From the IMG/VR virus record IMGVR_UViG_3300032579_000011, positions 14,899 to 78,898 of that record: DNA of 64,000 nt. The stretch is one strand, 5' to 3'. Positions 1-64,000 of the stretch are shown one piece after another. The notes under the pieces are model-generated. The model was not told the origin of the DNA. It was given only the letters and a program-made list of their open reading frames with translations, and made no database searches. The stretch is from a virus. Every line of letters begins with the position of its first letter. Within the stretch, counting starts at the first letter, position 1. Position numbers and translations under genes: made by a program.

Positions 1-207
1 AATAGATACAATGATCCCAACATTAATCGTAGGTTTGTTCTTGGGGTTGATCGTAGCAAAATGCGTCTCTATGATGTAGAACAATCAGCACAAGAAGATA
101 TCCTTGAAGGTCCCGTAATGGATAATACTAAATTTGGCGAGGAAGATTACGAACGTTCTAAACCAAAAAATAAATTTGATAGATCTAAATTTTCGGGGTT
201 TAAATGA
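1..207 (+). CDS. gp41: C-terminal end of T4 gp41-like replicative helicase (partial)
   Basis: Frame 1 reads NRYNDPNINRRFVLGVDRSKMRLYDVEQSAQ..., typical gp41 C-terminus; TGA at 205-207. Confidence 0.85.
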   Translation, partial: NRYNDPNINRRFVLGVDRSKMRLYDVEQSAQEDILEGPVMDNTKFGEEDYERSKPKNKFDRSKFSGFK

Positions 208-707
208 GAGACATTTATATAATAAGTGATACGCACTTTGGTCATGAAAACATTCTTAAATTTACAGGTTTTGATGGCGGACCTGTACGTGAGTTTCATG
301 ATGTTCATCATATGAATGAGTATATGGTTGAACGTTGGAACAAAACGATTAAGGATAATGATATTGTATATCATCTTGGTGACGTTTATTTTGGTAAAGG
401 TCACCAAATGCTTTCTAGATTGCGCGGAAGAAAAAGATTGATCCTTGGCAATCATGACAATGGAAAAAGTGAACATCTTCTAAACAATTTTGAGAAAATA
501 CTCATGTGGAGAGATTTCAAGGAATTTGATTGTATTCTTTCTCACGTTCCTTTGCACGAAAGCGCATTGTATAAACGTAAGTATAATCTTCATGGTCACG
601 TTCATAAAGGCGCCCACAGAGGACTTATGCAAGATAAACGTTATATAAATTGTTGCGTTGAAGTTCGTGATTACACACCTGTTCATATTGAAGAGTTAGT
701 CAAGTGA
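204..707 (+). CDS. Calcineurin-like metallophosphoesterase
   Basis: DTHFGH, LGD, GNHD, SHVP, HGHVH motifs. Confidence 0.9.
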   Translation: MRDIYIISDTHFGHENILKFTGFDGGPVREFHDVHHMNEYMVERWNKTIKDNDIVYHLGDVYFGKGHQMLSRLRGRKRLILGNHDNGKSEHLLNNFEKILMWRDFKEFDCILSHVPLHESALYKRKYNLHGHVHKGAHRGLMQDKRYINCCVEVRDYTPVHIEELVK

Positions 708-1114
708 TACATAAAATAGGCGTAACTGGAACTCGTTCCGGTATGGATGATAAACAATTAAAAGAAGTTAAAAAATATCTTGAAGGTATGATTTATCTTC
801 TTGGCAACATTGAACTTCATCATGGAGATTGTGTTGGAGTTGATGTTGAAGTTGCTAACATAGCTCAACAATTGGGTTGTAAAATTGTTTGTCATCCGCC
901 CATTAAATCTGAACTTAGAGCATTTCACAAATCGGACGAATATCGACCACCATACTCTTATTTTGAAAGAAATAGAAATATTGTTGATAGTTGTGACGTT
1001 TTAATGGTTGTACCATACCAAACAGAACATCAAAAGAATGGCGGAACTTGGTATACTCACGACTATGCCGTTAAAAAGAAAAAGCCTTTGGAAATTTTTT
1101 ATCCGAATCGTTAA
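704..1114 (+). CDS. SLOG/YspA-like nucleotide-binding protein
   Basis: GVTGTR, HHGDCVGVD, RNRNIVD, GGTWYT motifs. Confidence 0.7.
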   Translation: MIHKIGVTGTRSGMDDKQLKEVKKYLEGMIYLLGNIELHHGDCVGVDVEVANIAQQLGCKIVCHPPIKSELRAFHKSDEYRPPYSYFERNRNIVDSCDVLMVVPYQTEHQKNGGTWYTHDYAVKKKKPLEIFYPNR

Positions 1115-1121
1115 AATCCGC

Positions 1122-1150
1122 TTGACTTTCATAAAAATCTAAAGTATACT
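1122..1150 (+). promoter_or_regulatory. sigma70-like promoter
   Basis: TTGACT-N17-TATACT; same pattern recurs at 13914, 24582 and on the minus strand at 42188, 48581. Confidence 0.75.
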
Positions 1151-1176
1151 ATAAACTGAGAAAAAAGGATGAAATC

Positions 1177-1386
1177 ATGAATTATAAGATGAAGGTTGAT
1201 AACGGTGTTCATCAGGTTTTCGAAACAGCAACAGAACAAATTATCAAAACTTTCGACAACAAAGAAGGTTGTCGCAAATTTATGCGTCAGCTCAACCTTG
1301 GTAGCGGATTCGATGGGTTCACTCCAAGTTTTTTTCTGAAAAAAATTGAAATTAAGAAAAATAAAAACAAAAGAAAGACTAAATAA
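1177..1386 (+). CDS. Hypothetical protein
   Basis: ORF downstream of promoter with AAGGA RBS. Confidence 0.7.
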   Translation: MNYKMKVDNGVHQVFETATEQIIKTFDNKEGCRKFMRQLNLGSGFDGFTPSFFLKKIEIKKNKNKRKTK

Positions 1387-1390
1387 TACA

Positions 1391-1495
1391 AACGAAAATA
1401 CGTATTGCGCAACGTCGCAAGAGGCAAGAGTCTATAAAGAGACACGGAATAGTTAAGAAAACATGGGTGGGGTTCCCCTTAACCGTATTTTCGTT
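1391..1495 (+). ncRNA. Candidate structured non-coding RNA
   Basis: Perfect 12-bp closing stem (1391-1402/1484-1495), three internal hairpins, TAAATA upstream, terminator downstream. Confidence 0.6.
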
Positions 1496-1500
1496 AATTA

Positions 1501-1528
1501 AAGGCGGGCTGAAAAGCTCGCCTTTTTT
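1501..1528 (+). terminator. Rho-independent terminator
   Basis: AAGGCGGGCT-GAAA-AGCTCGCCTT followed by T-run. Confidence 0.85.
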
Positions 1529-1541
1529 ATTATCTAAAAAC

Positions 1542-1549
1542 TATAAATA
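1542..1549 (+). promoter_or_regulatory. T4-type late promoter
   Basis: TATAAATA upstream of late block; also at 6789, 11252. Confidence 0.75.
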
Positions 1550-1575
1550 AACCATAATCTAATATAGGAATTATA

Positions 1576-2223
1576 ATGATAACGTTTAAAGATTTCGCTG
1601 ATTTTATTGTTGAAGAAACCAATAATCCAAAGCATGAAATTCATTATTACGATCTAGACGATACTTTGGTTCATCACGATAACAGCAAGCTTAGAGTTCA
1701 CGTCAAAGATTCATCAGGCAAAAGAGTTAGAACCTTGACGAGTTCTGAATTCAATACTCATCAATTGCCTCCTGGACATTCATATGATTTTGGCGAGTTC
1801 AAATCTTCAGATGTGTTTGGTAAATCAGCGAAACCTATTAAGAAAGTCATAAATAAATTGAAAGGATTGTCTGATAAAGGTCGTAAAGTAGAAATACTAA
1901 CAGCGCGCCAAGATTTAGACGATCAGCCTAAATTTGCTCATCATATGATGAAGTTTGGTATCGATATCGGTAAGGTTCACGTTAGAAGATCTGGTAATCC
2001 TCCGAACGAAAAGAAAAAACCCTCAGAGGCAAAGAAAGCAATTATATCGGACGCTATTGATAAACATGGTTATAAAAGAGTTCATTTGTATGATGATTCA
2101 GCGGAGAATTTAGAAGCTATGTTGTCTTTGAAAAAGAAACATAAAGATGTAGAGTTTCACGCGCATCATGTACAACATAACCCAGAAACTGGGGAAACAA
2201 CTATTACTACGAGGAAAGTTTGA
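1576..2223 (+). CDS. HAD-superfamily-like protein with capsid-targeting-like N-terminus
   Basis: DLDDTL, LTAR, YDDS motifs; starts MITFKDFADFIVEE. Confidence 0.65.
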   Translation: MITFKDFADFIVEETNNPKHEIHYYDLDDTLVHHDNSKLRVHVKDSSGKRVRTLTSSEFNTHQLPPGHSYDFGEFKSSDVFGKSAKPIKKVINKLKGLSDKGRKVEILTARQDLDDQPKFAHHMMKFGIDIGKVHVRRSGNPPNEKKKPSEAKKAIISDAIDKHGYKRVHLYDDSAENLEAMLSLKKKHKDVEFHAHHVQHNPETGETTITTRKV

Positions 2224-3653
2224 TGATTAATTTTAAGGATTTTTTAATTGAATCTAAAGGAGCTGACACTGCTTTTTCTGGCCATGCTAACGAACATCTT
2301 ACTCATCATTTATTGCAAAAATATATTAATCATTTAAAAAATTCATTACAAAATGGTTCTAATTTAGAAAGTTCTCATTCTGCTGCTATGCAGCATATGT
2401 TAAATCAAAAATATGATCCGAATAAATTTTCGCAAATTCCTGAATTGGGAAATGCGAGAGCTCATTTCGGCGACGAAGAAATGGGAAACATGCATGAAGA
2501 TTCTAAAAAAACTGCTTCTGCTATTATAAATCATCTTAGAAATAATTATAATTTGGGCGTTTCAGATTCTAGACATATTGGTAAAGAAAATGTTGGTAGG
2601 TCTGGAGGAGCTGATTTAGAAATTAGTACGCAAAATGATAGAGGAGAACCTGATAAATCTAAAGTTTATTTAGAACATTTGGGAGCTTCTTTAAAATATG
2701 CTAAATCTCCTTCTTCTACAATAAAAATACATTCTCCTAGTGTAAAAACTATGTCTGGTATAATTGATAAACATCATCAATTAATGCATGGAGAAAAAAG
2801 CGGTTTACAAGAAACTTTAAATAATATAGGAAAAGAAGGAGTTCTTTCTCAACAAACTGCTTTGGCAAAACATCATGATGTTTTATCTAAATATTTTAAT
2901 GAATTAGGCGATAAAAAATTAACTTATAAACCTATGATGAATTCGAATGGTCAGGTTATTGGTGGAAATTTGAGTAAACACGCTGTGAGTCATTTAAGAG
3001 ACAGTAAAGATCCTAAGTTAAGAGCAGCTTATAATGATATGGCAAATGAAAATTTAAAAATGAAAACTAGAATGGCTGCAGCTTTACATGATTCTATTTC
3101 TAAAATTTTAGATCATCCTTCAACTTCTCCAGAACACGATCAAATTAAAGAATCTTTAATTAGAGATATGGCTAATATTCATAAAGATCAAGCTCCATCT
3201 ATACTTGTTTCTACAGAAAGAAATAAACCTGAAGCTTCAGTTTATGATACTAGTGATTATCTTACTAAATCAATTACAAGAAATGGTTTAAACGGTCACA
3301 GTTATTCTGGAAAATCAACTTTTAAAGTTGGCCCCATGGATTTAGCGTTAGATACTAGACCTACTACTTCTAGAAACCCTGTCAGCTCTTATCCAGTAAA
3401 TGCCAGCATAAAAACTTCTGATGTTAAACAAAATGGAAGTTATCCGAAAACTGTAGAAACACCTCCAACAACAAAAAAAGTAAAGAATAGTAAATCACCT
3501 ACTAAACCAACACCACAACAAGTAGCGGCTTTAAAACATCAACAGACTCATCCTATATTTGGTAATAGTACTGGAGAACATAGCGGTACAAGTTTCTATA
3601 GTCCGGCTGACACCGAACACGCTCAAAATATGCAAGCACAAGGAGCGCAATAA
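2220..3653 (+). CDS. Hypothetical protein, possible PD-(D/E)XK-like fold
   Basis: 477 aa; GHANE...GGADLEI...ASLKY; starts MINFKDFLIES. Confidence 0.55.
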   Translation: MMINFKDFLIESKGADTAFSGHANEHLTHHLLQKYINHLKNSLQNGSNLESSHSAAMQHMLNQKYDPNKFSQIPELGNARAHFGDEEMGNMHEDSKKTASAIINHLRNNYNLGVSDSRHIGKENVGRSGGADLEISTQNDRGEPDKSKVYLEHLGASLKYAKSPSSTIKIHSPSVKTMSGIIDKHHQLMHGEKSGLQETLNNIGKEGVLSQQTALAKHHDVLSKYFNELGDKKLTYKPMMNSNGQVIGGNLSKHAVSHLRDSKDPKLRAAYNDMANENLKMKTRMAAALHDSISKILDHPSTSPEHDQIKESLIRDMANIHKDQAPSILVSTERNKPEASVYDTSDYLTKSITRNGLNGHSYSGKSTFKVGPMDLALDTRPTTSRNPVSSYPVNASIKTSDVKQNGSYPKTVETPPTTKKVKNSKSPTKPTPQQVAALKHQQTHPIFGNSTGEHSGTSFYSPADTEHAQNMQAQGAQ

Positions 3654-4891
3654 TGCTTAATTTTAAAACTTATTTAATAGAAGCTCCTGTTAAACAAACT
3701 GAAGGTAAACCATTAACTCATCTTCGTCACTTAGAAGATAACGCGATTTACGACGGTCATGAAGGTGTTGCTAGAGCTGCTGATTTTCTAGACGACGCTC
3801 ATAAAAAACTATTGGGTAAAAATTCGGCGACTCATTTTTCCACAAAGTTTGATGGTGCGCCCTCTATAGTATTTGGTCATCATCCACAAACAGGTCAGTT
3901 TTTTGTTGCAACAAAAGGCGCTTTTAATAAAACTCCAAAACTTGCATTTAGTCACGAAGATATCGATAAACACTATGGGCATGCTCCAGGATTGGCTAAA
4001 AAAATGCATGCTGCTTTTGAACATCTTCCTAAAATTATGCCACAAAACGCAAAGGCCGTAGATGTATATCAAGGCGATATGAAGTATACTAAGCCTGATA
4101 TTACAACCTCTGGTGGTCGTCATAGTTTTACGCCAAACACTATTACGTATTCAACACCTACTGATTCAGCCGATGCAGCAAAAATTAAGGCGGCAAAAAT
4201 GGGCGTTGTAATTCATACAAAATACAAAGGACCAAAAGGAGCTGGACTCGAAGGTATGTCAGCTGGCCCATTAGATGATAAAGAAAGAGCTAGATTAAGT
4301 AATCATCCGGATGTTCATAATATTGATCCAACAATAACAATAAATCCGGCTAATTATACGCCCGCTGAACAACAGGAATTTCTTAGTCATAGAGAAGCAG
4401 CAACAAGAACTTATCGCAGTATGAAACCAGAAGCTTTTGATGTTGTTTCTAAACATGGTCAAAATATTGAAACTCATGTAAACGATATGGTTAGACAAGG
4501 CGGAGAGCCTTCTGTTGAAGGTTATTTGGCTCATCTTCAAGCAAGACATCAAAAAGATTTAGATTCTGTAAAAACTGAAGCAGCAAAAAATAAAAAACGT
4601 CAAGCTCACGCTGCGATGATGCAAGAAATATATGACAATAAAGATCATTTTAAGAAAGCTTTGGAGCTTCATAATCATCTTCAAAAGGCCAAAGATGTAT
4701 TGACTGGCGTAATGGCCAAAAACAATCAATGGGGTCATTCAATTGGTGGTGAAGGAACAAATCCGGAAGGCGTTGTTGCTGCCAATAAAAAAGGTGAAAT
4801 GACTAAATTTGTCAACAGAAAAGAATTTGCCCGTCAAAATTTCTTGAAGGGCGCTTTCCAAAAACAACAGGCGGCTGCTAATGCTACGTAG
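3653..4891 (+). CDS. Conserved T4-like phage protein (DUF6267-like)
   Basis: HLRHLED, KFDGAPSIVFG, FFVATKG, YQGD, EGVV, KFVNRKEF motifs. Confidence 0.7.
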   Translation: MLNFKTYLIEAPVKQTEGKPLTHLRHLEDNAIYDGHEGVARAADFLDDAHKKLLGKNSATHFSTKFDGAPSIVFGHHPQTGQFFVATKGAFNKTPKLAFSHEDIDKHYGHAPGLAKKMHAAFEHLPKIMPQNAKAVDVYQGDMKYTKPDITTSGGRHSFTPNTITYSTPTDSADAAKIKAAKMGVVIHTKYKGPKGAGLEGMSAGPLDDKERARLSNHPDVHNIDPTITINPANYTPAEQQEFLSHREAATRTYRSMKPEAFDVVSKHGQNIETHVNDMVRQGGEPSVEGYLAHLQARHQKDLDSVKTEAAKNKKRQAHAAMMQEIYDNKDHFKKALELHNHLQKAKDVLTGVMAKNNQWGHSIGGEGTNPEGVVAANKKGEMTKFVNRKEFARQNFLKGAFQKQQAAANAT

Positions 4892-5504
4892 TTTTCTTCA
4901 ATACTTAAGAGAGTCAAATAAAGATACAAGACCAGTAGTATTGACTTACGGAAGAATGAATCCGGGTCCTACAATTGGTCATCAAAAAGTTATTGAAAAG
5001 GTTCATGATTTGGCCAACAAACAAGGTGCTCATCATGAAATTATTCTTTCTCACTCTCAAGATTCAAATAAGAATCCATTAAGTATTGATCAAAAGTTAG
5101 AGCATGCAAGAAAGTTTTTTCCACAAACCAATTTTGTTGGTTCTTCCAAAGAAACGCCAACAATTTTACATCATCTAAGTAGATTACATGCAGCTGGACA
5201 CCCGGAAGCAACTGTCGTAGTTGGTTCTGATAGAGTTCCTGAATTTACTAAAATGTTAAAACAATATAACGGTGTTCCTGGTAAACATGGTTATTACAAT
5301 TTCAATAAATTAAAAGTTGTGTCGGCTGGCGATAGAGATCCTGACGCCGAAGGAGTTGAGGGTATGTCTTCAAGTAAAATGAGAATGGCCGCGCAAGCAG
5401 GCGATTTTGATAGTTTCAGACATGGCGTTCCTTCTCACGTTCCAGATGAAGATGCAAAAAAACTATTCAACGATACCCAAGCAGGTATGAACGCGGGAAA
5501 ATAA
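4881..5504 (+). CDS. Phage cytidyltransferase-like nucleotidyltransferase
   Basis: YGRMNPGPTIGH, KNPL, VVGSDR, SAGDRDPDAEGVEGMSSSKMR. Confidence 0.85.
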   Translation: MLRSFLQYLRESNKDTRPVVLTYGRMNPGPTIGHQKVIEKVHDLANKQGAHHEIILSHSQDSNKNPLSIDQKLEHARKFFPQTNFVGSSKETPTILHHLSRLHAAGHPEATVVVGSDRVPEFTKMLKQYNGVPGKHGYYNFNKLKVVSAGDRDPDAEGVEGMSSSKMRMAAQAGDFDSFRHGVPSHVPDEDAKKLFNDTQAGMNAGK

Positions 5505-5505
5505 T

Positions 5506-6762
5506 ATGGCCGACGAAAAACTTCTTTTGGAAAAATTTGCCAAAGCTTTTGGCGTTGAAAACGTATTGGAAGATCTTAAGATAAAGAAAGCAAAAGAAAC
5601 TGCCATATTAGAAAGTATGCAAAAAGCTGTAGGTAAAATTAATACCGTTCAAGAAATAGAAATAGAAACCATTGTTGAAGAAAAATCAATAACAGAATCT
5701 GAAGTTATTGTTGAAATGGGTAGACAGCCGGAACCAGTTCTTGATAAAGAACCTATTGTTAATAAGTATGTAAAAGCTTTGTCCAAAATAACAGACCAAA
5801 AGGGTTCGGCAGAACAAAATAGTATACCCGACATTTATCGTCGAGAATTAGATATTATTAAAAAATCAATTGCTGATTTTCATCGTTTTGCTCAAAGACA
5901 TTCGCAACTTGGTGGCGGTGGTGAAGTCAACCTTCGCCATTTAGATGACGTCAATAGATCATCTATCGCTGACGGTCTCTATCTTCGTTACGACGCAGCC
6001 ACAAAGAAGTTTGTGTTTGACGATCCAGTCTCTAGTCCAAACTTACTTAATGTAGCTTCTGATATTATACCATCAACGACTCTAACATATACTATTGGTA
6101 ATACAACAAATCGCTGGGCGCAAGCATATATTGATGAAGTTATTGTTGGTGCAAATTCTATTACATTCCAAGACGTGATAGGTGGAAATCCTGATCAAAC
6201 GCTTTCTCTCGCTAATCAAGTGTTTTATATCACTCAGGGCGCAGGAACTAATACACAGTTCAATGCTAACGCTGGATTCAATGCTGGCGGTATCGTTTTG
6301 CAAAACTATACTGTTCAGTTAGCAAATGCATCGCAAAACTTGATAATCGGTTCTACTTCCGTAAACACAAGCGTTATCTTTAACCAAAACATCCAAGCAA
6401 ATACAACTATTACTTTTACTGATAATACCGTACAAACTACAGCTTATAAGCCTCCGAATGTAAGAATAGCAAATGTCATTTCAAACACAGTATTGATTGA
6501 CTTTTCGACTGACAACTTTGTTCATATTCATACCAATCAAGGAACTGTTACAGCTAACATACAAAATTTGACAGCTGGTAAAGTTGTTGAGCTATTCATC
6601 TTTAACAATGTCGGCGGTACTCAGCAGTTCAACCATGGCGTTTCCTCAACACAGGCTACAGGCGGTTCATCTTTTTATCTCAGCTCTCACAATACGATGT
6701 ATGTTAAGTATTTCTGTTTAGATGGAACTTCAAACAATACGTTCGTAGCTGCTATAACATAA
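5506..6762 (+). CDS. Probable virion structural / fiber-like protein
   Basis: GGGGEVNLRHLDDV motif followed by T/N/V-rich beta-type region. Confidence 0.55.
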   Translation: MADEKLLLEKFAKAFGVENVLEDLKIKKAKETAILESMQKAVGKINTVQEIEIETIVEEKSITESEVIVEMGRQPEPVLDKEPIVNKYVKALSKITDQKGSAEQNSIPDIYRRELDIIKKSIADFHRFAQRHSQLGGGGEVNLRHLDDVNRSSIADGLYLRYDAATKKFVFDDPVSSPNLLNVASDIIPSTTLTYTIGNTTNRWAQAYIDEVIVGANSITFQDVIGGNPDQTLSLANQVFYITQGAGTNTQFNANAGFNAGGIVLQNYTVQLANASQNLIIGSTSVNTSVIFNQNIQANTTITFTDNTVQTTAYKPPNVRIANVISNTVLIDFSTDNFVHIHTNQGTVTANIQNLTAGKVVELFIFNNVGGTQQFNHGVSSTQATGGSSFYLSSHNTMYVKYFCLDGTSNNTFVAAIT

Positions 6763-6867
6763 GTTAATTTTTCTGAACAATTATAATTTATAAATAAGAA
6801 TGTTAGTGCAGTAAAAGGCCACGGCAGACCTGCAAGAAGTTCTTGGATAAGTCTTAGGAAAACTCCA

Positions 6868-7950
6868 ATGGTTAAAAAATTTAGTACATTTGATCCTCAG
6901 CTAGTTGTTGTAGAGCAACTTGCAGGTTCTGTTGTGAATCTCACTAACTCGGCGAAATTATCGCTTTATAAAAAATCCCAAAAAACAAGCATACCCGTTG
7001 ATATACTTGAAGAAGTATATCGTAGAGGTTATTCAATCTGGAACGATTCCTTCGAAGGAACTCCGGAACAATTTGCATTTGATCGCGTCAATTCATTTAT
7101 TGCGGGCGGATTTGCGCTGCAATTAGACGAAGATTTATTGGAAAATTGGCAAGATTCAAAATATAAAAACCCAGAAGGCGGTTTAACAAAAGCTGGTGTA
7201 ATGGCCTATCGTAGAGAACATCCGGGAAGTCATCTTAAAACAGCAGTAACAACGGAACCTTCAAAATTAAAGCCAGGATCAAAATCAGCAAATAGACGTA
7301 AAAGCTTTTGCGCCCGTATGAGCGGTATGAAGAAACGTTTGACTTCGGCTAAAACTGCTCATGATCCGGATTCACGTATCAATAAGTCATTACGTAAATG
7401 GCATTGTGAAGAAAACGACCTTGAAGAAAAGAAGATGATGGATAATCCTTGTTGGAAAGGTTATCAAGCTTACGGAACAAAGAAAAAGAACGGCAAAACC
7501 GTTCCTAATTGTGTTCCTGTTAAAGAAGATTCATTAAATGAATTATCACCCGAATTAGTTGGTAAAGTTAATAAAGCTAGAATAGTTAACAATAAACCAA
7601 GTAAAACCGAAGTCGGTAGTGACACTTTATTAAAAGCGGTTCAAAAAGCCAGAGAAAAAACTAAGGTCGGTGCAGCTGAATCTTATACGGGTGCTGAAAA
7701 AACTTCCGATGATTTTACGAAACCAAACAGTAGATTTATTGGAACTGATAATTTAGATAAAGTATATAAAGAAGAAACTCCGGGTCAGTCAACAAAAACT
7801 ATTAAACGTGTAGTAAAAGAAATCGCGATAAGAGACGCTGCTGGACACGTTAAACAATTAAAGAACGTTAAAATTAGAATGGCCGATGGGTCAATAAAAA
7901 GCTTACCTCCAGGTAAAAGCGGAAGCTCTGGTGGCGGAGGAAAGGAATAA
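6868..7950 (+). CDS. Modular late protein (DUF6321-like segment)
   Basis: NPEGGLTKAG...RRKSFCARMSG and CWKGY...VPNCVP modules; late promoter at 6789. Confidence 0.6.
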   Translation: MVKKFSTFDPQLVVVEQLAGSVVNLTNSAKLSLYKKSQKTSIPVDILEEVYRRGYSIWNDSFEGTPEQFAFDRVNSFIAGGFALQLDEDLLENWQDSKYKNPEGGLTKAGVMAYRREHPGSHLKTAVTTEPSKLKPGSKSANRRKSFCARMSGMKKRLTSAKTAHDPDSRINKSLRKWHCEENDLEEKKMMDNPCWKGYQAYGTKKKNGKTVPNCVPVKEDSLNELSPELVGKVNKARIVNNKPSKTEVGSDTLLKAVQKAREKTKVGAAESYTGAEKTSDDFTKPNSRFIGTDNLDKVYKEETPGQSTKTIKRVVKEIAIRDAAGHVKQLKNVKIRMADGSIKSLPPGKSGSSGGGGKE

Positions 7951-7951
7951 A

Positions 7952-8401
7952 ATGCAAAATAAAGAATTAGTTGATCAATTAAAAGTGTGTTTGGCAAGTA
8001 CGTTCAGTTATTACTTGAAAGCTCATTACTTTCATTGGAACGTTGAAGGTTCAAACTTTCCTCAATATCACGAGTTCCTTAAAACAATTTATGAAGATTC
8101 TTTCGAGGCTGTTGACGATATTGCAGAAAGAATTCGTACATTAGAAGCATATGCTCCTGGTAGCCTTTATCGTTTTCAAGAATTAACTAAGATAGAAGAT
8201 CAATTAAATATTCCTTCTCCAATAGATATGTTGAGAGAAATTGAAAGAGACAATAAAGCTATTATTGGTTTGTTAACAAAAGCGGCAGATACTTCAGAAC
8301 AATTAAAGAAATACGGTATAACTAATTATCTCCAAGGCCGTATAGAAGCTTTGGAAAAACTTGGTTGGATGATTAGAGCAACTATAAAGGCAGCAAAATA
8401 A
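7952..8401 (+). CDS. dps: Dps/ferritin-like protein
   Basis: KAHYFHWNVEG, HEF, DDIAERIR, WMIR motifs. Confidence 0.9.
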   Translation: MQNKELVDQLKVCLASTFSYYLKAHYFHWNVEGSNFPQYHEFLKTIYEDSFEAVDDIAERIRTLEAYAPGSLYRFQELTKIEDQLNIPSPIDMLREIERDNKAIIGLLTKAADTSEQLKKYGITNYLQGRIEALEKLGWMIRATIKAAK

Positions 8402-9588
8402 TGGCATACGTTAGTTTAGGTCACGCTATTAGAAATATACTTCTTAGAGAAGAAAAAGAACAAAACGTTAATCCAGCCAAGAAAAAAGGGCCTCCTGGTG
8501 GAGACTGGGAAGAAGCCAGTGAAGAAGATAGAAAAAGCAAGAGTAAAGAAATTGTCAAATCAGTAAAAACTCCTGGTCAAAAAGAAGTTAAAGAACAGTT
8601 GAGATTAAATCCAAATCAAAAAAGTAAAGTTCTAACGCCTTCTCATGAATTTTCCGGTAATCAATTTATTACACCACCAGTTCATATTAAACCTCCTGGA
8701 GATACAAGATCTCACGAGAACGATCACGCTCAACGTACAACTAATAAAACTGTGCAAATAAAGAACAAAATCGGTAGCAAAACCCATAATATTGCAGAAA
8801 AAGAAATTAAAGAAATTTCTGATTTAGGTGGTGTTACTTCTAGTCAGAGCAATCCGGAACCAGAAGATGGTGGTAAAAAGAAAATCAAAGAACAATGGGA
8901 TGATGACGCTTATGATGTTATTGCCAATCATAAAAAATCTGAAGCGGGTTATTCAGTTCGTGGCACAGTAAGAGCCAAAAATCATGAAGATGCTATGAAA
9001 CAATGGCATGGAATGTTACAAAGCAGACATATGAGACATAAAGATGATCCGGCAGGCGATGAGTTTTCTTATGCCGTAACTCATAATAATTCAGGCAAGA
9101 AACAAACATTTAATGAGGCTTTTGGCGACGCTGGTTTAACTTCATTGAAAGATGAAGATGGCGGAAAGAAAAAAGTAAAAAAAGAAAGCGCATTTGATAC
9201 TGCTGGAGGAGATACTCCAATTGGTTCTATGGGCGGTAAAAGTAATCCAGGGCCGTCTGCTCGTATGAATACAGAAGATGGCGGTAAAAAGAAAATCAAA
9301 GAAGAAGCTGAAGGCACAAAAGATCGTAAGACAATTGAAAACGTTGCTAGACAAAATTCAGCAACAAGTCCTTTTGATAGAAAATCAAAACTGGCTAAAA
9401 ACGCCGAGATCAAGACTAAAATTATTGATGAGGGTAAAAAACGCGCAAACACTATTAAAAAAATTGTTAAGGGTGATAAGGGTTCGTCTCCAAGCGAAGA
9501 TAGCGGTAATGGGCCAACCAAAGTAATCGGTGATGTTGTTTGGAATCCGAATTTACAGAAACCAGATAAAGACACAGTTTCAAATTAA
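8401..9588 (+). CDS. Charged low-complexity protein with three EDGGKKK(I/V)K repeats
   Basis: Long ORF coupled to dps; repeats visible in translation. Confidence 0.65.
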   Translation: MAYVSLGHAIRNILLREEKEQNVNPAKKKGPPGGDWEEASEEDRKSKSKEIVKSVKTPGQKEVKEQLRLNPNQKSKVLTPSHEFSGNQFITPPVHIKPPGDTRSHENDHAQRTTNKTVQIKNKIGSKTHNIAEKEIKEISDLGGVTSSQSNPEPEDGGKKKIKEQWDDDAYDVIANHKKSEAGYSVRGTVRAKNHEDAMKQWHGMLQSRHMRHKDDPAGDEFSYAVTHNNSGKKQTFNEAFGDAGLTSLKDEDGGKKKVKKESAFDTAGGDTPIGSMGGKSNPGPSARMNTEDGGKKKIKEEAEGTKDRKTIENVARQNSATSPFDRKSKLAKNAEIKTKIIDEGKKRANTIKKIVKGDKGSSPSEDSGNGPTKVIGDVVWNPNLQKPDKDTVSN

Positions 9589-9639
9589 AATTTAAAAAAT
9601 ATTAAATAGTAAAAAGAATTTTAAAAAAGGATTTAATAG

Positions 9640-10974
9640 ATGACTGATAAAACAAAATCAATTTCTGAAGCTCTTGCTGAAGTACAACGCAAAGTTAATG
9701 AACAGCGTATGAAGAACGCTGAGAGTAATTGGAATGCAGTTAAAAATGAAAGTTTGTGGGACGACGCTAGAAAATGGGTTGGAGATAGAATGGGGTTGAG
9801 AAAACCCGCTGCTAATACAGCAACATCTCAAAATACTACTCCGGCCTCTTCTACTTCTACAACCACGAAGGCTACTTCTAATACACCAAAAATGAGTTAC
9901 TCAGACTATAGTCAAACCGGCGTTGGCACAGTAGAGCCAACAAATAGACCGCCAGAACCGGCTCCTGGATCGAACGGCAAAGTTCCGGATATACTAGCTC
10001 CCACAGTTTCGAAAACTACTGCTGTTACTTCATCCCCCGCTTCTACCATAAAACCAGCACCCGCTGCAGCACCTAAACCAGCCGCTGCAACTCCAACTCC
10101 TTCGCCAAGACCAAATGGCGCTCCTTTACCAACTCCCGCCGCTCCTGCTCCACAAAAAAGCCAAATAGCTCAAAACGCAGACGCGGCTATCAACCGTATA
10201 GGAAACACAAGCGAATTTGAAGACGGCGGTCCATCAAAATCAAAAGGAAAGAAATCAATGAAAGAAGAAATGTCTCCATTAGTAGCAGCATTCCTGAAGC
10301 TACAGGAATCAAAGCCAGCTAATATGTTTGAAGCTGCTAAGAAAATGAAAGCTGTTTGCCCAAATTGTGGCAAATCACCTTGTGTTTGTGAATCAATGGA
10401 AGAAGAAAAAGAACTTTCTCCAAAACAAAAGAAAATTGCTGCTCTTGGTGGAGATAAAAAGAAGCTAGACGCTGCTGATTTCAAGGCTCTTCGTTCTGGT
10501 AAGAAGCCAATGGAAGAAGAAGTCGAAAAATTATTCAGCGAAGAAGAACTAGCACATTTCGCTTCGGTTATTGAAGGAGACGCGCCTTCTGTTGCTCCTG
10601 CTAGAGATGATATTGCAAATCGTTCTGATAAACATGATACAAATTCGGATTACGGTATGGACGAAGAAGCAAAGAAGCGTGGTGTTAAAGCTGGAACAAA
10701 GCGTGGGCCTTACAAGCAAAAAGGTTTATCTTCAGGCGAAAAGGACGAAGCTCAAGCAGAAACAAAGAATGTTCCCGCTCAAGTAAGAACAGCGCGTTCT
10801 CATTTCTCTGGCGGCAAAGAAGTTGTTACACTTAAGCATCCACAGACTGATAAACAATATCACGTTCCGGTCAAGCACGTTAACGATTTCAACAAAGAAT
10901 ACGCAGCTGCTGAAAAACCTCATGAAAAAAGTGCTGTTGAACGTAAGTTTATGCAAACTCATATGAGCAACTAA
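9640..10974 (+). CDS. Hypothetical late protein with P/A/T-rich linker
   Basis: 444 aa; CPNCGKSPCVC and LSPKQKKIA...DAADFKALR modules. Confidence 0.65.
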   Translation: MTDKTKSISEALAEVQRKVNEQRMKNAESNWNAVKNESLWDDARKWVGDRMGLRKPAANTATSQNTTPASSTSTTTKATSNTPKMSYSDYSQTGVGTVEPTNRPPEPAPGSNGKVPDILAPTVSKTTAVTSSPASTIKPAPAAAPKPAAATPTPSPRPNGAPLPTPAAPAPQKSQIAQNADAAINRIGNTSEFEDGGPSKSKGKKSMKEEMSPLVAAFLKLQESKPANMFEAAKKMKAVCPNCGKSPCVCESMEEEKELSPKQKKIAALGGDKKKLDAADFKALRSGKKPMEEEVEKLFSEEELAHFASVIEGDAPSVAPARDDIANRSDKHDTNSDYGMDEEAKKRGVKAGTKRGPYKQKGLSSGEKDEAQAETKNVPAQVRTARSHFSGGKEVVTLKHPQTDKQYHVPVKHVNDFNKEYAAAEKPHEKSAVERKFMQTHMSN

Positions 10975-10983
10975 GGATATAAA

Positions 10984-11250
10984 ATGCCGCTTATAGCGAA
11001 TAACATCATTATTAACGGGCAAGATTTCAGTCTTGCCCCTAACAATCAAAGTGTTGACGCCAATGGAGAAATAGACATCGGCGGCGAAAAATATGATCCT
11101 GTTGTAAATAACAATCCGGCTGTGGTTAGTTCTACTCGAGGAAATCCTTCAATTGAAGATCATCATATTTTAATAGTTGATGGTAAAGAAAAAATGGTCA
11201 GTAGACATTCTTCGTATCTTTTAGATATGTTGACCATAGATAAACAATAA
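10984..11250 (+). CDS. Hypothetical protein
   Basis: ORF with AAGGA RBS. Confidence 0.6.
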   Translation: MPLIANNIIINGQDFSLAPNNQSVDANGEIDIGGEKYDPVVNNNPAVVSSTRGNPSIEDHHILIVDGKEKMVSRHSSYLLDMLTIDKQ

Positions 11251-11291
11251 TTATAAATACAATTAAATAATTCTTTAAAGGAGAAAAAATA

Positions 11292-12281
11292 ATGGCACAA
11301 TGGGGTAGAAACGATCAAGGCGTAACTGCTAACAGCACTACTACAAAAGAAACTTCAAATGGCGCGCCAATCGGAACTTATGCGTTAGTTAGAGGCGGTC
11401 AAACAGGAACTGCTAACGTTTCTTTTGATTCTAATGCACATTTCGGTAATACATCATCGGGTTCAAGAGCATCTGTCGACGCCGCTATGTACGGTAACGT
11501 TACTATAGGAGCTTTTGTTGCAAACAAAGCTGTCGGCGTTTTCGCGGTAAATGCAGCTATGATGTCTACTGTTGGCGGTAACGTTGTATTATCTTACGTA
11601 ACTTCTGGTGGTTCTGGTTATCAAGCTAACACAGCTAATTTTACTCCGGTAGTAACCAACGGTGGTTCCGGAGCTTCAATTAATGCTGTTGCTAACACAA
11701 CAACCAACGCTGGTAAAATTACAAGTCTCAATATCGTAACGGCCGGATCTGGTTATATTACCGCTCCTTCGCTTTCTAATTTACCTGCGCCGGCAGCTAT
11801 TAACATTACAGCGAATACGGTTGGTGTAGTTAATAGTACTTTATTGTTCTCAACAGCAAATTCATACTGGCAAGTTGGCGATAAGTTAACTTACGGAGTT
11901 CCTACAGGTAACACTGCTATTCCTGGTTTAACAGGTAATTCAGTTTATTACGTTGCTTTGGCGAATACAACAGGTGTTCAGTTGGCTGCAACTCCTGGCG
12001 GTAGCGTAATCACTCTTACCCCTGCAACAACAACTCCGGGTCAAGTTCATACTATTCAAGGTACAACAGCAACTGGTTATGTAGACGTTAATACTGATAA
12101 TCCAGCCGTTGCGCACACTGGATGGGTTCTAAGAACAGAAGGTACAGGCGGACGCGCTGGTCGTGTATTCTACGAAACTCTTGTTGCTATGGGTTCTATT
12201 GGAATGAATACTACTTCTTCTACAGGCGTTACGGGTGTAGCAAACACTGTAACTTCTAACACAGTTGATCAATACGTTTAA
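11292..12281 (+). CDS. Probable virion structural protein
   Basis: G/T/N/A-rich; GGSGY and GSGY repeats; HTGWV...GRAGRVFYETLVAM; late promoter at 11252. Confidence 0.65.
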   Translation: MAQWGRNDQGVTANSTTTKETSNGAPIGTYALVRGGQTGTANVSFDSNAHFGNTSSGSRASVDAAMYGNVTIGAFVANKAVGVFAVNAAMMSTVGGNVVLSYVTSGGSGYQANTANFTPVVTNGGSGASINAVANTTTNAGKITSLNIVTAGSGYITAPSLSNLPAPAAINITANTVGVVNSTLLFSTANSYWQVGDKLTYGVPTGNTAIPGLTGNSVYYVALANTTGVQLAATPGGSVITLTPATTTPGQVHTIQGTTATGYVDVNTDNPAVAHTGWVLRTEGTGGRAGRVFYETLVAMGSIGMNTTSSTGVTGVANTVTSNTVDQYV

Positions 12282-12295
12282 TAGGTAAATAAATT

Positions 12296-12589
12296 ATGTC
12301 TAACAATTCAGTAGCAGTATCACAACTTCCAAACGCTTCAAACGTTGTTGCTACTGATAAAATACTTATATTATACAACGCCATTAGCAATTCTTCAGTT
12401 GCTAATGGTTCTCCTTCGGTTAGAACAATTCCTTTAAGTAATTTTTCAAATTGTTTTATTTTATCTAACATTGCACCGGCAAATTCTTCTTCTTATGGAA
12501 TTGCCGGAAGTATTGCTTATGATAATACACATTTTTACGTTTGTATTTCTAGTAACAATTGGGTGAGAACTACATTAAGTTCTTTTTAA
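12296..12589 (+). CDS. Hypothetical protein, possibly fiber-associated
   Basis: GSIAYDNTHFYVCISSNNW-type motif. Confidence 0.55.
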   Translation: MSNNSVAVSQLPNASNVVATDKILILYNAISNSSVANGSPSVRTIPLSNFSNCFILSNIAPANSSSYGIAGSIAYDNTHFYVCISSNNWVRTTLSSF

Positions 12590-12590
12590 A

Positions 12591-12981
12591 AATGAATGAT
12601 AAATTGACTGAAGAAAATTTTTTATTATATTGTGCTCAACATTATGATAACGCAAAATACACGTCCACCGAAGACTTTATGGAAGATCTTAACAGAATTA
12701 AATATATTAAAAAACTGATAACTCGTTATATAGAAAATGATGACCTCAAAGAAAGATTGATACTTAATCATATTATTATTTTGAATAATTGTTTTGGACC
12801 AGAGGCTTTATGTAAAATTTTATATCTGAAACTTAAACCTCAGATTAAATACATAAAGCCTTTTTTAATTCTTATTAATGTTTTACCTGATAAAATATAT
12901 AACGTTGGCGAAGAATCTATAATTGATACTGATACTATACCAATGGATAATAAAATAATTGATAAGTTAAGGAAAGTTTAA
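12591..12981 (+). CDS. Conserved T4-like hypothetical protein
   Basis: EDLNRIKYIKKL...LKERLILNHII...FG; start near MNDKLTEENF is approximate. Confidence 0.7.
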
Positions 12982-13520
12982 TGAATACCTCAGTAAAAGA
13001 CGTTAAAAATTTTATTTCCTTTGCAGCCAAACATTTGGGTCTATCTTCGTTGCCTAGAATAAGCCTAGTTGGTAAAGAAGAAAATACAAAAAACGCTTTC
13101 GGCCATTTTCTCGGCGATAGAAAAGGCACATCAATAACAGTAAGAATTACAGGACGTCATCCAATAGACGTAATGAGAACTATTGCTCATGAATTAATTC
13201 ATTATAAGCAGAGAATCAACGGAAATAGAGCTTCAGAACAAATGAAAGAAGATGAAGCCAATGCGCTAGCCGGAAGAATAATGAGAGATTACGACACTAC
13301 TTATCCAAAAGCATTTAGAGATAACCCCATCAACGAAGATGGTATGGCAGCAGCCAACGCAATTGGAGCTTCTGCAGCGGATCCTAACGCCGGAAACATT
13401 CAAGGCTTTAGCCCTATGCTTTTAAAAAATAGAAAACATTCAATTCTGCCTAGACAAAAAACTCTCCGTGACATTTTAGGTAAAGATTCAAAAAACGAAA
13501 CATCACAGGATAGAAAATAA
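12981..13520 (+). CDS. HEXXH zincin-like protein
   Basis: RTIAHELIHYKQ...EDEANALAG. Confidence 0.65.
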   Translation: MNTSVKDVKNFISFAAKHLGLSSLPRISLVGKEENTKNAFGHFLGDRKGTSITVRITGRHPIDVMRTIAHELIHYKQRINGNRASEQMKEDEANALAGRIMRDYDTTYPKAFRDNPINEDGMAAANAIGASAADPNAGNIQGFSPMLLKNRKHSILPRQKTLRDILGKDSKNETSQDRK

Positions 13521-13909
13521 TGGTTGAAAGATCCGCTGCAGAAAGAATAGAAGACGCTATCGAAAAATTAACTGAAATTTCAATAGACCTTAGTAAAATG
13601 TTAGCTGTTCACGAACAACGTTTAAATCAACAAGAAAAACAAATTGATAATTTAGGTGGCGCTCTACAAGATTTTAGAGGAACGTCCGAATTAAAATTAA
13701 AAGATGTTTATGACACTATTCGTTCAGAAGATAAAAATATTTTAGAAGAAATTACTAAAATAAGAGTCGAAGCGAACGAACAACATGAAAAGATGACAGA
13801 TAGAATTAGTGAAATGGAAAAAACTATTTGGGTGTATATGGGCGGTTTCACTGCAATTTTCTTTCTACTTTCTTATGGTCAAAATATTCTAAAACTAATC
13901 ATTAAATAA
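13520..13909 (+). CDS. Coiled-coil protein with C-terminal TM helix
   Basis: LAVHEQRL coiled coil, hydrophobic C-terminus. Confidence 0.6.
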   Translation: MVERSAAERIEDAIEKLTEISIDLSKMLAVHEQRLNQQEKQIDNLGGALQDFRGTSELKLKDVYDTIRSEDKNILEEITKIRVEANEQHEKMTDRISEMEKTIWVYMGGFTAIFFLLSYGQNILKLIIK

Positions 13910-13913
13910 TCCT

Positions 13914-13941
13914 TTGACTTTTATCAAAAACGCGGTATAAT
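13914..13941 (+). promoter_or_regulatory. sigma70-like promoter for primase block
   Basis: TTGACT-N16-TATAAT. Confidence 0.7.
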
Positions 13942-13976
13942 CACTTTGTGGTTGATGATAATGATAGGATTATATT

Positions 13977-14999
13977 ATGGATTGGTTACAACAAAAATAT
14001 ATCGGAATCATTTCAACCAGACTGGACAAGTTTAAACGGAAAAGCGCAAGCCTTTATAATTTCCGTTGTCCAGTTTGTGGTGACTCCGATTCAAATAAGA
14101 ATAAAGCTAGAGGATACATTTACGAAAAGAGCGGTAAAATGCTATTTCATTGTCATAACTGTGGTGCTACCGCTTCTGTTCCTAATTTCATTAAAATGAT
14201 TGATCAAGCGGTTTATAATGAATATTTGCTTGAAAGAATTCAAGACAATAAATCGCCAGAACAAAAAGATCTAGAAGCTTTCGTTGAAAAAATGAAGCCT
14301 CCTCTTTTTATGAAGAGCGGACCATTAAAGGGACTGAAGAAAGTTAGTCAGTTATCCCCAGAACATAAAGTGAAGAAATTTGTAGATGCCAGACGTATCC
14401 CAACACCTTATCACGCAACTTTATTTTCCTGCCCTAACTTTAAGCATTATACTAATAACCTTGTACCTAATAAGTTTGATGTTGATTCTCTTGAACGCGA
14501 TGAAACTCGCCTTCTTATACCCTTTATTGACTCTCGTAAAATTATGCACGCCTATCAAGGTAGAGCGTTGGTTAATTCGTCAGTCAAATATATTACAATC
14601 GTTCTTAATGATTCAATTCCTAAAGTTTATGGACTTGATAGAGTTGATTTTGGTAGGACTGTTTATGTGTTTGAAGGCCCAATTGATAGTATGTTTGTTC
14701 CTAACAGTATCGCTACTGCAGGCGGCGATTTGGTGTCTGCGATCAACACCTTTACGAAAGATCGTCTTGTCGTTGTTTACGACAACGAGCCAAGAAATAA
14801 AGAAACCGTAAAGAAAATTGACAAGGCTATCATGCAAGGATATAAAGTTTGTATATGGCCCGAAAACTTCGAACATAAAGATATCAACGACGCGATTTTA
14901 GCGGGCTTGACTTCTGAGTTCATTTCATATATAATTAATCAAAACACTTACCGTGATCTTTCGGCCAAACTGGCTCTTACAAAATGGAGAAAATCTTGA
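13977..14999 (+). CDS. gp61: DNA primase (T4 gp61-like)
   Basis: NFRCPVCGDS...HCHNC zinc finger; EGPIDS, YDNE, KDIND Toprim motifs. Confidence 0.95.
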   Translation: MDWLQQKYIGIISTRLDKFKRKSASLYNFRCPVCGDSDSNKNKARGYIYEKSGKMLFHCHNCGATASVPNFIKMIDQAVYNEYLLERIQDNKSPEQKDLEAFVEKMKPPLFMKSGPLKGLKKVSQLSPEHKVKKFVDARRIPTPYHATLFSCPNFKHYTNNLVPNKFDVDSLERDETRLLIPFIDSRKIMHAYQGRALVNSSVKYITIVLNDSIPKVYGLDRVDFGRTVYVFEGPIDSMFVPNSIATAGGDLVSAINTFTKDRLVVVYDNEPRNKETVKKIDKAIMQGYKVCIWPENFEHKDINDAILAGLTSEFISYIINQNTYRDLSAKLALTKWRKS

Positions 15000-16096
15000 T
15001 TAAGTATGACACACTCTACCACATCGACGAGAACGGTAATACTCGTACTTGGATGATGGAGCGCTTGGGAAACAAGTATCGTACTGTCTCTGGTATTGAA
15101 GGTGGTAAGCTTGTAATTTCAGAATGGAAAGAAGTTTACGGTAAGAATGCCGGCAAAGCCAACGCGACTACCGATGATCAACAGGCCGATCTAGAAGTTA
15201 AGGCTCTTTACAAAAAGAAACTCGATCGTAAATATCATACTTCGAAAGAAACGATCGAAGAAGGTTCTAAGATTATTGAACCTATGCTTGCTGATAAGTA
15301 TAAAGGTTGGGATTCAAAGTGGAAGCACGTATTCACTCAGCCGAAGCTTGATGGAATGCGTTGTATAGCGACCAAGAACGGATTGTTTTCAAGACAGGGT
15401 AAGCCCATAGTTTCGGCCCCTCACATCATTCAAGAGTTAGCTCCTTTATTCGAGCTTAGTCCAAACTTGATCCTTGATGGTGAACTATATAATCATGAGC
15501 TACGAGACAATTTTAATGAGTTGATTTCTATCGCCCGTCAAACCAAACCAACTCAAGACGACTTGAACAAATCTGCTTCAATGATTCAATATCATGTTTA
15601 TGATATGGTTTGGAAAGAACATTTTTATAATCGTCTGACTTATCTAGAAAGTATTATTGGTTCACTTAAGAGTAATGTGATCAAGCTGGTAGACACTTTC
15701 AGCGCTGAAAATTCAGAAAAACTTGATCAGCAATATGCTAACTTTCTTGAGAACGGCTATGAAGGTCAAATGATTCGTATTGATGCTCCTTACGAAAATA
15801 AACGTTCAAAGAGTTTGTTGAAGCGTAAGGAATTTATTGACGAAGAATTTGAAGTCATTGAAATACTTGAAGGTCAGGGTAATTGGTCTGGATACGCCAA
15901 AAGCGTTCAGTGCAAGACCAAAGAAGGAGTTGTATTCAATGCTGGTATTAAGGGAACACAGGAGTTCACCAAGGAGTTGTTGAATCGTAAACCAATTCCT
16001 AAGACGGCAACGGTTCGTTACCAGAATATTACGCCAGACGGTAGCTTGCGTTTTCCAATCGCGGTTGCTTTTTATGAAAATGAAAGAGATATTTAA
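14984..16096 (+). CDS. ATP-dependent DNA ligase
   Basis: PMLA, QPKLDGMRC, LDGELY, EGQMIR, LLKRK, LRFP. Confidence 0.93.
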   Translation: MEKILIKYDTLYHIDENGNTRTWMMERLGNKYRTVSGIEGGKLVISEWKEVYGKNAGKANATTDDQQADLEVKALYKKKLDRKYHTSKETIEEGSKIIEPMLADKYKGWDSKWKHVFTQPKLDGMRCIATKNGLFSRQGKPIVSAPHIIQELAPLFELSPNLILDGELYNHELRDNFNELISIARQTKPTQDDLNKSASMIQYHVYDMVWKEHFYNRLTYLESIIGSLKSNVIKLVDTFSAENSEKLDQQYANFLENGYEGQMIRIDAPYENKRSKSLLKRKEFIDEEFEVIEILEGQGNWSGYAKSVQCKTKEGVVFNAGIKGTQEFTKELLNRKPIPKTATVRYQNITPDGSLRFPIAVAFYENERDI

Positions 16097-16097
16097 A

Positions 16098-16775
16098 ATG
16101 AATAACGCAAAAATTATAGCGGTAACACAACCAATAATTGATAATGAAAAAGGTGTTAAAATGACACCAGATGAGTTTATTGCATATTGTGCAAGGGTTT
16201 CGAACCCATCTAATCAAATGAATAGTTTAACTGCTCCTAAATTACTCAGATACTGCATAAAACATAAGCACTGGAGCGTTTTTGAAACAGTTAGTATTAC
16301 TATGTCTATAGAAACTACTAGAGATATCGCCCGACAAATTCTCAGACATAGATCATTTTCGTTTCAGGAATTTTCTCAGCGTTATGCTGATCCAACACAA
16401 GATTTAGGTTTCGTTACTCGTGAAGCTCGTCTTCAAGATCAGAAAAATCGTCAGAACAGTATTGAGATTGATGATGAATCTCTCCAAGGTACTTGGGAAC
16501 AACTTCAAAATAACTTGACTACTTCTGTGCAAAAAACATACAAATGGGCTATTAAAAACGGTATCGCGAAGGAACAAGCACGTGCTGTTCTTCCGGAAGG
16601 GTTAACAGTTTCTCGCCTATATATGAATGGAACGTTGAGAAGTTATATTCATTGGTGTCAACTTCGTATGGGACCAGAAACCCAGAAGGAACATAGAGAA
16701 ATCGCAACTGACGCTTGGTACGAGATTACCAACGTATTTCCTTCGTTAAAAGATAGTTTGGATATAGAAAATTAA
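16098..16775 (+). CDS. thyX: Flavin-dependent thymidylate synthase
   Basis: HWSVFE, QILRHRSFSFQEFSQRY, EQARAVLP, QKEHRE. Confidence 0.95.
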   Translation: MNNAKIIAVTQPIIDNEKGVKMTPDEFIAYCARVSNPSNQMNSLTAPKLLRYCIKHKHWSVFETVSITMSIETTRDIARQILRHRSFSFQEFSQRYADPTQDLGFVTREARLQDQKNRQNSIEIDDESLQGTWEQLQNNLTTSVQKTYKWAIKNGIAKEQARAVLPEGLTVSRLYMNGTLRSYIHWCQLRMGPETQKEHREIATDAWYEITNVFPSLKDSLDIEN

Positions 16776-16787
16776 TAAGGGGTATAG

Positions 16788-18407
16788 ATGATTGATAATT
16801 CAATTCTAGTAACAAAAAGAGACGGATCGACTCAGCCGTTAGATCTAAATCGTTTTCATAAAGTGGTTAGTTGGGCTTGTGAAGGAATCAACAACGTTTC
16901 CGAATCAGAGATAGAACTTAAGTCTCATATTCAATTTTATAATAAGATTAAGTCATCAGATATTCAAGAAACTTTGATCAAGGCTGCCGCCGATCTTATT
17001 TCAGAAGAAAATCCCGGTTATCAGTACGTTGCTGGTCGTCTGATCAACTATCATCTAAGAAAACAAGTATACGAAAGTCACCTACCATGGAAATTGAAAG
17101 ATCATGTTAAACACGTTATTTCTCTTGGTTACTACGATCCTGAAATTTCTTCTTTTTATGATGATTTTGAACTGGATGTTTTGGATACTTATATTAATCA
17201 CGATAGGGATTATTCTATCTCTTATGTGGGCATGGAACAATTAAGAGGAAAATACTTAATCAGAAACAGAGTTACTGGACAGATTTATGAAACTCCTCAA
17301 ATGGCTTATATGTTGATTGCCATGATACTGTTTCGTAACTATCCTAAAGAAACCAGACTTAAATGGGTAAAGGATTTATACGATGCGACAAGCACTTTTG
17401 AAATATCGCTGCCGACTCCTATTATGGCAGGTCTCCGTTCGCCTCAAAAGCAATTCTCTTCGTGCGTTCTTATCGAGACAGATGACAGTCTTGATTCAAT
17501 CAATGCTTCAGCTTCCGCAATTGTTAAATATGTGTCTCAAAAAGCTGGCATTGGTATTAATGCTGGTCGTATTCGTGCTCTCGGCTCTCCCATTCGCGCT
17601 GGTGATACTACTCACACTGGTGTTATCCCATTTTACAAGCACTTCCAATCAGCAGTTAAGAGCTGCAGCCAAGGCGGTGTTCGAGGCGGCGCAGCGACTC
17701 TTTACTACCCTATCTGGCATTTGGAAGTTGAGGACCTACTAGTTCTCAAGAATAATAAAGGCACAGAAGATAATCGTATTCGTGGTTTGGACTATGGTGT
17801 CCAGTTTAATAAGGTGATGTATGAACGACTTCTTGTTGGTGGGAATATTACTCTATTCAGCCCTAGCGACGTCCCTGGTCTTTATGATAGCTTTTTTATT
17901 GATCTTGATAAATTCAGATCGCTATATCAAAAATACGAGGCGGATCCGGCGATCAGAAAGAAATCAATACCTGCTGTGGACCTATTCTCATCGTTCATGG
18001 AAGAGCGCAAGAACACTGGTCGTATCTATTTGCAGAACGTCGACCATGCGAATGATCATGGTTCGTTCATTAAAGAACTTGCACCAATTCGCCAGTCAAA
18101 TCTCTGCTGTGTGACTGGAGAAACTTATGTAACTGTTGAAATGATTGACGGTTCAATTCAAGATATAATGATCAAGGATGTTACAATTCAAATGAAAGTT
18201 CTTAGTAGAAACAATAATACTGGTAAAGATGAATTTAGACAAATTAAAGCTGCTGCTATGACTAGAAAGAATGCATCATTGATGAAAATAACTGATGAAA
18301 ATGGCAACTCTATTGTTTGCACACCAGATCATCGCATCTATACAAAAAACAGAGGATATGTAGAGGCGCAAAATATTTTAGAAAATGATGAGTTGTTGGT
18401 AATATAA
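16788..18407 (+). CDS. nrdA: Class Ia RNR large subunit, N-terminal part fused to split intein N-half
   Basis: ATP cone (VTKRDG), PTPIMAG, QFSSC, QGGVRGG; RQSNLC then intein CVTGET...CTPDHRIYT. Confidence 0.95.
   Translation: MIDNSILVTKRDGSTQPLDLNRFHKVVSWACEGINNVSESEIELKSHIQFYNKIKSSDIQETLIKAAADLISEENPGYQYVAGRLINYHLRKQVYESHLPWKLKDHVKHVISLGYYDPEISSFYDDFELDVLDTYINHDRDYSISYVGMEQLRGKYLIRNRVTGQIYETPQMAYMLIAMILFRNYPKETRLKWVKDLYDATSTFEISLPTPIMAGLRSPQKQFSSCVLIETDDSLDSINASASAIVKYVSQKAGIGINAGRIRALGSPIRAGDTTHTGVIPFYKHFQSAVKSCSQGGVRGGAATLYYPIWHLEVEDLLVLKNNKGTEDNRIRGLDYGVQFNKVMYERLLVGGNITLFSPSDVPGLYDSFFIDLDKFRSLYQKYEADPAIRKKSIPAVDLFSSFMEERKNTGRIYLQNVDHANDHGSFIKELAPIRQSNLCCVTGETYVTVEMIDGSIQDIMIKDVTIQMKVLSRNNNTGKDEFRQIKAAAMTRKNASLMKITDENGNSIVCTPDHRIYTKNRGYVEAQNILENDELLVI
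18108..18407 (+). other. Split intein N-fragment (99 aa)
   Basis: Begins CVTGET (block A), TPDH (block B), ends at a stop codon. Confidence 0.9.
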
Positions 18408-18463
18408 TTTATAAATTATTATAAATAGTTCTGAGATAACACTTCTATCAAGGAATCATTTAT

Positions 18464-19168
18464 ATGGCTATAGTTTACAAAATAACGAACAGAGTGAACG
18501 GTAAAAGTTATATTGGTCACTCTGTTCGAACATTAGAACAAAGATGGAAATCTCATCTATCATCTGTTAGGCAGGGAAGTAAATTTAGATTTCATTCTGC
18601 TATTCGAAAATATGGTGTAGATCAATGGGATCATGAAATTATTTTTGAACATAATAATGTTGATATTTGTAAGAAAAAAGAAGAAGAGATGATTGTTGGA
18701 TTTGATCTCATGAATAATAAAAAAGGATATAATGCTAAACCAGGAGGATGCGGTGGTTGGATTGTTCCTGATAAAAAATATGAATTATGGGTAAAAAAAC
18801 AATCTGAAAATAATATAGGATTAAAAAATAATAATAGTACGGGATACACAAACGAAGAATTGATTGAAATTGGTAAAAAGGTGTGTTATGATCTTGGAAG
18901 AATTGTAGGTCAAAAGACAATGGTCAAAGAATGTAAAAAGATAGGGATAAGATTTCCTAAATCATTCAGACCAATGAGATTTGATGGAAGTTATAAAAAA
19001 TATGCTGCTATTCTTGAAAAAGAGTTAGATATGAAATTCAATCCATATTTTCGTTCTGAAGAACAGAGACAAATATACAGAGAAAAATATACTGGCACTG
19101 TTGGACCCAACGTTGGAACTAAAGTTATCATAGATTCAGAAGGAAAAAGAAAACATGTTAAAAATTGA
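18464..19168 (+). CDS. Free-standing GIY-YIG homing endonuclease between nrdA halves
   Basis: IVYKITNRVNGKSYIG, RW..H, GYN; own late promoter at 18420. Confidence 0.9.
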   Translation: MAIVYKITNRVNGKSYIGHSVRTLEQRWKSHLSSVRQGSKFRFHSAIRKYGVDQWDHEIIFEHNNVDICKKKEEEMIVGFDLMNNKKGYNAKPGGCGGWIVPDKKYELWVKKQSENNIGLKNNNSTGYTNEELIEIGKKVCYDLGRIVGQKTMVKECKKIGIRFPKSFRPMRFDGSYKKYAAILEKELDMKFNPYFRSEEQRQIYREKYTGTVGPNVGTKVIIDSEGKRKHVKN

Positions 19169-20228
19169 ACATTTAAATTATACAGAAGATGTCTATGATA
19201 TTACTGTAGATAAAAATGAAAACTTTTATGCTAATGGTATTTTAGTTCATAACTGCGAAATTGACTTGCCTACAAAGCCATTGAAAGATATTAACGATGA
19301 AAATGGAGAGATTAGTCTGTGTACTTTGAGTGCGATAAACTGGGGCAAAATTCGTGATCCTGCAGATTTCGAACGTCCTTGTACTCTCGCTGTTCGTGCT
19401 TTGGACGAGTTACTTGACTATCAAGATTATCCAGTTCTTGCTGCCAAAAACTCCACTATGGCCAGACGACCTCTTGGTGTCGGTATTATTAACCTCGCTT
19501 ATTGGTTGGCTCGTAATGATCTTAGCTATCAGTCAATTGATCATGATGGATTGAGTAAGCTTCATTCATTCGCAGAAGCTTGGTCATATTATTTAATTAA
19601 AGCGTCCATTGATCTAGCGGAGGAAAAAGGTGCGTGTCCAAAAAGTAATGAAACAAAGTACAGCCAAGGTGTGTTCCCCATAAACACCTATAAAAGAGAA
19701 TTGGACGAAATCGTATCGCCTGCGTATAGGATGGATTGGGTTTCGTTGGGCGCTAAAGCATTACGAGTTGGCATCAGAAACTCAACGCTTATGGCTCTCA
19801 TGCCATCAGAGACATCAGCACAGATTAGCAACGCAACGAATGGTATTGAGCCGCCAAGATCGCTTGTCTCTGTTAAACAGTCTAAAGATGGCGTCCTTAA
19901 ACAAGTTGTACCAGAAGTTCGTAAACTTAAGAAGAAATACGACCTACTTTGGGACCAACAGTCACCCGAAGGATATCTTAAGATTTGCGGGGTATTGCAA
20001 AAGTTCATTGATCAAGGAATATCCGTTAATACCTCGTACAACCCAAAGTTCTATGAAGAAGAACAAATCCCTATGTCGGAAATGTTAAAGCACTTGCTGA
20101 TGTTTTATAAGTATGGTGGCAAACAATTATACTATCTGAACACTGCAGATGGCGCTGGTGAATACGAAGAAGCACCTTTGGCTGCTGGTGTTGTTGAAGA
20201 TGAATCCTGCGAGTCTTGTAAAATATAG
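19155..20228 (+). CDS. nrdA: Split intein C-half (33 aa) fused to NrdA C-terminal part
   Basis: VYDITV...NFYANGILVHN|CEIDLP; LCTLSAIN, NGIEP, DQGIS, LYY, CESCKI. Confidence 0.95.
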   Translation: MLKIEHLNYTEDVYDITVDKNENFYANGILVHNCEIDLPTKPLKDINDENGEISLCTLSAINWGKIRDPADFERPCTLAVRALDELLDYQDYPVLAAKNSTMARRPLGVGIINLAYWLARNDLSYQSIDHDGLSKLHSFAEAWSYYLIKASIDLAEEKGACPKSNETKYSQGVFPINTYKRELDEIVSPAYRMDWVSLGAKALRVGIRNSTLMALMPSETSAQISNATNGIEPPRSLVSVKQSKDGVLKQVVPEVRKLKKKYDLLWDQQSPEGYLKICGVLQKFIDQGISVNTSYNPKFYEEEQIPMSEMLKHLLMFYKYGGKQLYYLNTADGAGEYEEAPLAAGVVEDESCESCKI

Positions 20229-20271
20229 TAAAGACTTGTAAAATATAAATAGTCCATAGGAGGAAACAATT

Positions 20272-20943
20272 ATGGACTATAAAAAAATATATGATAATCT
20301 GATAATCAGAGCACAAAATAGAGTAACAAATGGACAAATATATTACGAACTTCACCATATCATCCCAAGATGTATGAATGGTTCTGATGATTGGAGTAAT
20401 CTTGTCTATTTGTTACCAGAAGAACATTATCTAGCGCATCAACTATTAGTAAAAATATATCCTGAAATATTTGAATTAGCTTTTGCTGCAAATATGATGT
20501 GTACAAATAGACCAAGCAATAAGTTGTACGGATGGATTAGAAGAAGAATTTCAGATAATATGAAACGAAATAATCCAAATGCTGTCGGTAAATCTAGAAG
20601 AGAATATATACAAAAGAATGGTCCTGTTGAAGTTGATAGAAGTTATATTACAGATGAATATAGAAAAAAATGTAGTGAAGGTAAAATAGGTTCTAAAAAT
20701 CCGATGCATGGAAAATTGCCATGGGAACATTCAAGAGCAACGAATGAAACAAAAAAAGAATGGGCAAAGGCTGATGAGTATTATAATTGGTGGAAAGAAA
20801 CAAAAAAATCATACCACGCAATGGCTATAAATTTTGGGTTCGATAAACCAATGATGACACATCATAATATGATTAATAAATTTAGAGAAGGTTGGGTTCC
20901 AAATGAAGATAACAACTGGAAGGATTTTAAATGCAAGATTTGA
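20272..20943 (+). CDS. HNH homing endonuclease
   Basis: ELHHIIPRCMNGSDD..NLV.L..EEHYLAH; late promoter at 20244. Confidence 0.9.
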   Translation: MDYKKIYDNLIIRAQNRVTNGQIYYELHHIIPRCMNGSDDWSNLVYLLPEEHYLAHQLLVKIYPEIFELAFAANMMCTNRPSNKLYGWIRRRISDNMKRNNPNAVGKSRREYIQKNGPVEVDRSYITDEYRKKCSEGKIGSKNPMHGKLPWEHSRATNETKKEWAKADEYYNWWKETKKSYHAMAINFGFDKPMMTHHNMINKFREGWVPNEDNNWKDFKCKI

Positions 20944-21167
20944 GAGATACAATCAGTAGTCAATACAAAGTAGAACTTATATATCGTGATACTTGGTCAA
21001 CAGAGAAACCTACAGGTCAACAAGTAGGTATTCCACCTCATGATATTCGTGTTACGCATAAAGATTCTGGTATTATTGCTCAGTGTGGTGCTTATGGTTC
21101 AGATCATAAGAATAGAGAAGTTGCAATGAGAATGGTTTCATTAGGTGTTGAAGTTTGGGCGGAATAA
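20931..21167 (+). CDS. Small RF-1 domain-like (release factor domain 3) protein
   Basis: TGQQVG...IRVTHKDSGIIAQC...SDHKNREVAM resembles GGQHVN...VRITHLPTGIVV.C...SQHKN...AM. Confidence 0.6.
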   Translation: MQDLRDTISSQYKVELIYRDTWSTEKPTGQQVGIPPHDIRVTHKDSGIIAQCGAYGSDHKNREVAMRMVSLGVEVWAE

Positions 21168-21171
21168 TGCA

Positions 21172-21360
21172 ATGAAAGCTAAGAAAACAAAATTGACTTT
21201 TGAAGAAATCTATAGTAAGCTTCATATGCGTGAGTATGTTGTGGTGCATACAAAGGAGGAGATGAAACCATATCTTCTCAATGCCAATGATAACACTCTT
21301 TATACGATACCAGAAGGATACCTTGAATATGACAAACGATTCTACTACCGAAAGTATTAA
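21172..21360 (+). CDS. Hypothetical protein
   Basis: MKAKKTKLTFEEI...; has a degenerate paralog at 21474. Confidence 0.6.
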   Translation: MKAKKTKLTFEEIYSKLHMREYVVVHTKEEMKPYLLNANDNTLYTIPEGYLEYDKRFYYRKY

Positions 21361-21473
21361 TGGTCTTCAAATAGTTGTTCACGAAACAGACCCAACAGCA
21401 AAAATCTATATGGTTGGGAGATTGGAAGATTGAAGAAAAATAGAAGCGAATCCTACGAGAGTTGTAAAATTTA

Positions 21474-21665
21474 ATGATTGAGATAGAGTTAAATAAGTTG
21501 ACATATAAATAAATATTTGATAAGCTAGAATCAAGAACTTACGTTCTAGTACATATTAAAGATACTATGCAGCCTTGTTTACTTGAACCAGAAAGTGGAA
21601 AATTGTTTGAAGTACCTGATGGTTATCTTGAATATGATAAAAAATATTTTAGGAGAAATATATGA
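21474..21665 (+). pseudogene. Paralog of 21172-21360 with an internal TAA
   Basis: KLTYK*IFDKL...VPDGYLEYDKKYF aligns with KLTFEEIYSKL...IPEGYLEYDKRFY. Confidence 0.7.
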
Positions 21666-21913
21666 AAGACATTATTAAAATGGCTGACGAAAAAGACGAG
21701 TTTGTAACATCAGACGACGGATTCGTTTATTGGTGGCCAAAGGGTCTTGATGGATATGTTTCGGCTCAAAATCTCCGTGATTTGGCGACAGAATTAGATG
21801 CCAGAAACGAAAAGTGGGAAAAGACCATCAACGAATGTTTTGATGGTTTTAAATGTCCTATCAATTTTGATGGTTGTAAAGAAAATTGTGGTAATTACGG
21901 GTGTAATAATTAA
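21662..21913 (+). CDS. Hypothetical protein
   Basis: ORF with AGGAG RBS; Cys-rich C-terminus. Confidence 0.6.
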   Translation: MKDIIKMADEKDEFVTSDDGFVYWWPKGLDGYVSAQNLRDLATELDARNEKWEKTINECFDGFKCPINFDGCKENCGNYGCNN

Positions 21914-23029
21914 ATGAGTGTATTTGATATTAATAACAAAAAAAATTCTATCAAAGCAAATTTGTTTTTTGACGATCCGGTAACTATTGCTAGATATGAT
22001 AAGCAGAAGTATCCATGGATCGAAAAATTAACAAATCAACAACTTGGTTTCTTTTGGAGACCCGAAGAAGTAGATATTTCAAGAGACTCTAAAGACTTCA
22101 AGGGTCTAAATTCTCATGAGCAACACATTTTCACAAGCAATCTTAAGCGACAAATCCTTCTTGATTCCGTACAGGGTCGAGCGCCGACAGCCGCTTTTAG
22201 TCCAATATGTTCGCTGCCAGAGTTAGAAACTTGGATAACTACATGGACTTTTAGTGAAACAATCCATAGTAGATCTTATACTCATATTATCAGAAACATA
22301 TACCCAAATCCTTCTAAGGTTTTTGATGAATTAATGGATATCAAAGAAATCGTAGATTGTGCCAATGATATCAGCAAGTATTATGATAATTTAATTTCAT
22401 TTAATGAAATATCTTCTTGCAATGAGATTCCTGAGTATGGATTGACAGATTGGTGTCCGTCGAAATATGAACATAAGAAAGCTCTTTGGCTTGCATTGAT
22501 GTCTGTTAATGTTCTCGAAGGCATTCGCTTCTATGTTTCGTTTGCTTGTTCATGGGCGTTTGCCGAAGTTAAGAAGATGGAAGGTAATGCCAAGATTATT
22601 AAATTAATCGCTCGTGATGAAAATCTTCATCTTGCTGGTACTCAGCAATTACTTAAGGCTTTGGTCAAAGAAGATGAAGATTTTGCCAAGATTGCAGAAG
22701 AAACAAAACAAGAATGTATTAAGTTGTTTGTTGACGCGGTTGAACAAGAAAAGACATGGGCTAGTTATCTATTCAAAGATGGTTCTATGATAGGTCTTAA
22801 CGAAAAACTATTAAACGAATATATAGAATGGATCGCTAACAAGAGAATGACAGCGATAGGACTAAATACAACCTATAAGGGCGGTAGTAATCCTTTGCCA
22901 TGGACTCAGAAATGGATTTCTGGTTCTGAAGTACAAGTTGCTCCACAAGAAACAGAAATAACTTCTTACGTCATTGGTGGCGTTAAGAAGGACGTAACGA
23001 ATGACACGTTTAAAGGATTTAGTCTATGA
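21914..23029 (+). CDS. nrdB: Class Ia RNR small subunit
   Basis: FFWRPEEV, LLDSVQGR, ETIHSRSY, LEGIRFY, RDENLH, VAPQETE. Confidence 0.96.
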   Translation: MSVFDINNKKNSIKANLFFDDPVTIARYDKQKYPWIEKLTNQQLGFFWRPEEVDISRDSKDFKGLNSHEQHIFTSNLKRQILLDSVQGRAPTAAFSPICSLPELETWITTWTFSETIHSRSYTHIIRNIYPNPSKVFDELMDIKEIVDCANDISKYYDNLISFNEISSCNEIPEYGLTDWCPSKYEHKKALWLALMSVNVLEGIRFYVSFACSWAFAEVKKMEGNAKIIKLIARDENLHLAGTQQLLKALVKEDEDFAKIAEETKQECIKLFVDAVEQEKTWASYLFKDGSMIGLNEKLLNEYIEWIANKRMTAIGLNTTYKGGSNPLPWTQKWISGSEVQVAPQETEITSYVIGGVKKDVTNDTFKGFSL

Positions 23030-23478
23030 TTTTAGAAGTATTATTTTCATTATTAATTAGTTCGGCATCAGCGAAGGAATTTCCAATTCTACCTGATCCT
23101 GCTTTGACGCCCGGTGTAGTTGATCAGGAAGCAACAATGGAAAAGATTTGTCTTTCTGGATACACAGGAACTGTTCGTAATGTTTCTTCGGCCACAAAGA
23201 AAAAGGTTTTCAAGGAATATGGTATTGATCCCAAAGCAGACAAGTTCGAAATTGATCATTTGATTTCTTTAGAACTCGGTGGTTCTAATGATATTAAGAA
23301 CCTGTGGCCTCAAAGCTACACTACAATGCCTTGGAACGCTCATGTCAAAGATAGACTAGAAAATAAGTTGCATAGAATGATTTGTGATGGTATAATCACA
23401 ATGGAAGATGCTCAACAACAAATTTCAACAGACTGGATTAAAACATATAAGAAATACATAGGAGAACCAAAAAATTGA
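23026..23478 (+). CDS. Signal-peptide-bearing HNH-like protein
   Basis: Hydrophobic N-terminus with ASA cleavage site; EIDHLISLELGGSNDIKNLWPQ. Confidence 0.65.
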   Translation: MILEVLFSLLISSASAKEFPILPDPALTPGVVDQEATMEKICLSGYTGTVRNVSSATKKKVFKEYGIDPKADKFEIDHLISLELGGSNDIKNLWPQSYTTMPWNAHVKDRLENKLHRMICDGIITMEDAQQQISTDWIKTYKKYIGEPKN

Positions 23479-23621
23479 TTACTTGTCAAGATTGTGAGGC
23501 AGAATTTACAATTGAACACGACGAATTAGATGAACCAGAATTTTGTCCTTTTTGTGCGAATAAGTTAGTTTATGATGATACATCCGATGAATGGGAAGCA
23601 CAAGACGACGAAGGTTGTTGA
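23475..23621 (+). CDS. Small zinc-ribbon protein (not in ORF track)
   Basis: TTG start; MITCQDCEAEF...EFCPFCANKL..., acidic tail. Confidence 0.65.
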   Translation: MITCQDCEAEFTIEHDELDEPEFCPFCANKLVYDDTSDEWEAQDDEGC

Positions 23622-23642
23622 CATTACTAAATATCCCAAACA

Positions 23643-24062
23643 ATGGAGTTTGGGATGTGGATTTACGAAAATAAAGAATATGAATTTAATAATGAATATA
23701 CTTCGTTTGTGTATATAATAACTAATACTGCAAACAATAGAAAATATATCGGAAAGAAAACTTTCTTTTTTCTGAAAACTAAACAAGTTAAGGGAAAGAA
23801 AAAAAGAACCAAAGTTGAATCGGATTGGAAATCATATTTTGGTTCTTCCGAAGATCTTCAGGAAGACGTTAAAAAATACGGCGAAAATAGTTTTACTCGT
23901 GAAATAATTCGTCTCTGTAAATCCAAAGGAGAAGCGACATATTACGAGGCAAAATATCAGTTTGAAAATGCTGTGCTTTTTTCGGACGAATGGTACAACT
24001 CTCATATAATGTGTCGTGTTCACAAAAAACATCTTACTTTTTTGAAGCAAAAGCAGCTTTAA
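23643..24062 (+). CDS. GIY-YIG family nuclease
   Basis: FVYIITN...KYIGKK, ESDWKSYFGSS, FTREII, WYN. Confidence 0.8.
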   Translation: MEFGMWIYENKEYEFNNEYTSFVYIITNTANNRKYIGKKTFFFLKTKQVKGKKKRTKVESDWKSYFGSSEDLQEDVKKYGENSFTREIIRLCKSKGEATYYEAKYQFENAVLFSDEWYNSHIMCRVHKKHLTFLKQKQL

Positions 24063-24504
24063 TTTTGGCTTTATGTTCTTCGCTTAAAGTTCTTCCTTTT
24101 CGAACTTTACTGAGATTTTCTTTATGTTTTTCTGATTGTTTTTTGCCTAATTTTGCTAATCGCATTTTTAATCGAGTTTCTTCAGAAAACGGTTTCTTAG
24201 GAATCCCTTTACGCATTTTACTCATACGTTGACGAGATTCTAAAGAAAATGTAGCTCCTGTGGTTCCATCACCACCATCTGTTTTATTGAGAAGGTTTGA
24301 ACGGTCATACCAAGCGATGTATTTTCTCTCTAAAGCAAAAGCTCCGATTTCAGATAAATTACGTTCTAAGAAAACGATTTTAGATTTATCTGATGGAATT
24401 TCGCAACTATGATCTTTAGAGAAAGCTCTTTTATTTTTGCCCTTGCCAATATAATATGGCGTACCATCTTCTCGAAGATATGCGTATACGTAATAAATAA
24501 ACAT
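24034..24504 (-). CDS. GIY-YIG-type homing endonuclease with NUMOD3 repeats
   Basis: YVYAYLREDGTPYYIGKG, NKTDGGDG, SEETRLKM / SEEHKAKI repeats. Confidence 0.85.
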   Translation of the reverse strand: MFIYYVYAYLREDGTPYYIGKGKNKRAFSKDHSCEIPSDKSKIVFLERNLSEIGAFALERKYIAWYDRSNLLNKTDGGDGTTGATFSLESRQRMSKMRKGIPKKPFSEETRLKMRLAKLGKKQSEKHKENLSKVRKGRTLSEEHKAKIKAAFASKK

Positions 24505-24581
24505 TGCTGGACCTCCTATCAGGTTTAGAGTAGGTGGAGACGGCAATCTCGCGACCTACATTATTTAGCGAAAAAAAGAGT

Positions 24582-24610
24582 TTGACTTTCCTGAAGAAAT
24601 AGGGTAGTAT
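24582..24610 (+). promoter_or_regulatory. sigma70-like promoter
   Basis: TTGACT-N17-TAGTAT. Confidence 0.65.
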
Positions 24611-24622
24611 ATAAAAATAGAC

Positions 24623-24638
24623 GCCCCCTTGGCGGAAT
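24623..24638 (+). pseudogene. 5' fragment of a tRNA-Leu-like gene
   Basis: GCCCCCTTGGCGGAAT resembles the 5' ends of the Leu tRNAs in this window; sits just after a promoter. Confidence 0.5.
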
Positions 24639-25263
24639 GATAAAATTGAAAAGAATAGCAGAAAATATAGAAACAACAGAATTATGTTCTTACGGATGTG
24701 GTAATATTGCTAGATTCAGAAATGGGTCTAATAAATTGATGTGCGAAATTAGAGCAACAAAATGTCCAGAAATTAGAAGAAAAAATAGTGAAGGTTCTAT
24801 AAAAGCGTATCAAAAATATAAAAACATTAACAGATATTTAAATACGTCAGAAGAATCTAAAAGAAAAATGAATTGGAACAAAGAAAAATATAATGCTGAT
24901 TTTTCTTATAATGGTAAAGGATCACACAAAAAAGTCTTAATAAAGGAACGAGGTTATAAATGTGAATCTTGTAATTTGTCAGAATGGTTAAACGAACCTA
25001 TACCTCTAGAATTGGAACATTGTGACGGTGATAATCTAAATAATATAAAAAATAATTTATTGTTATTATGTCCAAATTGTCATGCTAAAACAAAGTTTTA
25101 TAGAGGTAAAAACATAAATAATGGTAAAATGAAAGTTTCTGATGAAAAATTATTGACTTCTCTTAAAAAACATAGTAATATAAGACAAGCTTTACTCGAA
25201 GTTGGGTTAACACCCAAAGGTAAAAATTACGATAGAGCTTATAAATTATTAACGCCCGTGTAG
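24637..25263 (+). CDS. HNH endonuclease
   Basis: CESC...LELEHCDGDNLNN..NNLLLLCPNCH. Confidence 0.88.
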   Translation: MIKLKRIAENIETTELCSYGCGNIARFRNGSNKLMCEIRATKCPEIRRKNSEGSIKAYQKYKNINRYLNTSEESKRKMNWNKEKYNADFSYNGKGSHKKVLIKERGYKCESCNLSEWLNEPIPLELEHCDGDNLNNIKNNLLLLCPNCHAKTKFYRGKNINNGKMKVSDEKLLTSLKKHSNIRQALLEVGLTPKGKNYDRAYKLLTPV

Positions 25264-25332
25264 CCCAACAGGTTAGTAGGCAATTGACTTAAAATCAATA
25301 CAGTGTGGGTTCGAATCCCACCACGGGCACCA
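25254..25332 (+). tRNA. tRNA-Leu(TAA)
   Basis: GCCCGTG/CACGGGC acceptor, ATTGA-CTTAAAA-TCAAT, TTCGAAT, CCA. Confidence 0.9.
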
Positions 25333-25350
25333 ATTTCTGATCGGAGATAT

Positions 25351-25623
25351 ATGATGAAAGTTATGTTGGAATTGACACCCGAAGCCTTTAGTTCGCTTGA
25401 GGAAACTGTGCTAATCCAAAGTCTAGCAGATTCGGCAAGAACTCTTATCGAAGAGATAGATAGGTTCTTATCTAAGGAGTCGATTCGTCAACATGAAGTA
25501 AGAGACTTACAAGACGATATGATATATCTTGAATGTTTTAAGCGCGTTCTAGAGTATTATACAAGTGACGAACAACGTAAAACTGAGTTTGTTGATATTT
25601 TCGAAGGAGGTAATGATGAATAA
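25351..25623 (+). CDS. Hypothetical protein
   Basis: Start after tRNA at MMKVMLEL with GGAG RBS. Confidence 0.6.
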   Translation: MMKVMLELTPEAFSSLEETVLIQSLADSARTLIEEIDRFLSKESIRQHEVRDLQDDMIYLECFKRVLEYYTSDEQRKTEFVDIFEGGNDE

Positions 25624-25720
25624 GAAGGCACATAAGAAGTTGATTAAGATGCAGAATAAGTTTGGTAAAGATGCTGGTAAGGCTCTTTGGATTCTAATGA
25701 AGAAGAATGGAGAACTGTAA
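25616..25720 (+). CDS. Small basic hypothetical protein
   Basis: GGAGG RBS; MNKKAHKKLIKMQ... Confidence 0.5.
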   Translation: MNKKAHKKLIKMQNKFGKDAGKALWILMKKNGEL

Positions 25721-25721
25721 C

Positions 25722-25811
25722 ATGAGTCATCCGCATAAGAATCGCCCGCGTAAGGGTCGCCGTAAGGTTGGTTCTAAGAAGCGCAGGGCACGACGTAATC
25801 GTAAGAGGTAG
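25722..25811 (+). CDS. 29-aa Arg/Lys-rich peptide
   Basis: MSHPHKNRPRKGRRKVGSKKRRARRNRKR; GGAG RBS. Confidence 0.55.
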   Translation: MSHPHKNRPRKGRRKVGSKKRRARRNRKR

Positions 25812-25835
25812 TCTCTAATTTTTTAAAGGTGTAAA

Positions 25836-26324
25836 ATGAAAGAGTTTGATCTTAAGGAAGTAATTGATTTCATCAAGAATTCTTCTAACGAGACAAAGAT
25901 TTATATCGGCGCTGATTCCGAACGTTATCGTAAGAATGAGGTTTGGTATGCTGATTATACTGTGGCTGTTGTTGTTCATATTGATGGCAACAAGGGTTGT
26001 AAGGTATTTGGTAAGTCAGATGTAGAACGTGATTTTGATCAGAAGAAAGAAAAGCCAGCTTTTCGTCTGATGAACGAAGTTTATCGTGCTGCTCAGATGT
26101 ATATCGACCTTGCCGAAGCCATTGGTGATCGTCATTTCGAGTTGCACCTTGATATCAATCCAAACGAAATGCATGGTTCGTCTTGTGTTATCACACAGGC
26201 AACTGGTTATATTCGTGGTATGTGTGGTGTTACTCCAAAGGTTAAGCCAGAGGCACCAGCAGCTTCATTTTGTGCTGATCGTTTGAAGGAAATTCTAACG
26301 AACAACGAAAGTATTGCTGCTTAA
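25836..26324 (+). CDS. RNase H-like YkuK/DUF458 family protein
   Basis: IYIGADS, RLMNEV, LHLDINP, KP.A.AAS..AD. Confidence 0.8.
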   Translation: MKEFDLKEVIDFIKNSSNETKIYIGADSERYRKNEVWYADYTVAVVVHIDGNKGCKVFGKSDVERDFDQKKEKPAFRLMNEVYRAAQMYIDLAEAIGDRHFELHLDINPNEMHGSSCVITQATGYIRGMCGVTPKVKPEAPAASFCADRLKEILTNNESIAA

Positions 26325-26331
26325 ATAATAC

Positions 26332-26364
26332 AGGCGCGTAGCTTAAAGGTGAAGCCGGTCGCTC
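26332..26364 (+). pseudogene. 5' half of a tRNA truncated at the anticodon loop
   Basis: AGGCGCG-TA-GCTT-AAAGGTG-AAGC-C-GGTCG-CT then AT-rich DNA. Confidence 0.65.
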
Positions 26365-26415
26365 TTTAAAATTTAATTTTTATAAATACTTCTATAATTA
26401 ATAGGAGTATTTTAT

Positions 26416-27102
26416 ATGAAATGTAAATTCTGCAATCAATTAAAGAAAAATTTGAATTCTTTAAGAAATCATGAGAGACTATGTAAAGAAAATACAAATA
26501 AAGAAAAAACTTGGATTCAAAAACGAAAAGAAGCGGGAATAGAAATTAAATTTGATTTTCATCAATCGCCTGAATATAAAGAAAAACAAAGACAAAAAAG
26601 ATTATTGTGTCCTCCCGCTTCTTTAGAACAAAGACAAAAAGCTTCTATAAAAACAAAAGAATACTATTCTAATCCTGAAAATAGAAAAAAACATTCAAAA
26701 ATAATGAAAAAGGCGGTATTAGAACACCCAGAATCTTATTCTGATAAAAACATAGTTGGAAGATCAAAACATTTTACAATCGATGGTGTTAGATTTAATA
26801 GCACTTGGGAATATGAAGTTGCAAAATTTTTAGATAAAAATAATATTAAATGGATCAGAAGTAATATAAAACCAATTTCTTATTTTTGGAATGATGATTG
26901 GCATTTATATTTTCCAGATTTTTTAATTGAAGAATATAATTGTTATATTGAAGTAAAGGGATATGAAACAGATCGTGATAGGGCTAAATGGAGCCAATTA
27001 GATAAAAAAATATTAGTAATCAAACAAAAAGAAATTGACTTAATAAAAAAACAGAATTATGATATAATTAGTAAATTATCGTCCTATAGCTCAATCGGTT
27101 AG
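26416..27102 (+). CDS. PD-(D/E)XK (TnsA/Vsr-like) endonuclease with N-terminal zinc finger
   Basis: CKFC...LRNHERLC; STWE, YFPDF, YIEVKG; late promoter at 26381. Confidence 0.85.
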   Translation: MKCKFCNQLKKNLNSLRNHERLCKENTNKEKTWIQKRKEAGIEIKFDFHQSPEYKEKQRQKRLLCPPASLEQRQKASIKTKEYYSNPENRKKHSKIMKKAVLEHPESYSDKNIVGRSKHFTIDGVRFNSTWEYEVAKFLDKNNIKWIRSNIKPISYFWNDDWHLYFPDFLIEEYNCYIEVKGYETDRDRAKWSQLDKKILVIKQKEIDLIKKQNYDIISKLSSYSSIG

Positions 27103-27155
27103 AGCAGGCGCCTTATAAGCGTCAGATCTGGGTTCAATTCCCGGTAGGACAACCA
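27080..27155 (+). tRNA. tRNA-Ile(TAT)
   Basis: GTCCTA/TAGGAC acceptor with C1:A72 mismatch, GGCGC-CTTATAA-GCGTC, CCA. Confidence 0.85.
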
Positions 27156-27175
27156 CTATTTTGAAAGTCTACATC

Positions 27176-27544
27176 ATGAAATATTTGTATCTTTTGCCGA
27201 TTTTCTTTTTCCTTGGCGGCTGTCAAACTACAAATTCTTATCCTATAAATAAAATTACCGCTCAAAAAAGCGGTATTGTTGCCTCCTGGTATTCTTCTGG
27301 TCGAAGAACTGCCAGCGGTCAACATTTCGATCCAAATGGATATTCTGTCGCTCATCGTACCCTACCATTTGGAACTCAACTCAAACTGACTAATCCGAAT
27401 AATGGAAAGTCCATAGTTGCTATTGTCAATGACAGGGGTCCATTCGTAAGAGGGACGGGGTTGGACGTTACAAGAGGCGGTGCTCAAAAACTTGGTTTTA
27501 TTAGTCAAGGTAAAACTAGATTGATAATGGAAGTTTTGAGATAA
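27176..27544 (+). CDS. rlpA: RlpA-like (DPBB) lipoprotein
   Basis: LGGC lipobox; ASWY, TASG, AHRTLPFGT, VNDRGPF, LDVT. Confidence 0.88.
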   Translation: MKYLYLLPIFFFLGGCQTTNSYPINKITAQKSGIVASWYSSGRRTASGQHFDPNGYSVAHRTLPFGTQLKLTNPNNGKSIVAIVNDRGPFVRGTGLDVTRGGAQKLGFISQGKTRLIMEVLR

Positions 27545-27584
27545 TATATTTCTCTTAATAGCGACGTAAACAAAAGGAAAAGTA

Positions 27585-28226
27585 ATGAAAAAGCTTATAT
27601 TTTCACTAGTAGCAATGCTAGTTAGTATTGGCGTAGTTTCTACAGCTAATGCTAGACCAAGACATAAGAGACATCATTATCATCATGTTGTAGTATACAA
27701 GCATAAAAACAAAAAAGTGAATATGGTGATTGGTCAAAAACAAGAACCGCAAATATATTATTCGAATGATGACAATAGTCCAGCCGCATTTTTTGCGAAA
27801 GATAGAGCAAGAAATGTAGTTGAAACTCTTGATAATAACAAAAGAAAGACCCAAGAACATTTTGGGTTTATCGAACAGTCGATCAGACAAGGAAACGGTT
27901 TGGCTAATAAAGCATTAAGATATGTTGGTGCAACAGCTAGACAACTAGGACTTCCTCGTAGCCTTTGGTGTGCTGATTTCATGAATATGATCACACATTC
28001 TGGTAATGATCGAACTGCTATGTCATATAAACACAGGGGACAACCAGCATCTTATGGTTGTGTTAACTGTGTTGCCGTAACAACTCGTCGAGGCGGTGGT
28101 CACGTCGGGGTTGTTTCTGGTTATGATAAACATGGTAATCCTATTTTGATTTCGGGAAACCATGGCAGAAAAGTCGGTGTTGGTACTTATGCTAGAAGCA
28201 GAGTAGTAGCATACAGATATATATAA
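27585..28226 (+). CDS. Secreted CHAP/NlpC-like amidase (TIGR02594-like)
   Basis: Signal peptide; LWCADF, GGGHVGVV, ISGNH. Confidence 0.7.
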   Translation: MKKLIFSLVAMLVSIGVVSTANARPRHKRHHYHHVVVYKHKNKKVNMVIGQKQEPQIYYSNDDNSPAAFFAKDRARNVVETLDNNKRKTQEHFGFIEQSIRQGNGLANKALRYVGATARQLGLPRSLWCADFMNMITHSGNDRTAMSYKHRGQPASYGCVNCVAVTTRRGGGHVGVVSGYDKHGNPILISGNHGRKVGVGTYARSRVVAYRYI

Positions 28227-28227
28227 T

Positions 28228-28252
28228 GGGGTGGGAGAAATCCCACCCTTTT
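28228..28252 (+). terminator. Rho-independent terminator
   Basis: GGGTGGGA-GAAA-TCCCACCC-TTTT. Confidence 0.75.
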
Positions 28253-28267
28253 AATTTGGAGTTTGTT

Positions 28268-28456
28268 ATGACAACAGAAGAATTAGTTAAATCAGCTGAC
28301 CTTAATTGGTGCGTAGACATTCTTAAAAGAATAGAAAGTATAACTAACCGTTTTCCGAGCACTCAGAATGGTTATGCAGTCATAGATTATTCGGATATTG
28401 ACCAAATTAAATACCTTGTAAAAATGGGGCTAAAGGTGGTTAAAGAAGATGAATGA
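28268..28456 (+). CDS. Hypothetical protein
   Basis: MTTEELVK start with GGAG RBS. Confidence 0.5.
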   Translation: MTTEELVKSADLNWCVDILKRIESITNRFPSTQNGYAVIDYSDIDQIKYLVKMGLKVVKEDE

Positions 28457-28512
28457 CTTGACTTTTGAACCGTATCAGGTTATACTAAGTAAGGTTATGA
28501 AGGAGATATAAT

Positions 28513-28620
28513 ATGAAAAGCGATCTAGAACTGCTTGTTGAATATGATATGTTTATTTTGGGATTTGATTCCTCAAATTCTGAGGATATTAAGAAATATT
28601 GGGAGATTATGCTAGGATGA
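28513..28620 (+). CDS. Small hypothetical protein
   Basis: AAGGAG RBS after TTGACT promoter; stop overlaps glutaredoxin start. Confidence 0.55.
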   Translation: MKSDLELLVEYDMFILGFDSSNSEDIKKYWEIMLG

Positions 28621-28880
28621 ACGTTACAATATATACTAAATCGAATTGTAAATTCTGCGTTAATTCTAAGATGCTACTTAGCTCTAAAGGAATTAATTAT
28701 ACAGAACTAAAGTTAGACGAAGATTTTTCTAGAGAAAGCCTTTTGGAAATTTTTCCGAACGCGAAATCTTTTCCTGTTGTTGTTATAGATGGTTTCAACA
28801 TTGGCGGGTTTGAAAATCTTAAAAAGTATCTAACTGAAGAAACACAGGATAATCGTAAACTTTTGAATGAGGGAATTTAA
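28617..28880 (+). CDS. Glutaredoxin
   Basis: IYTKSNCKFC, SFPVV, IGGF. Confidence 0.9.
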   Translation: MNVTIYTKSNCKFCVNSKMLLSSKGINYTELKLDEDFSRESLLEIFPNAKSFPVVVIDGFNIGGFENLKKYLTEETQDNRKLLNEGI

Positions 28881-29145
28881 TATGATTAATCGCGACGATC
28901 TTTTGAACGATCTACGTATGTACGTGATTGAAGTTCAGTTTAATAAAGTTAACGGCGAACAGCGCACAATGCGTTGTACTCTAAGGCCTGATCTTTTGCC
29001 TCCAAAGTATAATATCAATGAAGATCATAAATTTCATAGGGAAAATACCGACGTTATTGCTGTTTGGGATATCCTTAACAACGGTTGGCGTTCTTTCCGT
29101 GTAGATTCCGTAACTTACGTTCAGAACGTGAGCCACAATTACTGA
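28867..29145 (+). CDS. DUF2693/WYL-like SH3-fold protein
   Basis: FNKVNGEQRTMRCTL, VWD..NNGWRSFR. Confidence 0.75.
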   Translation: MREFNMINRDDLLNDLRMYVIEVQFNKVNGEQRTMRCTLRPDLLPPKYNINEDHKFHRENTDVIAVWDILNNGWRSFRVDSVTYVQNVSHNY

Positions 29146-29152
29146 GGATAAA

Positions 29153-29437
29153 ATGAAAAAGTTGGTTATAGTCGAATGCATATCTCAACACCGTATTCGT
29201 TATTGTGTTGAGGTTGAAGATAATATTGATCCTGCTCTTGATGAAGTCGTTAGAGAAAGTGACGCTGAAAATTTTCATGAGTTTAGTCAGCAACATCTCG
29301 GCCAAGTGATCTTTTCTCATAGAGAAATAAATAAAGAAGAATACCTTCGTATGTTCGATGAAGATAGTCCTTATCTAAAGGGATGGCCTGAAGAACAAAA
29401 ACTTAAATACATCAACAGGATTAATTATGATGCATGA
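29153..29437 (+). CDS. Hypothetical protein
   Basis: ORF with GAGGA RBS. Confidence 0.65.
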   Translation: MKKLVIVECISQHRIRYCVEVEDNIDPALDEVVRESDAENFHEFSQQHLGQVIFSHREINKEEYLRMFDEDSPYLKGWPEEQKLKYINRINYDA

Positions 29438-29873
29438 TGTTATTGTTGATATCGACGGCACCATAGCCGACAATTCCCATAGAGTTCACCATATCCGTAA
29501 GTCTCCCAAAGATTGGAAGTCTTATGAAAAGGGTGTCATGGAAGACGAGCCGCATTTTGACATCATCTATATTCTAGAATCACTTAAAGCTTCTGGTTCG
29601 AAGCTGGTACTCTGTACAGGAAGAATGGAAAACGAGCGAGACGACACCATTAATTGGTTGAGAATGCATTATCTAGACTTTCTTTTTGACAAGCTTTATA
29701 TGCGACCACTCAATGATTATAGATCGGATGATGTTGTTAAGAAAGAACTTCTTGACCAGATTCGTAAAGACGGTTATAATCCGACAATAGTATTTGAAGA
29801 TCGTCAACGTGTTGTTGATATGTGGAGAACAGAAGGTCTTCGTTGTTTGCAAGTCCAGCCGGGCGATTTTTAA
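29427..29873 (+). CDS. PseT-like 3' phosphatase (HAD) domain
   Basis: DIDGTIA, TGR, MRP..DYRSD..VK, FEDRQRVVDMWR..GL.C.QV..GDF. Confidence 0.85.
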   Translation: MMHDVIVDIDGTIADNSHRVHHIRKSPKDWKSYEKGVMEDEPHFDIIYILESLKASGSKLVLCTGRMENERDDTINWLRMHYLDFLFDKLYMRPLNDYRSDDVVKKELLDQIRKDGYNPTIVFEDRQRVVDMWRTEGLRCLQVQPGDF

Positions 29874-29938
29874 TAAATAGTTGTGTCAGTCGCGGAGTAC
29901 CAGTCCCACTGACTCTATGTCAAACGAAGGACACAGCT

Positions 29939-30546
29939 ATGAATATTTATCACGTTTATGCGTATCTTAGAGAAGAAAACAATACACCATATTATATTGG
30001 TAAAGGTAAGGGTAGAAGAGCTTATAAAAACATACAATAAGCGTTCCAAAAAATAAATCAAAAATTATATTTTATCATAAAAATATAACTAATGAAACCG
30101 CTTGTTTTTTGGAAAAATCTTACATAAAATTATTTGGTAGAAAAGATATTGGAAATGGTATATTATACAATCAAACGGATGGCGGCGATGGCGGCGACAC
30201 TTCTAAGAGCGAAAATTATATAAAAGCTAAGACGGAAGGTAAATTTAATGGTCATCGTCATAAAACTTCAGAACAATTAGAAAAAGCTAACATAAAACGT
30301 TCTGTTTCATTATTAGGACATGAAGTATCTTTAGAAACTAAAAAGAAAATTTCAGAAACTAGAAAAAATAAAAAGATACCTAGTCCAAATAAAGGAAAAA
30401 CATTCTCCGAAAACATAAAAGAAAAACTTCGTATTCCTAAAAAGAAATATATTTGTTTTGTTTGTTCAAAAAACATCGGAGGAAAAACAAATCTAATTAG
30501 ATGGCATAATGAAAACTGTAAAATGAAAGGAAATATAAATGAATGA
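29939..30546 (+). pseudogene. Frameshifted GIY-YIG-type homing endonuclease
   Basis: VYAYLRE...PYYIGKG in one frame, FGRKDIGNGILYNQTDGGDG in another; adding one A at 30026-30030 restores the frame. Confidence 0.8.
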
Positions 30547-30913
30547 TAAATCTTATTGGGGCTATAGCTTACTTTTGGATTGTGCCGAACTCGATCACGG
30601 CGCGATCACGAGTTATGAAAATATTTACAATTTCACTAAGAGACTAGTCAAGGATATCGATATGGTCGCTTACGGCGAGCCGCAGATCGTTGAATTTGGT
30701 TCTGGTAATAAGGCTGGCTATACTTTGGTCCAGCTTATTGAAACATCGAATATTTGTGCTCATTTTGTTCCTGATGACGGAAATGGTGGTAACGCACTTT
30801 ACCTCGATGTTTTTTCATGTAAGGAATATGATGATCAAGTGGTAATCAATTTGGTTAAGGAATTCTTTGGTGCTAAGTATATTAGACCAAACTATTTGAC
30901 GAGACAGGCGTGA
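30539..30913 (+). CDS. speD: S-adenosylmethionine decarboxylase proenzyme
   Basis: GYTLVQLIETSNICAHF, YLDVFSCKEY. Confidence 0.8.
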   Translation: MNDKSYWGYSLLLDCAELDHGAITSYENIYNFTKRLVKDIDMVAYGEPQIVEFGSGNKAGYTLVQLIETSNICAHFVPDDGNGGNALYLDVFSCKEYDDQVVINLVKEFFGAKYIRPNYLTRQA

Positions 30914-31320
30914 TTACTGGATTTACGTGTGGTACATTTGATATTCTTCATGCTGGTCATTGCGCTATGCTTGAAGAATGTCGTAGTCAATGTGACAGGC
31001 TGATCGTCGGTCTACAAACCGATCCGACTATCGACAGACCAAAATTAAAAAATAACCCCGTTCAAAGTTTGCTCGAAAGGTTTATACAACTCAAATCTAT
31101 TCGTTACGTAGACGAGATATATCCCTACGAGACTGAAGGTGATCTAGAAAATTTACTAAGTATCATAGACATTCAAAAAAGATTTATAGGTTATGATCAT
31201 TACGGGGAAGTACATACTGGTCAAGCTCTTTGTATTCATAGAAATATTGAAATAATTTACAATAAGAGATTCCACCGGTGGAGCTCTTCTAGATTGAGGA
31301 ATAAGTTGAATGAGTTTTAG
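30910..31320 (+). CDS. Cytidylyltransferase-family nucleotidyltransferase (TagD/HldE-C-like)
   Basis: GTFDILHAGH, LIVGLQTD, ER, SSSRLR. Confidence 0.88.
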   Translation: MITGFTCGTFDILHAGHCAMLEECRSQCDRLIVGLQTDPTIDRPKLKNNPVQSLLERFIQLKSIRYVDEIYPYETEGDLENLLSIIDIQKRFIGYDHYGEVHTGQALCIHRNIEIIYNKRFHRWSSSRLRNKLNEF

Positions 31321-31894
31321 TGATAAATACTTTGAAGAAGTAGTTTCTATTGCCGAAGCTATAGATAAAAATATGGTGGAGAAGTTAGTTGCCGCTCTCA
31401 AAAGAGTCAGAGAATCAAACGGGAGGGTTTTCGTTCTCGGTGTTGGAGGATCAGCAGGAAACGCTTCTCACCTGGTCAACGACCTACGTAAGCTTTGTGG
31501 TATCGAGTCTTATTGCCCCACAGATAACGTTCCAGAGCTTACTGCTAGAACAAATGACGAAGGGTTTGACACCGTATTTGATGAATATCTTAAAATCAGT
31601 AAGTTAAGTTCAAAAGATGCTCTTTTTATTTTATCTGTTGGTGGTGGCGATAAGAATAAAAACGTTTCTGTAGGATTAATTAAGGCCATCGATCAAGCAA
31701 AATCAAAAAACGCCGTCGTATTGGGTATAGTCGGTAAGAAAGACGGATACACCGCTTACAACGCTGATTATTGTGTAGTAGTTCCTCCTATTCAACCTTC
31801 CAGAATCACGCCACATAGCGAAGCTTTTCAAGCTGTTATTTGGCATGCTATAGTTTCCAATCCTTCTTTACAGGTTAATAAAACAAAGTGGTGA
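31310..31894 (+). CDS. gmhA: Phosphoheptose isomerase (SIS)
   Basis: GVGGSAGNASH, TARTND, LSVGGG, PHSEAFQ. Confidence 0.82.
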   Translation: MSFSDKYFEEVVSIAEAIDKNMVEKLVAALKRVRESNGRVFVLGVGGSAGNASHLVNDLRKLCGIESYCPTDNVPELTARTNDEGFDTVFDEYLKISKLSSKDALFILSVGGGDKNKNVSVGLIKAIDQAKSKNAVVLGIVGKKDGYTAYNADYCVVVPPIQPSRITPHSEAFQAVIWHAIVSNPSLQVNKTKW

Positions 31895-31895
31895 A

Positions 31896-32426
31896 ATGAA
31901 TCGAGCAATTTTTTTTGATCGTGATGGTGTAATTAATAAACTCGTCGAAAGACCAGATGGTTCTAAAACAGCCCCTTGGTTTCTCGACGAGTTTCAATTT
32001 ATTGATAATGTTAAAGTAGCGGTGAATATCGTCAGAAATATGGACTATAAAACTTTTGTTGTAACAAATCAACCTGACGTCAAAGGTCCATTGTCTTACA
32101 AAGATTTAGATAATATGCATAGAATGATTTCTAATTGGTTGAGAATAGATGATATATACTACGCTGACGATAGAAATTCCAATATGTATAAACCCAACAA
32201 CGGTATGATTGAAGATATAATTAAAAAATACTTGATCGATCGTAGTAAATCCTATATAATAGGTGATCGTTGGAAAGATATAGTTGCTGGTAATAGAAGC
32301 AAACTAAAAACTATTTTCGTTGGTGAAGAATACACATACCCTTACGAATATAGAAATATACAACCTGATTATATTGTTTCTAATGTTTTAGAAGCTTGTA
32401 CCTTGATTGAGGAGATTAATAAATGA
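31896..32426 (+). CDS. gmhB: Heptose-1,7-bisphosphate phosphatase (HAD IIIA)
   Basis: FFDRDGVIN, VTNQ, KPNNGM, SYIIGDRWKDI.AG. Confidence 0.85.
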   Translation: MNRAIFFDRDGVINKLVERPDGSKTAPWFLDEFQFIDNVKVAVNIVRNMDYKTFVVTNQPDVKGPLSYKDLDNMHRMISNWLRIDDIYYADDRNSNMYKPNNGMIEDIIKKYLIDRSKSYIIGDRWKDIVAGNRSKLKTIFVGEEYTYPYEYRNIQPDYIVSNVLEACTLIEEINK

Positions 32427-33154
32427 TTAAATTATACGCCGATGGCGCCGATATGGTGGGAATAATCGATGCGGCTGGAGATAAAACAATAACGGGGTTT
32501 ACAACTAATCCAACTTTGATGCGTCAAGCTGGCGTTATGAATTATGAAGAATTTGCCAAAAACGTTATTAAATTTTTGGCAAGGAATAGGCCCGAAACAA
32601 CTCTAAGTTTAGAAGTGTTCGCCGATGAACCTGACGAAATTCGTCGACAAGCTAGAATTATCAGTGATTGGGGTAACGAAAAGAATTATCAAGTATATGT
32701 AAAAATTCCTGTCATGTATACTTCGGGCGAAGATACTTATGATTTGATTCAAAGTTTAAGTTATGAAGGAATTAATCTTAACGTTACTGCGGTTTTTACC
32801 GAATATCAAGTAAGCAATATAATCGATAGATTTTGCCCAGAAGTTCCTAGTATAATTTCAATTTTCGCTGGTCGTATTGCGGACGCTGGTGAAGATCCGG
32901 AATCAATTGTTTCTCGTTGTGTTGGTTTGTATGATGATATTAGAAACGAAGGCGGTAAAGCAGAATTTCTATGGGCTTCTTCTAGAGAAGCTTATAACAT
33001 TAAACACGCCGAATGGTCCGGTTGTGATATTATAACCATGACTCCTGATCTCATCAAAAAGGTTAAGGGTTTCGGTAAAGATTTAACACAATTTTCTAAA
33101 GAAACTTGCCAAATGTTCTATAATGATGCTATTAAATCGGGGTACACAATATGA
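32423..33154 (+). CDS. tal: Transaldolase
   Basis: GFTTNPTLMR, YVKIP, NVTAVF, IFAGRIAD, LWASSRE. Confidence 0.9.
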   Translation: MIKLYADGADMVGIIDAAGDKTITGFTTNPTLMRQAGVMNYEEFAKNVIKFLARNRPETTLSLEVFADEPDEIRRQARIISDWGNEKNYQVYVKIPVMYTSGEDTYDLIQSLSYEGINLNVTAVFTEYQVSNIIDRFCPEVPSIISIFAGRIADAGEDPESIVSRCVGLYDDIRNEGGKAEFLWASSREAYNIKHAEWSGCDIITMTPDLIKKVKGFGKDLTQFSKETCQMFYNDAIKSGYTI

Positions 33155-34155
33155 TTGGATTTGAAGAAAACGAAATTTCTATAAAGGCTAACGGCGGAAC
33201 TGAGCTTGCTAAACGTAAGCTAGCTTCTCTAATTAATCCAAAAGATTTGGAAGAATTTCAAATTGTATGTTCAAGGGAACGCGAACTAAATTGGGAAAAA
33301 ATTAGAGTTTTCTGGTGTCATGATCTACCAGAAGATCCTGAATCGGCGAAGTTCAGGGATCAATCTTTTAGGGATAACTATCATAAGTTTGTTTTTATTT
33401 CTAACTGGCAGATGCAAAGGTATCAGCTAATTCATGGATTGGCTCACGATCCTAAGTCAATCGTAATTGAATCCGGTATTGAACCAGCGCCACAATCAGC
33501 TTTGGTTAAACCAAAAGACAAGATTCGATTGGTGTACACTTCAACCCCGCAAAGAGGATTGGAAATTCTTTTGCCGGTGTTTGATTCATTGGCGAAGATG
33601 CATCCAGAAATTCATCTAGATGTATATTCAAGTTTTAAGATTTACGGTTGGGAAGATGCTGATAAGTCGTTTGAGCCTATGTATGATCAAATCAGAAATC
33701 ATCCTCAAATGACTTATCATGGATACGTTCCTAATGAAGAATTGAAGGAAGCGTTGAACAAGGCTCATATTTTTGCTTATCCAAGTATTTGGTACGAAAC
33801 CAGCTGTAGAGCTATGTTAGAAGCTATGTCAGCTGGATTGGTCTGTGTTCATTCTGATGTTGGTGCATTACCAGAAACTTCTGGCGGATTGAATCTTATG
33901 TATCATGCCGATCTTATGGACAAAAATCATCACGCGAATATTTTCATCAATCATCTGAATAATGCAATTAATTTTGTGAAAAGCAATCAGGAACAAAATA
34001 TGATTATGTTCAATAAGGTTTTTGTTGATACTCGTTACAACATCAATCTAATCAAACATAAGTGGGATGTGATGATTGAGGATCAACTCGGTAAATATAA
34101 GACTGTTGAGTCTCGTGGCAAGCCACAACAAAAATTTATTTACAGGACAATTTAA
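33151..34155 (+). CDS. GT-B (GT4-like) glycosyltransferase
   Basis: GGTE, YTSTPQRGL, YPSIWYETSC..MLEAMSAG, GALPET. Confidence 0.85.
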   Translation: MIGFEENEISIKANGGTELAKRKLASLINPKDLEEFQIVCSRERELNWEKIRVFWCHDLPEDPESAKFRDQSFRDNYHKFVFISNWQMQRYQLIHGLAHDPKSIVIESGIEPAPQSALVKPKDKIRLVYTSTPQRGLEILLPVFDSLAKMHPEIHLDVYSSFKIYGWEDADKSFEPMYDQIRNHPQMTYHGYVPNEELKEALNKAHIFAYPSIWYETSCRAMLEAMSAGLVCVHSDVGALPETSGGLNLMYHADLMDKNHHANIFINHLNNAINFVKSNQEQNMIMFNKVFVDTRYNINLIKHKWDVMIEDQLGKYKTVESRGKPQQKFIYRTI

Positions 34156-35153
34156 TGATTCTTTCTAAAACGCCTTTGCGTATTAGTTTCTTTTCCGGCG
34201 GCAGCGACATGCCTTCTTTCTTTGAAAAGGAAAGCGGCGCTGCTTTGTCTGTTACGATTGATAAGTACATCTACGTGATGCTTCATAAGACTCCTCATTT
34301 GGGAATTAAGATCATGTACGACACGATCGAAGAATTCCCCGACGTCGAACAGATGCAACACGCTATTACTAGAGAAAGTTTGAAACACTACGACGTGATT
34401 AAAGAGTATACGATCGCTTCGATCGCCGATATTTTAGCTAAAGGATCTGGACTTGGATCTTCTTCGGCCTTCACTATCGGTCTGGTTAATTGTCTGGCGC
34501 ATAGAGACGAACAGAGCCGTTACTCGTTGTTGACGCGCGAGTATCTAGCTCAAAAGGCATATTATATCGAACGAGAACTATGTAAGTATCCAGTCGGTAA
34601 GCAAGATCAATACGCCTCGGCTTATGGCGGTATGAACCTATTTGAGTTTCATGGTGACGGTTCTGTTGATATTAAACCTTTAACTTACGATCGAAATCTT
34701 TGGAGTAATCTAGAAAGGAGATTGTTACTTGTTTATTCTGGTCGCGGACGTAATGCAAATTCTATTTTACAGAAACAAGCGGCTGCAATGAACGAAAAAG
34801 ATAAGTTTGACTTAGTCAGAAGGTCTAGAGATAAAGCTTTTATTGGTGCAAAATTGCTGAGCGAAAATAAACTCGACGATTTCGGTAGTTTGCTCCATGA
34901 AGCGTGGATGGATAAAAAGGGTGTCGCCGCCGACATCACTAACGACTACTTCGACCAGATATATGATAGAGCTCTAAAGGCTGGCGCTCTAGGCGGAAAA
35001 CTTCTCGGTGCAGGCGGTGGTGGTTTCTTCTTATTTTACGTCGATCCCAATAATCGCGATAAAGTGATACAATCAGTAACTAGAGACACCAACTGTAAAA
35101 TTTACGATTTCGGTTTCACGGATTACGGTTCAAGAATAACAAGCAGCTGCTAA
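34155..35153 (+). CDS. hddA: GHMP kinase, heptose-7-phosphate kinase
   Basis: PLRISF..GGSD, GSGLGSSS, GKQDQY, GGKLLGAGGGGF. Confidence 0.85.
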   Translation: MILSKTPLRISFFSGGSDMPSFFEKESGAALSVTIDKYIYVMLHKTPHLGIKIMYDTIEEFPDVEQMQHAITRESLKHYDVIKEYTIASIADILAKGSGLGSSSAFTIGLVNCLAHRDEQSRYSLLTREYLAQKAYYIERELCKYPVGKQDQYASAYGGMNLFEFHGDGSVDIKPLTYDRNLWSNLERRLLLVYSGRGRNANSILQKQAAAMNEKDKFDLVRRSRDKAFIGAKLLSENKLDDFGSLLHEAWMDKKGVAADITNDYFDQIYDRALKAGALGGKLLGAGGGGFFLFYVDPNNRDKVIQSVTRDTNCKIYDFGFTDYGSRITSSC

Positions 35154-35225
35154 ACCTAAATAATAGTGCTTGACGAAAAATAAATTATAAGGTATAATAT
35201 ATTATGAAACCCAAAGAGAAATTAA

Positions 35226-35609
35226 ATGGATAGTAACAACGTCGTAATTTTTCCAAAACAAAATTTAAATGTTAAGATTCCTGAATTTTCTATGGAAGAA
35301 ATAAATCGTAACGTCGAAATGATGAAACACTATCATATTCAAGAAACTCTATCCAATTTAGCCCCAATCATTTTCAATCAATTAGAAATTGCTGGATTTA
35401 ATATTTCTGACGAAGAAGATGAAGATATTAAAGATGGCGCTTTTGTCGTAGAATCGTTAAGATCTATAATGTGTAAATATTACGGTATATATCATCCATT
35501 TCAAAAAATTGCCGATAGCGTGTTTGTTCCGGATAAAGAAGAAACTGGTGCTCTAAAAATAACTGACTCTCTTAATATAGAATTGAAAAATATCTCAAAC
35601 AAAAGGTGA
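35226..35609 (+). CDS. Hypothetical protein
   Basis: NVVIFP start; follows TTGACG-N17-TATAAT promoter. Confidence 0.7.
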   Translation: MDSNNVVIFPKQNLNVKIPEFSMEEINRNVEMMKHYHIQETLSNLAPIIFNQLEIAGFNISDEEDEDIKDGAFVVESLRSIMCKYYGIYHPFQKIADSVFVPDKEETGALKITDSLNIELKNISNKR

Positions 35610-35613
35610 AATT

Positions 35614-36453
35614 TTGATTATCGTTGATCTGTCTCAGGTGATGTTGTCTAATCTTATGATGCAACTAGGCAACCATACAAACGCTCAAGTTGAAGAAAAT
35701 ATGATTAGACATATGGTCCTCAACTCGCTTCGTTCTTATAAGTCAAAGTTTGGTGATGAATATGGAGAAATGATTATTGCTTGCGACAATACAAACTATT
35801 GGCGTAAACAAGCTTTTCCTTATTATAAAGCCAACCGTAAAAAGAATCGTCTTGCTTCAGAGTTAGATTGGAAATCTATTTTCGAATGTATGAATAAGAT
35901 TAGGGCAGAGCTCAAAGAATTTTTCCCGTATAGAGTTATTGATGTTGAATCTGCTGAGGCTGACGATATTATAGGAACTCTGGTTAGAGAATTTGACGAT
36001 AAAATTCTTATACTTTCTGGGGATAAAGATTTCGTTCAACTTCATAATCGCAACAACATTAAACAATATGACCCCACTAGAAAAAAGTGGTTGTCTCATA
36101 ACGATCCCCAAAAATTCCTTAAAGAACATATTTTAAAAGGTGACTCTGGCGATGGCGTACCTAACGTACTTTCTGCTGATAATTGCTTTGTTGTTGGGGA
36201 CCGTCAGAAACCGTTGACTTCTAAAAAATTCGATCATTATATGAATTTAGACCCGTCTAAATACGATAGTATGGTAGCTAGAAACTATCAACGTAATAAA
36301 GAGCTTATTGATCTTAACTTTACTCCAGAAGAAATTAGAAGTAAGGTTATAGAGCAATATAATAATCAAAACAATAAAGATAAATCTAAGTTGATGAATT
36401 ATTTCATCAGCAACAAACTTAAAAATTTAATGGAAAATATTGGAGATTTCTAA
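35614..36453 (+). CDS. rnh: T4-like RNase H (5'-3' exonuclease)
   Basis: WRKQAFPYYKANR, EADDII, SGDKDF, GDSGDGVPN. Confidence 0.93.
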   Translation: MIIVDLSQVMLSNLMMQLGNHTNAQVEENMIRHMVLNSLRSYKSKFGDEYGEMIIACDNTNYWRKQAFPYYKANRKKNRLASELDWKSIFECMNKIRAELKEFFPYRVIDVESAEADDIIGTLVREFDDKILILSGDKDFVQLHNRNNIKQYDPTRKKWLSHNDPQKFLKEHILKGDSGDGVPNVLSADNCFVVGDRQKPLTSKKFDHYMNLDPSKYDSMVARNYQRNKELIDLNFTPEEIRSKVIEQYNNQNNKDKSKLMNYFISNKLKNLMENIGDF

Positions 36454-36864
36454 ATGCAGGTTGGTGTAGCTGAGTTCCTAGAAAAGGTTGGGAAACTCAA
36501 GAAAACTGAAGAAAAAGTAGCCGCAATAAAAGCCAACGATAGTTTGGTTTTACGTGTGGTTCTTCAAGGATGTTACGATCCCTCTATTGTTTGGTTGTTA
36601 CCAGAAGGTGCACCTCCATATAAGCCGAACGATCTTAACGACCAGGAAGGTGTTCTAATTAGAGAATGTACGAAACTTAGATATTTCATCAAAGGGTTTC
36701 ACGATAATCTAAATCAAAACAAAAGAGAAACGATGTTCGTTCAACTACTTGAAAATTTAGCTCCCAAGGACGCTGAGCTTCTTTGTCATATTAAAGATAA
36801 GAAACCCCTTAAAGGAATTACCCTTCAACACGTAGTAGAGGCATTACCCGGACTTATTCGATGA
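36454..36864 (+). CDS. Conserved T4-like hypothetical protein
   Basis: LPEGAPPY, KRETMFVQLLE.L...DA motifs. Confidence 0.7.
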   Translation: MQVGVAEFLEKVGKLKKTEEKVAAIKANDSLVLRVVLQGCYDPSIVWLLPEGAPPYKPNDLNDQEGVLIRECTKLRYFIKGFHDNLNQNKRETMFVQLLENLAPKDAELLCHIKDKKPLKGITLQHVVEALPGLIR

Positions 36865-37052
36865 GCAAACAGAACGTTAAAAAGTTCAAAAAGAACGATT
36901 TTTCTTACGAAGAAGAAGATAACTATGACAACCGTAGTTATTACCTAGAAAAAAAGAAACAAAAGCGAATAGAAAAAGCCCTTAAAACTAAGGATATTTC
37001 CGGGTTGCTCGAAGAAGATGAAGACGACTATCACGAAGATGATTGGAAATAG
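36861..37052 (+). CDS. Small charged hypothetical protein
   Basis: Coupled ORF. Confidence 0.55.
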   Translation: MSKQNVKKFKKNDFSYEEEDNYDNRSYYLEKKKQKRIEKALKTKDISGLLEEDEDDYHEDDWK

Positions 37053-37054
37053 AT

Positions 37055-37297
37055 ATGCCAACTTATTTGTTTATTAACAATGAAACCGGCGAAGAGTATG
37101 AAAATTTCATGAGCATTTCAGCTCTTGAAATCTATTTGAAAGAAAATCCCCAAGTAACTCAACTCGTTAACGGAGCTCCGTTAATCCATTCCGGTAGAGG
37201 TCTAAAAAAACCAGACTCTGGATTTAGGGATGTCCTTAAAAAGGTGAAAAGAGAAGCCCAGAGAGGAATAAGTAGAAGCACCGTTAATACTTTTTAA
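37055..37297 (+). CDS. FmdB-like small protein
   Basis: MPTYLFINNETGE...KPDSGFRDVL. Confidence 0.65.
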   Translation: MPTYLFINNETGEEYENFMSISALEIYLKENPQVTQLVNGAPLIHSGRGLKKPDSGFRDVLKKVKREAQRGISRSTVNTF

Positions 37298-37308
37298 TCA
37301 GGATAAAA

Positions 37309-38055
37309 ATGGAACATAGTAAGCGTCTAACAAGAAAAGAAAAAAGAATCCTTCGTCAGCAAAACGGAAAAGAAAATACAAATCAAGAAAAATTAAATTT
37401 TAATCTTAAACACGTAGAACCATTAACCGAAAATCAAAAACGTTCTTTTGAAGCCTATCAACAAGGCAAAAATTTAATGCTTCACGGGATTGCTGGAACG
37501 GGTAAGAGCTTCATATCTTTATATCTAAGTTTGAACCAGATATTATCCGAAAACAGCGTTTACAAAAAGCTTGTTATTGTTAGAAGCGTTGTTCCAACAA
37601 GAGATATGGGATTCCTACCCGGAAGTCCTAAAGAAAAGGCCAAAGTTTATGAATCTCCTTATTATGCGATATGTTCTGAATTATTTGGAAGAGGAGATGC
37701 CTATGATTACCTCAAAAACAAGAACCTTGTTGAGTTTATATCAACTTCTTTCATACGCGGTGTTACTCTTAATGATTGTATTATTGTCGTTGATGAAATA
37801 GCTAATCTAACTCTCCACGAGCTTGATTCTGTAATTACTCGTGTTGGTAAAAATTGTAAAATTATATTCTCTGGAGACTTTAGACAATCTGATTTCACTA
37901 AAGATCAAGAAAAGAATGGTCTCAACGATTTCATGCGTATTATTAAAAGAATGAAATCTTTTGAATTCATAGATTTTCAACGCGAGGATATTGTTAGATC
38001 AAAAATGGTAAAAGATTATATTATATCAAAAGAAGAATTAAGAATTGTCACGTAA
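37309..38055 (+). CDS. phoH: PhoH-like ATPase
   Basis: GIAGTGKS, FIRGVT, VVDE, TRVG, SGDFRQSD, DIVRS. Confidence 0.92.
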   Translation: MEHSKRLTRKEKRILRQQNGKENTNQEKLNFNLKHVEPLTENQKRSFEAYQQGKNLMLHGIAGTGKSFISLYLSLNQILSENSVYKKLVIVRSVVPTRDMGFLPGSPKEKAKVYESPYYAICSELFGRGDAYDYLKNKNLVEFISTSFIRGVTLNDCIIVVDEIANLTLHELDSVITRVGKNCKIIFSGDFRQSDFTKDQEKNGLNDFMRIIKRMKSFEFIDFQREDIVRSKMVKDYIISKEELRIVT

Positions 38056-38707
38056 AATATTCAAACATAATTTTGTACCATTCGTCGAATTAAAAACCGA
38101 AAATATTAACGGGCGGCGCCACTACGTGCTGCCCGATGGCGTCACTAAACTTAAATCAGTAACAACTATACTAGGCGAAAAATTAGACAAAACTGCATTG
38201 ATTGAGTGGAAGAAAAGAGTCGGTGAAGCTGAAGCTCAAAGAATTTCAACTCAAGCCGCTCGAAGAGGCACAGCCATACATAAAATGGCTGAGAAATATG
38301 TTCTAAACGAAAACAACATATTTGAAAATCAAATGCCTGTTAATATAGAATCATTTGATCCTATTAAACAAATACTAGATAAACATGTTGATAATTTATT
38401 CGGCGTTGAGTTACCTCTTTATTCTAAATCTCTTAAGTGTGCCGGTCGAACAGACTTGGTTGGTGAATATGATGGCGTTTTGTCTATCATAGATTTCAAA
38501 ACTTCAAGGAAACCTAAGAAATTAGAATGGATCGAAAACTATTTACTTCAATCCACAGTTTATTCCATGATGTTTGAATGGACGTATAAAATAGCAGTTC
38601 CACAAATCGTTATTATTATCACAGTTGATAATGAAAAAACGCCCCAAGTATTTAAACTGGAGCGTTCTCAATATGTTAAAAGAGTGTTGGAAGTGTTTAC
38701 TTCATAA
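38045..38707 (+). CDS. PD-(D/E)XK exonuclease (Cas4-like phage exonuclease)
   Basis: SVTTIL, RGTAIH, AGRTD, IDFKTS, Y.LQ...Y. Confidence 0.85.
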   Translation: MSRKIFKHNFVPFVELKTENINGRRHYVLPDGVTKLKSVTTILGEKLDKTALIEWKKRVGEAEAQRISTQAARRGTAIHKMAEKYVLNENNIFENQMPVNIESFDPIKQILDKHVDNLFGVELPLYSKSLKCAGRTDLVGEYDGVLSIIDFKTSRKPKKLEWIENYLLQSTVYSMMFEWTYKIAVPQIVIIITVDNEKTPQVFKLERSQYVKRVLEVFTS

Positions 38708-39050
38708 ACATAAAAATTAATAACACGAAAATTAAAACTCCCCAAAAATATTTCGATGAGATCAAAGAATTCAAAGCTTCTGTTTCGGCTTTGGATAATT
38801 TCTTTGATCTCATTTTTTTGTATTTAATTTTCTTAGGACCAGAAGAAAAAATAGTTTTTCTCATAGTCATACCACCAGCGTGATATGTTTGTGTTAGTTT
38901 AGTTTTTCCGTTTGGAGATTGAGAAATCGTAGTTCTACCATTTTTATTACCAATAGATTGTGAATGGGTAAATCCTTTACCATAATTCGTTGTTGTGGTA
39001 AATCTAACTCCGCCAGGACCTTTTATTGTTCTTTTAACCCAGTTTGCCAT
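38697..39050 (-). CDS. Hypothetical membrane-anchored protein
   Basis: Basic N-region, C-terminal TM helix. Confidence 0.6.
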   Translation of the reverse strand: MANWVKRTIKGPGGVRFTTTTNYGKGFTHSQSIGNKNGRTTISQSPNGKTKLTQTYHAGGMTMRKTIFSSGPKKIKYKKMRSKKLSKAETEALNSLISSKYFWGVLIFVLLIFMFMK

Positions 39051-39124
39051 AAAAAATACTCCGGAATGCGCTCCCGGAGTATTTATCTTCGTATTTTAAA
39101 TGATGTATTAAAGTAACAATTTCA

Positions 39125-39481
39125 TTACTGAACAAACACACCAGTAACTTTAACAACCTGACCGTTAGGCAGTACTACGTTAGCGACAACAGGTGCATTA
39201 GATTTACGTACAGCGCCTGCCTTAACAGGAGCGGCTGGTGTTACTGAAGCATTCTTAACAGCAGCACAAATAGCGTTAGCAATAGAATTTGCATCAGTGG
39301 TTACGTTAGATGATACATTAGGAATCATTCCAGCAAGTTCAACAGCGGTTGGAATGAATTGACAAGCCTGAAGAGTTGCCGCTTGAATCTGTGCAGCAGT
39401 GATAGTTGTTCCCGCAACATTACAACCAGCCAAAGCTAATCCTGATACTAATACTGTTCCAATTAAAATATTCTTGTTCAT
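39125..39481 (-). CDS. Lipoprotein
   Basis: LALAGC lipobox. Confidence 0.7.
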   Translation of the reverse strand: MNKNILIGTVLVSGLALAGCNVAGTTITAAQIQAATLQACQFIPTAVELAGMIPNVSSNVTTDANSIANAICAAVKNASVTPAAPVKAGAVRKSNAPVVANVVLPNGQVVKVTGVFVQ

Positions 39482-40041
39482 TTAGATTCTCCTATATATT
39501 GTTGATAAATTTTTTGTTCTGTTGGGTCTAATTCTTGACCATCTTTTAATTTTTGAATAATCACCATCATTTCAGCGTCCATCGGCGTTGTGTTTTTACC
39601 TAAAAACACCAAAATATCCAATATTTTTAAAACTGGTGCTGATAGAGGAACAAATGGCGAAATAAGTTTAGCTATATCGTCTATTAATGAACTACCAGCA
39701 AGAAATGGGTTGTTTCCCATTAATGCATCTTTTATGCCTTTCCAATCTATTCCTTCTGCTATTAGAATAGACTGAATAATTTTCTTAATATCTAATTTTT
39801 CAGAATTTGATTTTGGATAACTGTCGGCAAATCCAGCCAACATTTTAATTACTGCCTCGGCAACATTTGCTTGAGGAACAAAAGGTTTTGCAATTTCAAA
39901 AGCATCTTCCAAAGAAACAACACCTAATCCTAACCAATCTGAATTTTGAAATTTTTGACGTAATTCAAACCAATTAAGATTAGATGCAATTTGAATAGCG
40001 TTTTTTAAATTCGCTATTGTTTGATCGTCTATATTAATCAT
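39478..40041 (-). CDS. Hypothetical protein with internal duplication
   Basis: Two similar halves (NLNW...IAKPFVP / GIDW...ISPFVP). Confidence 0.6.
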   Translation of the reverse strand: MINIDDQTIANLKNAIQIASNLNWFELRQKFQNSDWLGLGVVSLEDAFEIAKPFVPQANVAEAVIKMLAGFADSYPKSNSEKLDIKKIIQSILIAEGIDWKGIKDALMGNNPFLAGSSLIDDIAKLISPFVPLSAPVLKILDILVFLGKNTTPMDAEMMVIIQKLKDGQELDPTEQKIYQQYIGESK

Positions 40042-40247
40042 TTACTTGCTGGAGTTTCAGGCATAACAATAGCTAGAAGTCCGCCAACAGCAACACCAAC
40101 AGCAATTATACTATCTCCCAAAGCACCGGGGAATAATGTATGTATTGATACTGCCACTAGTCCGCCGCCAGCCCATGTGCTAGGCTCTTTAACTCTATCT
40201 GCTACCCATACAAGTGCTTTAATAACTTTATCCATTATAACCTCCAT
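40038..40247 (-). CDS. Small holin-like membrane protein
   Basis: RVKEPSTWAG followed by two hydrophobic segments; late promoter at 40274-40281. Confidence 0.6.
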   Translation of the reverse strand: MEVIMDKVIKALVWVADRVKEPSTWAGGGLVAVSIHTLFPGALGDSIIAVGVAVGGLLAIVMPETPASK

Positions 40248-40294
40248 ATTTTTATTACCCAAAGGGCCATTCTTATTTATAAAATATGGATATT

Positions 40295-40322
40295 AAAAAA
40301 GGGCGGGGATGAACCCACCCTT
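40295..40322 (-). terminator. Rho-independent terminator after DUF2828-type gene
   Basis: AAGGGTGGG-TTCATC-CCCGCCCTT-TTTT on minus strand. Confidence 0.8.
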
Positions 40323-40332
40323 AATTAGAAAT

Positions 40333-41766
40333 TTAGAAGTCGTAGCGATCAGACATTAATGTCTTAAGCATGATCGCCTCCGGAGTAAAGTCCTCCAAAT
40401 CAGCAGCCAACACCGACTTAACGATAGTTGGAGAGAAACCAGAAACAAGAGCAACGCCTCGTTCATCGAACTTAACAGGCACATTTTCATGTGCATTCAA
40501 GTTCCAGAAAACGATGTTAGGCATATTGTAAGCATGATAGATATACTTACGAGCAATCATTTCCATAGCAGAGTCATCGTGAGTAGTGCACTGATCAAAC
40601 TGCATGTCCGAAAGAATCAGCAGCATTGCAGGCATTTCTGACTGAGGAACATTACCTTCAATTGCAGTGAGAAGGATTTTATCCAGCGCGAGATGCAGGT
40701 TAGTGTTCATGTCCCACTTCGAAGTTACCATCTGCTTAACCTTATCGAGGATGTTACCACGAAGATGAAGCAGCTCAGGCTTGCCAGAGAAAGTCAAGAA
40801 CGTATCCTTAAACTTACCAGTGTTCTTTTCAGCAAGGTAAAGACCAAGAGAAACAGAAACGTCAAGGCAAGTTACCTTCGACTTGGAGTTATAGCCACCA
40901 GCAGGTGAAGTCATTGAACCAGAAACGTCAACGAGCGGAAGGATGTTTGCATCACCAACAAAGTTAGGAAGATCATCCCACTGAGCACGAATGTGATCGA
41001 GGTTCGACTGATTATATGACGCATTGTAACCGTAAGGAGAAACACCCTTCAGCACATCATACGGATAAACCGCACCAGCATTGACCTTGACAGTCTTTGC
41101 TACTTCAGGATCCTTCGAAACAAGAGCAGTAGTCCACTCCTTATACTTCTCAGTGTGACGTGAGAAAGCCTTCTTATATCTAGAAGAAGCAAGCGAAGGA
41201 ACATGGTTGAAATTAATTTCATCCCAATTCTTAGCGCACATGTCCTGCTCAACAACCTTGGTCAAGCTAACCAGTGTCTTACGATACTGCTTAGGTGACA
41301 TTCCAAGGAACGAACGAAGTTCAGCGGCTTCCTTACCCTTACGTGGCATCCACTTAGCAGCAAGACCATTCTTGGCTTCAAGAGCATCACGAACCATCGC
41401 AAATGCGATCTGACGCAAATCACCCTTGGTAACAAAGATATCGTCCCAACGTCCAAGCTCGGGAACACGCTTCAAAAGACGCTCCGCATATGCAGGATCA
41501 TGATCACAAGCATATTCTAGAATATCCCGGAAAATCTTACGCTCACCAGCGCCTCCGCGAATATCACGCGCCCAAAGAACAACACGGCCAGCCAATTCCT
41601 TATCTTGAACATAAGCTGCCGTAAAGTCAGGAATTACGTTCTTACCGCGAGATGCACCAATCTTATAGAAAAGATCAGTAACTGAATTGGCAGTAGACTT
41701 ACGAGCCTTCATACCATTAGTAGTACGAGCAGTCTGGTTCTTAACGGCATTAACAAATGTTGACAT
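40333..41766 (-). CDS. DUF2828-type TROVE-like/vWA protein (Ro60-related architecture)
   Basis: RDIRGGAGER, GRWDD, AAKWMPR, VPSLA; vWA MIDAS DVSGSM, TN, SDMQFD, VFWNL, SGFSP. Confidence 0.82.
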   Translation of the reverse strand: MSTFVNAVKNQTARTTNGMKARKSTANSVTDLFYKIGASRGKNVIPDFTAAYVQDKELAGRVVLWARDIRGGAGERKIFRDILEYACDHDPAYAERLLKRVPELGRWDDIFVTKGDLRQIAFAMVRDALEAKNGLAAKWMPRKGKEAAELRSFLGMSPKQYRKTLVSLTKVVEQDMCAKNWDEINFNHVPSLASSRYKKAFSRHTEKYKEWTTALVSKDPEVAKTVKVNAGAVYPYDVLKGVSPYGYNASYNQSNLDHIRAQWDDLPNFVGDANILPLVDVSGSMTSPAGGYNSKSKVTCLDVSVSLGLYLAEKNTGKFKDTFLTFSGKPELLHLRGNILDKVKQMVTSKWDMNTNLHLALDKILLTAIEGNVPQSEMPAMLLILSDMQFDQCTTHDDSAMEMIARKYIYHAYNMPNIVFWNLNAHENVPVKFDERGVALVSGFSPTIVKSVLAADLEDFTPEAIMLKTLMSDRYDF

Positions 41767-41787
41767 TTCACTTCTCCTTTGTTATCA

Positions 41788-41845
41788 ACAGATTGAACTT
41801 TTTTCTATTTTGCATATAGATTTTATTATTGCTGAACTCAATCTT
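41788..41845 (-). ncRNA. CAGCA-motif RNA unit 3 with Cys(GCA) anticodon-loop mimic
   Basis: AGATTGA/TCAATCT stem, TTCAGCAA, TCTAT-ATGCAAA-ATAGA. Confidence 0.65.
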
Positions 41846-41851
41846 AATTAA

Positions 41852-41917
41852 ACAGTATCACTTTTTGCTTTTTTTGATTACAAGTCAAATGCATTTTGGA
41901 TTGCTGAAATGATACTT
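41852..41917 (-). ncRNA. CAGCA-motif RNA unit 2 with Thr(TGT) anticodon-loop mimic
   Basis: AGTATCA/TGATACT stem, TTCAGCAA, TTTGA-CTTGTAA-TCAAA. Confidence 0.7.
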
Positions 41918-41924
41918 AAACTTA

Positions 41925-42145
41925 TCAGGTTAGTCGCGGTATTGTGGTCCACCATCCTCCGAAGAGGTTCAGGTTATTACGAGTAACCCCGAAGGATTCT
42001 CGACCACCCAGTGTTCATCAAAGTTCCCCCATCTTTCGATGGCTAAATCTCAGAAGGAAAGTCAAGCTTTCCAGAAGATGCCTCTAATCACTGCCTTCGC
42101 TGTTATCGCGATTTCAAACATAGGTTGTGTGCTGTATCTAACCTT
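41925..42145 (-). ncRNA. CAGCA-motif RNA unit 1 (about 220 nt, multi-hairpin)
   Basis: AGGTTAG/CTAACCT stem, TACAGCAC, GAAA and two TTCG tetraloop hairpins. Confidence 0.7.
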
Positions 42146-42159
42146 AATTCTTATCATTT

Positions 42160-42188
42160 ATAATACCGCGACTTAAGTTAAAAGTCAA
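42160..42188 (-). promoter_or_regulatory. sigma70-like promoter for ncRNA array and DUF2828-type gene
   Basis: TTGACT-N17-TATTAT. Confidence 0.7.
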
Positions 42189-42198
42189 GTAGTATTTT

Positions 42199-42272
42199 TG
42201 GTGCTTCTGCGTGGAATCAAACCACGGTAGATCGATTATCAGTCGATTATTCTATCATTGAATTACAGAAGC
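42199..42272 (-). tRNA. tRNA-Ile(GAT)
   Basis: ATCGA-CTGATAA-TCGAT; CCA; atypical D and T loops. Confidence 0.8.
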
Positions 42273-42278
42273 ATTAAA

Positions 42279-42301
42279 TGGTGCCGGATGAGAGATTCGA
42301 A
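42279..42301 (-). pseudogene. 3' fragment of a broken tRNA
   Basis: TTCGAATCTCTCATCCGGCACCA; acceptor complementary to the 5' fragment at 42540-42567. Confidence 0.7.
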
Positions 42302-42304
42302 CCG

Positions 42305-42453
42305 CCTAAAATCTCATTTATTATATTTAGACCCTAAAAACGAATATCTTATAAAGACAGATATTAATAAAATTATAAATGCATCAAACCAAAACAATAT
42401 ATATGTAATTGTTATTGGCAAAAAACACATTAATTTAGAGTCAATTAAAGAAA
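42305..42453 (+). pseudogene. Remnant of PD-(D/E)XK endonuclease C-terminus
   Basis: LYLDPKNEYLI...KI...NQN.I.V matches IYLDPKNDYLI...KINKVCDQNKIKV of 45392-46027. Confidence 0.65.
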
Positions 42454-42527
42454 TGGTAGGGGATAGAGGTAACGCTCCTCTTCTTCCTGCTTGTAAAACA
42501 GGCACTCTACTTTTAAGTTAATCCCCC
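42454..42527 (-). tRNA. tRNA-Val(TAC)
   Basis: CCTGT-TTTACAA-GCAGG; atypical T loop AGCGTTA; CCA. Confidence 0.75.
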
Positions 42528-42539
42528 AAAATTATTTTA

Positions 42540-42567
42540 GGTTGCTCTACCTCTGTGCTAATCCGGC
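42540..42567 (-). pseudogene. 5' fragment of a broken tRNA
   Basis: GCCGGATTAGCACAGAGGTAGAGCAACC. Confidence 0.7.
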
Positions 42568-42571
42568 GTAT

Positions 42572-42648
42572 TGGCGCGACGGAAGGGAGTCGAACCCTCA
42601 TTGCCCTGATTGAAAGTCAGGTTTCCTAGGCCGTTAGAAGACCGTCGC
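42572..42648 (-). tRNA. tRNA-Glu(TTC)
   Basis: CCTGA-CTTTCAA-TCAGG; CCA. Confidence 0.88.
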
Positions 42649-42652
42649 ATAA

Positions 42653-42742
42653 TGGCGGAAAGGGTGAGATTCGAACTCACGGAACCCTTTCAGGTTCGCT
42701 AGTTTTCAAGACTAGAGCCATCAACCACTCGGCCACCTTTCC
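42653..42742 (-). tRNA. tRNA-Ser(TGA)
   Basis: CTAGT-CTTGAAA-ACTAG; long variable arm; G73 CCA. Confidence 0.92.
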
Positions 42743-42794
42743 ATTATTCTTTATATAGTATATTCTAAGACTTGTTTAAAGTCAAGCATTATTT

Positions 42795-42870
42795 TGGCAC
42801 CCCGTCAAGGACTCGAACCCTGCTCTTCGGTTTTGGAGACCGAAACATCGCCCCTAAATGCTTACGAGGT
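42795..42870 (-). tRNA. tRNA-Trp(CCA)
   Basis: TCGGT-CTCCAAA-ACCGA; CCA. Confidence 0.85.
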
Positions 42871-42887
42871 ATTGTTTCTATTTATAA

Positions 42888-42977
42888 TGGCGGAGAGTGA
42901 GAGATTCGAACTCTCGGTAGAGTTTCCCCTACGTCTCGTTAGCAGTGAGGTGCCTTAGACCGCTCGGCCAACTCTCC
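42888..42977 (-). tRNA. tRNA-Ser(GCT)
   Basis: CTGCTAA loop, long variable arm; two mismatches in anticodon stem. Confidence 0.82.
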
Positions 42978-42982
42978 ATTAA

Positions 42983-43058
42983 TGGAGCTTCCCCACGGAA
43001 TCAAACCGTATCCTCACGTTCTTCAGACGCACGTGCACATCAGTTACACCAGAGAAGC
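42983..43058 (-). tRNA. tRNA-Phe(GAA)
   Basis: TGCGT-CTGAAGA-ACGTG; CCA. Confidence 0.78.
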
Positions 43059-43066
43059 ATTAAATT

Positions 43067-43142
43067 TGGATCGGGGAGCAGGGGTCGAACCTGCAGTCTT
43101 ACGGAGTCAAAGGCCGAGATGTTACCATTACACCATCCCCGA
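43067..43142 (-). tRNA. tRNA-Gln(TTG)
   Basis: U1-A72 acceptor TCGGGGA/TCCCCGA; CTTTGAC loop; weak anticodon stem. Confidence 0.7.
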
Positions 43143-43155
43143 ACAATTCTTAATT

Positions 43156-43233
43156 TGGTGCCGAGTGGTGGGCGTCGAACCCACTTTAATCAGGATATGA
43201 ATCTGATGCGATAGCCAATACCGCCCCATCGGC
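43156..43233 (-). tRNA. tRNA-Met/Ile2(CAT)
   Basis: TCAGA-TTCATAT-CCTGA; bulged acceptor; CCA. Confidence 0.7.
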
Positions 43234-43248
43234 ATTATTTGTATTTAG

Positions 43249-43324
43249 TGGTACCCGCTCTTGGATTCGAACCAAGTCTACCTGATCCACAATCAAGTGT
43301 GCTGACCAACAACACTAAGCGAGC
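43249..43324 (-). tRNA. tRNA-His(GTG), no G-1, A73
   Basis: CTTGA-TTGTGGA-TCAGG; ends ...GGGT-A-CCA. Confidence 0.85.
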
Positions 43325-43329
43325 ATAAT

Positions 43330-43406
43330 TGGTGCCCATGGTAGGACTCGAACCTACAAAACTCGGAGTTTGAAGCCGATACGTATACCAATTCCGTCAC
43401 AAGGGC
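43330..43406 (-). tRNA. tRNA-Leu(CAA)
   Basis: TTCAAAC loop; short variable region; A73 CCA. Confidence 0.8.
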
Positions 43407-43407
43407 T

Positions 43408-43483
43408 TGGCGCTGTTTGAGAGGATCGAACTCCCGACATCCTGATTACTAAACAGGTGCTCTACCAACTGAGCTAAAACAGC
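43408..43483 (-). tRNA. tRNA-Thr(AGT)
   Basis: Canonical D and T arms; CCTGT-TTAGTAA-TCAGG. Confidence 0.82.
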
Positions 43484-43490
43484 ATTATAA

Positions 43491-43571
43491 TGGTGCGCCT
43501 GGCAAGACTTGAACTTGCACCCGAAGACCAGTTTCTAAGACTGGCGTGTCTACCTATTCCACCACAAGCGC
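43491..43571 (-). tRNA. tRNA-Leu(TAG)
   Basis: CCAGT-CTTAGAA-ACTGG; CCA. Confidence 0.88.
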
Positions 43572-44066
43572 AGATTTTCTTTTTCTCCATGTCATTGTAA
43601 ATGAATGGCAATTTGGGCAAAGACCTTCTAAATTATTTCTATCGTTATTATTCGTATTGCCATCTTTATGTTCTAATTCAAGTTTTATGGGTTGACCTAA
43701 CCACTCAAATATTCCACAGTTATTACATTTAAAGTTTTGTTCTTCAAAAACTCTTCTTCTTTTTTGACCAGAACTAAGATCTTCAAACATTTTTGACAAA
43801 TACAAATTTTCTCTTTTCTTTTTTACTTTTTCTGATATACGGTTTCTAGTTTCTTCATTTATTGCGGAAAGGCGTTTTTCAATATGTTCTTGACTTTGTT
43901 TCTTTCCTTTATTGGATGGAGATCTTCCAATTAATTTTTCACTAACTTTTAAATTAATTTCTTTTCTTTTTGAGAAAGTAGAAAAAGCCGAAGCACATTT
44001 TTTACAACAAAATCTTCCAGAACCATATTCACCTGAATGAGTTTCTTTACAATATTCACATAACAT
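43554..44066 (-). CDS. HNH endonuclease
   Basis: CNNC...LELEHKDGNTNNN.RNNLEGLCPNCH; late promoter at 44100-44107. Confidence 0.88.
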   Translation of the reverse strand: MLCEYCKETHSGEYGSGRFCCKKCASAFSTFSKRKEINLKVSEKLIGRSPSNKGKKQSQEHIEKRLSAINEETRNRISEKVKKKRENLYLSKMFEDLSSGQKRRRVFEEQNFKCNNCGIFEWLGQPIKLELEHKDGNTNNNDRNNLEGLCPNCHSFTMTWRKRKSALVVE

Positions 44067-44123
44067 TTTTGAACCTCCAAAGTAACTTTTATATAAAGTT
44101 ATTTATAAAAGTTCGTTTTTCAG

Positions 44124-44198
44124 TGGAGCGTCGAGCGGGAATCGAACCCGCATCTCTTGGTTGGAAGCCAAGAATAATAACCACTATACTACCGACGC
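44124..44198 (-). tRNA. tRNA-Gly(TCC)
   Basis: CTTGG-CTTCCAA-CCAAG; U73 CCA. Confidence 0.9.
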
Positions 44199-44199
44199 G

Positions 44200-44270
44200 A
44201 GCGGGGAACGAGAATCGAACTCGTACGATTACCTTGGCAAGGTAACAGGCTACCACTACATCACCCCCGC
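44200..44270 (-). tRNA. tRNA-Gly(GCC), no encoded CCA
   Basis: TTACC-TTGCCAA-GGTAA; abuts tRNA-Gly(TCC). Confidence 0.8.
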
Positions 44271-44347
44271 ATACTGCTGCTCCGATTCGAACGGCGTTAT
44301 TCTCTTGTCGAAATAGTGTTTCCCATCAACACCGACAGCAATTTAAA

Positions 44348-44424
44348 TGGAGGTCAGTGAAGGACTCAAACCCTCAACCTTCGCGTTCGTAGCGCGATGC
44401 TCTATTCAGTTGAGCTAACTGACC
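44348..44424 (-). tRNA. tRNA-Arg(ACG)
   Basis: TCGCG-CTACGAA-CGCGA; CCA. Confidence 0.88.
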
Positions 44425-44725
44425 TTTTTCTTTTATTTTTTATTTTTTTCGTAGCTTTCCAAAGCTGTACCCCACTTTTTTCAAGTTTATGAATTTCATT
44501 ATGACAATTTCTACAGACAGGAACTAAATCTATACCTATATGTTCATTTCCAAGACGTTTATATGTTCTATGATGTAAATCTAATGGGACGTTAGACGCT
44601 TGGCAACAATAACAATTCCATTTTCCTTCGCCTTTTATTTGTTTATATAAATTTGAAGAGTAGAAATCTTTTCTCTTTTTTTGCCATTCTTTTGAATTGA
44701 TATAATCATAATATTTCATATACAA
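44402..44725 (-). CDS. Small HNH endonuclease
   Basis: SKEWQKKR, CYCC, LDLHHRTY, LVPVCRNCH..IH. Confidence 0.82.
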   Translation of the reverse strand: MYMKYYDYINSKEWQKKRKDFYSSNLYKQIKGEGKWNCYCCQASNVPLDLHHRTYKRLGNEHIGIDLVPVCRNCHNEIHKLEKSGVQLWKATKKIKNKRKRSVSSTE

Positions 44726-44734
44726 GACTTTCTA

Positions 44735-44809
44735 TGGAGGTGCCTCCCAGAATCGAACTGGGTTCTCAAGGTTTTGCAGACCTGTGCATTGCCATCCTAC
44801 TCAGGCACC
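44735..44809 (-). tRNA. tRNA-Cys(GCA)
   Basis: CTGCAAA loop; U73 CCA. Confidence 0.85.
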
Positions 44810-45007
44810 AATATATTCTATTCTTGGATCACTAGGAGTTGGTTGACCATACCATATGGTTGTATCCATTTCCATAATACGATAGATGCGATATTCTGGA
44901 TAATTTTGTTCAAATAAATTGAAGACATCATTAACAATTTCGACATTACGAACAACACGAGTATGTTGTTTCATATCATAATTATATTGAACGATTACGT
45001 CAGTCAT
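44801..45007 (-). CDS. Hypothetical protein (68 aa)
   Basis: AAGGA RBS, MTDVIVQY start; stop lies inside tRNA-Cys. Confidence 0.55.
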   Translation of the reverse strand: MTDVIVQYNYDMKQHTRVVRNVEIVNDVFNLFEQNYPEYRIYRIMEMDTTIWYGQPTPSDPRIEYIGA

Positions 45008-45023
45008 ATCAAAATCCTTTAAT

Positions 45024-45099
45024 TGGCTGGGGATCAAGGACTCGAACCTCGGACATCCAGATTCAGAGTCTGGCGTTCTACCAACTGAACTAATCCCCA
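45024..45099 (-). tRNA. tRNA-Gln(CTG)
   Basis: CCAGA-CTCTGAA-TCTGG; U1-A72; CCA. Confidence 0.9.
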
Positions 45100-45105
45100 A
45101 TATAA

Positions 45106-45179
45106 TGGCGATCCTAAAGGGACTCGAACCCTCCTTTACCCGTAGACAGCGGGTAGCCTTCCCTGACGGCAATAGGACC
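45106..45179 (-). tRNA. tRNA-Asp(GTC)
   Basis: ACCCG-CTGTCTA-CGGGT; G73 CCA. Confidence 0.85.
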
Positions 45180-45186
45180 ATTAATT

Positions 45187-45259
45187 TGGTTGCGGTCGCT
45201 GGTGACGCTCCAGTTCTCTAGCTTATGAGGCTAGCATGGCACTTTTCCACTACCCCGCA
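45187..45259 (-). tRNA. tRNA-Met(CAT), degenerate
   Basis: CTAGC-CTCATAA-GCTAG; acceptor mismatches; T loop AGCGTCA. Confidence 0.6.
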
Positions 45260-45324
45260 ATAAAATTTATCTAGCAAACAACAAAATCCATTGTACTCGC
45301 ATCATTTTTTGTTTCCTTTTAATA

Positions 45325-45401
45325 TGGTGCTGAAGAAAGGACTCGAACCCTCAACCTTCGCATTACAAGTGCGCTGCTCTACCAATTAAAGCTACTTCAG
45401 C
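45325..45401 (-). tRNA. tRNA-Thr(TGT)
   Basis: CTTGTAA loop; CCA. Confidence 0.88.
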
Positions 45402-46027
45402 AATTTAATTATTTCATTCCAACATAGTTGGTTCTTATTCAAGATTAACACTTTAATCTTATTTTGATCACAAACTTTATTTATTTTTTCTTCATCAGAA
45501 AATCCTAAACTGGGATTATTGTTATTGATCAAATAATCGTTTTTTGGGTCCAAATATATATTATAATCAATCAAATACATATCTGGAGTATATGTTCTAT
45601 GCTTACCATTTCTATCAACATAATTAAATTTTTTACAAGTATCCCATCTTATATTATTCTCGTCTAATGATTGTGCAACAATCAATTCATATGTTGAACC
45701 AAGAATTTTATCTTTATATCTTATTCTTCTAGATTGTGAAACGCCACCCAATCCTCTTTCTTTAGCAAGCTTACTCATCTTTATTTTTACAGATTCTGTT
45801 TGACCTCTTTTTCGATTTGTATCAGCTATTCTTTCTAAAGCTTCTTTGGATATTTTAGGTTTTTGTAAACCTAATTCTTTAGCCTTTTTATATTGATTAG
45901 AATGTTTTCTGATGCTAAAATCATAAATTCTAATTTTACGATCGGGATTTAATTTACACATTCTTTGATGATTTCTCAAAGAATTATTATTTTTACATTC
46001 TTTATTACAAAAAGTACAAAGTAGCAT
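45392..46027 (-). CDS. PD-(D/E)XK endonuclease with N-terminal zinc finger (paralog of 26416-27102)
   Basis: CTFC...LRNHQRMC; STYE, YTPDM, YLDPKN; late promoter at 46055-46062. Confidence 0.82.
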   Translation of the reverse strand: MLLCTFCNKECKNNNSLRNHQRMCKLNPDRKIRIYDFSIRKHSNQYKKAKELGLQKPKISKEALERIADTNRKRGQTESVKIKMSKLAKERGLGGVSQSRRIRYKDKILGSTYELIVAQSLDENNIRWDTCKKFNYVDRNGKHRTYTPDMYLIDYNIYLDPKNDYLINNNNPSLGFSDEEKINKVCDQNKIKVLILNKNQLCWNEIIKLLK

Positions 46028-46059
46028 TTTTATCTTTAATATTACGTTGATTTATATTT

Positions 46060-46153
46060 ATAATTATCGTATCAGTTCTCCAGCCCTTTGGGAGCGCGAC
46101 TTCCCTATTCACCTTCACAGAATTTTCGCACGTCTGCTAGACACGATAATTAT
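46060..46153 (-). ncRNA. Candidate structured RNA A
   Basis: 11-bp perfect terminal inverted repeat with internal hairpins; strand inferred from context. Confidence 0.45.
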
Positions 46154-46156
46154 AAT

Positions 46157-46256
46157 TCGCTGTGGTTTTAGAACATTAGGACCACCATCCTAGACTCGGA
46201 ACTTTTCAGCCCGGAATTACCGACTAACCGTGGGTCGGCGCGTGTCTATTAAGCGA
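46157..46256 (-). ncRNA. Candidate structured RNA B
   Basis: TCGCT/AGCGA closure, three internal hairpins, possible pseudoknot. Confidence 0.5.
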
Positions 46257-46269
46257 CAAACCTTAATTA

Positions 46270-46340
46270 TCATATGGTAGAGATTCTAGATTTCTCCTTT
46301 ACCAAGCTACGAGCTTCCTAGCAACTGAGCGACCATATGA
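46270..46340 (-). ncRNA. Candidate structured RNA C
   Basis: 9-bp TCATATGGT/ACCATATGA closure, two internal hairpins. Confidence 0.45.
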
Positions 46341-46498
46341 ATTTAAATTCCCAAAGACTCGTTTATATATGAAATAGCCTCTTCAATACAAGTTATGGTT
46401 TTTTCATCTTCTATATGTTTATTCTTAAGCATTATTAAAACAAACAAAACTTTTTTAAGCTTCTCATAATCCATAATATATCCTTTATGTTTTTAGAT

Positions 46499-46572
46499 TG
46501 GTGGAGACGGAGAGAATCGAACTCTCAAGTACGCCGTGCAAAAGCGTCAGTTTACCGTTAGCTTACGCCCCC
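46499..46572 (-). tRNA. tRNA-Ala(TGC)
   Basis: G3:U70 pair; TTTGCAC loop; CCA. Confidence 0.87.
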
Positions 46573-46577
46573 ATTAT

Positions 46578-46656
46578 TGGCTCCTGTCGTAGGGATCGAA
46601 CCTACCTAATCAGTGGTTAACAGCCACGTCCATGCACCAAGCTCGGATTGACAGGA
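46578..46656 (-). tRNA. tRNA-Asn(GTT)
   Basis: GTGG-CTGTTAA-CCAC; G73 CCA. Confidence 0.82.
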
Positions 46657-46668
46657 ATAAAACTTTAT

Positions 46669-47253
46669 TTATACGTTAGCGAGAACCTTTTGCGTCTTGA
46701 AGCAAAACCAACAAGTAGAAGGTGTTACTCCGACTTTCTCGTTAACGAGATGGTCTCTAACAGCCTTCATAATTCCTTGATAAGGATCTGCGAAATCGTG
46801 TCCAGCCAACAAACCACCAACTTTAACTTTTGGAAACCAAGCCAAAAGGTCTTTACGAAAAGATTCATAATCGTGAGAAGCGTCAATAAAGACAAAATCC
46901 AAAGACTCATCTTCGTAAAGACTAGCCGATTCTGTGCTATCTCCCTTAATTGCTTCGTAATGACCAACAACAGGCCTCATATTATCCTTAAAAACACCCA
47001 ACAAACGACCCGCCTTATTGTCCGGATCAAACATCTGACCAGGTTCGATAACAGATCCGGTAAAATTATCGATACAATCTAACTTAATATCTTTACCGCT
47101 ATTGATAATTTCTACAGCCAAAAAAGCAGAGCTCTGACCTTTCCAAGTACCTATTTCAACGAAATGAGCCTTGTCGGGCGCAGTATCAACTGCATACTTA
47201 AACATATCCGGATAATTAAACCAACCTTCAACGTTCTGATAAAAATGTTCCAT
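46669..47253 (-). CDS. Class I SAM-dependent methyltransferase (Methyltransf_24-like)
   Basis: VEIGTWKGQS, LDFVFIDASHDYE, GGLLAGHD. Confidence 0.88.
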   Translation of the reverse strand: MEHFYQNVEGWFNYPDMFKYAVDTAPDKAHFVEIGTWKGQSSAFLAVEIINSGKDIKLDCIDNFTGSVIEPGQMFDPDNKAGRLLGVFKDNMRPVVGHYEAIKGDSTESASLYEDESLDFVFIDASHDYESFRKDLLAWFPKVKVGGLLAGHDFADPYQGIMKAVRDHLVNEKVGVTPSTCWFCFKTQKVLANV

Positions 47254-47265
47254 ATATAACTCCTA

Positions 47266-47937
47266 TTAATCCGTATCCATAACGATATCGCCCGATACCG
47301 CAATTCTATAATCATCTGAAGTGTAGAAAGGGTTAACTGAATGACCTAATCCTTTGGGGAACAGACAAATTATACCTTCATAAGGATGATCGACCGGAAT
47401 AGGATGACTTCTAACTTGACCAAGAATATCTGTGTAATAAAAGACAAACATTGAAGCACACTTAAGAGTGGCCTTTGGAAAAACCGCTATTTCATCTTGA
47501 ATATTATAAGGTATCTTCGTCCAGATAACGAAAGAATAAACACCACCATGAATATGATGAGGATGAAATTCGTGCTTCTTTTGGAAGTTAGCCCAAACGT
47601 CTTTAAACTTAAACCGTCTTGGATGCGAAGCAACGTTAACTACTTCGTTGATAAAATGCGGTTGCGATCTATGATTGTGTAAATCTATCAAGCTATTAAT
47701 ATAATCCAACAAAACTGGAGAAAGTTCTTTTGTAAAGTCATATTCTCTTGAAATGTTTGCAGTAAGTTTATAACCAGCTTCTACAGAACCTTCAAACTCT
47801 TTCTCAACAGCGCCGTCGGTTACTTCACGAACCTTAGACATTATATCTTCAGGAACTCTATGAAATACAACACCGTTATTAGGGAAAGTATAGAATAAGG
47901 CTTGATCGCCTTGTAAATTAGAAATTTGATCTGCCAT
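47266..47937 (-). CDS. 2OG-Fe(II) oxygenase-like protein
   Basis: WANFQKKHEFHPHHIH, FP..L.HSVNPFY, RIAVSG. Confidence 0.8.
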   Translation of the reverse strand: MADQISNLQGDQALFYTFPNNGVVFHRVPEDIMSKVREVTDGAVEKEFEGSVEAGYKLTANISREYDFTKELSPVLLDYINSLIDLHNHRSQPHFINEVVNVASHPRRFKFKDVWANFQKKHEFHPHHIHGGVYSFVIWTKIPYNIQDEIAVFPKATLKCASMFVFYYTDILGQVRSHPIPVDHPYEGIICLFPKGLGHSVNPFYTSDDYRIAVSGDIVMDTD

Positions 47938-47985
47938 AATTTGTTCACCTTTAAGTATATTGATCAATATTATTATTTATACGAT

Positions 47986-48064
47986 TGGTAGACCATATCA
48001 GATTCGAACTGATGTATGACAGAGATTAAGAGTCTCCCGCTAAAACCAACTCAGCTAATGGTCC
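47986..48064 (-). tRNA. tRNA-Lys(CTT)
   Basis: GGAGA-CTCTTAA-TCTCT; CCA. Confidence 0.85.
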
Positions 48065-48070
48065 ATAAAC

Positions 48071-48154
48071 TGGTGCCGAGAGTAGGATTCGAACCTACCG
48101 TGTTATAAACGTCCGATTTACAGTCGGGTGCCCGGCCACTTAGGCGGTCTCGGC
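48071..48154 (-). tRNA. tRNA-Tyr(GTA)
   Basis: CTGTAAA loop; long variable arm; CCA. Confidence 0.85.
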
Positions 48155-48159
48155 ATTAA

Positions 48160-48236
48160 TGGTCGGGGATGCAGGATTCGAACCTGCGACCTCTCGGTCC
48201 CAAACCGAGCGCACTATCAAGCTGTGCTAATCCCCG
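48160..48236 (-). tRNA. tRNA-Pro(TGG)
   Basis: C1-G72; CTCGG-TTTGGGA-CCGAG; CCA. Confidence 0.9.
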
Positions 48237-48257
48237 TAAATTTTCTTACGTAGTAAT

Positions 48258-48333
48258 TGGAGGACCCACTCGGATTCGAACCGAGAACCTAGAGATTAAA
48301 AGTCACTTGCACCACCAATTGTGCTATGGGTCC
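48258..48333 (-). tRNA. tRNA-Lys(TTT)
   Basis: CTTTTAA loop; CCA. Confidence 0.85.
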
Positions 48334-48394
48334 AACACATTAAGCTCTGACGACTCTTTTTGTTCAGATCAAGGACATCTGTCCAGCTTAATAA

Positions 48395-48501
48395 TTGTTT
48401 CTTCGTCAGCGTCACGAATACGCTTGTTTCGAGCAAGCCCTTCGGATTCAAGGTCACGACGTTCTAAAGAACTAATACTCGTGACGCTGACGAAGAAACA
48501 A
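48395..48501. repeat. 26-bp inverted repeat forming a long hairpin in the tRNA operon leader
   Basis: TTGTTTCTTCGTCAGCGTCACGAATA (48395-48420) vs TACTCGTGACGCTGACGAAGAAACAA (48476-48501). Confidence 0.9.
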
Positions 48502-48527
48502 CCGAAGTTGTTTCAACGTAATTCCTA

Positions 48528-48581
48528 ACAATGTCAAACAGCCTATAAACTTATATTATCTTAGGAGCGATTTAAAGTCAA
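48528..48581 (-). promoter_or_regulatory. tRNA operon promoter with boxA-like element
   Basis: TTGACT-N17-TAATAT then GCTGTTTGACATTGT. Confidence 0.6.
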
Positions 48582-48599
48582 CCCCTAATTTTACTCATT

Positions 48600-48627
48600 A
48601 AAAAAGGCGGGGATTTCGCCCCGCCTT
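48600..48627 (-). terminator. Rho-independent terminator
   Basis: AAGGCGGGG-CGAAAT-CCCCGCCTT-TTTT on minus strand. Confidence 0.8.
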
Positions 48628-48651
48628 AAGAAGTTCTATTTCTAGAACCTT

Positions 48652-48909
48652 TTAGACGAGACCAGCCGCAATAGCCTTGTATCCTGCGGCGATAACTTGG
48701 CGTGACGGTGTACCGAAACGGTACTTGTTTTTTACCACGCCTTTAGAATTCGTATGCTTATTACAGTAAATCGGATACCCTTCCATACGAAGAGAGTATA
48801 CAACATCATGTGGATTAGCGACGTTATAACGAGCAGAAATCTGCTTAGCAGTAAGCTCTTCGCCGTTAAGGACCAACGCTGTATATACCTTATCAATCTT
48901 TGAATTCAT
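48652..48909 (-). CDS. Small HTH-like DNA-binding protein
   Basis: ELTAKQISARY...LRMEGYPIY.N...YRFGTPSR. Confidence 0.7.
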   Translation of the reverse strand: MNSKIDKVYTALVLNGEELTAKQISARYNVANPHDVVYSLRMEGYPIYCNKHTNSKGVVKNKYRFGTPSRQVIAAGYKAIAAGLV

Positions 48910-48983
48910 TCTTTTCTCCTGTTTCATTATTTAGTCATTATAACTCGAGATTTATTAAAAGTCAAATATTTTTTTGACTTTCA

Positions 48984-49397
48984 TCAGCCCCTTCTTGATT
49001 TAGAGCCGACTGTTGTCAAATCAGTTTCCGGCGTCGCGTATTGCAATCCACCTTTATTAAAGAGGGGCATAACCCGACTCGCCTTATCAAGAATCTGTTT
49101 CTGAACTTCAGAAGATTCTTTATGCAAGTTGGTCATAACTCCACGTTTAACACAGGAAGACGCATCACCCGACAATCCCGAAGAAACGTAATCGCTTTGA
49201 TCAACTTTCATATACTCATTATACCGCTCTTTAAATTTAAAGTCAAGGGCTTTTTTATCGGCTTTTTTGCCTTTTGTCATAGACAAAACCCAGGCTTCGT
49301 GTTTGGCGGTTGCCTCCGCAAGTTTCTTACTTTTAGAGGGCTTTCTTTTCTTTGTTCGCGTAGTAGTATAATACGCCGGTAAAAGATGCATCGTCAC
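48984..49397 (-). CDS. Hypothetical protein
   Basis: MTMHLLPAYY..., PLFNKGGLQY; GGAGG RBS. Confidence 0.7.
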   Translation of the reverse strand: MTMHLLPAYYTTTRTKKRKPSKSKKLAEATAKHEAWVLSMTKGKKADKKALDFKFKERYNEYMKVDQSDYVSSGLSGDASSCVKRGVMTNLHKESSEVQKQILDKASRVMPLFNKGGLQYATPETDLTTVGSKSRRG

Positions 49398-49432
49398 AAC
49401 GACCTCCTTTCAAACCATACACGTATTATACC

Positions 49433-49678
49433 CTATGATTTTTTAGAAGTCAAGTCATTTTTGAGGTAGAAATCATTTTTAGAAGAAATTTGTTCGATAA
49501 TTTTTTCTAAAGAGTTTCTAACGCTTTCTCTAGCAGGCACGTATCTTTCTTCTTTGATACGGTTCATTTGTCTGTAGTTAGAATACTTCTCTTCCTCCCA
49601 CATATCGTCTCTTGCGTCTATCATTTCTTCAAGAGCGTCAATGAATTTATCTAAAGTTTTCTGATGCAGCCTCGACAT
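49433..49678 (-). CDS. Hypothetical protein
   Basis: ORF in minus-strand run. Confidence 0.55.
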   Translation of the reverse strand: MSRLHQKTLDKFIDALEEMIDARDDMWEEEKYSNYRQMNRIKEERYVPARESVRNSLEKIIEQISSKNDFYLKNDLTSKKS

Positions 49679-50003
49679 CTTCGCTATCCTCCAAATCTTC
49701 GACGATTATATATTGAGCGTCTTTATCAAGTTCTGCATAAGCTTCTAACAAAGTTCTAACCTTATTAAGACGATTGATTACTTTATTAATAGTTTTTTGA
49801 GAAACCTCGTCATTGTATCCTTCTTGAAGATCCATCAATACCGCGTCTAAATTACTATCGACCGAATAATCTATATGAAATTTTGTTATTTGGCCGTCTT
49901 TAGAAGCTGTTTGTAACTTAAGAGGAGGAAATAGAATCTTTTTAATTTCTTCTATTATTTTATCAGATGGAGTTGGCGGATCTTTCTTTAAGAATTTAAA
50001 CAT
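49647..50003 (-). CDS. Hypothetical protein
   Basis: ORF with AAGGA RBS. Confidence 0.6.
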   Translation of the reverse strand: MFKFLKKDPPTPSDKIIEEIKKILFPPLKLQTASKDGQITKFHIDYSVDSNLDAVLMDLQEGYNDEVSQKTINKVINRLNKVRTLLEAYAELDKDAQYIIVEDLEDSEDVEAASENFR

Positions 50004-50021
50004 AATATAATTTCCTTCTAA

Positions 50022-50420
50022 TCAATTCTTTTTTCTACCCATATTATACTTAGCCTCTAAAATCCAATCTTTTTTCTCTTTATGATTGATAATTTTGATT
50101 TGACTCATTGGAGAAATTGGTTCTTTAATCTTTTGCGGTTCCACCACTTTCAACAATCCCCAATCTTCCAAAAGGCTGACGATCTTATTACGGCGTCCTT
50201 TATCTTCATCTGAAAAATTTGAAGGCTTACCGTCTATCGAAAACATTTCTTTGAAATGGACGATATAATATTTTCCTTGTTTGTGAAAAATATGACAAGA
50301 TTGATATAACTTTTTATCTTTTCTAGAAGCGACACCAATACGAGTTAGAGTTTCTTTAATTTTAAGAAAATCTTCTTCTTCCGCTATTTTCACTTCAATC
50401 AACGAATCTAGAATATTCAT
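50022..50420 (-). CDS. regA: Translational repressor RegA
   Basis: DFLKIKETLTRIGVAS, LYQSCHI.HKQG.YYIVHFKE. Confidence 0.95.
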   Translation of the reverse strand: MNILDSLIEVKIAEEEDFLKIKETLTRIGVASRKDKKLYQSCHIFHKQGKYYIVHFKEMFSIDGKPSNFSDEDKGRRNKIVSLLEDWGLLKVVEPQKIKEPISPMSQIKIINHKEKKDWILEAKYNMGRKKN

Positions 50421-50437
50421 ATTTGCCTCTTTTCTTA

Positions 50438-51448
50438 TTATTTTACATTATTATACCATAAATTATAAAGGTTAGGGTATTTTTCTATATTTAGGCTTTT
50501 TTGATCTTCTAAATTTGCACACTCAATATACTTGAGATTCAATATAATATCATCATCAAGTTTAATAAACGAACCATCATTAAACTCTATATTATTATCA
50601 ACATAAGTTTCCAACGTTTTTGGTCTATTGATTCTAGAAAAATATGAAACCAATTCAAAAGTCTTTTCGCCAAATTCATTTATAATTAAGTCTTTATCTT
50701 CTAATTTTAAAAGTTGATTTCTGTATATTGTCGTACCAAAAACAGAATGTAATCCAGCCGCAAAACATACATGTTCAGGTAAATTACCATTTTCCAATAA
50801 TTGATAGGTTCTAACCAGATGATCGTGTAATGAACCTATCATATGATTATAATTCAGCGCATTATGTTTAACAAGAAATCTACTTAATTTTTCAAAATTA
50901 TCAGAACGTTTTCTTCTAAATTTAAACATTAATGTTTTTCTCAAACCATTATATTTTCTAGAAACGCCACGTGCGCAATGTTGTATGTTTGATTGAAAAA
51001 TAACAACACGATTCTTTTTTGGTATTACAGAAAAAACTTCTTCGTTTGGTGTTATGAAAGATGTTTCTCCACCCCAATCAAATTCCCATTTACCCTCAAC
51101 CAAATAAAATACAAAAGTAATTTCGTCAGATCGGGTACTATCTGTATGATAATAACCATCAACTCCAAAAGTATGTCCTCCTATATAACATCTAATTAAA
51201 ACAGTATTATCTAAAATATCAATTTTATCAGTTATATAATTTTTAACGTGTAATAAAAATTCAGGAATATTGTTGGAAACATCTGATAAATTTTTACTAT
51301 TAGTTTTTCCAAAATCTAAAAACCAATGGCCATGTGGGTCGTTTTGCTCATGAGAAAGCCAACCATATCTCATTGGCGAATTATTATAATCCTTGAGCAA
51401 TTTGTTTAATATTTCTTCGGTAAAAAAATTATCTAAAACTTTCATCAT
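50438..51448 (-). CDS. 2OG-Fe(II) oxygenase fused to HD-like domain
   Basis: HTD, WGGET, H.ARG..R; C-terminal L.DHLVRT...AGLHSVFGT. Confidence 0.75.
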   Translation of the reverse strand: MMKVLDNFFTEEILNKLLKDYNNSPMRYGWLSHEQNDPHGHWFLDFGKTNSKNLSDVSNNIPEFLLHVKNYITDKIDILDNTVLIRCYIGGHTFGVDGYYHTDSTRSDEITFVFYLVEGKWEFDWGGETSFITPNEEVFSVIPKKNRVVIFQSNIQHCARGVSRKYNGLRKTLMFKFRRKRSDNFEKLSRFLVKHNALNYNHMIGSLHDHLVRTYQLLENGNLPEHVCFAAGLHSVFGTTIYRNQLLKLEDKDLIINEFGEKTFELVSYFSRINRPKTLETYVDNNIEFNDGSFIKLDDDIILNLKYIECANLEDQKSLNIEKYPNLYNLWYNNVK

Positions 51449-51828
51449 TTATCTAAACCACCTTTTTCTAATTTTTTCTTTATTTCCTTCAATTGTTCTT
51501 TGGAAAGAATAAAAGATGCAGTCTTAGCTTTATTATAATTATATCCAAAATATTCTTGAATGGCTTCAATATTGCTATCTTTTTCTTTCTTGGCCCACTT
51601 ACTATTAGTTCTTTTTGTTGGGCGTATAATATTTATGAAATAATCGAATTGAAGTTTTTTGTCTAAATGACCGTTAAGATTCATTTCTTGAGCGTGAAGT
51701 ATAGTGTCTTTATGATACGACAAGGCTCTATTAGTTAGAAACGGAGAATATGATTTCTCCGTCACTTCGTCAACTATAAGATTTTTCTTTGAATAAAGAA
51801 TAGAATTTACATAATCAAAAGGGTTCAT
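51445..51828 (-). CDS. gp62: Clamp loader small subunit
   Basis: PFDYVNSI, Y.PFLTNRALS, A.EMN, KWAK; synteny. Confidence 0.9.
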   Translation of the reverse strand: MNPFDYVNSILYSKKNLIVDEVTEKSYSPFLTNRALSYHKDTILHAQEMNLNGHLDKKLQFDYFINIIRPTKRTNSKWAKKEKDSNIEAIQEYFGYNYNKAKTASFILSKEQLKEIKKKLEKGGLDK

Positions 51829-52766
51829 TAGTTGAATTCCAAATTGATCATAATTTCCGTTAGACAAGCCATAAGATTAATTTCCTGATCCGCAACGAAA
51901 GCCGCTTGATATTGATATTTACCCAATATCAACACCAGTTGAGCTACATCGGTAGGAGGGAGAAATTCTGAGGCTGTATCATACAACTGACGAAATATAC
52001 TGTTCTGATCATTATCAAGATTTTCCCCAACCCATTTACGTAGCCCAGAAAAATTCTTTTCCTTGAGCATAGAAACCAGTTCCTTGATAGAAACTTGTTG
52101 TAGGTTAGCCAAAATACCAGAATCAATTTTACCCGTCGCCGAATAACGCTGAAGCTCGTTAAGAACTCTACGCCAATCAGGAAAATGTTTTTGAATTACT
52201 TCTGCGACGACAGCTTTATCGAATTCTATGTTTTCAGAATTAAGAATGTTTGACACTCGCTTCATAAACTGCATCGCGAGTTTCGCCATTTCTTTTTTAC
52301 CGATTTTAAAGTCGATAACCGAACAACGAGAATGAAGAGGCTCGATAATCCTATTTTTAAAGTTACAAGTAAGAATAAACCCGCAATTTCTAGAAAACTC
52401 TTCCATGAAGTTACGAAGAGCCGGTTGAGTCGAATTGGCGTTTAGATAATCCGCCTCATCAAGAATAACATACTTACGCCCTCCAGAAAGAGAAACAGAT
52501 GAAGCGAAGTTTAGGATTTCGTTTCTAAGAGTGTCGATATTACCATTCATAGAACCGTTAATAACAATGTAATCACAACCAAGCTGTTCTAACATTGCTC
52601 TAGCTACCGTTGTTTTACCAACACCGGCAGAACCAGAAAGAATAAGGTTTGGAATATTTTGTTGATCTACAAACTGTTGAAAAACAGCTTTTAATTCAAT
52701 CGGAAGGATAGTTTCTTCTATAGTTTTTGGGCGATACTTCTCGACCCACAGGAACTCTTCTCTCAT
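51828..52766 (-). CDS. gp44: Clamp loader large subunit
   Basis: LWVEKYRP, GVGKTT, LDEADYL, PLHSRC, PDWRR. Confidence 0.96.
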   Translation of the reverse strand: MREEFLWVEKYRPKTIEETILPIELKAVFQQFVDQQNIPNLILSGSAGVGKTTVARAMLEQLGCDYIVINGSMNGNIDTLRNEILNFASSVSLSGGRKYVILDEADYLNANSTQPALRNFMEEFSRNCGFILTCNFKNRIIEPLHSRCSVIDFKIGKKEMAKLAMQFMKRVSNILNSENIEFDKAVVAEVIQKHFPDWRRVLNELQRYSATGKIDSGILANLQQVSIKELVSMLKEKNFSGLRKWVGENLDNDQNSIFRQLYDTASEFLPPTDVAQLVLILGKYQYQAAFVADQEINLMACLTEIMINLEFN

Positions 52767-52829
52767 AATATATCTCCATGATAAAAAAAGAGGAACTATA
52801 TTATAGCCCCTCCCAAGTCAAAGGTAAAC

Positions 52830-53483
52830 TTAGAAAGTTGAAGACTGCTCTACTGCAATCCAATAATCAGCTTCCTTGCCCTTAAAGCAAGAAATACCTT
52901 TAGAACAAATACTAACTTCATAATCTCCAGGGATGATCTTGATATTTTCAGACTTAAAAATAGCCTTAAAAGTTTTATTGGTTGTTCCGATTTCAACAGA
53001 ATACACATCACCAGAAGGATTCTTGGTGTCGGCGGCTTGCAAGCTAATTAGCTTTCCGTCACCAACAACGACAATTTCCGGAAGTCCCAAAACGCCAGCA
53101 GCCTTTTCAACGTCCTTCAAATTATCATTGGTTAGAGTGAAAGTAACGTCGATAGAAGGAAGCTTGATTTCCTTTTCCGGAGTCTTAGTAATCGTGCTTT
53201 CGTCGGCATAAGTATAATGAGTGCTCTTGTTGGCGTCGAAAATATTAACGTACTTATCATTGAAATCTAGTTCGGGGTTGTTGAACAAACTCAATGCAGA
53301 AATAAAACGATCAAGATTATAGATCGCAAAACGCTTATCAAATTCAGTTGTTACCGTCGCCTTTGCCATAATAGTCTTAGACGTCGAAATAGTCTTCAAT
53401 GTATTACCTTCCTGAATTACGATAGAAGGATTAATCTTTGCGAAGTTCTTAAGTACATTAATTGTATTAGTATCAATCTTCAT
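52830..53483 (-). CDS. gp45: Sliding clamp
   Basis: LKNFAKINPSI, FAIYNL..F, GDYEV, YWIAVE; synteny. Confidence 0.93.
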   Translation of the reverse strand: MKIDTNTINVLKNFAKINPSIVIQEGNTLKTISTSKTIMAKATVTTEFDKRFAIYNLDRFISALSLFNNPELDFNDKYVNIFDANKSTHYTYADESTITKTPEKEIKLPSIDVTFTLTNDNLKDVEKAAGVLGLPEIVVVGDGKLISLQAADTKNPSGDVYSVEIGTTNKTFKAIFKSENIKIIPGDYEVSICSKGISCFKGKEADYWIAVEQSSTF

Positions 53484-53514
53484 AATTTATTCACCTTTCG
53501 TTAATTTAAATATT

Positions 53515-54372
53515 TTACTTCTTCTTCTGTTTACCGCCTAGCTGAGAAGGGTCAGCAGTAGCGGCAGCGCCAATTGACGCCAAATCAGCAAGAGAACCAC
53601 CAAAAATATACGTTCCTACATGCTGCATTTTCATCCATGGGCAGAACCATGTCTTAAGTTCAATTTGTTGAGCCTTTTGACAAAACCAATAGTCTTCGGA
53701 CAAGTATCTCTTTGAGACTGGATCGACTTCAGCTTGAAAATACATCATGATCTCGCGAGTACCGTCAAAGTGCTCAGTGCGAACATGATCTGGCTTATAC
53801 ATATACTGAGGATATGAGTCCGTAAACTTCTGCATTGCTGGCTTAGTAATCATCATAAATCCAGTTCCAATTTCTAGAACTTCACAAGGTTCTCCAATAG
53901 CAATTGACTGTTGACCGCCCTTTGGATTAAATACAAAATCGCCAACAAACTTTTCAAGCACGTTAGGATCAGCATCGGCAACACCCTTATCTACCGCACG
54001 TTTAATCTTTTCCCAAGAAATACACTTTTTAGGATAAGGTCCGCCAATGATATCATACTTTTCTGGATTTTGTGCTTGAAGAGCCATCAAGGCGATAACG
54101 TCTTGGGGATTAAATCCAATATCAGAATCAATAAACATCAAATGTTCTGCATCGGAACGCATAAACTCATCGCAACAGTAATTTCTTGCGCGCGTAATCA
54201 GTGATTCGTTAAACAAAAAATAATATTGAAGCGGTATTCCATACTGAGCACAAATCGCCGAAAGATCAGCACAAGACTTAGCAAACATACCAGCACATGC
54301 GCCACCATACATTGGAGTGGCGATAAAAAGCTTACGCTTTCTTAATTCTTCTACGTTAATGTTAATTTCCAT
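53515..54372 (-). CDS. GT-A-like putative glycosyltransferase
   Basis: ATPMYGG, ESLITRARN, FIDSDI, GTGFM, YLSEDYWFC. Confidence 0.7.
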   Translation of the reverse strand: MEININVEELRKRKLFIATPMYGGACAGMFAKSCADLSAICAQYGIPLQYYFLFNESLITRARNYCCDEFMRSDAEHLMFIDSDIGFNPQDVIALMALQAQNPEKYDIIGGPYPKKCISWEKIKRAVDKGVADADPNVLEKFVGDFVFNPKGGQQSIAIGEPCEVLEIGTGFMMITKPAMQKFTDSYPQYMYKPDHVRTEHFDGTREIMMYFQAEVDPVSKRYLSEDYWFCQKAQQIELKTWFCPWMKMQHVGTYIFGGSLADLASIGAAATADPSQLGGKQKKK

Positions 54373-54375
54373 ACT

Positions 54376-54672
54376 TTATTCACCTTTATTTTTATAATGA
54401 TCGTTAAACAAACACATTAGCGTGTAATGTAGGGTTTTCATCAAGTCATCTTTGTTATTACCATTTTTCTTACCATAACGCCAAAGATATTTTAATCCTG
54501 TGTTACGAAAAGTAGGAGTGGCGTCCCCGAGAGCAATCCATGCATCAAAACATTGAACATCGTTTTCTGTTTTGTAATGAGCATCGTATGTCTTATCTAT
54601 ATAGGCTTTGAAATCTTCAATAATCCGATCTTCAGCATATTTGTATGAGATTTTTTTATCTTTACTTGTCAT
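54376..54672 (-). CDS. DUF3310-like protein
   Basis: TYDAHY, KYLWRYGKKNG...DLMK..HY. Confidence 0.7.
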   Translation of the reverse strand: MTSKDKKISYKYAEDRIIEDFKAYIDKTYDAHYKTENDVQCFDAWIALGDATPTFRNTGLKYLWRYGKKNGNNKDDLMKTLHYTLMCLFNDHYKNKGE

Positions 54673-55201
54673 TAATAATATCCACAATTCTTTCAAAGAC
54701 AACCAATTGGTCTTTTTTATTATTATTTTCAAACTTTTCAACGTTAAACATAATATTGAAGTTTGTCATTATGTTATTCAATTTAGTTTCTCTACCCGCC
54801 AACCAAGTTTCATTTTGGTCGCTACCGCGTTCTTTATAACGTTCTGTTCTAATATCTTTCGTAGTTGATAGATAAATTACTGTTGTATCGAAATTATCAA
54901 TACAATGTTCTAGGAAAGAAGAAGTAAATAACCTATCACCCTCAAATAATACTATACTATCTTTACTCAAAAAGTCAAGAAACTTTATTGCTTCCGGTTG
55001 TACTGCCATTGACATACGATCTGTCCCTGAAAATACTTCCCCTTCTTCGTATTTACCCAATACGTAAATGTTATCAAATTGAAGGTAAGGAACTAATTTA
55101 TAACTTGTATACTTGGGTTCAAATTTATATTTTTCCAATATCATTTTCATCAACGTGGATTTACCGGAACCAGGTTCTCCGCCAATAGCAATAATTTTCA
55201 T
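54662..55201 (-). CDS. P-loop nucleotide kinase (base-modification associated)
   Basis: GGEPGSGKST, GTDRMSM, FEGDRL, ERGSDQ. Confidence 0.8.
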   Translation of the reverse strand: MKIIAIGGEPGSGKSTLMKMILEKYKFEPKYTSYKLVPYLQFDNIYVLGKYEEGEVFSGTDRMSMAVQPEAIKFLDFLSKDSIVLFEGDRLFTSSFLEHCIDNFDTTVIYLSTTKDIRTERYKERGSDQNETWLAGRETKLNNIMTNFNIMFNVEKFENNNKKDQLVVFERIVDIINDK

Positions 55202-56340
55202 ATAAATTTCTCCAAATTATTATTCAAATTTTGATTAAAATCATTCTTAAAACATTCCCAATCATTATCCATCATTATAACTTGACCAGTCTTTAAATAA
55301 TGATTTTGTTTAATTGGGTGAAGACCTGGATCTGAAGGATTACATTCTAACCTTAAATTATTCGGTAAATATTTTTCTCTAGCTTCCCAAAATAAATTAA
55401 AATCTTCTTTACCTTCCCAAACCTTTTCGGCTCTTTTAATTCTATCATGAAACATATCCACATAGACATTAGGATATCTTCTATTTTTACGGTGCCAAGA
55501 TTTATAACAACAAAGCGTTGATTCAAGAGTAAAATAAGAAACGTCTTTATAAAAAGGTTTGTTTTTAAATCTTATTTTAGATTCTTCAAGAAGTAATTCT
55601 CCTTCTTCGATCAACCAACTTAAATGTTCTTTTTTATATCCTTGAAAATTCGGATTTGTTTTATTGTGCCAATCTAGATCATCTCTACCTAACACAATCG
55701 CTAAACCGTTTCTATGAGATTTACTACCAGACATATCCGTCAAAAATAATTCATCACAATCTACATCAAGCCCAATTATACGCTGATATTCAAGGAAAGA
55801 AAAGGTCGAAAGCCTACCAAAAGCATAAAATTTATTTAACACAGTTTCCCAACAGTTTTTGAAACTACCCAATTCTTCCCAAAATTGTTTTTGTGTTTCA
55901 TTACCAACTAAAGTTTGATAAGATTCTAGAGCTTTACCAAATTTAGTTTTACAATAGCGGCGGTCCATATCCCATTCTAATTTATTCCAATTATCCAATA
56001 TATATTGTTGAATTTCATTCGGATTAATATTGAAATTTGGATATTTTTTAAAGATGGTCCAAGTTGTTACTATATTTTGACTTACGCCGTTAATAAACGT
56101 CAACCAATACATATCTTCTTCTGTTAAAGAAAATTTGTATTGTAAATAAGGAAACATAAAATATACCGCCCCTGGATGAGAGCGATATTTAAGATGAAAT
56201 TCATAAAATCTTAAAAATACTTCGCGGCGATATTGTGGTTCGCGAAAATCCATACCTTGTTTGAGGTCAATTATTTCTTTTGTTTTTTCTATTTCGCTCC
56301 ATCTACCTATAGGATGGACACTATTTTCATTAATCATCAA
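55198..56340 (-). CDS. aGPT-Pplase clade 2-like DNA base transferase
   Basis: DFREPQYRRE, DMDRRY, FGRLSTFSFLEY, SKSHRNGL, ESTLCCYKS, RYP.VY. Confidence 0.75.
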   Translation of the reverse strand: MMINENSVHPIGRWSEIEKTKEIIDLKQGMDFREPQYRREVFLRFYEFHLKYRSHPGAVYFMFPYLQYKFSLTEEDMYWLTFINGVSQNIVTTWTIFKKYPNFNINPNEIQQYILDNWNKLEWDMDRRYCKTKFGKALESYQTLVGNETQKQFWEELGSFKNCWETVLNKFYAFGRLSTFSFLEYQRIIGLDVDCDELFLTDMSGSKSHRNGLAIVLGRDDLDWHNKTNPNFQGYKKEHLSWLIEEGELLLEESKIRFKNKPFYKDVSYFTLESTLCCYKSWHRKNRRYPNVYVDMFHDRIKRAEKVWEGKEDFNLFWEAREKYLPNNLRLECNPSDPGLHPIKQNHYLKTGQVIMMDNDWECFKNDFNQNLNNNLEKFI

Positions 56341-57718
56341 AGAAATCCTCTAAACTAGCTGCAGCTTCTTTCTTATACGGATCTTCCATATTATGAGCTT
56401 TCAGATAATCATACCACTCTTGATCTTCCCACATACCGGGGGAAACTCCGTTCCAAAGAGGTCTCCAAAGTTTATGCGATTTATTCAATCTACGCTCGTC
56501 GACAAATTGTTTACGTAGATTTTCATATTCGAAAGATTTAAGCTCAAGCATTTTTTCACGGAAATAACAAACGATTGAAATACGTTCTGCTTTTTCATGA
56601 TTGAGTTTAATTTCAGTATTACCATGAATTACTTCATGATTATTCACCAACAATAGGTCTCCAGGACGAACATTAACCGCTATTCTTACTTGCGGAAACA
56701 CTAGATATCCGCCTGTGTATTCTCCATCACCTAGAACCAACAGGTTCGATAAACCTTCGTTTAAATCTCCGGCGTCTCTATGACAAGCAGTCCTAAACGA
56801 TTTGTTAACAGTAATAGTTGTAAAAACTGTTCCAGGAACTAGATATCTGGGGTCAAGCTTATCAGCTGCTTCTTTTTGGTTGTTCCAACGCCATGGCAAC
56901 AAATCTTTGAATCCGCGATTCAAAGATTGTAGGAAAGGATAAGCTTTCTTAAATAGCTCTGGGTTTTTTTCAGTATAAGAAGTCGCGCGGCCGTAAGGAA
57001 TTCTCGGGTAACGATCATACCAACCAGCGACGCCCGAAAAAACGGATTGAGCGTAATTAGTGTCCGAAATCCATTCATTAAAAGCTCTTTCAGCTTCAGC
57101 TTTGATCATTTCATGAGGCTTATTACTTAGACCATCAACCCATTTATCAAACCAACCAAAATAATCAGGATATTCTTTCATAACTTCGCTACGTAACCAA
57201 ACGTGTCCGCGAACTTCTTCCTTATCGCCTTTACCTTCTTTATACTTTTTTCTAATAGATTCAACAGTTTTCTTTTCTCCAGTAAATTCCCCAAGATCAG
57301 CACCGTTGTCTAAAAACAAATTAAGAATTTCTAATTCATAAGCGTTCACCCAATCGCGGCCGCCTGGTCCTTGAGCTTCCAATATTTCTCCACGCGGGCC
57401 AGCAGCCAGTCCTCTGTTTTGACTTTGTGTCGCAGCTTCACGAAGCCCCTCGTAAGCCAACTTTTGTTCTTCTGTAGAGAAATAATTTTTACGAAATTTA
57501 AAAGCTATTCTACGTTCGTCATTACCTTTCATACAATCGCTACACTCTAGATCACAACTGGCTTTTCGGGATATATCACAAAGAGGTGGTAAATAACAAT
57601 CTGTATCTTCATTGATTACAATATCATAATCAGATTCAGTCGGGAACTTACCCAACATATGTTCTGAATCAAAAATTTGTTTTGCTACTATACGTTTAAC
57701 CATATTGTTCTCCTTCAA
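56330..57718 (-). CDS. TET/JBP-family 2OG-Fe(II) dioxygenase
   Basis: FTTITVN, RTACHRDAGD, GGYLVFP, HGNT, RISIVCYFRE. Confidence 0.85.
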   Translation of the reverse strand: MKENNMVKRIVAKQIFDSEHMLGKFPTESDYDIVINEDTDCYLPPLCDISRKASCDLECSDCMKGNDERRIAFKFRKNYFSTEEQKLAYEGLREAATQSQNRGLAAGPRGEILEAQGPGGRDWVNAYELEILNLFLDNGADLGEFTGEKKTVESIRKKYKEGKGDKEEVRGHVWLRSEVMKEYPDYFGWFDKWVDGLSNKPHEMIKAEAERAFNEWISDTNYAQSVFSGVAGWYDRYPRIPYGRATSYTEKNPELFKKAYPFLQSLNRGFKDLLPWRWNNQKEAADKLDPRYLVPGTVFTTITVNKSFRTACHRDAGDLNEGLSNLLVLGDGEYTGGYLVFPQVRIAVNVRPGDLLLVNNHEVIHGNTEIKLNHEKAERISIVCYFREKMLELKSFEYENLRKQFVDERRLNKSHKLWRPLWNGVSPGMWEDQEWYDYLKAHNMEDPYKKEAAASLEDFFDD

Positions 57719-57769
57719 TATCTACACATACTATATATGCATCAATTATAGCTTAATTGTGACGTATTA

Positions 57770-58153
57770 TCAACTTCTTATTTTCTTTTCTAAGATTTTT
57801 TTAACGTTTGGAGGAGTCCAACCTTCGGGCTTCATTATTTTACCATCTTCACGACGAAGTACTTTACCATCAACAAGTTTAGCCATATTACTTCTATGAA
57901 CTTCAGCAAAAATATCGTCGAGAGGAATGCCATAAGAAACGGCAGTACCACAAGCGATGTAAATAATATCAGCTAGTGCATCAGCGACTTCAACAAGATC
58001 ATTGAATGATTCACCGTCCATATATTCTCGGACTTCTTCTCTAAGAAGCTTTACTCTAAGCTTGCGCTCATCGTCATCAGGAAACTCTGGCTTATCGCCA
58101 ATACGCTGACCAAATGCCTGATGAAAATCACGAACGTCTGTAAACATAGTCAT
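57770..58153 (-). CDS. MazG-like NTP pyrophosphohydrolase
   Basis: LLREEVRE, ADALADIIY, EVHRSNMAK, DGKIMKP. Confidence 0.87.
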   Translation of the reverse strand: MTMFTDVRDFHQAFGQRIGDKPEFPDDDERKLRVKLLREEVREYMDGESFNDLVEVADALADIIYIACGTAVSYGIPLDDIFAEVHRSNMAKLVDGKVLRREDGKIMKPEGWTPPNVKKILEKKIRS

Positions 58154-58440
58154 TTTGATTCTTCCTTTTTTATAGCCCAAGCAGACCCTAGTGTATCTCT
58201 AAAAAATTTACCATCTGCAGCTTGCTTGATAGCATCTTTACCATAAGCTTTACTAATTTTTGAATCAAGAGAAGATTCTCTCAATTTAAAATTTCCCTTT
58301 AAATACGCAATAACAGAACGAAATAAAAAAATTCTTTCTTCTTTTTTACGGTGTATTTCTTTTGGAGAATTTCTCTTCCAAGTTTTTATTTCTTCTTCTA
58401 ATTCTTTTTCTAAAGACAAAATCATTTCGTCTTTATTCAT
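58150..58440 (-). CDS. Hypothetical protein
   Basis: Coupled ORF. Confidence 0.55.
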   Translation of the reverse strand: MNKDEMILSLEKELEEEIKTWKRNSPKEIHRKKEERIFLFRSVIAYLKGNFKLRESSLDSKISKAYGKDAIKQAADGKFFRDTLGSAWAIKKEESK

Positions 58441-58640
58441 TGCTTGTTACTCATAAGACAAATTGCATTACCTTGAGATGTAGGAACAAATGAACCACCA
58501 ACAGAAATGCACTTATCCATAGATGCATAATATTTCTCATTCGTACTTTGAACGCCAAAGTAAATCATACTTACAATACCTAAAACCATTACTGTCGCAC
58601 AGGTCCATCCAATAAACCAGTCCCATTCCCAACTACGCAT
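58437..58640 (-). CDS. Small membrane protein
   Basis: N-terminal TM helix, C...GG...C motif. Confidence 0.6.
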   Translation of the reverse strand: MRSWEWDWFIGWTCATVMVLGIVSMIYFGVQSTNEKYYASMDKCISVGGSFVPTSQGNAICLMSNKQ

Positions 58641-59172
58641 TGATCCACTCCGGAGGTTGTCTGTTAGTCCATTTGTGTAAATTTTTCTTACCTTCGCGAT
58701 AATAATTACGATAATTGATTATCGGGTCTTTAGAAATAATATACTCTTCTGCCATACAAGATGGCATCTCAGTCCACTCCCAAGCTTTCAAGTTATGCGG
58801 CGGAGATTGAAGCATATATGAGAGTTCACCGTAGCATTTGTGCGTTTTGTTATAACGATGATTATACTCTCGCATCAAAGCGTAAAAGTGATCTACGAGC
58901 CAATCGTAGTTACGTACAGAAGTGCGGCACCAAACGGCTGACGGATGATTGATATGCGTAGCAGCATACATAACATCGTCACGAGCGTCTGGAAGAATCC
59001 AACGACGAGCTTTACGACCAGTTGCTGATTTACCTTCGATTTCTTGACCATCAAGTACTCGATGTGCTGTCGAAAGCAGCTGTGCGCTCTCGAGAATCAT
59101 TTTAACAACGTGTTTATCTACGAGCGCCTGAGCAGCGTCCATAGGATCTTCGTCAACGTAGAAGATATTAAT
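58633..59172 (-). CDS. Pyrimidine-dimer DNA glycosylase (DenV-like) family protein
   Basis: NIFYVDEDP..AA...DKHVVKMILESAQLLSTAH, THINHPSAVW, YRNYY; probable ATT start. Confidence 0.75.
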   Translation of the reverse strand: MNIFYVDEDPMDAAQALVDKHVVKMILESAQLLSTAHRVLDGQEIEGKSATGRKARRWILPDARDDVMYAATHINHPSAVWCRTSVRNYDWLVDHFYALMREYNHRYNKTHKCYGELSYMLQSPPHNLKAWEWTEMPSCMAEEYIISKDPIINYRNYYREGKKNLHKWTNRQPPEWINA

Positions 59173-59223
59173 AAGAACCTCCATTTTATAAATAGATGAT
59201 AACGAATTACAAAGGTTATTATA

Positions 59224-59772
59224 ATGTTTCCTGAACCCAAAGTCAAACGTTTTCTTGATCGATATCAAAAGTTAATAGAAACATATAAATCAGTTAATGT
59301 TACGATACATGAAAATCATCACATATTACCTAAATGTCTTGGTGGTAAAAATGATAAATCAAATTTAATTAAGCTTCCTCCTAAAGCTCATTTTCTTGCC
59401 CATTATTTTTTATGTAAAGCGTATCCAGATAATAGAAAGTTGAAACATGCATTTGCTATGATGATTGTTTCTAACCCATATCAATCAAGACCATTTACTG
59501 GAGCTATGTATGAACAAGCTAAGAAAGAAAGATCTAATGCATTAAAAGGCGTTCCAAGACCAGAATGGGTGAAAGAAAAACTTAGAAAACCTAAACCGAA
59601 CAAAGAAAATTATAAAAATGCAAAATCAGAAAGTCATAAAATAGCAATAGGATTAGCTCTAAAAGGAATAGTACATAAAAATGACACTTGTATACATTGT
59701 GGTAAAATAGCTACTGTGTTTAATATTAGTCGATGGCATAACAATAATTGTAAAACAAATTTACTATTTTAA
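59224..59772 (+). CDS. HNH homing endonuclease
   Basis: ENHHILPKCLGGKND.SNLIKL..KAHFLAH; late promoter at 59187. Confidence 0.88.
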   Translation: MFPEPKVKRFLDRYQKLIETYKSVNVTIHENHHILPKCLGGKNDKSNLIKLPPKAHFLAHYFLCKAYPDNRKLKHAFAMMIVSNPYQSRPFTGAMYEQAKKERSNALKGVPRPEWVKEKLRKPKPNKENYKNAKSESHKIAIGLALKGIVHKNDTCIHCGKIATVFNISRWHNNNCKTNLLF

Positions 59773-60300
59773 AAGATGTTCATAATACTCTCCAAGGGGA
59801 TTCACTTGAATCGCAGAAACGTCACCACGTTTCCAGCTCTTCAAAGCTTGATCTCTATGATAACGATTAGCTCTGTTATAGAATATAACCCCATCTAGGT
59901 GATCTAGTTCGTGTTGAAATATTCTAGCACTCATACCCGTAAACTGTTTCGTCAAAGTGTCGCTGTTAGGCGTCTGAAAACGAACTCTTATATGTTGAGG
60001 ACGCTTTATTTTAACTAATAATCCGGGATAAGTCAAGCACCCTTCTTCAAGGGAAACTTCTTGTTCGCCTAATTGAACTATTTTGGGGTTGAAGCAAACA
60101 AAGTTTTCTGGAGCTCCTCTCATCGCAAAAATACGGTAAGGAACTCCAACTTGATTAGCAGCCAGACCAATACCCCCAGAGTCATACATGAATTTAACAA
60201 TTTCTTTGCTGAAATCGATAGGATCAAAAGGAGGGTGAGCGAAATCAAAAGGCTTACATTCAGTAGTAAGTATAGGGTCATTTGGTTTTACTAGATTCAT
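59764..60300 (-). CDS. def: Peptide deformylase
   Basis: GIGLAANQVG, EGCLT, QHELDHLDG. Confidence 0.95.
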   Translation of the reverse strand: MNLVKPNDPILTTECKPFDFAHPPFDPIDFSKEIVKFMYDSGGIGLAANQVGVPYRIFAMRGAPENFVCFNPKIVQLGEQEVSLEEGCLTYPGLLVKIKRPQHIRVRFQTPNSDTLTKQFTGMSARIFQHELDHLDGVIFYNRANRYHRDQALKSWKRGDVSAIQVNPLGEYYEHLLK

Positions 60301-60315
60301 TATTATTTTCCTTAA

Positions 60316-60477
60316 TCAATTCCAATGTTTTATTACTCCAGCGATAATAAATAGGTTTGTTATAATATAACTTAATACAATTACAGTTCTAATTATAGCG
60401 ATTTTATCGGATTCATCATCACTTTTGCCTGATTTTTCTCCGAGCGCCTTCGCCCATATGCGCCAAATGTTATTCAT
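60316..60477 (-). CDS. Small membrane protein
   Basis: WRIWAKALGEK...IAIIRT...HWN. Confidence 0.6.
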   Translation of the reverse strand: MNNIWRIWAKALGEKSGKSDDESDKIAIIRTVIVLSYIITNLFIIAGVIKHWN

Positions 60478-60523
60478 TGTTTTGTCCATGTAAATAAAAC
60501 TTAACTTAAAGAAAGGATAAAAT

Positions 60524-60901
60524 ATGAAAAACGGATTAACTATAGGACAATTTCTAGCCGATAAAGTAGCTTTTAGCATGGGATCTTGGACGTTTTTAAT
60601 TATACAAACAGCGATGTTGGCGGTGTGGATACTCTTTAACGTATTTTCTCCAAATAATTTTGATCCTTATCCATTCGTATTCCTAAATCTTGTGCTTAGT
60701 TTTCAAGCTGCTTATGCCGCTCCAGTTATCATGATGGCTTCTAATAGACAAGAAGAAATAGATAGAGATCGTAGTATAAAAATATACGATCTCGAAAAAC
60801 AACAACATAAAAATTTATCTCATCTATTAGAGCATATTGATCAACATTTTCATTTATTGAACCAAAGAATTGATAAAATCGAATCAACTCGCCAATCTTG
60901 A
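60524..60901 (+). CDS. DUF1003 membrane protein
   Basis: GSWTF, FDPYPFVFLNLVLS.QAAYAAPVIMM..NRQ. Confidence 0.88.
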   Translation: MKNGLTIGQFLADKVAFSMGSWTFLIIQTAMLAVWILFNVFSPNNFDPYPFVFLNLVLSFQAAYAAPVIMMASNRQEEIDRDRSIKIYDLEKQQHKNLSHLLEHIDQHFHLLNQRIDKIESTRQS

Positions 60902-62593
60902 AAAATTCTTGTGTTTTTCAAACTTGAGAACTCTATCAAATTTATCATATAATTGGTCGCCTTTATGACTTATTATAAACGTGTTTGTGTCAGAAGTCAA
61001 GCTTTTTATTATCTTAAGAAATTCTTCTGTGCCGTTTCCGTCCAACGAGCTATCGAAAACTTCGTCCATGATCAAAAGGTTAGTATTAATACTATTACGC
61101 AACTTAGCCACAGCGCGCCAAGTAAATAATATCGCCAAATTGATTCGCATCTTTTCGCCTTCAGAAAACGATTCATAAGAAAATTCGTCGCGGAACCTGG
61201 ATTTGATGGTTTCATTAAATTCCTCATTAAGTTCAAATTGACACATAAATTCCATCGCCGAAAGATATTTATTAATCAGTTTGTTGATAACTGGTATGTA
61301 CTGTTTGATGATACGAGCTTTAATTCCGCCATCTTTCAATAAGATAGAAGCAGCGTTTAATATGTTTCGATCCTCTTTAACGATGACGATTTTTAATTCT
61401 AACTCTTTCAATTCGTTTTCATAATCCGTAATATTATTGTCTGTGCCTTCAATCTGTTTGTTTTTAATTAAATTGATATCCTTTTTCAATTCGTTTATAT
61501 AATTATTCATAGTTTTGATATCAGTTTCAAGTTTATATATTTCCATCTCTTTATTTCTAATATCATTTAATATTAACATAATTTCATTGAGACGATTATT
61601 AGAAGCTTCATATTCTACGGCTAGTTTATTCAAACCGTCTTGCGATTCTTCAATAATCTCCTTTTTTTCATTTATAGTTTTTTCTCGAAAATCTTCTTGT
61701 ATTGATTGTTTACAAGTTGGACAATCTTTATGTTTATCAAAGAAATCAACATCGCGGTTCAACAAAGCAACTTTAGCTTCTATTTGATGTTTGAGTTGAG
61801 AAAGCTTTGTAATTTTCTTATTTACTTTATCTTGATCTATGATTTTTGAATTTAATTCTTTAACATTTTCAATAAACGTTTCTAACTTACTCAAATTATT
61901 TTGAATTTTGATTTCAGTTTCTTTGATTAAGATTTGCTTTTCGGAAATAATATTTTCGTTATTGTTTTGTATACTCAAAAGATGTTTCTTTGTTAATTCT
62001 ATTTTAGAATCAATAATTTTCTTTTCGGACATTTTATCACGCAATAGTTCATTGTTATCTGATAACTTATCTTTCAACAAAGAATTCATGGTAGTGAAAA
62101 TTTGAAGCTCTAACAAATCTTCGATAATTTCTCTACGATTAGAAGCGGATAATTGCATAAATGGTTGAAACGTTGCCGAACCAAGAACAACCACTTGACA
62201 AAACGATTTGTGATTTACTTTGAGTATTTGCTTTTCAAGTATTTCTTGATAATCTTTCATTTCCGCAGATTGATTCATCAGTGTCTCGTTTTGAAACACT
62301 TTAAACACCGAAGGCTTCATACCTCTAACAATTTTATACTCTTTATTTTGTATAGAAAATTCCACTTCAACTAACAATCCTTTTTGATTGATAGAATTTA
62401 ATAGTTGTGGTTTGTTGATTTTACGAAACGGTTTACCAAACAAAACAAAAGAAAGAGCATCTAGTATAGTAGATTTACCAGCCCCATTTTCACCAACTAT
62501 TAATGTAGTGTTATTTTCATTAAGAGAAATTTCCGTAAATATATTTCCGGTCGAAAGAAAATTCATCCATCTTAATTTTTTAAATGTAATCAT
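60884..62593 (-). CDS. gp46: Recombination endonuclease ATPase subunit (SbcC/Rad50-like)
   Basis: NFLSTGN, GENGAGKST, CPTC hook, FSEGEK, MDEVFDSSLD, ISH. Confidence 0.96.
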   Translation of the reverse strand: MITFKKLRWMNFLSTGNIFTEISLNENNTTLIVGENGAGKSTILDALSFVLFGKPFRKINKPQLLNSINQKGLLVEVEFSIQNKEYKIVRGMKPSVFKVFQNETLMNQSAEMKDYQEILEKQILKVNHKSFCQVVVLGSATFQPFMQLSASNRREIIEDLLELQIFTTMNSLLKDKLSDNNELLRDKMSEKKIIDSKIELTKKHLLSIQNNNENIISEKQILIKETEIKIQNNLSKLETFIENVKELNSKIIDQDKVNKKITKLSQLKHQIEAKVALLNRDVDFFDKHKDCPTCKQSIQEDFREKTINEKKEIIEESQDGLNKLAVEYEASNNRLNEIMLILNDIRNKEMEIYKLETDIKTMNNYINELKKDINLIKNKQIEGTDNNITDYENELKELELKIVIVKEDRNILNAASILLKDGGIKARIIKQYIPVINKLINKYLSAMEFMCQFELNEEFNETIKSRFRDEFSYESFSEGEKMRINLAILFTWRAVAKLRNSINTNLLIMDEVFDSSLDGNGTEEFLKIIKSLTSDTNTFIISHKGDQLYDKFDRVLKFEKHKNFSRLAS

Positions 62594-63654
62594 TCTAAAG
62601 CTATAGCCTCATTGTATATTTCTACAATTTTATTTTCTAATTTAGTTTTATCTATAGATTTATCTTCAAAAGACTCAATATAGTTTTTGAATATATCTAT
62701 TGTTGATTCAGCTTCATTAACTATATCTTTATCATCCTCGAGGTTTAAATTCAAATGGTCTTCAACTATCTGTAAATCAATGGGGTTAACGTTTTCTATA
62801 TTTTCAATGAATTTATCGAACCAATAAAGATTGTTTTTTTCTTGAACGATAACCTTAACCATACAATTTCTATATTCGTTGTAATTTATTTTATTGTTAA
62901 CGAATTTTTCATCAGAATCATTATACCAAATTTTCTTAAACATTTTGTAGGGGTTTTCTACAAATTGTATTTCTCTTGTTTCCGTATCATATACATGAAA
63001 CCCTTTAGGATCATTATAATCAGACCAAGTAAATTCTGCATGAGAACCTAGATAAAATATAGTCCCGTCTGTTGATCTATGATGATAATGACCCGACATC
63101 ACCAAATCAAATTTAGAAAAAATATTACGGTCGTCTCCATGAGATACAATAGAACCTTTATGCATCTCAAACCCTGAGATCTCCAAATGACCCATAACTA
63201 TTTGAGCTTCTGTAGATTTAATTTTTTCCAATGTTTGTTTTCTGTTATCATCACAAATCCAAGGTACAAACAATATTTTTGTTCCATCAAACTCTACTTC
63301 TTCCGGGAACTTGTCGTATATCTTAAACGGATAAGACCCCGAAACTAACTCGTTTAAAGCGTTGACGGAATTAGTGTTTTTAAAATAAGTATCATGATTA
63401 CCCGCGATGATGTGAACGTCGACGCCGCCGTGAGATAAAGGTTCTAGAAAATCTTCCCTGAGTCGACGAGCAGTATTAATGTTAATATATTTGCGACGAT
63501 CGACAAGGTCTCCTAGATGAATAACCGTACTAATTTCATTCTTAAGTAGATAAGGGAAAAAGATATTATCAAGAAATATTTTAGAATTATCGAGAAAAGC
63601 GACATTATCGTTACGAACTCCCCAGTGTGTATCTGTAATAAGAGCGATCTTCAT
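62590..63654 (-). CDS. gp47: Recombination endonuclease nuclease subunit (SbcD/Mre11-like)
   Basis: DTHWG, LGDLVDRR, GNHD, GHLE, SGHYH. Confidence 0.96.
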   Translation of the reverse strand: MKIALITDTHWGVRNDNVAFLDNSKIFLDNIFFPYLLKNEISTVIHLGDLVDRRKYININTARRLREDFLEPLSHGGVDVHIIAGNHDTYFKNTNSVNALNELVSGSYPFKIYDKFPEEVEFDGTKILFVPWICDDNRKQTLEKIKSTEAQIVMGHLEISGFEMHKGSIVSHGDDRNIFSKFDLVMSGHYHHRSTDGTIFYLGSHAEFTWSDYNDPKGFHVYDTETREIQFVENPYKMFKKIWYNDSDEKFVNNKINYNEYRNCMVKVIVQEKNNLYWFDKFIENIENVNPIDLQIVEDHLNLNLEDDKDIVNEAESTIDIFKNYIESFEDKSIDKTKLENKIVEIYNEAIALE

Positions 63655-63657
63655 AGT

Positions 63658-63870
63658 TTATCTTTTTCTAGTATTAGGGTCCATTCTTTTATTTTTAGAA
63701 TGATCTATTGGTTTACTTACGTTATGTTTATAGATTGCCTGCGCACAATAGTCTCTTATAGCTTCTAATCTGAGCTGATAATTCATCAATTCGTTTTCTC
63801 TAACATTTTTATCATTAAGTTTTTCAACTAAGTCTTGAATATTAATCGGTACTAAGTGTAGATTTTTCAT
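63658..63870 (-). CDS. Hypothetical protein
   Basis: MKNLHLVP start; lies between gp55-like ORF and gp47. Confidence 0.6.
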   Translation of the reverse strand: MKNLHLVPINIQDLVEKLNDKNVRENELMNYQLRLEAIRDYCAQAIYKHNVSKPIDHSKNKRMDPNTRKR

Positions 63871-64000
63871 TTTCTTGTTCTTCCTCTGAAAACAATTCAA
63901 CTCCTTTAAGTTTACCCTTCTTTGAAGCAAAAGTCAACTTACTTTCAAAAGACCTTACCAATTCATTTGAATATTCATTAGACTTCAATTGCATGTTATC
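63842..64000 (-). CDS. gp55: C-terminal end of probable late sigma factor gp55 (partial)
   Basis: Open frame ...FESKL...KKGKLKGVELFSEE*; call rests mostly on synteny upstream of gp47. Confidence 0.5.
   Translation of the reverse strand, partial: DNMQLKSNEYSNELVRSFESKLTFASKKGKLKGVELFSEEEQENEKSTLSTD

Follow-up and report, generated by a model that had tools for sequence, protein, structure and literature searches.

Five putative endonuclease open reading frames (ORFs) in the tRNA array of an uncultured lake phage have been described as taking their stop codons from inside the tRNA gene that follows, and a small neighbouring ORF as doing the same. This raises the question of why nuclease genes should end within tRNAs, and whether the arrangement reflects how these genes are inherited or how they are expressed. 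We address it here for a window of 64,000 nucleotides, positions 14,899 to 78,898 of IMG/VR record IMGVR_UViG_3300032579_000011, together with related sequences; the phage is known from lake-water metagenomes.

Stop codons inside downstream tRNA genes

The overlaps reported in the preliminary description are correct at every position when ARAGORN, Rfam, the ORF list and the sequence itself are compared (Table 1): in all six ORFs the stop codon falls within positions 7-23 of the tRNA that follows on the same strand, and the claim that two nuclease families share this layout is borne out by three HNH and two PD-(D/E)XK ORFs. The TAG triplet occupies tRNA positions 8-10 for HNH-A in tRNA-Leu(UAA) and for the second PD-(D/E)XK ORF in tRNA-Thr(UGU), positions 16-18 for HNH-B in tRNA-Leu(UAG), and positions 21-23 for HNH-C in tRNA-Arg(ACG) and for the PD-(D/E)XK ORF starting at 26416 in tRNA-Ile(UAU). 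ARAGORN and Rfam RF00005 place the 5' ends of the tRNAs identically (25254, 27080, 43571, 44424, 44809 and 45401), and the six partners all look intact, with Rfam scores of 44-65 bits in the range of ordinary tRNAs; tRNA-Ile(UAU) has a C1-A72 mismatch. Since each of the genome's 26 anticodons is present only once, the phage has no second copy of any partner tRNA. The sole ORF-to-tRNA junction in the window without overlap belongs to a methyltransferase ORF, which stops 12 nt before tRNA-Asn; with all frames checked, this tRNA contains no stop triplet before position 40.

Table 1. Features of the window; positions refer to the 64,000-nt stretch.
Feature	Position	Strand	Basis and remarks
Sigma-70-like promoter motif TTGACT-N17-TAGTAT	24582..24610	+	Consensus match only; upstream of HNH-A
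Candidate tRNA-Leu-like piece (first 16 nt)	24621..24636	+	Read by eye; tentative
HNH-A, homing-endonuclease-like ORF, 208 aa	24637..25263	+	phrog_14736 (E 1.7e-28), phrog_10822
tRNA-Leu(UAA)	25254..25332	+	ARAGORN; Rfam 64.5 bits; only gene for anticodon in genome
Candidate tRNA 5' half	26332..26364	+	Read by eye; upstream of 26416 PD-(D/E)XK gene
TATAAATA motif	26381..26388	+	28 nt before 26416 PD-(D/E)XK start codon
PD-(D/E)XK homing-endonuclease-like ORF, 228 aa	26416..27102	+	phrog_15137, E 1.4e-28
Promoter-like motif TTGACT-N17-TATGAT	27035..27063	+	Consensus match only; inside 26416 nuclease ORF
tRNA-Ile(UAU)	27080..27155	+	ARAGORN; Rfam 65.3 bits; only gene for anticodon
tRNA-Leu(UAG), long-arm allele	43491..43571	-	ARAGORN; Rfam 60 bits
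Replaced block: spacer, HNH-B and tRNA-Leu(UAG), 625 nt	43499..44123	-	blastn of L294 against window
HNH-B ORF, 170 aa	43554..44066	-	phrog_10822, E 6.5e-20
tRNA-Arg(ACG), HNH-C-linked allele	44348..44424	-	ARAGORN; Rfam 60.2 bits
HNH-C ORF	44402..44725	-	Several HNH PHROGs, E 3.6e-7 and weaker
tRNA-Cys(GCA)	44735..44809	-	ARAGORN; Rfam 44.5 bits
68-aa ORF, conserved	44801..45007	-	ORF list; TGA at tRNA-Cys positions 7-9
tRNA-Thr(UGU)	45325..45401	-	ARAGORN; Rfam 60.6 bits
Second PD-(D/E)XK ORF, 211 aa	45392..46027	-	phrog_15137, E 1.1e-9
tRNA-Asn	46578-46656		Partner of methyltransferase ORF
Methyltransferase ORF	46669..47253	-	PF13578, E 2e-18

Counted against the window's other ORFs, as the preliminary description had proposed, overlap with a tRNA is more frequent than expected by chance. 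Overlaps of at least 9 nt are found at 6 of 7 ORF-to-tRNA junctions but at no more than 15 of the 78 junctions between same-strand genes (Fisher p=7e-4), which excludes chance as their source; in addition, the window has 12 TAG stops, and the five nuclease ORFs account for 5 of them (p=1.6e-5). Overlap of an ORF end with a tRNA is nonetheless common in phage tRNA arrays and not special to this genome: the base rate in sampled IMG/VR viral contigs is about a third (0.30-0.39), against which the window's 6/7 gives a binomial p of 0.004-0.016.

In the wide survey, nucleases account for 9/17 overlapping ORFs but for 8/39 adjacent ORFs (p=0.026), an enrichment that is not significant when the comparison is restricted to tight junctions (p=0.20). 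The remaining overlapping survey ORFs (8/17) match no nuclease, and the same is true of the window's 68-aa ORF and of T5.057 and T5.069 in phage T5. The 68-aa ORF has no PHROG match; it has homologues at 82-100% identity, and its overlap with tRNA-Cys is kept in the related contigs L295, L298 and L299. As to the supply of stops, 20% of random frames through 468 tRNAs are stopped at position 10 and 41% by position 24, and in the survey overlap was commoner where the frame meets an early stop in the tRNA (12/22 vs 5/22, p=0.06).

Two nuclease families and their partner tRNAs

The three HNH ORFs are identified by PHROG matches (E 1e-28 to 4e-7) and by an alignment in which the CxxC, H, N and CxxCH residues are invariant; HNH-A and HNH-B share 48% identity across the HNH motif. 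The first start codon of HNH-C is a TTG at 44725 (107 aa), followed by an ATG at 44719 (105 aa). The tRNA-Leu-like piece in front of HNH-A, which merges at its 3' end with the ATG of the gene, went undetected in the Rfam truncated search.

The 26416 ORF carries a CxxC..H..C finger at its N-terminus, and in the alignment E132, P167-D168 and K181 are invariant, forming the family motif E..PD..(D/E)xK. Its AlphaFold2 model (mean pLDDT 81) has as best PDB match the homing endonuclease I-Bth0305I of Bacillus phage 0305phi8-36 (3r3p; probability 1.0, target TM-score 0.67-0.69), a PD-(D/E)XK/Vsr-like enzyme with the same type of catalytic core, while sequence similarity between the two is undetectable. 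I-Bth0305I is encoded in an intron of a protein-coding gene, whereas the family in the window is free-standing and docked on tRNA genes. The second PD-(D/E)XK ORF is 30% identical to the 26416 ORF and contains a PD..DPK motif.

The candidate tRNA half upstream of the 26416 gene consists of acceptor strand, D arm and 5' anticodon stem and is broken in the anticodon loop; it is undetected by Rfam, 15 of the 17 bases of its D arm are as in a tRNA-Met of L004, and in L018 (nhmmer E 3e-5) and L003 (nhmmer E 1e-4) the homologues are preceded by equivalent fragments. On this by-eye reading, tRNA 5' remnants before both plus-strand nuclease genes would show insertion into a resident tRNA.

Both nuclease families are almost confined to tRNA arrays, where they have preferred tRNAs: Leu for HNH, Met/Ile(CAU/UAU) and Asn for PD-(D/E)XK. 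Among 71 unique IMG/VR homologues of the PD-(D/E)XK family, 58 lie within 1.5 kb of a tRNA on their own strand, and 39 form tight junctions, defined by a tRNA 5' end at -15 to +45 of the stop codon; the partners at these are mainly tRNA-Met(CAU) (23), tRNA-Asn (8) and tRNA-Ile(UAU) (3). Twenty-one of the tight junctions overlap and 18 are adjacent, so that about half of the genes end on a stop of their own, with 0-12 nt left to the tRNA. Whether they overlap depends on the tRNA, with 15 of 23 doing so at tRNA-Met(CAU) vs none of 8 at tRNA-Asn (p=0.002). The distance from the catalytic motif to tRNA +1 is near-constant over these 39 divergent homologues and their different tRNAs: the PD motif lies 138-197 nt upstream, with a median of 152 nt for overlapping and 158.5 nt for adjacent genes, and the protein tails encoded by the tRNAs are not conserved in the alignment. 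Selection for 3' ends defined by RNase P would fit this constant spacing equally well.

For the HNH family, 56 of 70 homologues have nearby same-strand tRNAs, and 14 of 20 tight junctions overlap, including all those at tRNA-Leu(UAA) (8/8) and tRNA-Leu(UAG) (2/2). Three GIY-YIG-like genes in the survey are adjacent to a tRNA (gaps of 0, 1 and 6 nt) with overlap in none. The nearest relatives of HNH-A that are not identical to it (56% identity; L216, L217, L221 and L227) are each followed directly by a tRNA-Leu with a group I intron, and their stop codon falls within the 5' exon of that tRNA. This resembles collaborative homing, in which the free-standing F-CphI sits beside an ORF-less group I intron in psbA of cyanophage S-PM2; the window differs in that no group I intron was found in it and its partner tRNAs are continuous.

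Exchange between relatives and signals for transcription

The preliminary description further held that overlap locks nuclease and tRNA together, and the comparison with relatives supports this. Between the window and the genome L294, exactly one block differs, the site of HNH-B and its tRNA-Leu, and the sequences on either side of it are 98.5-99.5% identical (blastn). In L294 this site holds a different HNH gene and tRNA-Leu(UAG); the HNH belongs to the same PHROG as HNH-B, is 41% identical to it, and also has its stop inside the tRNA, at positions 8-10. This is the one site at which a swap of the module is demonstrated. Nuclease-linked tRNA alleles also differ from the residents of nuclease-less relatives: L295 and L299 are without the window's HNH genes, HNH-C included, and have their tRNAs 0-5 nt apart, with alleles unlike those of the window. 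The tRNA-Leu(UAG) of the relatives is short-armed and that of the window long-armed, tRNA-Arg(ACG) occupies another array position in relatives without HNH-C, and tRNA-Thr(UGU) is a different allele in those without the second PD-(D/E)XK gene. The partner tRNA in L294 is essentially the resident allele, and thus a nuclease gene can also insert alone before an existing tRNA; the two do not have to move jointly in every case.

As for transcription, a TTGACT-N17 motif like that upstream of HNH-A is also present before the minus-strand tRNAs at 42785 and 42188, and a further promoter-like site lies inside a nuclease ORF at 25153. The TATAAATA motif recurs upstream of nuclease genes at 44107-44100 and 46062-46055, and about 30 of the 71 PD-(D/E)XK homologues have ATAAATA 10-35 nt before their start. 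The sole RNA evidence is a single metatranscriptome contig of 175 nt, which spans 45293-45467 and thereby the 3' end of the nuclease gene and tRNA-Thr.

Origin of the overlaps and possible control by tRNA processing

The overlap layout is already annotated in T5, a coliphage of a different lineage (record AY543070): its hegD (F-TflII) and hegC (F-TflI) are, as in the window, free-standing HNH genes in a tRNA array that end within a same-strand tRNA, overlapping tRNA-Gln2 by 23 nt and tRNA-Ser2 by 14 nt, and T5.069 overlaps tRNA-Asn by 24 nt. HegD and HNH-A both belong to phrog_14736. T5 has two such nuclease genes, whereas the window has five, which represent two nuclease folds; the T5 record labels tRNA-Gln2 a pseudogene, in contrast to the partners described here. 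T4 SegB is similarly a free-standing homing endonuclease encoded between tRNA genes, directly upstream of tRNA-Arg. Homing of the tRNA region is proven for it, and it has been published as tRNA-associated across phages with no isotype preference (PMC2330249; PMC13096335), unlike the two families of the window. SegB also differs in its GIY-YIG fold and in its annotated stop, which lies 5 nt before the tRNA without overlap. Nor is the removal of a stop codon by tRNA processing a new idea: it was proposed in 2008 for segB, whose mRNA would be cut at the stop codon by maturation of tRNA-Arg, and for F-TflI and F-TflII, where processing of the tRNA precursor was suggested as expression control (PMC2330249).

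One might object that the overlaps are an artefact of decayed pseudogenes, of ORFs not translated to the listed stop or of misplaced tRNA 5' ends, and Pfam matches are indeed almost nil in the overlapping ORFs and Shine-Dalgarno sequences weak in several. We consider this extremely improbable, and it is largely refuted by tool agreement and conservation: the six 5' ends are placed identically by two independent tRNA finders, the ORFs have the full length of their families with catalytic residues intact, the 26416 ORF gives the model described above, and the layout recurs in dozens of unrelated contigs as well as in the curated T5 record. Compaction and drift, leaving overlaps with no meaning for mobility or regulation, are a more realistic proposition, because a tRNA provides a back-up stop within a few codons, so that stops just before it could be lost neutrally. 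The 5' parts of tRNAs are rich in stop triplets, the survey trend towards frames with an early stop points the same way, and neighbouring genes in the window routinely overlap by 1-11 nt (32 of 78 junctions overlap). Drift on its own nonetheless seems improbable to us, as overlaps of 9 nt or longer are far commoner at tRNAs than between genes, and as it leaves unexplained the near-constant distance from motif to +1, the family-specific tRNA partners and the swap of a whole nuclease-tRNA block.

The preliminary description itself had favoured an adaptive device, with the stop placed in the tRNA so that RNase P produces a non-stop mRNA, tmRNA tags the product and the toxic nuclease is held at trace level. 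Given the geometry, loss of the stop on RNase P cleavage is unavoidable for any nuclease-tRNA co-transcript; ORF and tRNA lie on one strand with no terminator between them, the RNA-library contig bridges a nuclease end and its tRNA, nucleases are overrepresented among overlapping survey ORFs, and tight spacing means that even own-stop genes would keep only those 0-12 nt after the stop. Specialists arrived at the same control idea for segB and the T5 enzymes (PMC2330249). Still, we find such a purpose rather unlikely. Overlap is not specific to nucleases, their enrichment vanishes among tight junctions, and own and borrowed stops coexist in the PD-(D/E)XK family, tracking tRNA identity and hence the availability of a stop. 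Furthermore, the promoter-like sites within nuclease ORFs (27035 and 25153) and the upstream TATAAATA suggest that tRNA and nuclease may be transcribed separately.

We therefore suggest, as the probable though by no means certain explanation, that the overlaps are modules of homing endonuclease and tRNA without a spacer, whose stops are borrowed from conserved tRNA positions. The five ORFs would be free-standing homing-endonuclease genes of an HNH and an I-Bth0305I-like PD-(D/E)XK family, both specialised for phage tRNA arrays, and presumably active in homing. Each is docked directly on the 5' end of a specific tRNA gene, with which it would be inherited and exchanged as a single module. The ORF would fill the entire gap between two tRNAs, with its last needed codon abutting tRNA +1; having no stop of its own, it uses the first stop triplet that its frame meets in the tRNA, either U8-A9-G10 or a TAG of the D loop or the D stem. 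Before a tRNA without an early stop, such as tRNA-Asn, the same kind of gene retains its own stop a few bases upstream of +1.

It is established that RNase P cuts at tRNA +1 and that tmRNA acts on non-stop mRNA. Together with the overlap geometry, this makes expression control by both plausible: nuclease gene and tRNA are presumably co-transcribed, and a cut at +1 would then remove the stop of the nuclease mRNA or its 3' protection and allow little protein to be made, as a consequence of the module rather than a demonstrated purpose. Such gating would not be nuclease-specific, nor would it require a stop inside the tRNA. Something similar occurs in animal mitochondria, where excision of tRNAs sets mRNA 3' ends (tRNA punctuation) and polyadenylation completes incomplete stops. 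In both cases excision of the neighbouring tRNA defines the end of the mRNA and affects the stop codon; in the window, however, the stop lost through the cut would be a complete one, and we know of no completion in bacteria comparable to mitochondrial polyadenylation of stops. At tRNA-Ile, the promoter-like site at 27035, which ends 17 nt before the tRNA, would allow the tRNA to be transcribed without nuclease mRNA.

Nuclease genes that end inside the next tRNA

The preliminary description held that several ORFs of this phage take their stop codon from inside the tRNA gene downstream, and this is borne out by the ORF table, by the sequence and by two tRNA finders. ARAGORN predicts 26 tRNA genes in the window, and for the six relevant tRNAs Rfam places the 5' ends at the same positions, with ordinary scores of 44-65 bits. 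The sole ORF-to-tRNA junction without overlap is that of a methyltransferase gene (Pfam PF13578), which stops 12 nt before tRNA-Asn; this tRNA has no stop triplet before position 40 in any frame. The layout, a CDS stop within the next same-strand tRNA of an array, is present both here and in phage T5. No anticodon occurs twice among the 26 in the genome, so that each partner tRNA is the phage's only copy. In the tRNA-Ile(UAU) at 27080-27155 (+), the topmost acceptor-stem pair is a C1-A72 mismatch, and a promoter-like TTGACT-N17-TATGAT lies ahead of it, within the nuclease ORF. The phage comes from lake-water metagenomes, and since megablast against GenBank phages matched only a single 75-nt tRNA, it has no close cultured relative.

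ORFs ending in tRNAs, introns of the relatives and further tRNA-like sequences (window coordinates unless a locus is named; tRNA positions are those of the stop codon)
Feature	Coordinates	Strand	Stop	Partner or details
HNH-A ORF	24637-25263	+	TAG	tRNA-Leu(UAA) 8-10
PD-(D/E)XK ORF	26416-27102	+	TAG	tRNA-Ile(UAU) 21-23
HNH-B ORF	43554-44066	-	TAG	tRNA-Leu(UAG) 16-18
HNH-C ORF	44402-44725	-	TAG	tRNA-Arg(ACG) 21-23
PD-(D/E)XK ORF	45392-46027	-	TAG	tRNA-Thr(UGU) 8-10
Small ORF, 68 aa	44801-45007	-	TGA	tRNA-Cys 7-9
Group I intron (RF00028, 53-66 bits)	L216 1317-1510
Group I intron (RF00028, 53-66 bits)	L217 1512-1710
Group I intron (RF00028, 53-66 bits)	L221 954-1148
Group I intron (RF00028, 53-66 bits)	L227 2135-2320
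Rfam-only tRNA, missed by ARAGORN	42457-42527	-		50.2 bits; Val(UAC)-like anticodon loop; unusual AGCGTTA T loop
Rfam-only tRNA, missed by ARAGORN	48074-48154	-		41 bits
tRNA-like, array spacer	45190-45262	-		CTCATAA (CAU) anticodon loop; AGCGTCA T loop
tRNA-like, array spacer	44272-44345	-

The overlap pattern is beyond chance. When its frequency was compared with that of other ORFs, as had been proposed, overlaps of at least 9 nt were found at 6 of 7 ORF-to-tRNA junctions, whereas among 78 junctions between genes on the same strand there were no more than 15 (Fisher p=7e-4), a maximum, since ORFs were taken at their longest. As a stop codon TAG is used least often in the window, and the five nuclease ORFs hold 5 of its 12 occurrences (p=1.6e-5). 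The six stops in the window all lie at or before tRNA position 24, yet the chance expectation for this is (2/3)^6 = 0.09, and we make no claim from it.

Nor is the pattern peculiar to this genome. We surveyed 80 IMG/VR loci, picked solely by a generic tRNA T-arm pattern and holding 468 tRNAs, and counted the junctions at which an ORF of at least 90 aa leads into a tRNA: overlap is seen for 17 unique ORFs, while 39 stop 0-60 nt upstream, 27 of these within 20 nt. The window's 6/7 is rather high against this base rate of 0.30-0.39 (p=0.004-0.016). Random frames read into the 468 survey tRNAs stop at position 10 (U8-A9-G10) in 20% of cases and by position 24 in 41%; the survey overlaps end at or before position 24 more often than such frames do (12/17, p=0.014). 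Among the tight adjacent junctions of the survey loci (L015-L094), strikingly many (9/27) leave a gap of exactly 6 nt, and the GIY-YIG-like genes of the survey are all adjacent to their tRNA (3/3), with none overlapping.

Two nuclease families and their partner tRNAs

Both HNH and PD-(D/E)XK nucleases had been said to show the overlap, and PHROGs, alignments and AlphaFold2/Foldseek agree with this. Pfam gave a single sub-threshold HNH_3 match in one of the six ORFs, and PHROGs were needed instead; with these, three ORFs match HNH families (E 1.7e-28 for HNH-A, 6.5e-20 for HNH-B and 3.6e-7 for HNH-C) and two match phrog_15137, annotated 'endonuclease'. The HNH alignment (A4), with C109, C112, H128, N140, C145, C148 and H149 invariant, retains the features of the class: the catalytic His and Asn, paired CxxC zinc ligands and CxxCH. 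In the 10 sequences of the phrog_15137 alignment, E132, P167, D168 and K181 are invariant (E...PD...(D/E)xK), and a CxxC..H..C finger lies N-terminal to the catalytic residues. A PDB sequence search with the 26416 and 24637 ORFs gave nothing useful. For the 26416 ORF, an AlphaFold2 model (mean pLDDT 81) found as its best Foldseek match 3r3p (homing endonuclease I-Bth0305I, catalytic domain), followed by Bax1, Vsr and T7 endonuclease I, all of them PD-(D/E)XK folds; by its predicted fold and conserved residues, the 26416 family is a PD-(D/E)XK nuclease of I-Bth0305I/Vsr-like type. The 68-aa ORF has no family match, and its homologues in related contigs are 82-100% identical.

Profile-guided retrieval gave 71 unique and complete PD-(D/E)XK homologues, and for 58 of them a tRNA lies on the same strand no more than 1.5 kb away. 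A tRNA starts between -15 and +45 of the stop in 39 (21 overlapping, 18 not), and the partners among these are mainly Met(CAU) with 23, Asn(GUU) with 8 and Ile(UAU) with 3. Overlap tracks the partner, occurring in 15 of 23 cases with tRNA-Met vs 0 of 8 with tRNA-Asn (p=0.002), and this implies that the tRNA's own sequence decides on which side of its 5' end the stop comes to lie. The catalytic PD motif is at a nearly fixed distance of 138-197 nt from tRNA +1, the 5' end of the tRNA, with medians of 152 nt for overlapping and 158.5 nt for adjacent genes, and the tRNA-encoded residues form an unconserved tail; the tRNA thus starts directly after the last needed codon.

In the HNH family, most homologues (56 of 70) have tRNAs close by on the same strand, and 14 of 20 tight junctions overlap. 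Its main partner is tRNA-Leu, which is overlapped every time (UAA 8/8, UAG 2/2). Among relatives of HNH-A that are not identical to it, the closest (56% identity; L216, L217, L221 and L227) have an HNH ORF that stops at D-loop positions 16-18, in the 5' exon of a tRNA-Leu. This tRNA gene lies directly 3' of the HNH gene and holds a group I intron in its anticodon loop; ARAGORN misses these split tRNAs. The layout resembles that of collaborative homing, in which an endonuclease gene is combined with an ORF-less group I intron in a neighbouring gene. A search of the window for RF00028 gave no match, and this layout is not seen there.

Exchange of nuclease and tRNA

That overlap locks nuclease and tRNA together had also been proposed, and it is supported by a block swap among close relatives, which we retrieved via the small 68-aa ORF. 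L294, which matches the window with 98.5-99.5% identity on both flanks, replaces exactly the 625-nt block 44123-43499, comprising spacer, HNH-B and tRNA-Leu(UAG), by 430 nt with a different HNH gene and a different, short-arm tRNA-Leu(UAG). The substitute HNH protein, of 102 aa, shares its PHROG with HNH-B, to which it is 41% identical, and its gene likewise stops inside the tRNA, at positions 8-10. In L295 and L299 both HNH-B and HNH-C are missing, so close relatives differ in the presence of a nuclease at one and the same site, as compared at the HNH-B and HNH-C sites; there the array reads Cys-Gly-Arg-Gly-Leu, its tRNAs 0-5 nt apart, and carries the short-arm tRNA-Leu allele. The nuclease-linked tRNA-Thr, tRNA-Arg and tRNA-Leu of the window are clearly different alleles from those of the relatives, which further supports the proposed linkage. 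Two array-specialised nuclease families are docked without spacer on specific tRNAs and borrow their stops, and, as the HNH-B site shows, nuclease and tRNA are exchanged as one.

Three relatives also have the small ORF running into tRNA-Cys. In the more distant L300 and L301 (82-87% identity; near 5190-5260), the tRNA-Cys that follows the small ORF is without part of its D arm and is not called by ARAGORN, and the ORF stops at a TAA inside the remnant. From anticodon stem to T arm, tRNA-Thr(UGU) (45337-45381) and tRNA-Arg(ACG) (44360-44404, minus strand) are ~84% identical, which suggests a shared origin of, or recombination between, these two nuclease-linked tRNAs.

Several family members have a tRNA 5' half upstream, broken in the anticodon loop. 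It is significant with a custom 5'-half HMM in L018 and L003 only; those at window 26332-26364 and in L004 and L007 were identified by eye, and Rfam truncated searches of window 26320-26366 and 24600-24637 did not detect the presumed fragments. For the window, insertion of a nuclease gene into a broken tRNA is thus a tentative suggestion. An ATAAATA motif lies after the upstream 5' half. The T4-late-promoter-like TATAAATA/ATAAATA occurs 10-35 nt upstream of the start in ~30 of the 71 PD-(D/E)XK homologues, on unrelated contigs (L134-L213), and at the same distance before the start codons of three window nuclease genes (26381, 44107-44100 and 46062-46055); enrichment of TATAAATA across the window is weak, with 15 matches vs 8.9 expected and 4 of 100 shuffles reaching 15.

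The array also holds further tRNA-like sequences (see table), and the two in spacers are called neither by ARAGORN nor by Rfam (E<=0.1). At 42283-42566 (-), a tRNA-like 5' part (GCCGGATTAGCACAGAGGTAGAGC...) is ~230 nt from a 3' acceptor strand that matches it and carries CCA (...ATCCGGCACCA), with the Rfam-only tRNA of this region and an A+T-rich stretch in between; the two may represent a disrupted or split tRNA. The 470 nt between tRNA-Ala and the PD-(D/E)XK gene (46028-46498, minus strand) contain a single ORF, of 43 aa, are G+C-richer and possibly structured, and have no Rfam match.

Predicted loss of the stop codon and its meaning

RNase P cleaves at tRNA +1, and tmRNA rescues non-stop mRNAs. 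A co-transcript processed by RNase P would lose the stop or retain at most 12 nt after it, and because of this cleavage and rescue its nuclease output would be expected to be low. Neither the layout nor the idea of stop removal is new, and the regulatory hypothesis is 18 years old. In the T5 record AY543070, the HNH genes hegD (F-TflII) and hegC (F-TflI) run into tRNA-Gln2 by 23 nt and tRNA-Ser2 by 14 nt, and T5.069 and T5.057 into tRNA-Asn by 24 nt and tRNA-Met by 6 nt. The GIY-YIG homing endonuclease gene segB of T4, in contrast, has its stop 5 nt ahead of tRNA-Arg. It was proposed that maturation of this tRNA cuts the segB mRNA between the last sense codon and the stop, lowering expression, and the same was suggested for T5 F-TflI/II/IV (PMC2330249, Discussion). 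A recent study (PMC13096335, 2026) describes the association of SegB with tRNAs and SegB-driven tRNA amplification, with no mention of overlap or RNase P, and we found no systematic treatment of CDS-tRNA overlap in the literature searched.

While the old regulatory model is plausible, we believe that stop loss via RNase P is better seen as a likely consequence of the layout than as its proven purpose. This is because non-nuclease ORFs overlap too, because genes with their own stop and genes with a borrowed one co-occur within one family, and because the enrichment of nucleases among the survey overlaps (p=0.026 against the wide adjacent set) vanishes among tight junctions alone (p=0.20, not significant), so that we do not claim it. 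Promoter-like sites within two of the nuclease ORFs (27035-27063 and 25153-25181) could allow tRNAs to be transcribed without the nuclease mRNA. Among the public-run data, which are assembled Logan contigs, the one RNA datum is a 175-nt contig from an RNA library (metatranscriptome), which covers 45293-45467 without mismatch; it hints weakly at co-transcription of nuclease and tRNA, and could be DNA carry-over. Inter-tRNA joints in public contigs, with sides below 32 nt and probably from other organisms, were not used.

What is newly added lies at the level of the families: their tRNA preferences, a fixed distance to the tRNA, the replacement of a whole module, and relatives with an intron-bearing partner tRNA. 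For annotation, overlaps of 7-40 nt between a CDS and a tRNA in phage tRNA arrays are to be taken as real, and trimming them is unwarranted. We consider it rather unlikely that stopless nuclease ORFs, docked at a constant spacing from tRNA +1, form a general class with mRNA 3' ends made by RNase P and that such modules are the main vehicle of tRNA exchange. If the former were true, nuclease output would depend on whether translation or tRNA maturation came first, and on ribosome rescue; if the latter, by which individual tRNA genes are exchanged or replaced, it would be relevant to escape from host defences that cut tRNAs. Phage tRNA arrays have been tied to counter-defence, as SegB amplifies tRNA genes and thereby beats Septu (PMC13096335). 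To this we add two more nuclease families, HNH and I-Bth0305I-like PD-(D/E)XK, which are found almost exclusively in tRNA arrays, each favouring particular tRNAs onto which it is welded without a spacer, and which thus provide a concrete picture of how single tRNAs are swapped between phages.

What the first reader, a model, noticed from the sequence alone, without database searches (positions are those of the whole stretch)
40333..42188. Candidate new RNP system: Ro60/TROVE-like vWA protein co-transcribed with an array of anticodon-mimic RNAs
Seen (minus strand): promoter 42188-42160, three tandem units, RBS, a 477-aa DUF2828-type gene, terminator. All units follow AAG-stem-nnCAGCA...stem'-G with different but fully complementary 7-bp stems (AGGTTAG/CTAACCT, AGTATCA/TGATACT, AGATTGA/TCAATCT). 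Unit 2 displays TTTGA-CTTGTAA-TCAAA, whose loop is identical to that of this phage's tRNA-Thr(TGT). Unit 3 displays TCTAT-ATGCAAA-ATAGA, a Cys(GCA)-like loop. Both are 5-bp stems with 7-nt loops, U33 and A37, without D or T arms. Established: Ro60 (TROVE+vWA) proteins bind Y RNAs through a conserved terminal stem, bacterial Y RNAs are often encoded next to Ro and mimic tRNA, and anticodon nucleases are anti-phage effectors. Inference: the protein binds the stem+CAGCA handle and presents exchangeable RNA cargo as decoys or sensors for tRNA-targeting defences or modification enzymes. I know of no description of RNA partners for this family, but cannot search to confirm.
Basis: partly seen in the sequence, partly recalled or inferred. 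Interest (0 to 1): 0.92.

Follow-up and report, generated by a model that had tools for sequence, protein, structure and literature searches.

The report
Phage Ro60-like protein with handle RNAs
A lake phage encodes a ring-shaped Ro60-like RNA-binding protein preceded by three small RNA genes that share one conserved "handle"; two of them display tRNA anticodon-like hairpins, the same pairing recurs in very different phages, and I found it in no paper.

Summary
Observation confirmed. On the minus strand lie a promoter-like site, three tandem units (220, 65 and 57 nt), an RBS, a 477-aa DUF2828/DUF7788 gene and a terminator. Each unit is AAG, a 7-bp stem, 3 nt, CAGCA, a body, the complementary stem strand, then G.

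- **Protein:** it folds as Ro60 (Z 23.6 over 412 residues), with an intact MIDAS motif.
- **Handle in close relatives:** it lies upstream of the gene in 146 of 147 related loci. Its stem covaries.
- **Handle in distant phages:** it recurs in mycobacteriophage LeBron and in Listeria, Felix-O1-like, Campylobacter, Staphylococcus, Ralstonia and cyanophage genomes, beside the gene or inside tRNA arrays.
- **Controls:** it is absent from 8 tRNA-rich phages that lack the gene.
- **Bodies:** they are often tRNA parts. Anticodon-like loops occur in about a quarter of short units and T-arms in mid-sized ones. The "anticodon mimic" reading therefore holds only partly, and the decoy function is untested.
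- **Known families:** the handle differs from the CGAA motif of canonical Y RNAs. Its best Rfam match, below threshold, is Dictyostelium Class I RNA.

Best reading: a Y-RNA-like RNP. This scan has already noted the same system in at least 18 other genomes. I found no paper describing it.

The parts
42160..42188 (-). sigma-70-like promoter (TTGACT, 17 nt, TATTAT), about 8 nt upstream of U1
   Evidence: 10 of 12 consensus positions. Consensus match only; the number of such sites in the region is not above shuffles.
41926..42145 (-). Unit 1, 220 nt: AAG, stem AGGTTAG/CTAACCT, ATA, CAGCA(C), a large structured body with UUCG and GAAA tetraloop hairpins, then G
   Evidence: Sequence. Folding gives -66.4 kcal/mol, z -2.72. 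Two relatives (L113, L110) keep the handle and core helices, with 6 compensatory pairs among 3 sequences. The window copy carries an extra insertion of about 60 nt.
41853..41917 (-). Unit 2, 65 nt: AAG, stem AGTATCA/TGATACT (extendable to 10 bp), CAGCAA, inner hairpin TTTGA-CUUGUAA-UCAAA (Thr UGU-like loop), then G
   Evidence: CM R1 scores 42 bits, E 3.9e-6. Rfam RF01414 aligns end to end at 23.0 bits. The tRNA model aligns its anticodon arm at 19.4 bits. The loop is identical to that of tRNA-Thr(TGT).
41789..41845 (-). Unit 3, 57 nt: AAG, stem AGATTGA/TCAATCT (extendable to 10 bp through G-U, U-G and U-A pairs), CAGCAA, inner hairpin UCUAU-AUGCAAA-AUAGA (Cys GCA-like loop), then G. It ends 9 nt before the RBS.
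   Evidence: CM R1 scores 52.4 bits, E 3.2e-8. RF01414 scores 20.9 bits. The loop matches 6 of 7 positions of the tRNA-Cys loop. A 169-nt metatranscriptome contig identical to 41645-41813 spans the junction between U3 and the ORF.
41774..41779 (-). Shine-Dalgarno sequence AAGGAG, 7 nt before the ATG
   Evidence: Read directly.
40333..41766 (-). 477-aa Ro60-like protein: an N-terminal HEAT-repeat ring (DUF2828) and a C-terminal vWA domain (DUF7788) with a MIDAS motif
   Evidence: Pfam PF25043 at 1.4e-44 and PF11443 at 4.4e-17. phrog_850 'RNA-binding protein' at 2e-135. AF2 pLDDT 92.3, pTM 0.91. Foldseek and VIA-align hit Ro60. D280, S282, S284, T355 and D387 are invariant in 91 homologues.
40299..40322 (-). 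intrinsic-terminator-like hairpin (9 bp, 6 of them G-C) followed by TTTTTT
   Evidence: the only such site between the promoter and the end of the gene.

Best explanation
The locus encodes a phage ribonucleoprotein built on the Ro60/Y-RNA plan.

**Protein.** The 477-aa DUF2828/DUF7788 protein is a Ro60-shaped ring: a HEAT-repeat toroid closed by a vWA/MIDAS domain.

**RNAs.** The three upstream units are its likely partner RNAs. Each has a handle formed by its own 5' and 3' ends. The handle is a 7-10-bp helix whose sequence is free to vary, followed on the 5' strand by a nearly invariant single-stranded (U)UA-CAGCAA. The 3' side of the interior is A-rich, and the unit ends in CUG(U).

**Inferred steps.**
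- The protein recognises the handle, just as Ro60 recognises the terminal helix plus CGAA motif of Y RNAs.
- The variable body is exposed to other factors.
- The units are transcribed with the gene from the promoter at 42188-42160. They are cut out at the AU-rich spacers of 7-8 nt, like the tRNAs of the adjoining array.
- Because the system travels with phage tRNA arrays and RNA-repair genes, the RNP most likely engages host or phage factors that recognise tRNA. Candidates are anticodon nucleases, tRNA-modifying or processing enzymes, and PNPase-type RNases. It could act as decoy, tether or gate.

**Bodies.** Across the family the bodies are often tRNA parts. Here these are two anticodon-arm look-alikes (Thr-UGU-like and Cys-GCA-like) and one large structured RNA. 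Elsewhere they include T-arms, T+D arms like those of YrlA, and permuted tRNAs.

**Status of the steps.**
- Shown: the fold, the RNA family, its covariation and its genetic linkage to the gene.
- Inferred: binding of the handle by the protein, processing into discrete RNAs, and the target of the bodies.
For: **Fold**
- AF2 pLDDT 92.3.
- All top Foldseek hits are Ro60, including the phage phiLo Ro60 9KOP/9L5Y.
- Z 23.6, rmsd 3.9 over 412 residues against Xenopus Ro60. The next unrelated chains score 9.9 or less.
- A profile search of the PDB has Ro60 as its top hit, E 0.03.
- The MIDAS residues and many Arg/Lys of the HEAT half (R67, R70, R76, R80, R106, K138, R142, R162, K163) are invariant or nearly so.

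**RNA family**
- The stem covaries.
- Units are 8- to 18-fold enriched upstream on the sense strand.
- 146 of 147 related loci have at least one unit; the mean is 2.9. The consensus is UUUU|AGG..(U)UA-CAGCAA...CCU|GUU.

**Breadth**
- The same handle lies on the gene's strand in LeBron, Listeria LP-125, Felix-O1-like Si3, Cronobacter S13, Ralstonia RSP15, Synechococcus BUCT-ZZ01, Campylobacter CP81, a Staphylococcus phage and an Enterococcus phage.
- A CM trained only on the window's clade finds 14 of them, all on the + strand.

**Linkage to the gene**
- Whole-record scans hit 18 of 19 records that carry the gene. Hits lie beside the gene or inside tRNA arrays.
- The scans hit 0 of 8 tRNA-rich phages that lack the gene: T4, T5, Bxz1, rV5, 44RR2.8t, S-PM2, phiCbK and phi92. 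The positive control for the protein search worked.
- Bxz1 has a canonical TROVE gene with a YrlA-like hit beside it, but no CAGCAA handle.

**tRNA-part bodies**
- T-arm hairpins occur in 24 of 159 units against 0.09 in shuffles. Anticodon-like loops occur in 30 against 5.6.
- LeBron's middle unit matches Rfam YrlA at 39.8 bits.

**Precedent**
- Phage phiLo Ro60 binds Yrl RNAs encoded upstream of its gene and modulates host PNPase (PMC12135203).
- YrlA RNAs lie within 4 kb of Ro60 on the same strand (PMC4201824).
Against: - No binding, expression or processing data exist for this system.
- The metatranscriptome evidence is weak. It consists of short contigs of low depth, in libraries that can contain DNA.
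- In some phages (Yersinia fHe-Yen9-04, KVP40, S13) the units lie 7-200 kb from the gene, inside tRNA arrays. The linkage is therefore genomic, not always operonic.
- The protein is not a sequence member of Pfam TROVE, and the handle lacks the CGAA motif that canonical Ro60 proteins need. The recognition mode is inferred by analogy only.
- The look-alike Class I RNAs of Dictyostelium are reported to bind an RRM protein (Rnp1A), not a Ro-like protein (PMC7919456).
- Anticodon-like loops are found in only a minority of units.
Confidence: 0.62

Rival explanations
1. The units are cis-acting elements of the gene's own 5' leader. The protein, or a host factor, binds them to autoregulate translation or mRNA stability. 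They are not free partner RNAs.
For: U3 ends 9 nt before the RBS. Most close relatives keep a unit at about -75 to -18 from the start codon. In KVP40 a 6-bp stem+CAGCAA element pairs with the start codon itself. No terminator separates the units from the gene. An identical metatranscriptome contig bridges U3 and the ORF.
Against: In LeBron, the Staphylococcus phage, the Felix-O1-like phage, S13 and RSP15 the units lie downstream of the gene. In Yersinia fHe-Yen9-04 they lie 200 kb away, inside a tRNA array. Bodies that are elaborate and diverse, such as T/D arms and structured RNAs of 200 nt or more, are not needed for a leader operator. A leader role for the proximal unit can coexist with free RNAs.
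Confidence: 0.13
2. The units are stable RNAs that work with another partner and are only genomically linked to the Ro60-like gene. The partner could be an RRM-type or tRNA-binding protein, as reported for Dictyostelium Class I RNA and Rnp1A. The Ro-like protein would bind other RNAs, such as misfolded or damaged tRNAs.
For: The best Rfam match of the short units is Class I RNA, and the known direct binder of that RNA is Rnp1A (PMC7919456). Units can lie far from the gene, inside tRNA arrays. Ro60 proteins also bind misfolded RNAs through the central hole (PDB 2I91 and 9NEP titles).
Against: Presence and absence coincide strictly: 18 of 19 records with the gene have the handle, against 0 of 8 without it. 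Units lie on the gene's strand in every phage checked. The canonical Ro60/Y-RNA systems show the same genomic logic (PMC4201824, PMC12135203).
Confidence: 0.15
3. The units are decayed tRNA genes or tRNA-array spacer and processing elements, for example RNase substrates that help release tRNAs. They have no function of their own.
For: They sit at the end of, or inside, tRNA arrays. Their bodies contain tRNA parts. Annotators have called some of them tRNA or tRNA-OTHER, as in S13. The tRNA model aligns weakly to U2.
Against: A non-tRNA motif, CAGCAA, is invariant across phages of Actinobacteria, Firmicutes, Proteobacteria, Cyanobacteria and Campylobacterota, while the stems covary. The units are absent from 8 phages with large tRNA arrays but no DUF2828 gene. 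In Listeria LP-125 and the Staphylococcus phage they flank the gene without any tRNA array around them.
Confidence: 0.07

Closest known systems
Ro60 (Rsr/TROVE2) with Y RNAs, especially bacterial and phage YrlA/YrlB (Rfam RF02553; Chen et al. 2014, PMC4201824) and Thermus phage phiLo Ro60 with Yrl1/Yrl2 (Hu et al. 2025, PMC12135203; PDB 9KOP, 9L5Y)
   Same: - The protein has a ring-shaped HEAT-repeat + vWA/MIDAS fold.
- The RNAs are encoded beside the gene on the same strand.
- The RNA architecture matches: a terminal helix made by the 5' and 3' ends, a conserved single-stranded motif right after the 5' strand, and a variable effector module.
- tRNA-like T/D-arm modules occur in some units (LeBron, S13, RSP15).
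   Different: - The protein matches Pfam DUF2828/DUF7788, not TROVE. It shares only 11-17% identity with solved Ro60s.
- The conserved RNA motif is (U)UACAGCAA, not GNCGAAN0-1G/CGAA.
- Units come in arrays of 1-6, and many bodies are bare anticodon-like hairpins or large non-tRNA folds.
- A canonical-Ro phage (Bxz1) lacks the CAGCAA handle.
Class I RNAs of dictyostelid social amoebae (Rfam RF01414; Kjellin et al. 2021, PMC7919456)
   Same: - Size is about 42-65 nt.
- They start with AAG and end with CUGU.
- A 6-bp terminal stem covaries in sequence.
- An 11-nt motif next to the 5' strand has invariant T3, C6, C9, A10 and A11, which fits xxUUACAGCAA.
- The remainder is variable and A-rich.
- RF01414 is the top Rfam hit, aligned over the full model, for U2, U3 and two Listeria-phage units.
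   Different: - Scores of 19-23 bits are below the gathering score of 41.5.
- Class I RNAs were reported as unique to Dictyostelia, are driven by a DUSE promoter, and bind the RRM protein Rnp1A.
- A link to a DUF2828 protein in amoebae was not tested here.
- Phage units also come in sizes of 80-300 nt with tRNA-part bodies.
Phage tRNA-array stable RNAs and tRNA-like decoys against anticodon nucleases (own knowledge: T4 species 1 and 2 RNAs; phage tRNAs that escape PrrC-, PARIS- or retron-type tRNA cleavage)
   Same: They are encoded with phage tRNAs. They display anticodon-arm-like or T-arm-like elements. They sit in a plausible counter-defence context.
   Different: They have no cloverleaf and are not called by ARAGORN. 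They are defined by a non-tRNA handle and tied to a Ro60-like protein. No functional data exist.

Membership tests
Ro60 / TROVE proteins | Ring of HEAT-like repeats closed by a vWA domain (the Ro60 fold) | tested here: met
   Z 23.6, rmsd 3.9, 412 residues aligned to 2I91_B. Ten Ro60 entries rank above any other chain. Foldseek E 4e-9.
Ro60 / TROVE proteins | MIDAS motif (DxSxS...T...D) in the vWA domain | tested here: met
   D280, S282, S284, T355 and D387 are invariant in 91 homologues. DVSGSM aligns with Ro60's DVSASM.
Ro60 / TROVE proteins | Sequence match to Pfam TROVE (PF05731) | tested here: not met
   Pfam scan at E up to 0.1 gives only PF25043 and PF11443. A PF05731 search of the whole record gives no match, while Bxz1 matches. 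phmmer against the PDB finds nothing. The profile search reaches only E 0.03.
Ro60 / TROVE proteins | Binds Y RNA through a conserved terminal helix | not testable with these tools
   Needs EMSA, RIP or a structure.
Y RNA / YrlA (RF02553) | Terminal stem formed by the 5' and 3' ends, encoded near the Ro gene on the same strand | tested here: met
Y RNA / YrlA (RF02553) | GNCGAAN0-1G / CGAA motif required for Ro60 binding (PMC4201824, PMC12135203) | tested here: not met
   The conserved motif is CAGCA(A) in all 239 distinct units. No CGAA lies at that position in U1-U3.
Y RNA / YrlA (RF02553) | tRNA-like T-arm/acceptor/D-arm module; Rfam score at or above the gathering score of 69 bits | tested here: not met
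   No RF02553 match in the window's record at E up to 0.01 and no T-arm in U1-U3. Relatives do have such modules (LeBron 39.8 bits; 24 of 159 units with a T-arm), but below the gathering score.
Dictyostelium Class I RNA (RF01414) | Covarying 6-bp terminal stem, AAG start, CUGU end, length 42-65 nt | tested here: met
   U2 is 65 nt and U3 57 nt. Both read AAG...CUGUU. Covariation is shown. The RNA ends are inferred from sequence, not mapped.
Dictyostelium Class I RNA (RF01414) | 11-nt motif with T3, C6, C9, A10 and A11 conserved | tested here: inconclusive
   U2 (CATTTCAGCAA) has all five. U3 (GAGTTCAGCAA) has four of five. U1 (AGATACAGCAC) has three of five (motif positions from PMC7919456).
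Dictyostelium Class I RNA (RF01414) | Rfam gathering score of 41.5 bits; dictyostelid origin with a DUSE promoter | tested here: not met
   Scores are 23.0 and 20.9 bits and 23.1 and 19.1 bits in the Listeria phage. This is a phage locus with a sigma-70-like promoter.

The most novel reading that the evidence does not exclude
DUF2828/DUF7788 proteins and stem-UACAGCAA 'handle RNAs' form one ancient, undescribed branch of the Ro60/Y-RNA world. In phages the RNP works as a programmable display of tRNA parts: anticodon arms with exchangeable triplets, T-arms, and permuted tRNAs. This display would titrate or sense tRNA-targeting host defences or tRNA enzymes. The orphan Class I RNAs of Dictyostelium would be the eukaryotic partners of the same protein family, which would give both the RNAs and the protein family their first mechanism.
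Probability: 0.25. Interest if true: 0.93.

Novelty: new variant of a known kind. Interest (0 to 1): 0.82.

Why it matters
It would assign partner RNAs and a working model to a very large protein family of unknown function. At least 4,360 cluster representatives match at E up to 1e-10, and 710 phage records carry the gene, among them Felix-O1-like, KVP40-like, Listeria A511-like and cluster L mycobacteriophages.

It would add a widespread ncRNA class to phage biology. Annotators currently call these units small ORFs, "tRNA-OTHER" or spacers.

It would show a second RNA-recognition code for Ro60-shaped proteins, CAGCAA instead of CGAA.

Because the bodies are tRNA parts and the system travels with tRNA arrays and RNA-repair genes, it offers a direct test of whether phages use RNPs to counter tRNA-targeting immunity. 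Several host phages are tractable laboratory phages.

The resemblance to Dictyostelium Class I RNAs, which have lacked a mechanism since 2004, makes a long-open question testable.

Tried and rejected
- **Megablast.** A search of the locus against named phages found nothing. The relatives are too distant at the DNA level.
- **phmmer against the PDB.** No hit. Only the profile search and the fold searches connect the protein to Ro60.
- **Rfam on 8 kb around the locus.** At E up to 1 no family hit the units. RF01414 appears only when the stretch searched is short, so on its own it is a weak match.
- **The genome search with RF01414 on the whole record.** It missed U2 and U3 and listed hits of 10-14 bits elsewhere. 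Its first-look filter is unsuited here, so the result is uninformative.
- **Class B alignment.** Aligning the large units of 190-280 nt showed heterogeneous interiors, and no common fold could be derived. Only two close relatives of U1 were found.
- **Metatranscriptomes.** Five lake RNA runs hold only 5-12% of the words. The contigs laid are short, of low depth and partly from relatives. No start, end or level of any RNA can be read from them, and parts without cover mean nothing.
- **RtcB (PF01139).** None was found in this 79-kb fragment, which is 47% complete, so nothing can be concluded.
- **Neighbouring ORFs.** Those downstream of the gene have no Pfam match.
- **ESM Atlas.** It returned only the family's own clusters.
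- **Papers not held.** The supplementary tables of Chen 2014 and the papers Avesson 2011 and Burroughs & Aravind 2016 are not in the library. As a result I could check neither which 22 phages Chen et al. scored nor which four proteins were pulled down with Class I RNA.
- **U2 as a T-armless tRNA.** The tRNA model aligns an acceptor stem, a 3-bp GCA/UGC 'D arm' and an anticodon arm. I rejected this as a general reading, because the GCA/UGC pairing is not kept in other units.
Full report
**What is there.** The description below refers to the minus strand of the window.
- The last tRNA of a 24-gene tRNA array is tRNA-Ile(GAT), at 42199-42272.
- After it comes a sigma-70-like promoter at 42188-42160.
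- Three tandem units follow, separated by AU-rich spacers of 7-8 nt: U1 42145-41926 (220 nt), U2 41917-41853 (65 nt) and U3 41845-41789 (57 nt).
- Then come the RBS AAGGAG (41779-41774), a 477-aa ORF (41766-40333) and the only terminator-like hairpin of the stretch, at 40322-40299.
- Every unit reads AAG, a 7-bp stem, 3 nt, CAGCA, a body, the complementary stem strand, then G.
- The three stems differ but are perfectly complementary: AGGTTAG/CTAACCT, AGTATCA/TGATACT and AGATTGA/TCAATCT.
- U2 and U3 each carry one inner hairpin with a 5-bp stem and a 7-nt loop. The U2 loop CUUGUAA is identical to that of the phage's tRNA-Thr(TGT). The U3 loop AUGCAAA differs at one position from the tRNA-Cys loop CUGCAAA.

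**The protein.**
- It matches Pfam DUF7788 (1.4e-44) and DUF2828 (4.4e-17), and phrog_850 'RNA-binding protein'. It does not match Pfam TROVE.
- With an alignment of 91 diverse homologues, AlphaFold2 gives pLDDT 92.3 and pTM 0.91.
- Foldseek's top 12 listed hits are all Ro60 proteins: Xenopus, human, Deinococcus Rsr and Thermus phage phiLo Ro60. The best E-value is 4e-9.
- VIA-align gives Z 23.6 (rmsd 3.9, 412 residues) to Xenopus Ro60. The best non-Ro60 chains match the vWA domain only, at Z 9.9 or less.
- A sequence profile also has Ro60 as its top PDB hit, but only at E 0.03.
- The MIDAS residues and a set of Arg/Lys in the HEAT half are invariant or nearly so.
- So the protein is a Ro60-shaped ring from a sequence family distinct from TROVE.
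- The family is very large. 5,974 cluster representatives match at E up to 0.001. It occurs in 710 named phage records of many lineages, and in cluster L mycobacteriophages it is already annotated 'Ro-like RNA binding protein'.

**The RNA family is real and tied to the gene.**
- I fetched 160 related loci with 61-74% protein identity.
- In 46 non-redundant loci, stem+CAGCA units occur at 3.75 per kb in the 600 nt upstream on the sense strand. That compares with 0.21 per kb antisense and 0.47 per kb elsewhere.
- 146 of 147 loci with enough upstream sequence have at least one unit; the mean is 2.9.
- 239 distinct units give the consensus UUUU|AGG-NNNN-(N)UA-CAGCAA...A-N-CCU|GUU. Lengths run from 33 to 296 nt.
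- In an alignment of 43 short units the 7 outer pairs covary strongly. There are 90 double-change cells against 30.6 in shuffles, and 0 of 500 shuffles reach that value. All slid registers collapse.
- U1 has two relatives that keep the handle and its core helices, with 6 compensatory pairs among 3 sequences. The window copy carries an extra insertion of about 60 nt.

**Breadth.** The same handle is present on the gene's strand in phages that share only 31-48% protein identity with the window's protein.

| Phage | Units found |
|---|---|
| Mycobacteriophage LeBron | three, downstream of the gene |
| Listeria LP-125 | three, upstream |
| Felix-O1-like Si3 | three or four, among the tRNAs downstream |
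| Cronobacter S13 | two, downstream of the gene |
| Ralstonia RSP15 | two, downstream of the gene |
| Synechococcus BUCT-ZZ01 | three, upstream |
| Campylobacter CP81 | two, upstream |
| Staphylococcus phage S-CoN_Ph2 | three, downstream |
| Enterococcus phage VRE9_1 | one, upstream |

- A covariance model trained only on the window's clade recovers 14 of them, all on the + strand.
- Scanning whole records, 18 of 19 gene-bearing records have hits at E up to 0.1 (41 hits in about 3.2 Mb). The hits lie beside the gene or inside the phage's tRNA array. Examples are Yersinia fHe-Yen9-04 at 308-311 kb, KVP40 at 176.6 kb and S13 at 120.5 kb.
- Eight tRNA-rich phages without the gene have no hit: T4, T5, Bxz1, rV5, 44RR2.8t, S-PM2, phiCbK and phi92. 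The positive control for the protein search worked.
- Bxz1 is informative. It has a canonical TROVE gene with a YrlA-like hit next to it, but no CAGCAA handle. The handle therefore tracks the DUF2828 branch, not Ro proteins in general and not tRNA arrays in general.

**What the bodies are.** Among 159 non-redundant units of the window's clade:
- 24 contain a canonical T-arm hairpin, G-[UG]UCRANY-C, against 0.09 in shuffles. Most of these are units of 76-140 nt.
- 30 contain a hairpin with an N-U-NNN-A-A loop, against 5.6 in shuffles. These include 15 of the 56 short units.
- No shuffle out of 200 reached either count.
- In a stricter best-hairpin analysis of 36 short interiors, 15 have 7-nt loops (3.0 expected) and 8 have U33 plus R37 (0.41 expected).
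- The triplets vary. TGT and GCA are commonest, and TTT, TAT, CAT, TGA, GAT, CCA and GGT also occur. Distant phages show GGU (LeBron), UUU (BUCT-ZZ01) and GCU (CP81).
- LeBron's middle unit matches Rfam YrlA at 39.8 bits, through its T-arm, closed acceptor and D-arm. S13 and RSP15 have the same kind of unit, and one relative carries a permuted tRNA.
- About a third of short units instead have a 9-nt loop, A-C-N-N-A-U-A-W-C, and U1 has no recognisable tRNA part.
- The anticodon mimicry seen in U2 and U3 is therefore a recurring, non-random theme within a wider theme of 'tRNA parts on a handle'. It is not a defining feature.

**Comparison with what is known.**
- Canonical bacterial and phage Y RNAs (YrlA, Yrl1 and Yrl2) share this architecture: a terminal helix, a conserved single-stranded motif and an effector module. 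Their motif is GNCGAAN0-1G/CGAA, and mutating it weakens binding to phiLo Ro60 (PMC4201824, PMC12135203). Here the motif is (U)UACAGCAA.
- Chen et al. searched only genomes annotated with a TROVE domain (PMC4201824), which would have missed this family.
- The only Rfam family that aligns to the short units is RF01414, Dictyostelium Class I RNA. It aligns end to end at 23.0 and 20.9 bits here, and at 23.1 and 19.1 bits in the Listeria phage. All four scores are below the gathering score of 41.5.
- The published definition of Class I RNA fits the phage units point by point: AAG start, covarying 6-bp stem, an 11-nt motif with T3, C6, C9, A10 and A11, a variable remainder, a CUGU end and about 60 nt (PMC7919456).
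- That lead came from earlier notes of this scan. I re-tested it on this window.
- I could not test whether dictyostelids have a DUF2828 protein that binds Class I RNA.
- Searches for DUF2828, PF11443, DUF7788, Ro-like phage proteins, and anticodon decoys found no paper on these RNAs. Iyer et al. [quoted passage not shown]

**Mechanism.**
- Shown: a Ro60 fold; a conserved, covarying RNA family; and its genetic coupling to the gene and to tRNA arrays.
- Inferred, at about 0.6: the protein binds the handle, and the RNAs are excised from the transcript to form an RNP whose exposed body contacts other factors.
- Inferred more weakly, at about 0.25: the bodies act as decoys or sensors for factors that recognise tRNA anticodon or T arms. 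Context favours a role in tRNA or RNA repair. RtcB lies 1.3 kb downstream in Listeria LP-125. An RNA ligase lies immediately upstream in Yersinia fHe-Yen9-04. LeBron carries an RNA ligase and a polynucleotide kinase.
- The gene-proximal unit may in addition serve as an autoregulatory site. U3 ends 9 nt before the RBS, and KVP40 has a stripped-down copy that pairs with the start codon.

**Expression.** The evidence is weak. In lake metatranscriptomes a 169-nt contig identical to 41645-41813 bridges U3 and the ORF. A 211-nt contig from a relative covers almost exactly the body of U1 and begins with CAGCAA. These are contigs of depth 2-12, from libraries that may contain DNA.

**Verdict.**
- This is a new variant of the Ro60/Y-RNA kind of system. 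It is widespread in phages and, as far as I could search, undescribed in the literature.
- This scan has already met it in at least 18 other genomes.

Noticed in passing
L090:87-523 (Listeria phage LP-125, JX126918.2): Rfam ROOL RNA (RF03087) matches at 84.2 bits, E 5.6e-16, below the gathering score of 99.1. The match lies just upstream of a tRNA-Met and the three handle units.
   Followed up: no
L091:3096-3338 (Cronobacter phage S13, NC_028773.1 132703-132945): Two features annotated as a 121-nt 'tRNA-Ser' and a 113-nt 'tRNA-OTHER' overlap a 119-nt CAGCA-handle unit that carries a T-arm and a D-arm (L091:3147-3265). They are probably handle RNAs miscalled as tRNAs.
   Followed up: partly
L095:1061-1198; L096:2719-2808; L097:1059-1175: Small 'hypothetical protein' ORFs annotated in Campylobacter CP81, Staphylococcus S-CoN_Ph2 and Enterococcus VRE9_1 overlap handle units. 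They are probably spurious gene calls.
   Followed up: no
L087:1466-1505 (Vibrio phage KVP40): A minimal element (6-bp stem GACAUU, then UUA-CAGCAA) has a 3' strand that is the gene's own start codon region (AUGUC). It is a possible autoregulatory copy of the handle.
   Followed up: no
L108:131-331: A 201-nt handle unit whose body looks like a circularly permuted tRNA. A T-arm, a 3' acceptor strand and CCA come first; the 5' acceptor strand and a D-arm-like part come later.
   Followed up: no
window 43554-44066 (-): A 170-aa ORF with a weak HNH_3 match (E 0.0078, below the Pfam cut-off) sits inside the tRNA array. It may be a homing endonuclease.
   Followed up: no
window 37309-38707 (+): A PhoH-like ATPase (5e-43) is followed by an overlapping PD-(D/E)XK nuclease-family ORF (6.9e-07). 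They are convergent with the Ro-like operon.
   Followed up: no
window 41987 (within U1): A metatranscriptome contig from a related phage has a 13-nt insertion (+ strand CCCGAAGGGCAAT) in one hairpin of U1. This fits the modular growth of the body.
   Followed up: no
W03 (LeBron HM152763.1) 60911-61678: Three further weak YrlA-model hits (24-37 bits) cluster about 21 kb from the Ro-like gene. I did not check them for the CAGCAA handle or for overlap with tRNA genes.
   Followed up: no

What the first reader, a model, noticed from the sequence alone, without database searches (positions are those of the whole stretch)
41925..42145. Large ~220-nt cargo RNA inside the same CAGCA handle
Seen: unit 1 encloses a GC-richer domain closed by TCGCG/CGCGA with hairpins GGAAAG/CTTTCC, CCATC-GAAA-GATGG, AATCC-TTCG-GGGTT and CCTC-TTCG-GAGG. 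UUCG and GNRA tetraloops read correctly on the minus strand. Inference: a functional structured RNA showing the handle can carry unrelated payloads, such as a scaffold or rRNA-like decoy.
Basis: partly seen in the sequence, partly recalled or inferred. Interest (0 to 1): 0.7.

Follow-up and report, generated by a model that had tools for sequence, protein, structure and literature searches.

The report
Phage Ro60-partner RNA, large cargo
A 219-base folded non-coding RNA in a lake phage is one of three RNAs that share a short conserved "handle" and sit just upstream of a Ro60-like protein gene; the same layout recurs in all 162 related phage loci scanned and in phages of six other host groups, pointing to an apparently undescribed branch of the Ro60/Y-RNA type of RNA-protein particle.

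Summary
Window 42144..41926 (minus strand) is a 219-nt unit. It has a 7-bp terminal stem (AGGUUAG/CUAACCU), AUA-CAGCA after the 5' arm, G after the 3' arm, and about 195 nt of structured insert.

All four named hairpins are present. Covariation in three diverged homologues supports the core fold. It does not support the proposed TCGCG/CGCGA closure, which is better read as a local hairpin.

The unit is the first of three handle RNAs in one operon: promoter, U1, U2, U3, a 477-aa DUF2828/DUF7788 gene, terminator. The modelled protein matches only Ro60/TROVE structures over its full length.

A covariance model of the handle gave 112 of 112 significant hits on the gene strand, directly upstream of the homologous gene, in 80 loci that were not training rows (some are the same contigs as training loci). 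The handle also flanks the gene in E. coli, Listeria, Mycobacterium, Campylobacter, Enterococcus, Vibrio and cyanobacterial phages.

Cargos differ widely: short hairpins, YrlA-like tRNA mimics, and about ten recurrent larger domains. Lake metatranscriptome contigs cover U1 alone.

Best reading: a Y-RNA-like partner of a Ro60-like protein, with the handle as binding site and the cargo as effector. The cargo's role is unknown. The handle also resembles Dictyostelium Class I RNAs, but below Rfam's threshold. Other first-reader notes of this scan flagged the same operon.

The parts
42160..42188 (-). Sigma-70-type promoter TTGACT-17-TATTAT. The predicted start lies about 8 nt before U1.
   Evidence: 10 of 12 matches; sequence
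41926..42144 (-). U1, the 219-nt handle RNA with the large cargo (the finding)
42130..42144 (-). U1 handle, 5' half: arm AGGUUAG (42144..42138), AUA, CAGCA (42134..42130)
41926..41933 (-). U1 handle, 3' half: arm CUAACCU (41933..41927) plus terminal G (41926)
   Evidence: The X1 RNA contig ends here.
42097..42111 (-). Hairpin UCGC-GAUAACA-GCGA, with a compensatory U-A to G-C change in L088
42014..42072 (-). 59-nt insert that L172, L091 and L088 lack. It holds the GGAAAG/CUUUCC and CCAUC-GAAA-GAUGG hairpins.
   Evidence: No comparative sequence available. Spanned by the X2, X3 and X4 RNA contigs.
41944..42007 (-). Three-way junction: helix GUGGUC/GACCAC enclosing the two UUCG hairpins and the invariant linker GUAAUAACCUGA (41980..41969)
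   Evidence: compensatory changes in each helix
41853..41916 (-). U2, a short handle RNA (AGUAUCA.../...UGAUACUG)
   Evidence: R1, 44.2 bits, E 5e-7; RF01414, 23.0 bits
41789..41844 (-). U3, a short handle RNA (AGAUUGA.../...UCAAUCUG). It ends 22 nt before the ATG.
   Evidence: R1, 54.8 bits, E 3e-9; RF01414, 20.9 bits
40333..41766 (-). 477-aa Ro60-like protein (DUF2828 + DUF7788/vWA, with MIDAS motif DxSxS)
40299..40322 (-). Intrinsic terminator closing the operon

Best explanation
U1 is a discrete non-coding RNA. It is the first of three 'handle' RNAs transcribed from their own promoter together with a phage Ro60-like protein (HEAT-repeat ring plus vWA domain).

The handle has three parts: a 7-bp stem joining the RNA's two ends, an unpaired U-A/U-CAGCA-A next to the 5' arm, and CUG(U) at the 3' end. 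Inferred: the handle is the module the Ro60-like protein recognises, as the conserved terminal stem of a Y RNA is recognised by Ro60.

The part enclosed by the handle is an exchangeable effector. In U1 it is a roughly 195-nt multi-helix domain. Inferred: it positions or tethers the protein to some other RNA or enzyme, as Y-RNA effector domains do. Which partner is unknown.

Shown here: the fold, the handle's conservation, its strict linkage to the gene, and the protein's Ro60-like fold. Inferred: binding, and what the cargo does.
For: Protein:
- phrog_850 'RNA-binding protein'; Pfam DUF2828 + DUF7788.
- The AF2 model (pLDDT 76) has 13 top PDB matches, all Ro60/TROVE and full length: phage phiLo Ro60 at E 5e-8 and TM 0.56-0.60, plus Rsr and Xenopus and human Ro60.
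- MIDAS residues are invariant.
- UniRef names several family members 'TROVE domain-containing'.

Linkage of handle and gene:
- 131 units in 54 unique upstream regions, against 1-5 in shuffles, 3 on the antisense strand and 4 in coding sequence.
- CM R1 gives 112 of 112 hits on the gene strand, upstream of the gene, in 80 loci not used as training rows.
- In the window R1 hits only U2 and U3 at E < 0.01.

Handle stem: 97.7% paired, and all 7 pairs covary across 55 units from phages of diverse hosts.

The same handle lies beside the gene in:
- the cyanophage BUCT-ZZ01;
- a Felixounavirus, mycobacteriophage LeBron, Listeria phage LP-125, Campylobacter phage CP81 and an Enterococcus phage;
- Vibrio phage ValKK3.

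Two variants show the handle is a module:
- In Cronobacter phage S13 it is circularly permuted inside tRNA-like genes.
- Some cargos match Rfam YrlA: L097 at 42 bits and LeBron at 39.8 bits over the whole model.

U1 itself: the fold is supported by covariation. RNA-library contigs from four lake or freshwater studies cover U1 and not its neighbours, and one ends exactly at 41926.

Operon signals.

Literature: Ro60 homologues of phages bind RNAs encoded beside them (PMC12135203). The Ro60-like gp130 of the Felixounavirus Bas63 was proposed to use unidentified Y RNAs among its tRNA genes (PMC11482910).
Against: No binding was tested.

The handle lacks the GNCGAA/bulged-helix motif of known Y RNAs. 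U1 has no Rfam Y_RNA or YrlA hit.

The protein does not reach Pfam TROVE by sequence.

The U1 cargo has only three diverged homologues, and its 59-nt insert has no comparative sequence.

Contigs in RNA libraries cannot exclude DNA carry-over or define RNA ends.

In ValKK3 the handle wraps the gene's own RBS. At least some copies may therefore act in cis.
Confidence: 0.68

Rival explanations
1. The units are cis-acting leader elements of the DUF2828 mRNA. They would be operators through which the protein represses its own translation, not free RNAs.
For: In most loci the last unit ends 12-21 nt before the ATG. In ValKK3 a mini-unit encloses the RBS and start codon.
Against: In the Felixounavirus, LeBron, S13 and L174 the units lie downstream of the gene or among tRNAs. 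Two to six units with large, varied cargos are more than an operator needs. RNA contigs cover U1 alone. The two roles can coexist.
Confidence: 0.12
2. The handle is recognised by something other than the neighbouring protein. Candidates are a processing nuclease, or a tRNA repair or modification enzyme, that cuts out or acts on RNAs of the tRNA operon. On this reading the linkage to DUF2828 reflects shared function only.
For: The units follow tRNA arrays and are spaced like tRNAs. An RtcB-like ligase lies 1.3 kb from the gene in LP-125. Conserved ends (AG...CUGU) could be cleavage signals.
Against: The linkage holds in loci without tRNAs (LeBron; L174). The handle is permuted inside tRNA bodies in S13, where it cannot mark the ends.
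Confidence: 0.1
3. U1 is a decayed or expanded tRNA-array remnant, or a repeat with no function of its own.
For: It sits right after tRNA-Ile. Phage tRNA arrays hold pseudo-tRNAs.
Against: Compensatory changes are present. The handle is conserved across distant phages. No tRNA or tmRNA is called in it. It is present in RNA libraries.
Confidence: 0.04
4. U1 belongs to an already curated RNA family (rRNA fragment or decoy, tmRNA, RNase P, 6S, ribozyme, riboswitch).
For: Its UUCG and GNRA loops and multi-helix shape are typical of such RNAs.
Against: Nothing in Rfam 15 reaches even E = 10 on U1. ARAGORN finds no tmRNA.
Confidence: 0.03

Closest known systems
Bacterial and phage Y RNAs: YrlA (Rfam RF02553), and Yrl1/Yrl2 of Thermus phage phiLo
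   Same: Encoded beside, and on the same strand as, a ring-shaped Ro60-type protein with a vWA domain. The 5' and 3' ends pair into a stem. The enclosed domain is modular. In some related loci the enclosed domain is a YrlA-like permuted tRNA mimic. Several RNAs occur per locus.
   Different: The conserved element is UACAGCAA plus a 3' CUGU, not GNCGAA or a bulged helix. The protein is the DUF2828 branch, not Pfam TROVE. The U1 cargo is a 195-nt non-tRNA-like domain. No unit reaches the YrlA gathering score.
Dictyostelium Class I RNAs (Rfam RF01414; PMC7919456)
   Same: A short terminal stem starting A-G and closed by C-U. The motif ...UUACAGCAA(U) lies directly after the 5' arm. The middle is variable, the 3' end is CUGU, the length is about 55-60 nt, and there are many copies. 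RF01414 is the only recurrent non-tRNA Rfam hit on short units: 17-27 bits over the full model in four unrelated phage groups.
   Different: All scores are below the gathering score of 41.5. Class I RNAs are eukaryotic, have DUSE promoters, and their known direct binder is an RRM protein. No Dictyostelium DUF2828 protein was seen here. U1 itself is far larger than any Class I RNA.
Stable RNAs of phage tRNA operons (T4 species 1 and 2 RNAs; from my own knowledge)
   Same: Non-tRNA stable RNAs encoded at the end of a phage tRNA cluster.
   Different: T4 is not known to me to carry a DUF2828 gene.

Membership tests
Y RNA (Ro60 partner RNAs) | Encoded next to a Ro60 orthologue, on the same strand | tested here: met
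   The gene 22 nt downstream of U3 is Ro60-like by fold. 112 of 112 CM hits lie upstream of it on the same strand.
Y RNA (Ro60 partner RNAs) | 5' and 3' ends pair into a stem that encloses a variable domain | tested here: met
   The 7-bp stem is 97.7% paired and all 7 pairs covary. For U1.
Y RNA (Ro60 partner RNAs) | Conserved Ro-binding motif (GNCGAA(N)G, or a bulged helix) in the stem | tested here: not met
   The handle consensus is UAGGAUnnnU[AU]CAGCAA...AUCCUGU. No such motif is present.
Y RNA (Ro60 partner RNAs) | Rfam Y_RNA or YrlA model at or above the gathering score | tested here: not met
   No hit on U1-U3 at E <= 10. Related units give 29-42 bits against a gathering score of 69.
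Y RNA (Ro60 partner RNAs) | Physical binding to the Ro60-type protein | not testable with these tools
   Needs EMSA, RIP or co-purification.
Dictyostelium Class I RNA (RF01414) | Terminal stem, ACAGCAA motif after the 5' arm, CUGU 3' end, 42-65 nt | tested here: met
   Met for U2 and U3 and for short units of other phages. U1 meets all but the length.
Dictyostelium Class I RNA (RF01414) | Rfam gathering score of 41.5 bits | tested here: not met
   Scores of 23.0, 20.9, 27.3, 23.1, 19.1, 19.7 and 17.1 bits.
Ro60/TROVE proteins (for the neighbouring gene) | HEAT-repeat ring followed by a vWA domain with MIDAS | tested here: met
   Full-length Foldseek matches to Ro60 only. DxSxS is invariant.
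Ro60/TROVE proteins (for the neighbouring gene) | Pfam TROVE domain by sequence | tested here: not met
   Only PF11443 and PF25043 are found. There is no PDB hit by sequence.
tRNA / tmRNA | Cloverleaf or tmRNA model | tested here: not met
   Nothing is called in 41789-42198.

The most novel reading that the evidence does not exclude
The handle RNAs and the DUF2828 proteins form one ancient RNA-protein particle, a sister of Ro60/Y RNA, that spans phages, large viruses of eukaryotes and eukaryotes. Dictyostelid Class I RNAs, so far thought unique to social amoebas and of unknown mechanism, would be its eukaryotic RNA members. The large eukaryotic DUF2828 family would then have unrecognised RNA partners.
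Probability: 0.15. Interest if true: 0.9.

Novelty: new variant of a known kind. Interest (0 to 1): 0.72.

Why it matters
Ro60-like DUF2828 proteins are very common. They occur in 710 phage records, and a eukaryotic profile finds 9,682 representatives at 50% identity. No RNA partner has been defined for them in the papers I could search.

One study found that the Felixounavirus homologue counters a bacterial defence system, and guessed that its Y RNAs hide among the tRNA genes (PMC11482910).

A short, searchable handle now names concrete candidates in cultured phages of E. coli, Listeria, Mycobacterium, Campylobacter and Vibrio. That makes the question testable at the bench.

The handle also appears to be a natural scaffold that carries very different RNA domains. 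U1 is one of the largest of these, which is of interest for understanding how such particles are aimed at targets.

Tried and rejected
Searches for relatives of U1:
- blastn of the region against 50,697 phage records gave no match.
- Exact-pattern scans of IMG/VR for the U1 cargo gave an identical copy (L084), one chance hit in GC-rich coding DNA (L085), and one real variant (L172).
- blastn of U1 against 160 loci found only L088 and L091.

Structure readings rejected by comparison:
- The MFE pairing CGCGGUAUU (42170) with AAUACCGCG (41943) is not conserved, and its 5' strand is the promoter spacer.
- The MFE merger of the two UUCG hairpins into one long helix is contradicted by the homologues.

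Protein: a sequence search of the PDB gave nothing.

Dictyostelium link:
- No Dictyostelium DUF2828 protein appeared in three lists of 120, nor among 10 AT-rich candidates. These lists are truncated, so this is weak evidence.
- The identity of the Class I pull-down protein DDB_G0281243 could not be found.

Large-virus loci: in 80 loci whose protein is closer to eukaryotic homologues, R1 found units in only two (L174, L236). My looser scan there is too noisy to use.

The supplement of Chen et al. 2014 is not held.

The anticodon-arm reading of the short cargos is not picked by MFE folding, so it stays a possibility only.

No ORF longer than 47 aa overlaps the units.

Full report
What is there.
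The window is part of an IMG/VR virus record. It carries 26 tRNA genes. On the minus strand, the last tRNA of the array (Ile, 42272..42199) is followed by these features:
- a near-consensus promoter, TTGACT-17-TATTAT, at 42188..42160;
- three non-coding units;
- an ORF of 477 aa at 41766..40333;
- an intrinsic terminator at 40322..40299.

Each unit has the same frame: a terminal stem that begins A-G, then 0-3 nt, then CAGCA(A), then a variable body, then the complementary arm ending C-U, then G(U).
- U1 is 42144..41926 (219 nt).
- U2 is 41916..41853.
- U3 is 41844..41789.

The observation.
Their loops are UUCG, UUCG and GAAA on the minus strand only. U1 folds better than shuffles: z = -2.46, and 4 of 200 shuffles fold as well.

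An identical copy lies on a second viral contig, L084. Diverged copies lie in L088, L091 and L172.

On the four-sequence alignment, a structure of 52 pairs is 99.3% paired. Compensatory changes occur in 7 pairs. No shuffle of 500 reaches this, and slid registers give at most one.

The supported core is:
- the handle stem;
- a hairpin UCGC-GAUAACA-GCGA;
- a helix CAGUG/CACUG, which is CAAUAGA/UCUAUUG in the relatives;
- a three-way junction, GUGGUC/GACCAC, enclosing two hairpins and an invariant linker GUAAUAACCUGA.

Two details differ from the finding. First, the TCGCG/CGCGA closure is better explained as the local hairpin. Second, the GGAAAG and GAAA hairpins belong to a 59-nt insert (42072..42014) that L172, L091 and L088 lack, so no comparative sequence was available for them. 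RNA contigs of two near-identical variants do span the insert.

The neighbour.
The ORF is phrog_850 'RNA-binding protein' and Pfam DUF2828 + DUF7788. An AlphaFold2 model built on 22 homologues (pLDDT 76) has 13 best PDB matches. All are Ro60/TROVE proteins matched over the full length: Thermus phage phiLo Ro60 (E 5e-8, TM 0.56-0.60), Deinococcus Rsr, and Xenopus and human Ro60. vWA domains follow further down the list. The MIDAS motif DxSxS is invariant.

Homologues occur in 710 phage records. A Felixounavirus member, Bas63 gp130, was reported as Ro60-like and as a counter to the ppl defence system. Its authors guessed that its Y RNAs hide among the neighbouring tRNA genes (PMC11482910).

The handle is a family tied to that gene.
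I fetched 160 loci of 61-74% protein identity.
- A simple scan found 131 units in 54 unique 600-nt upstream regions. Controls gave 1-5 in shuffles, 3 on the antisense strand and 4 in coding sequence.
- The consensus is (A)UAGGAUnnnU[AU]CAGCAA ... nnnAUCCUG(U).
- In an alignment of 55 short units, the 7-bp stem is 97.7% paired and all seven pairs covary. The units had been picked by a scan that requires pairing. The register and the variety of pair types are therefore the informative part, not the pairing percentage.
- A covariance model built from that alignment (R1) hits only U3 and U2 at E < 0.01 in the 64-kb window.
- In 80 metagenome loci that were not training rows (some are the same contigs as IMG/VR training loci), R1 gives 112 hits at E <= 0.01. 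All are on the gene's strand and upstream of the gene.

The same handle stands beside the gene in distant phages:
- three units upstream in Synechococcus phage BUCT-ZZ01;
- four units among the tRNAs downstream in Escherichia phage adrianh;
- three units downstream in mycobacteriophage LeBron;
- three units upstream in Listeria phage LP-125;
- two in Campylobacter phage CP81 and one in an Enterococcus phage;
- a mini-unit that wraps the RBS and start codon in Vibrio phage ValKK3.

In Cronobacter phage S13 the handle is circularly permuted. It is closed by a tetraloop and set in the place of the anticodon arm of two over-long 'tRNA' genes. The handle is therefore a self-contained module.

Cargos.
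Across 162 loci I count 459 units, 250 of them unique. There is a peak at 50-75 nt and a broad spread up to about 300 nt. The 149 unique cargos of 60 nt or more fall into 46 sequence clusters, about ten of them recurrent.

Some cargos are permuted tRNA mimics that match Rfam YrlA below threshold: L097 at 42 bits, and LeBron at 39.8 bits over the whole model with the mismatches in YrlA's outer stems. The U1 class is small: the window (with its identical copy L084), L088, L091 and L172.

The U1 handle, AGGUUAG/CUAACCU, is identical to that of an unrelated 165-nt class in other phages. This fits exchange of cargos within a kept handle.

Expression.
RNA-library contigs from four lake or freshwater studies lie on U1 and not on the flanking tRNA or ORF at comparable identity. 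They cover 41926-42101 (starting exactly at U1's 3' end), 41917-42150, 41936-42123 and 42003-42134. Two of them are variants 90-95% alike with extra hairpins. Contigs cannot prove ends or exclude DNA, so this is a supportive hint only.

How it most likely works.
By position, architecture and the fold of the neighbour, these are Y-RNA-like partners of a Ro60-like protein. The handle is the binding site and the enclosed domain is the effector.

In known systems, Y RNAs gate Ro60 or tether it to enzymes such as PNPase, and YrlA mimics tRNA (PMC4201824, PMC12135203). The company of tRNA arrays, YrlA-like cargos, and in one phage an RtcB-like ligase points to RNA or tRNA surveillance or repair during infection. 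Binding, and the role of the U1 cargo, are inferred and were not shown.

A cis role for some copies is likely too, as translational autoregulation (ValKK3; the last unit abuts the RBS).

Comparison with what is known.
U1 is not a member of any Rfam family.

Against Y RNAs, the adjacency, terminal stem and modularity are met. The Ro-binding motif and the model score are not.

The only recurrent non-tRNA Rfam match of the short units is RF01414, Dictyostelium Class I RNA. Scores are 17-27 bits over the full model in four unrelated phage groups, against a gathering score of 41.5.

The shared features are specific: an A-G start, a short covarying stem, UUACAGCAA right after the 5' arm, a variable middle, a CUGU end, and about 60 nt (PMC7919456).

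DUF2828 proteins are widespread in eukaryotes. They occur in plants, green algae, early-diverging fungi, Daphnia, mites, Naegleria, Chromera and Pacmanvirus. I found no Dictyostelium member, and I could not identify the Class I pull-down protein DDB_G0281243. The link stays a lead.

Novelty.
Y-like RNAs beside Ro60 genes in phages are known. This handle, its tie to the DUF2828 branch, its range of cargos and the U1 domain are, as far as the held literature and Rfam show, undescribed. Other first-reader notes of this scan flagged the same operon. I reached the reading before seeing them and tested it here.

Noticed in passing
L170:2961-3010 (Vibrio phage ValKK3): A roughly 48-nt mini handle unit encloses the RBS and start codon of its own DUF2828 gene, just after a TTTACA-17-TATAAT promoter. 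This looks like translational autoregulation.
   Followed up: partly
L002:4896-5141 (Cronobacter phage S13): Two genes annotated tRNA-Ser (121 nt) and tRNA-OTHER (113 nt) are tRNA bodies. Their anticodon arm is replaced by a permuted handle (CAAACUG-loop-AGUUUG-UAU-UCAGCA).
   Followed up: partly
L167:4461-4711 (Mycobacterium phage LeBron): The 'Ro-like' gp53 is followed by three handle units and a terminator. The middle unit's cargo matches Rfam YrlA at 39.8 bits.
   Followed up: partly
window 41969-41980 (-): The invariant linker GUAAUAACCUGA inside U1 repeats the 3' handle strand UAACCUG. It could pair with the 5' arm instead, as a possible alternative fold or a relic of duplication.
   Followed up: no
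window 42457-42527 (-): A tRNA found by the Rfam model (50.2 bits) but not listed by ARAGORN.
   Followed up: no
window 42273-42456 (-): Between that tRNA and tRNA-Ile lies a very AT-rich stretch (GC about 0.2). It ends in a segment that looks like a tRNA 3' half (GGUUCGAAUC...CACCA).
   Followed up: no
window 43554-44066, 45392-46027 (-): HNH and other endonuclease-like ORFs are interspersed in the tRNA array. A methyltransferase-like and a 2OG-Fe(II) oxygenase-like ORF lie at 46669-47967.
   Followed up: no
L168:5855-7066 (Listeria phage LP-125): An RtcB-like RNA ligase gene lies 1.3 kb downstream of the DUF2828 gene. This parallels the bacterial rsr-yrlA-rtcB operons.
   Followed up: no
L174:5690-6190: In a viral contig without tRNAs, whose protein is 37% identical to a green-algal homologue, four or five handle units follow the gene directly.
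   Followed up: partly
window 37309-38707 (+): A PhoH-like ATPase and a PD-(D/E)XK nuclease-like ORF lie downstream of the operon on the other strand.
   Followed up: no
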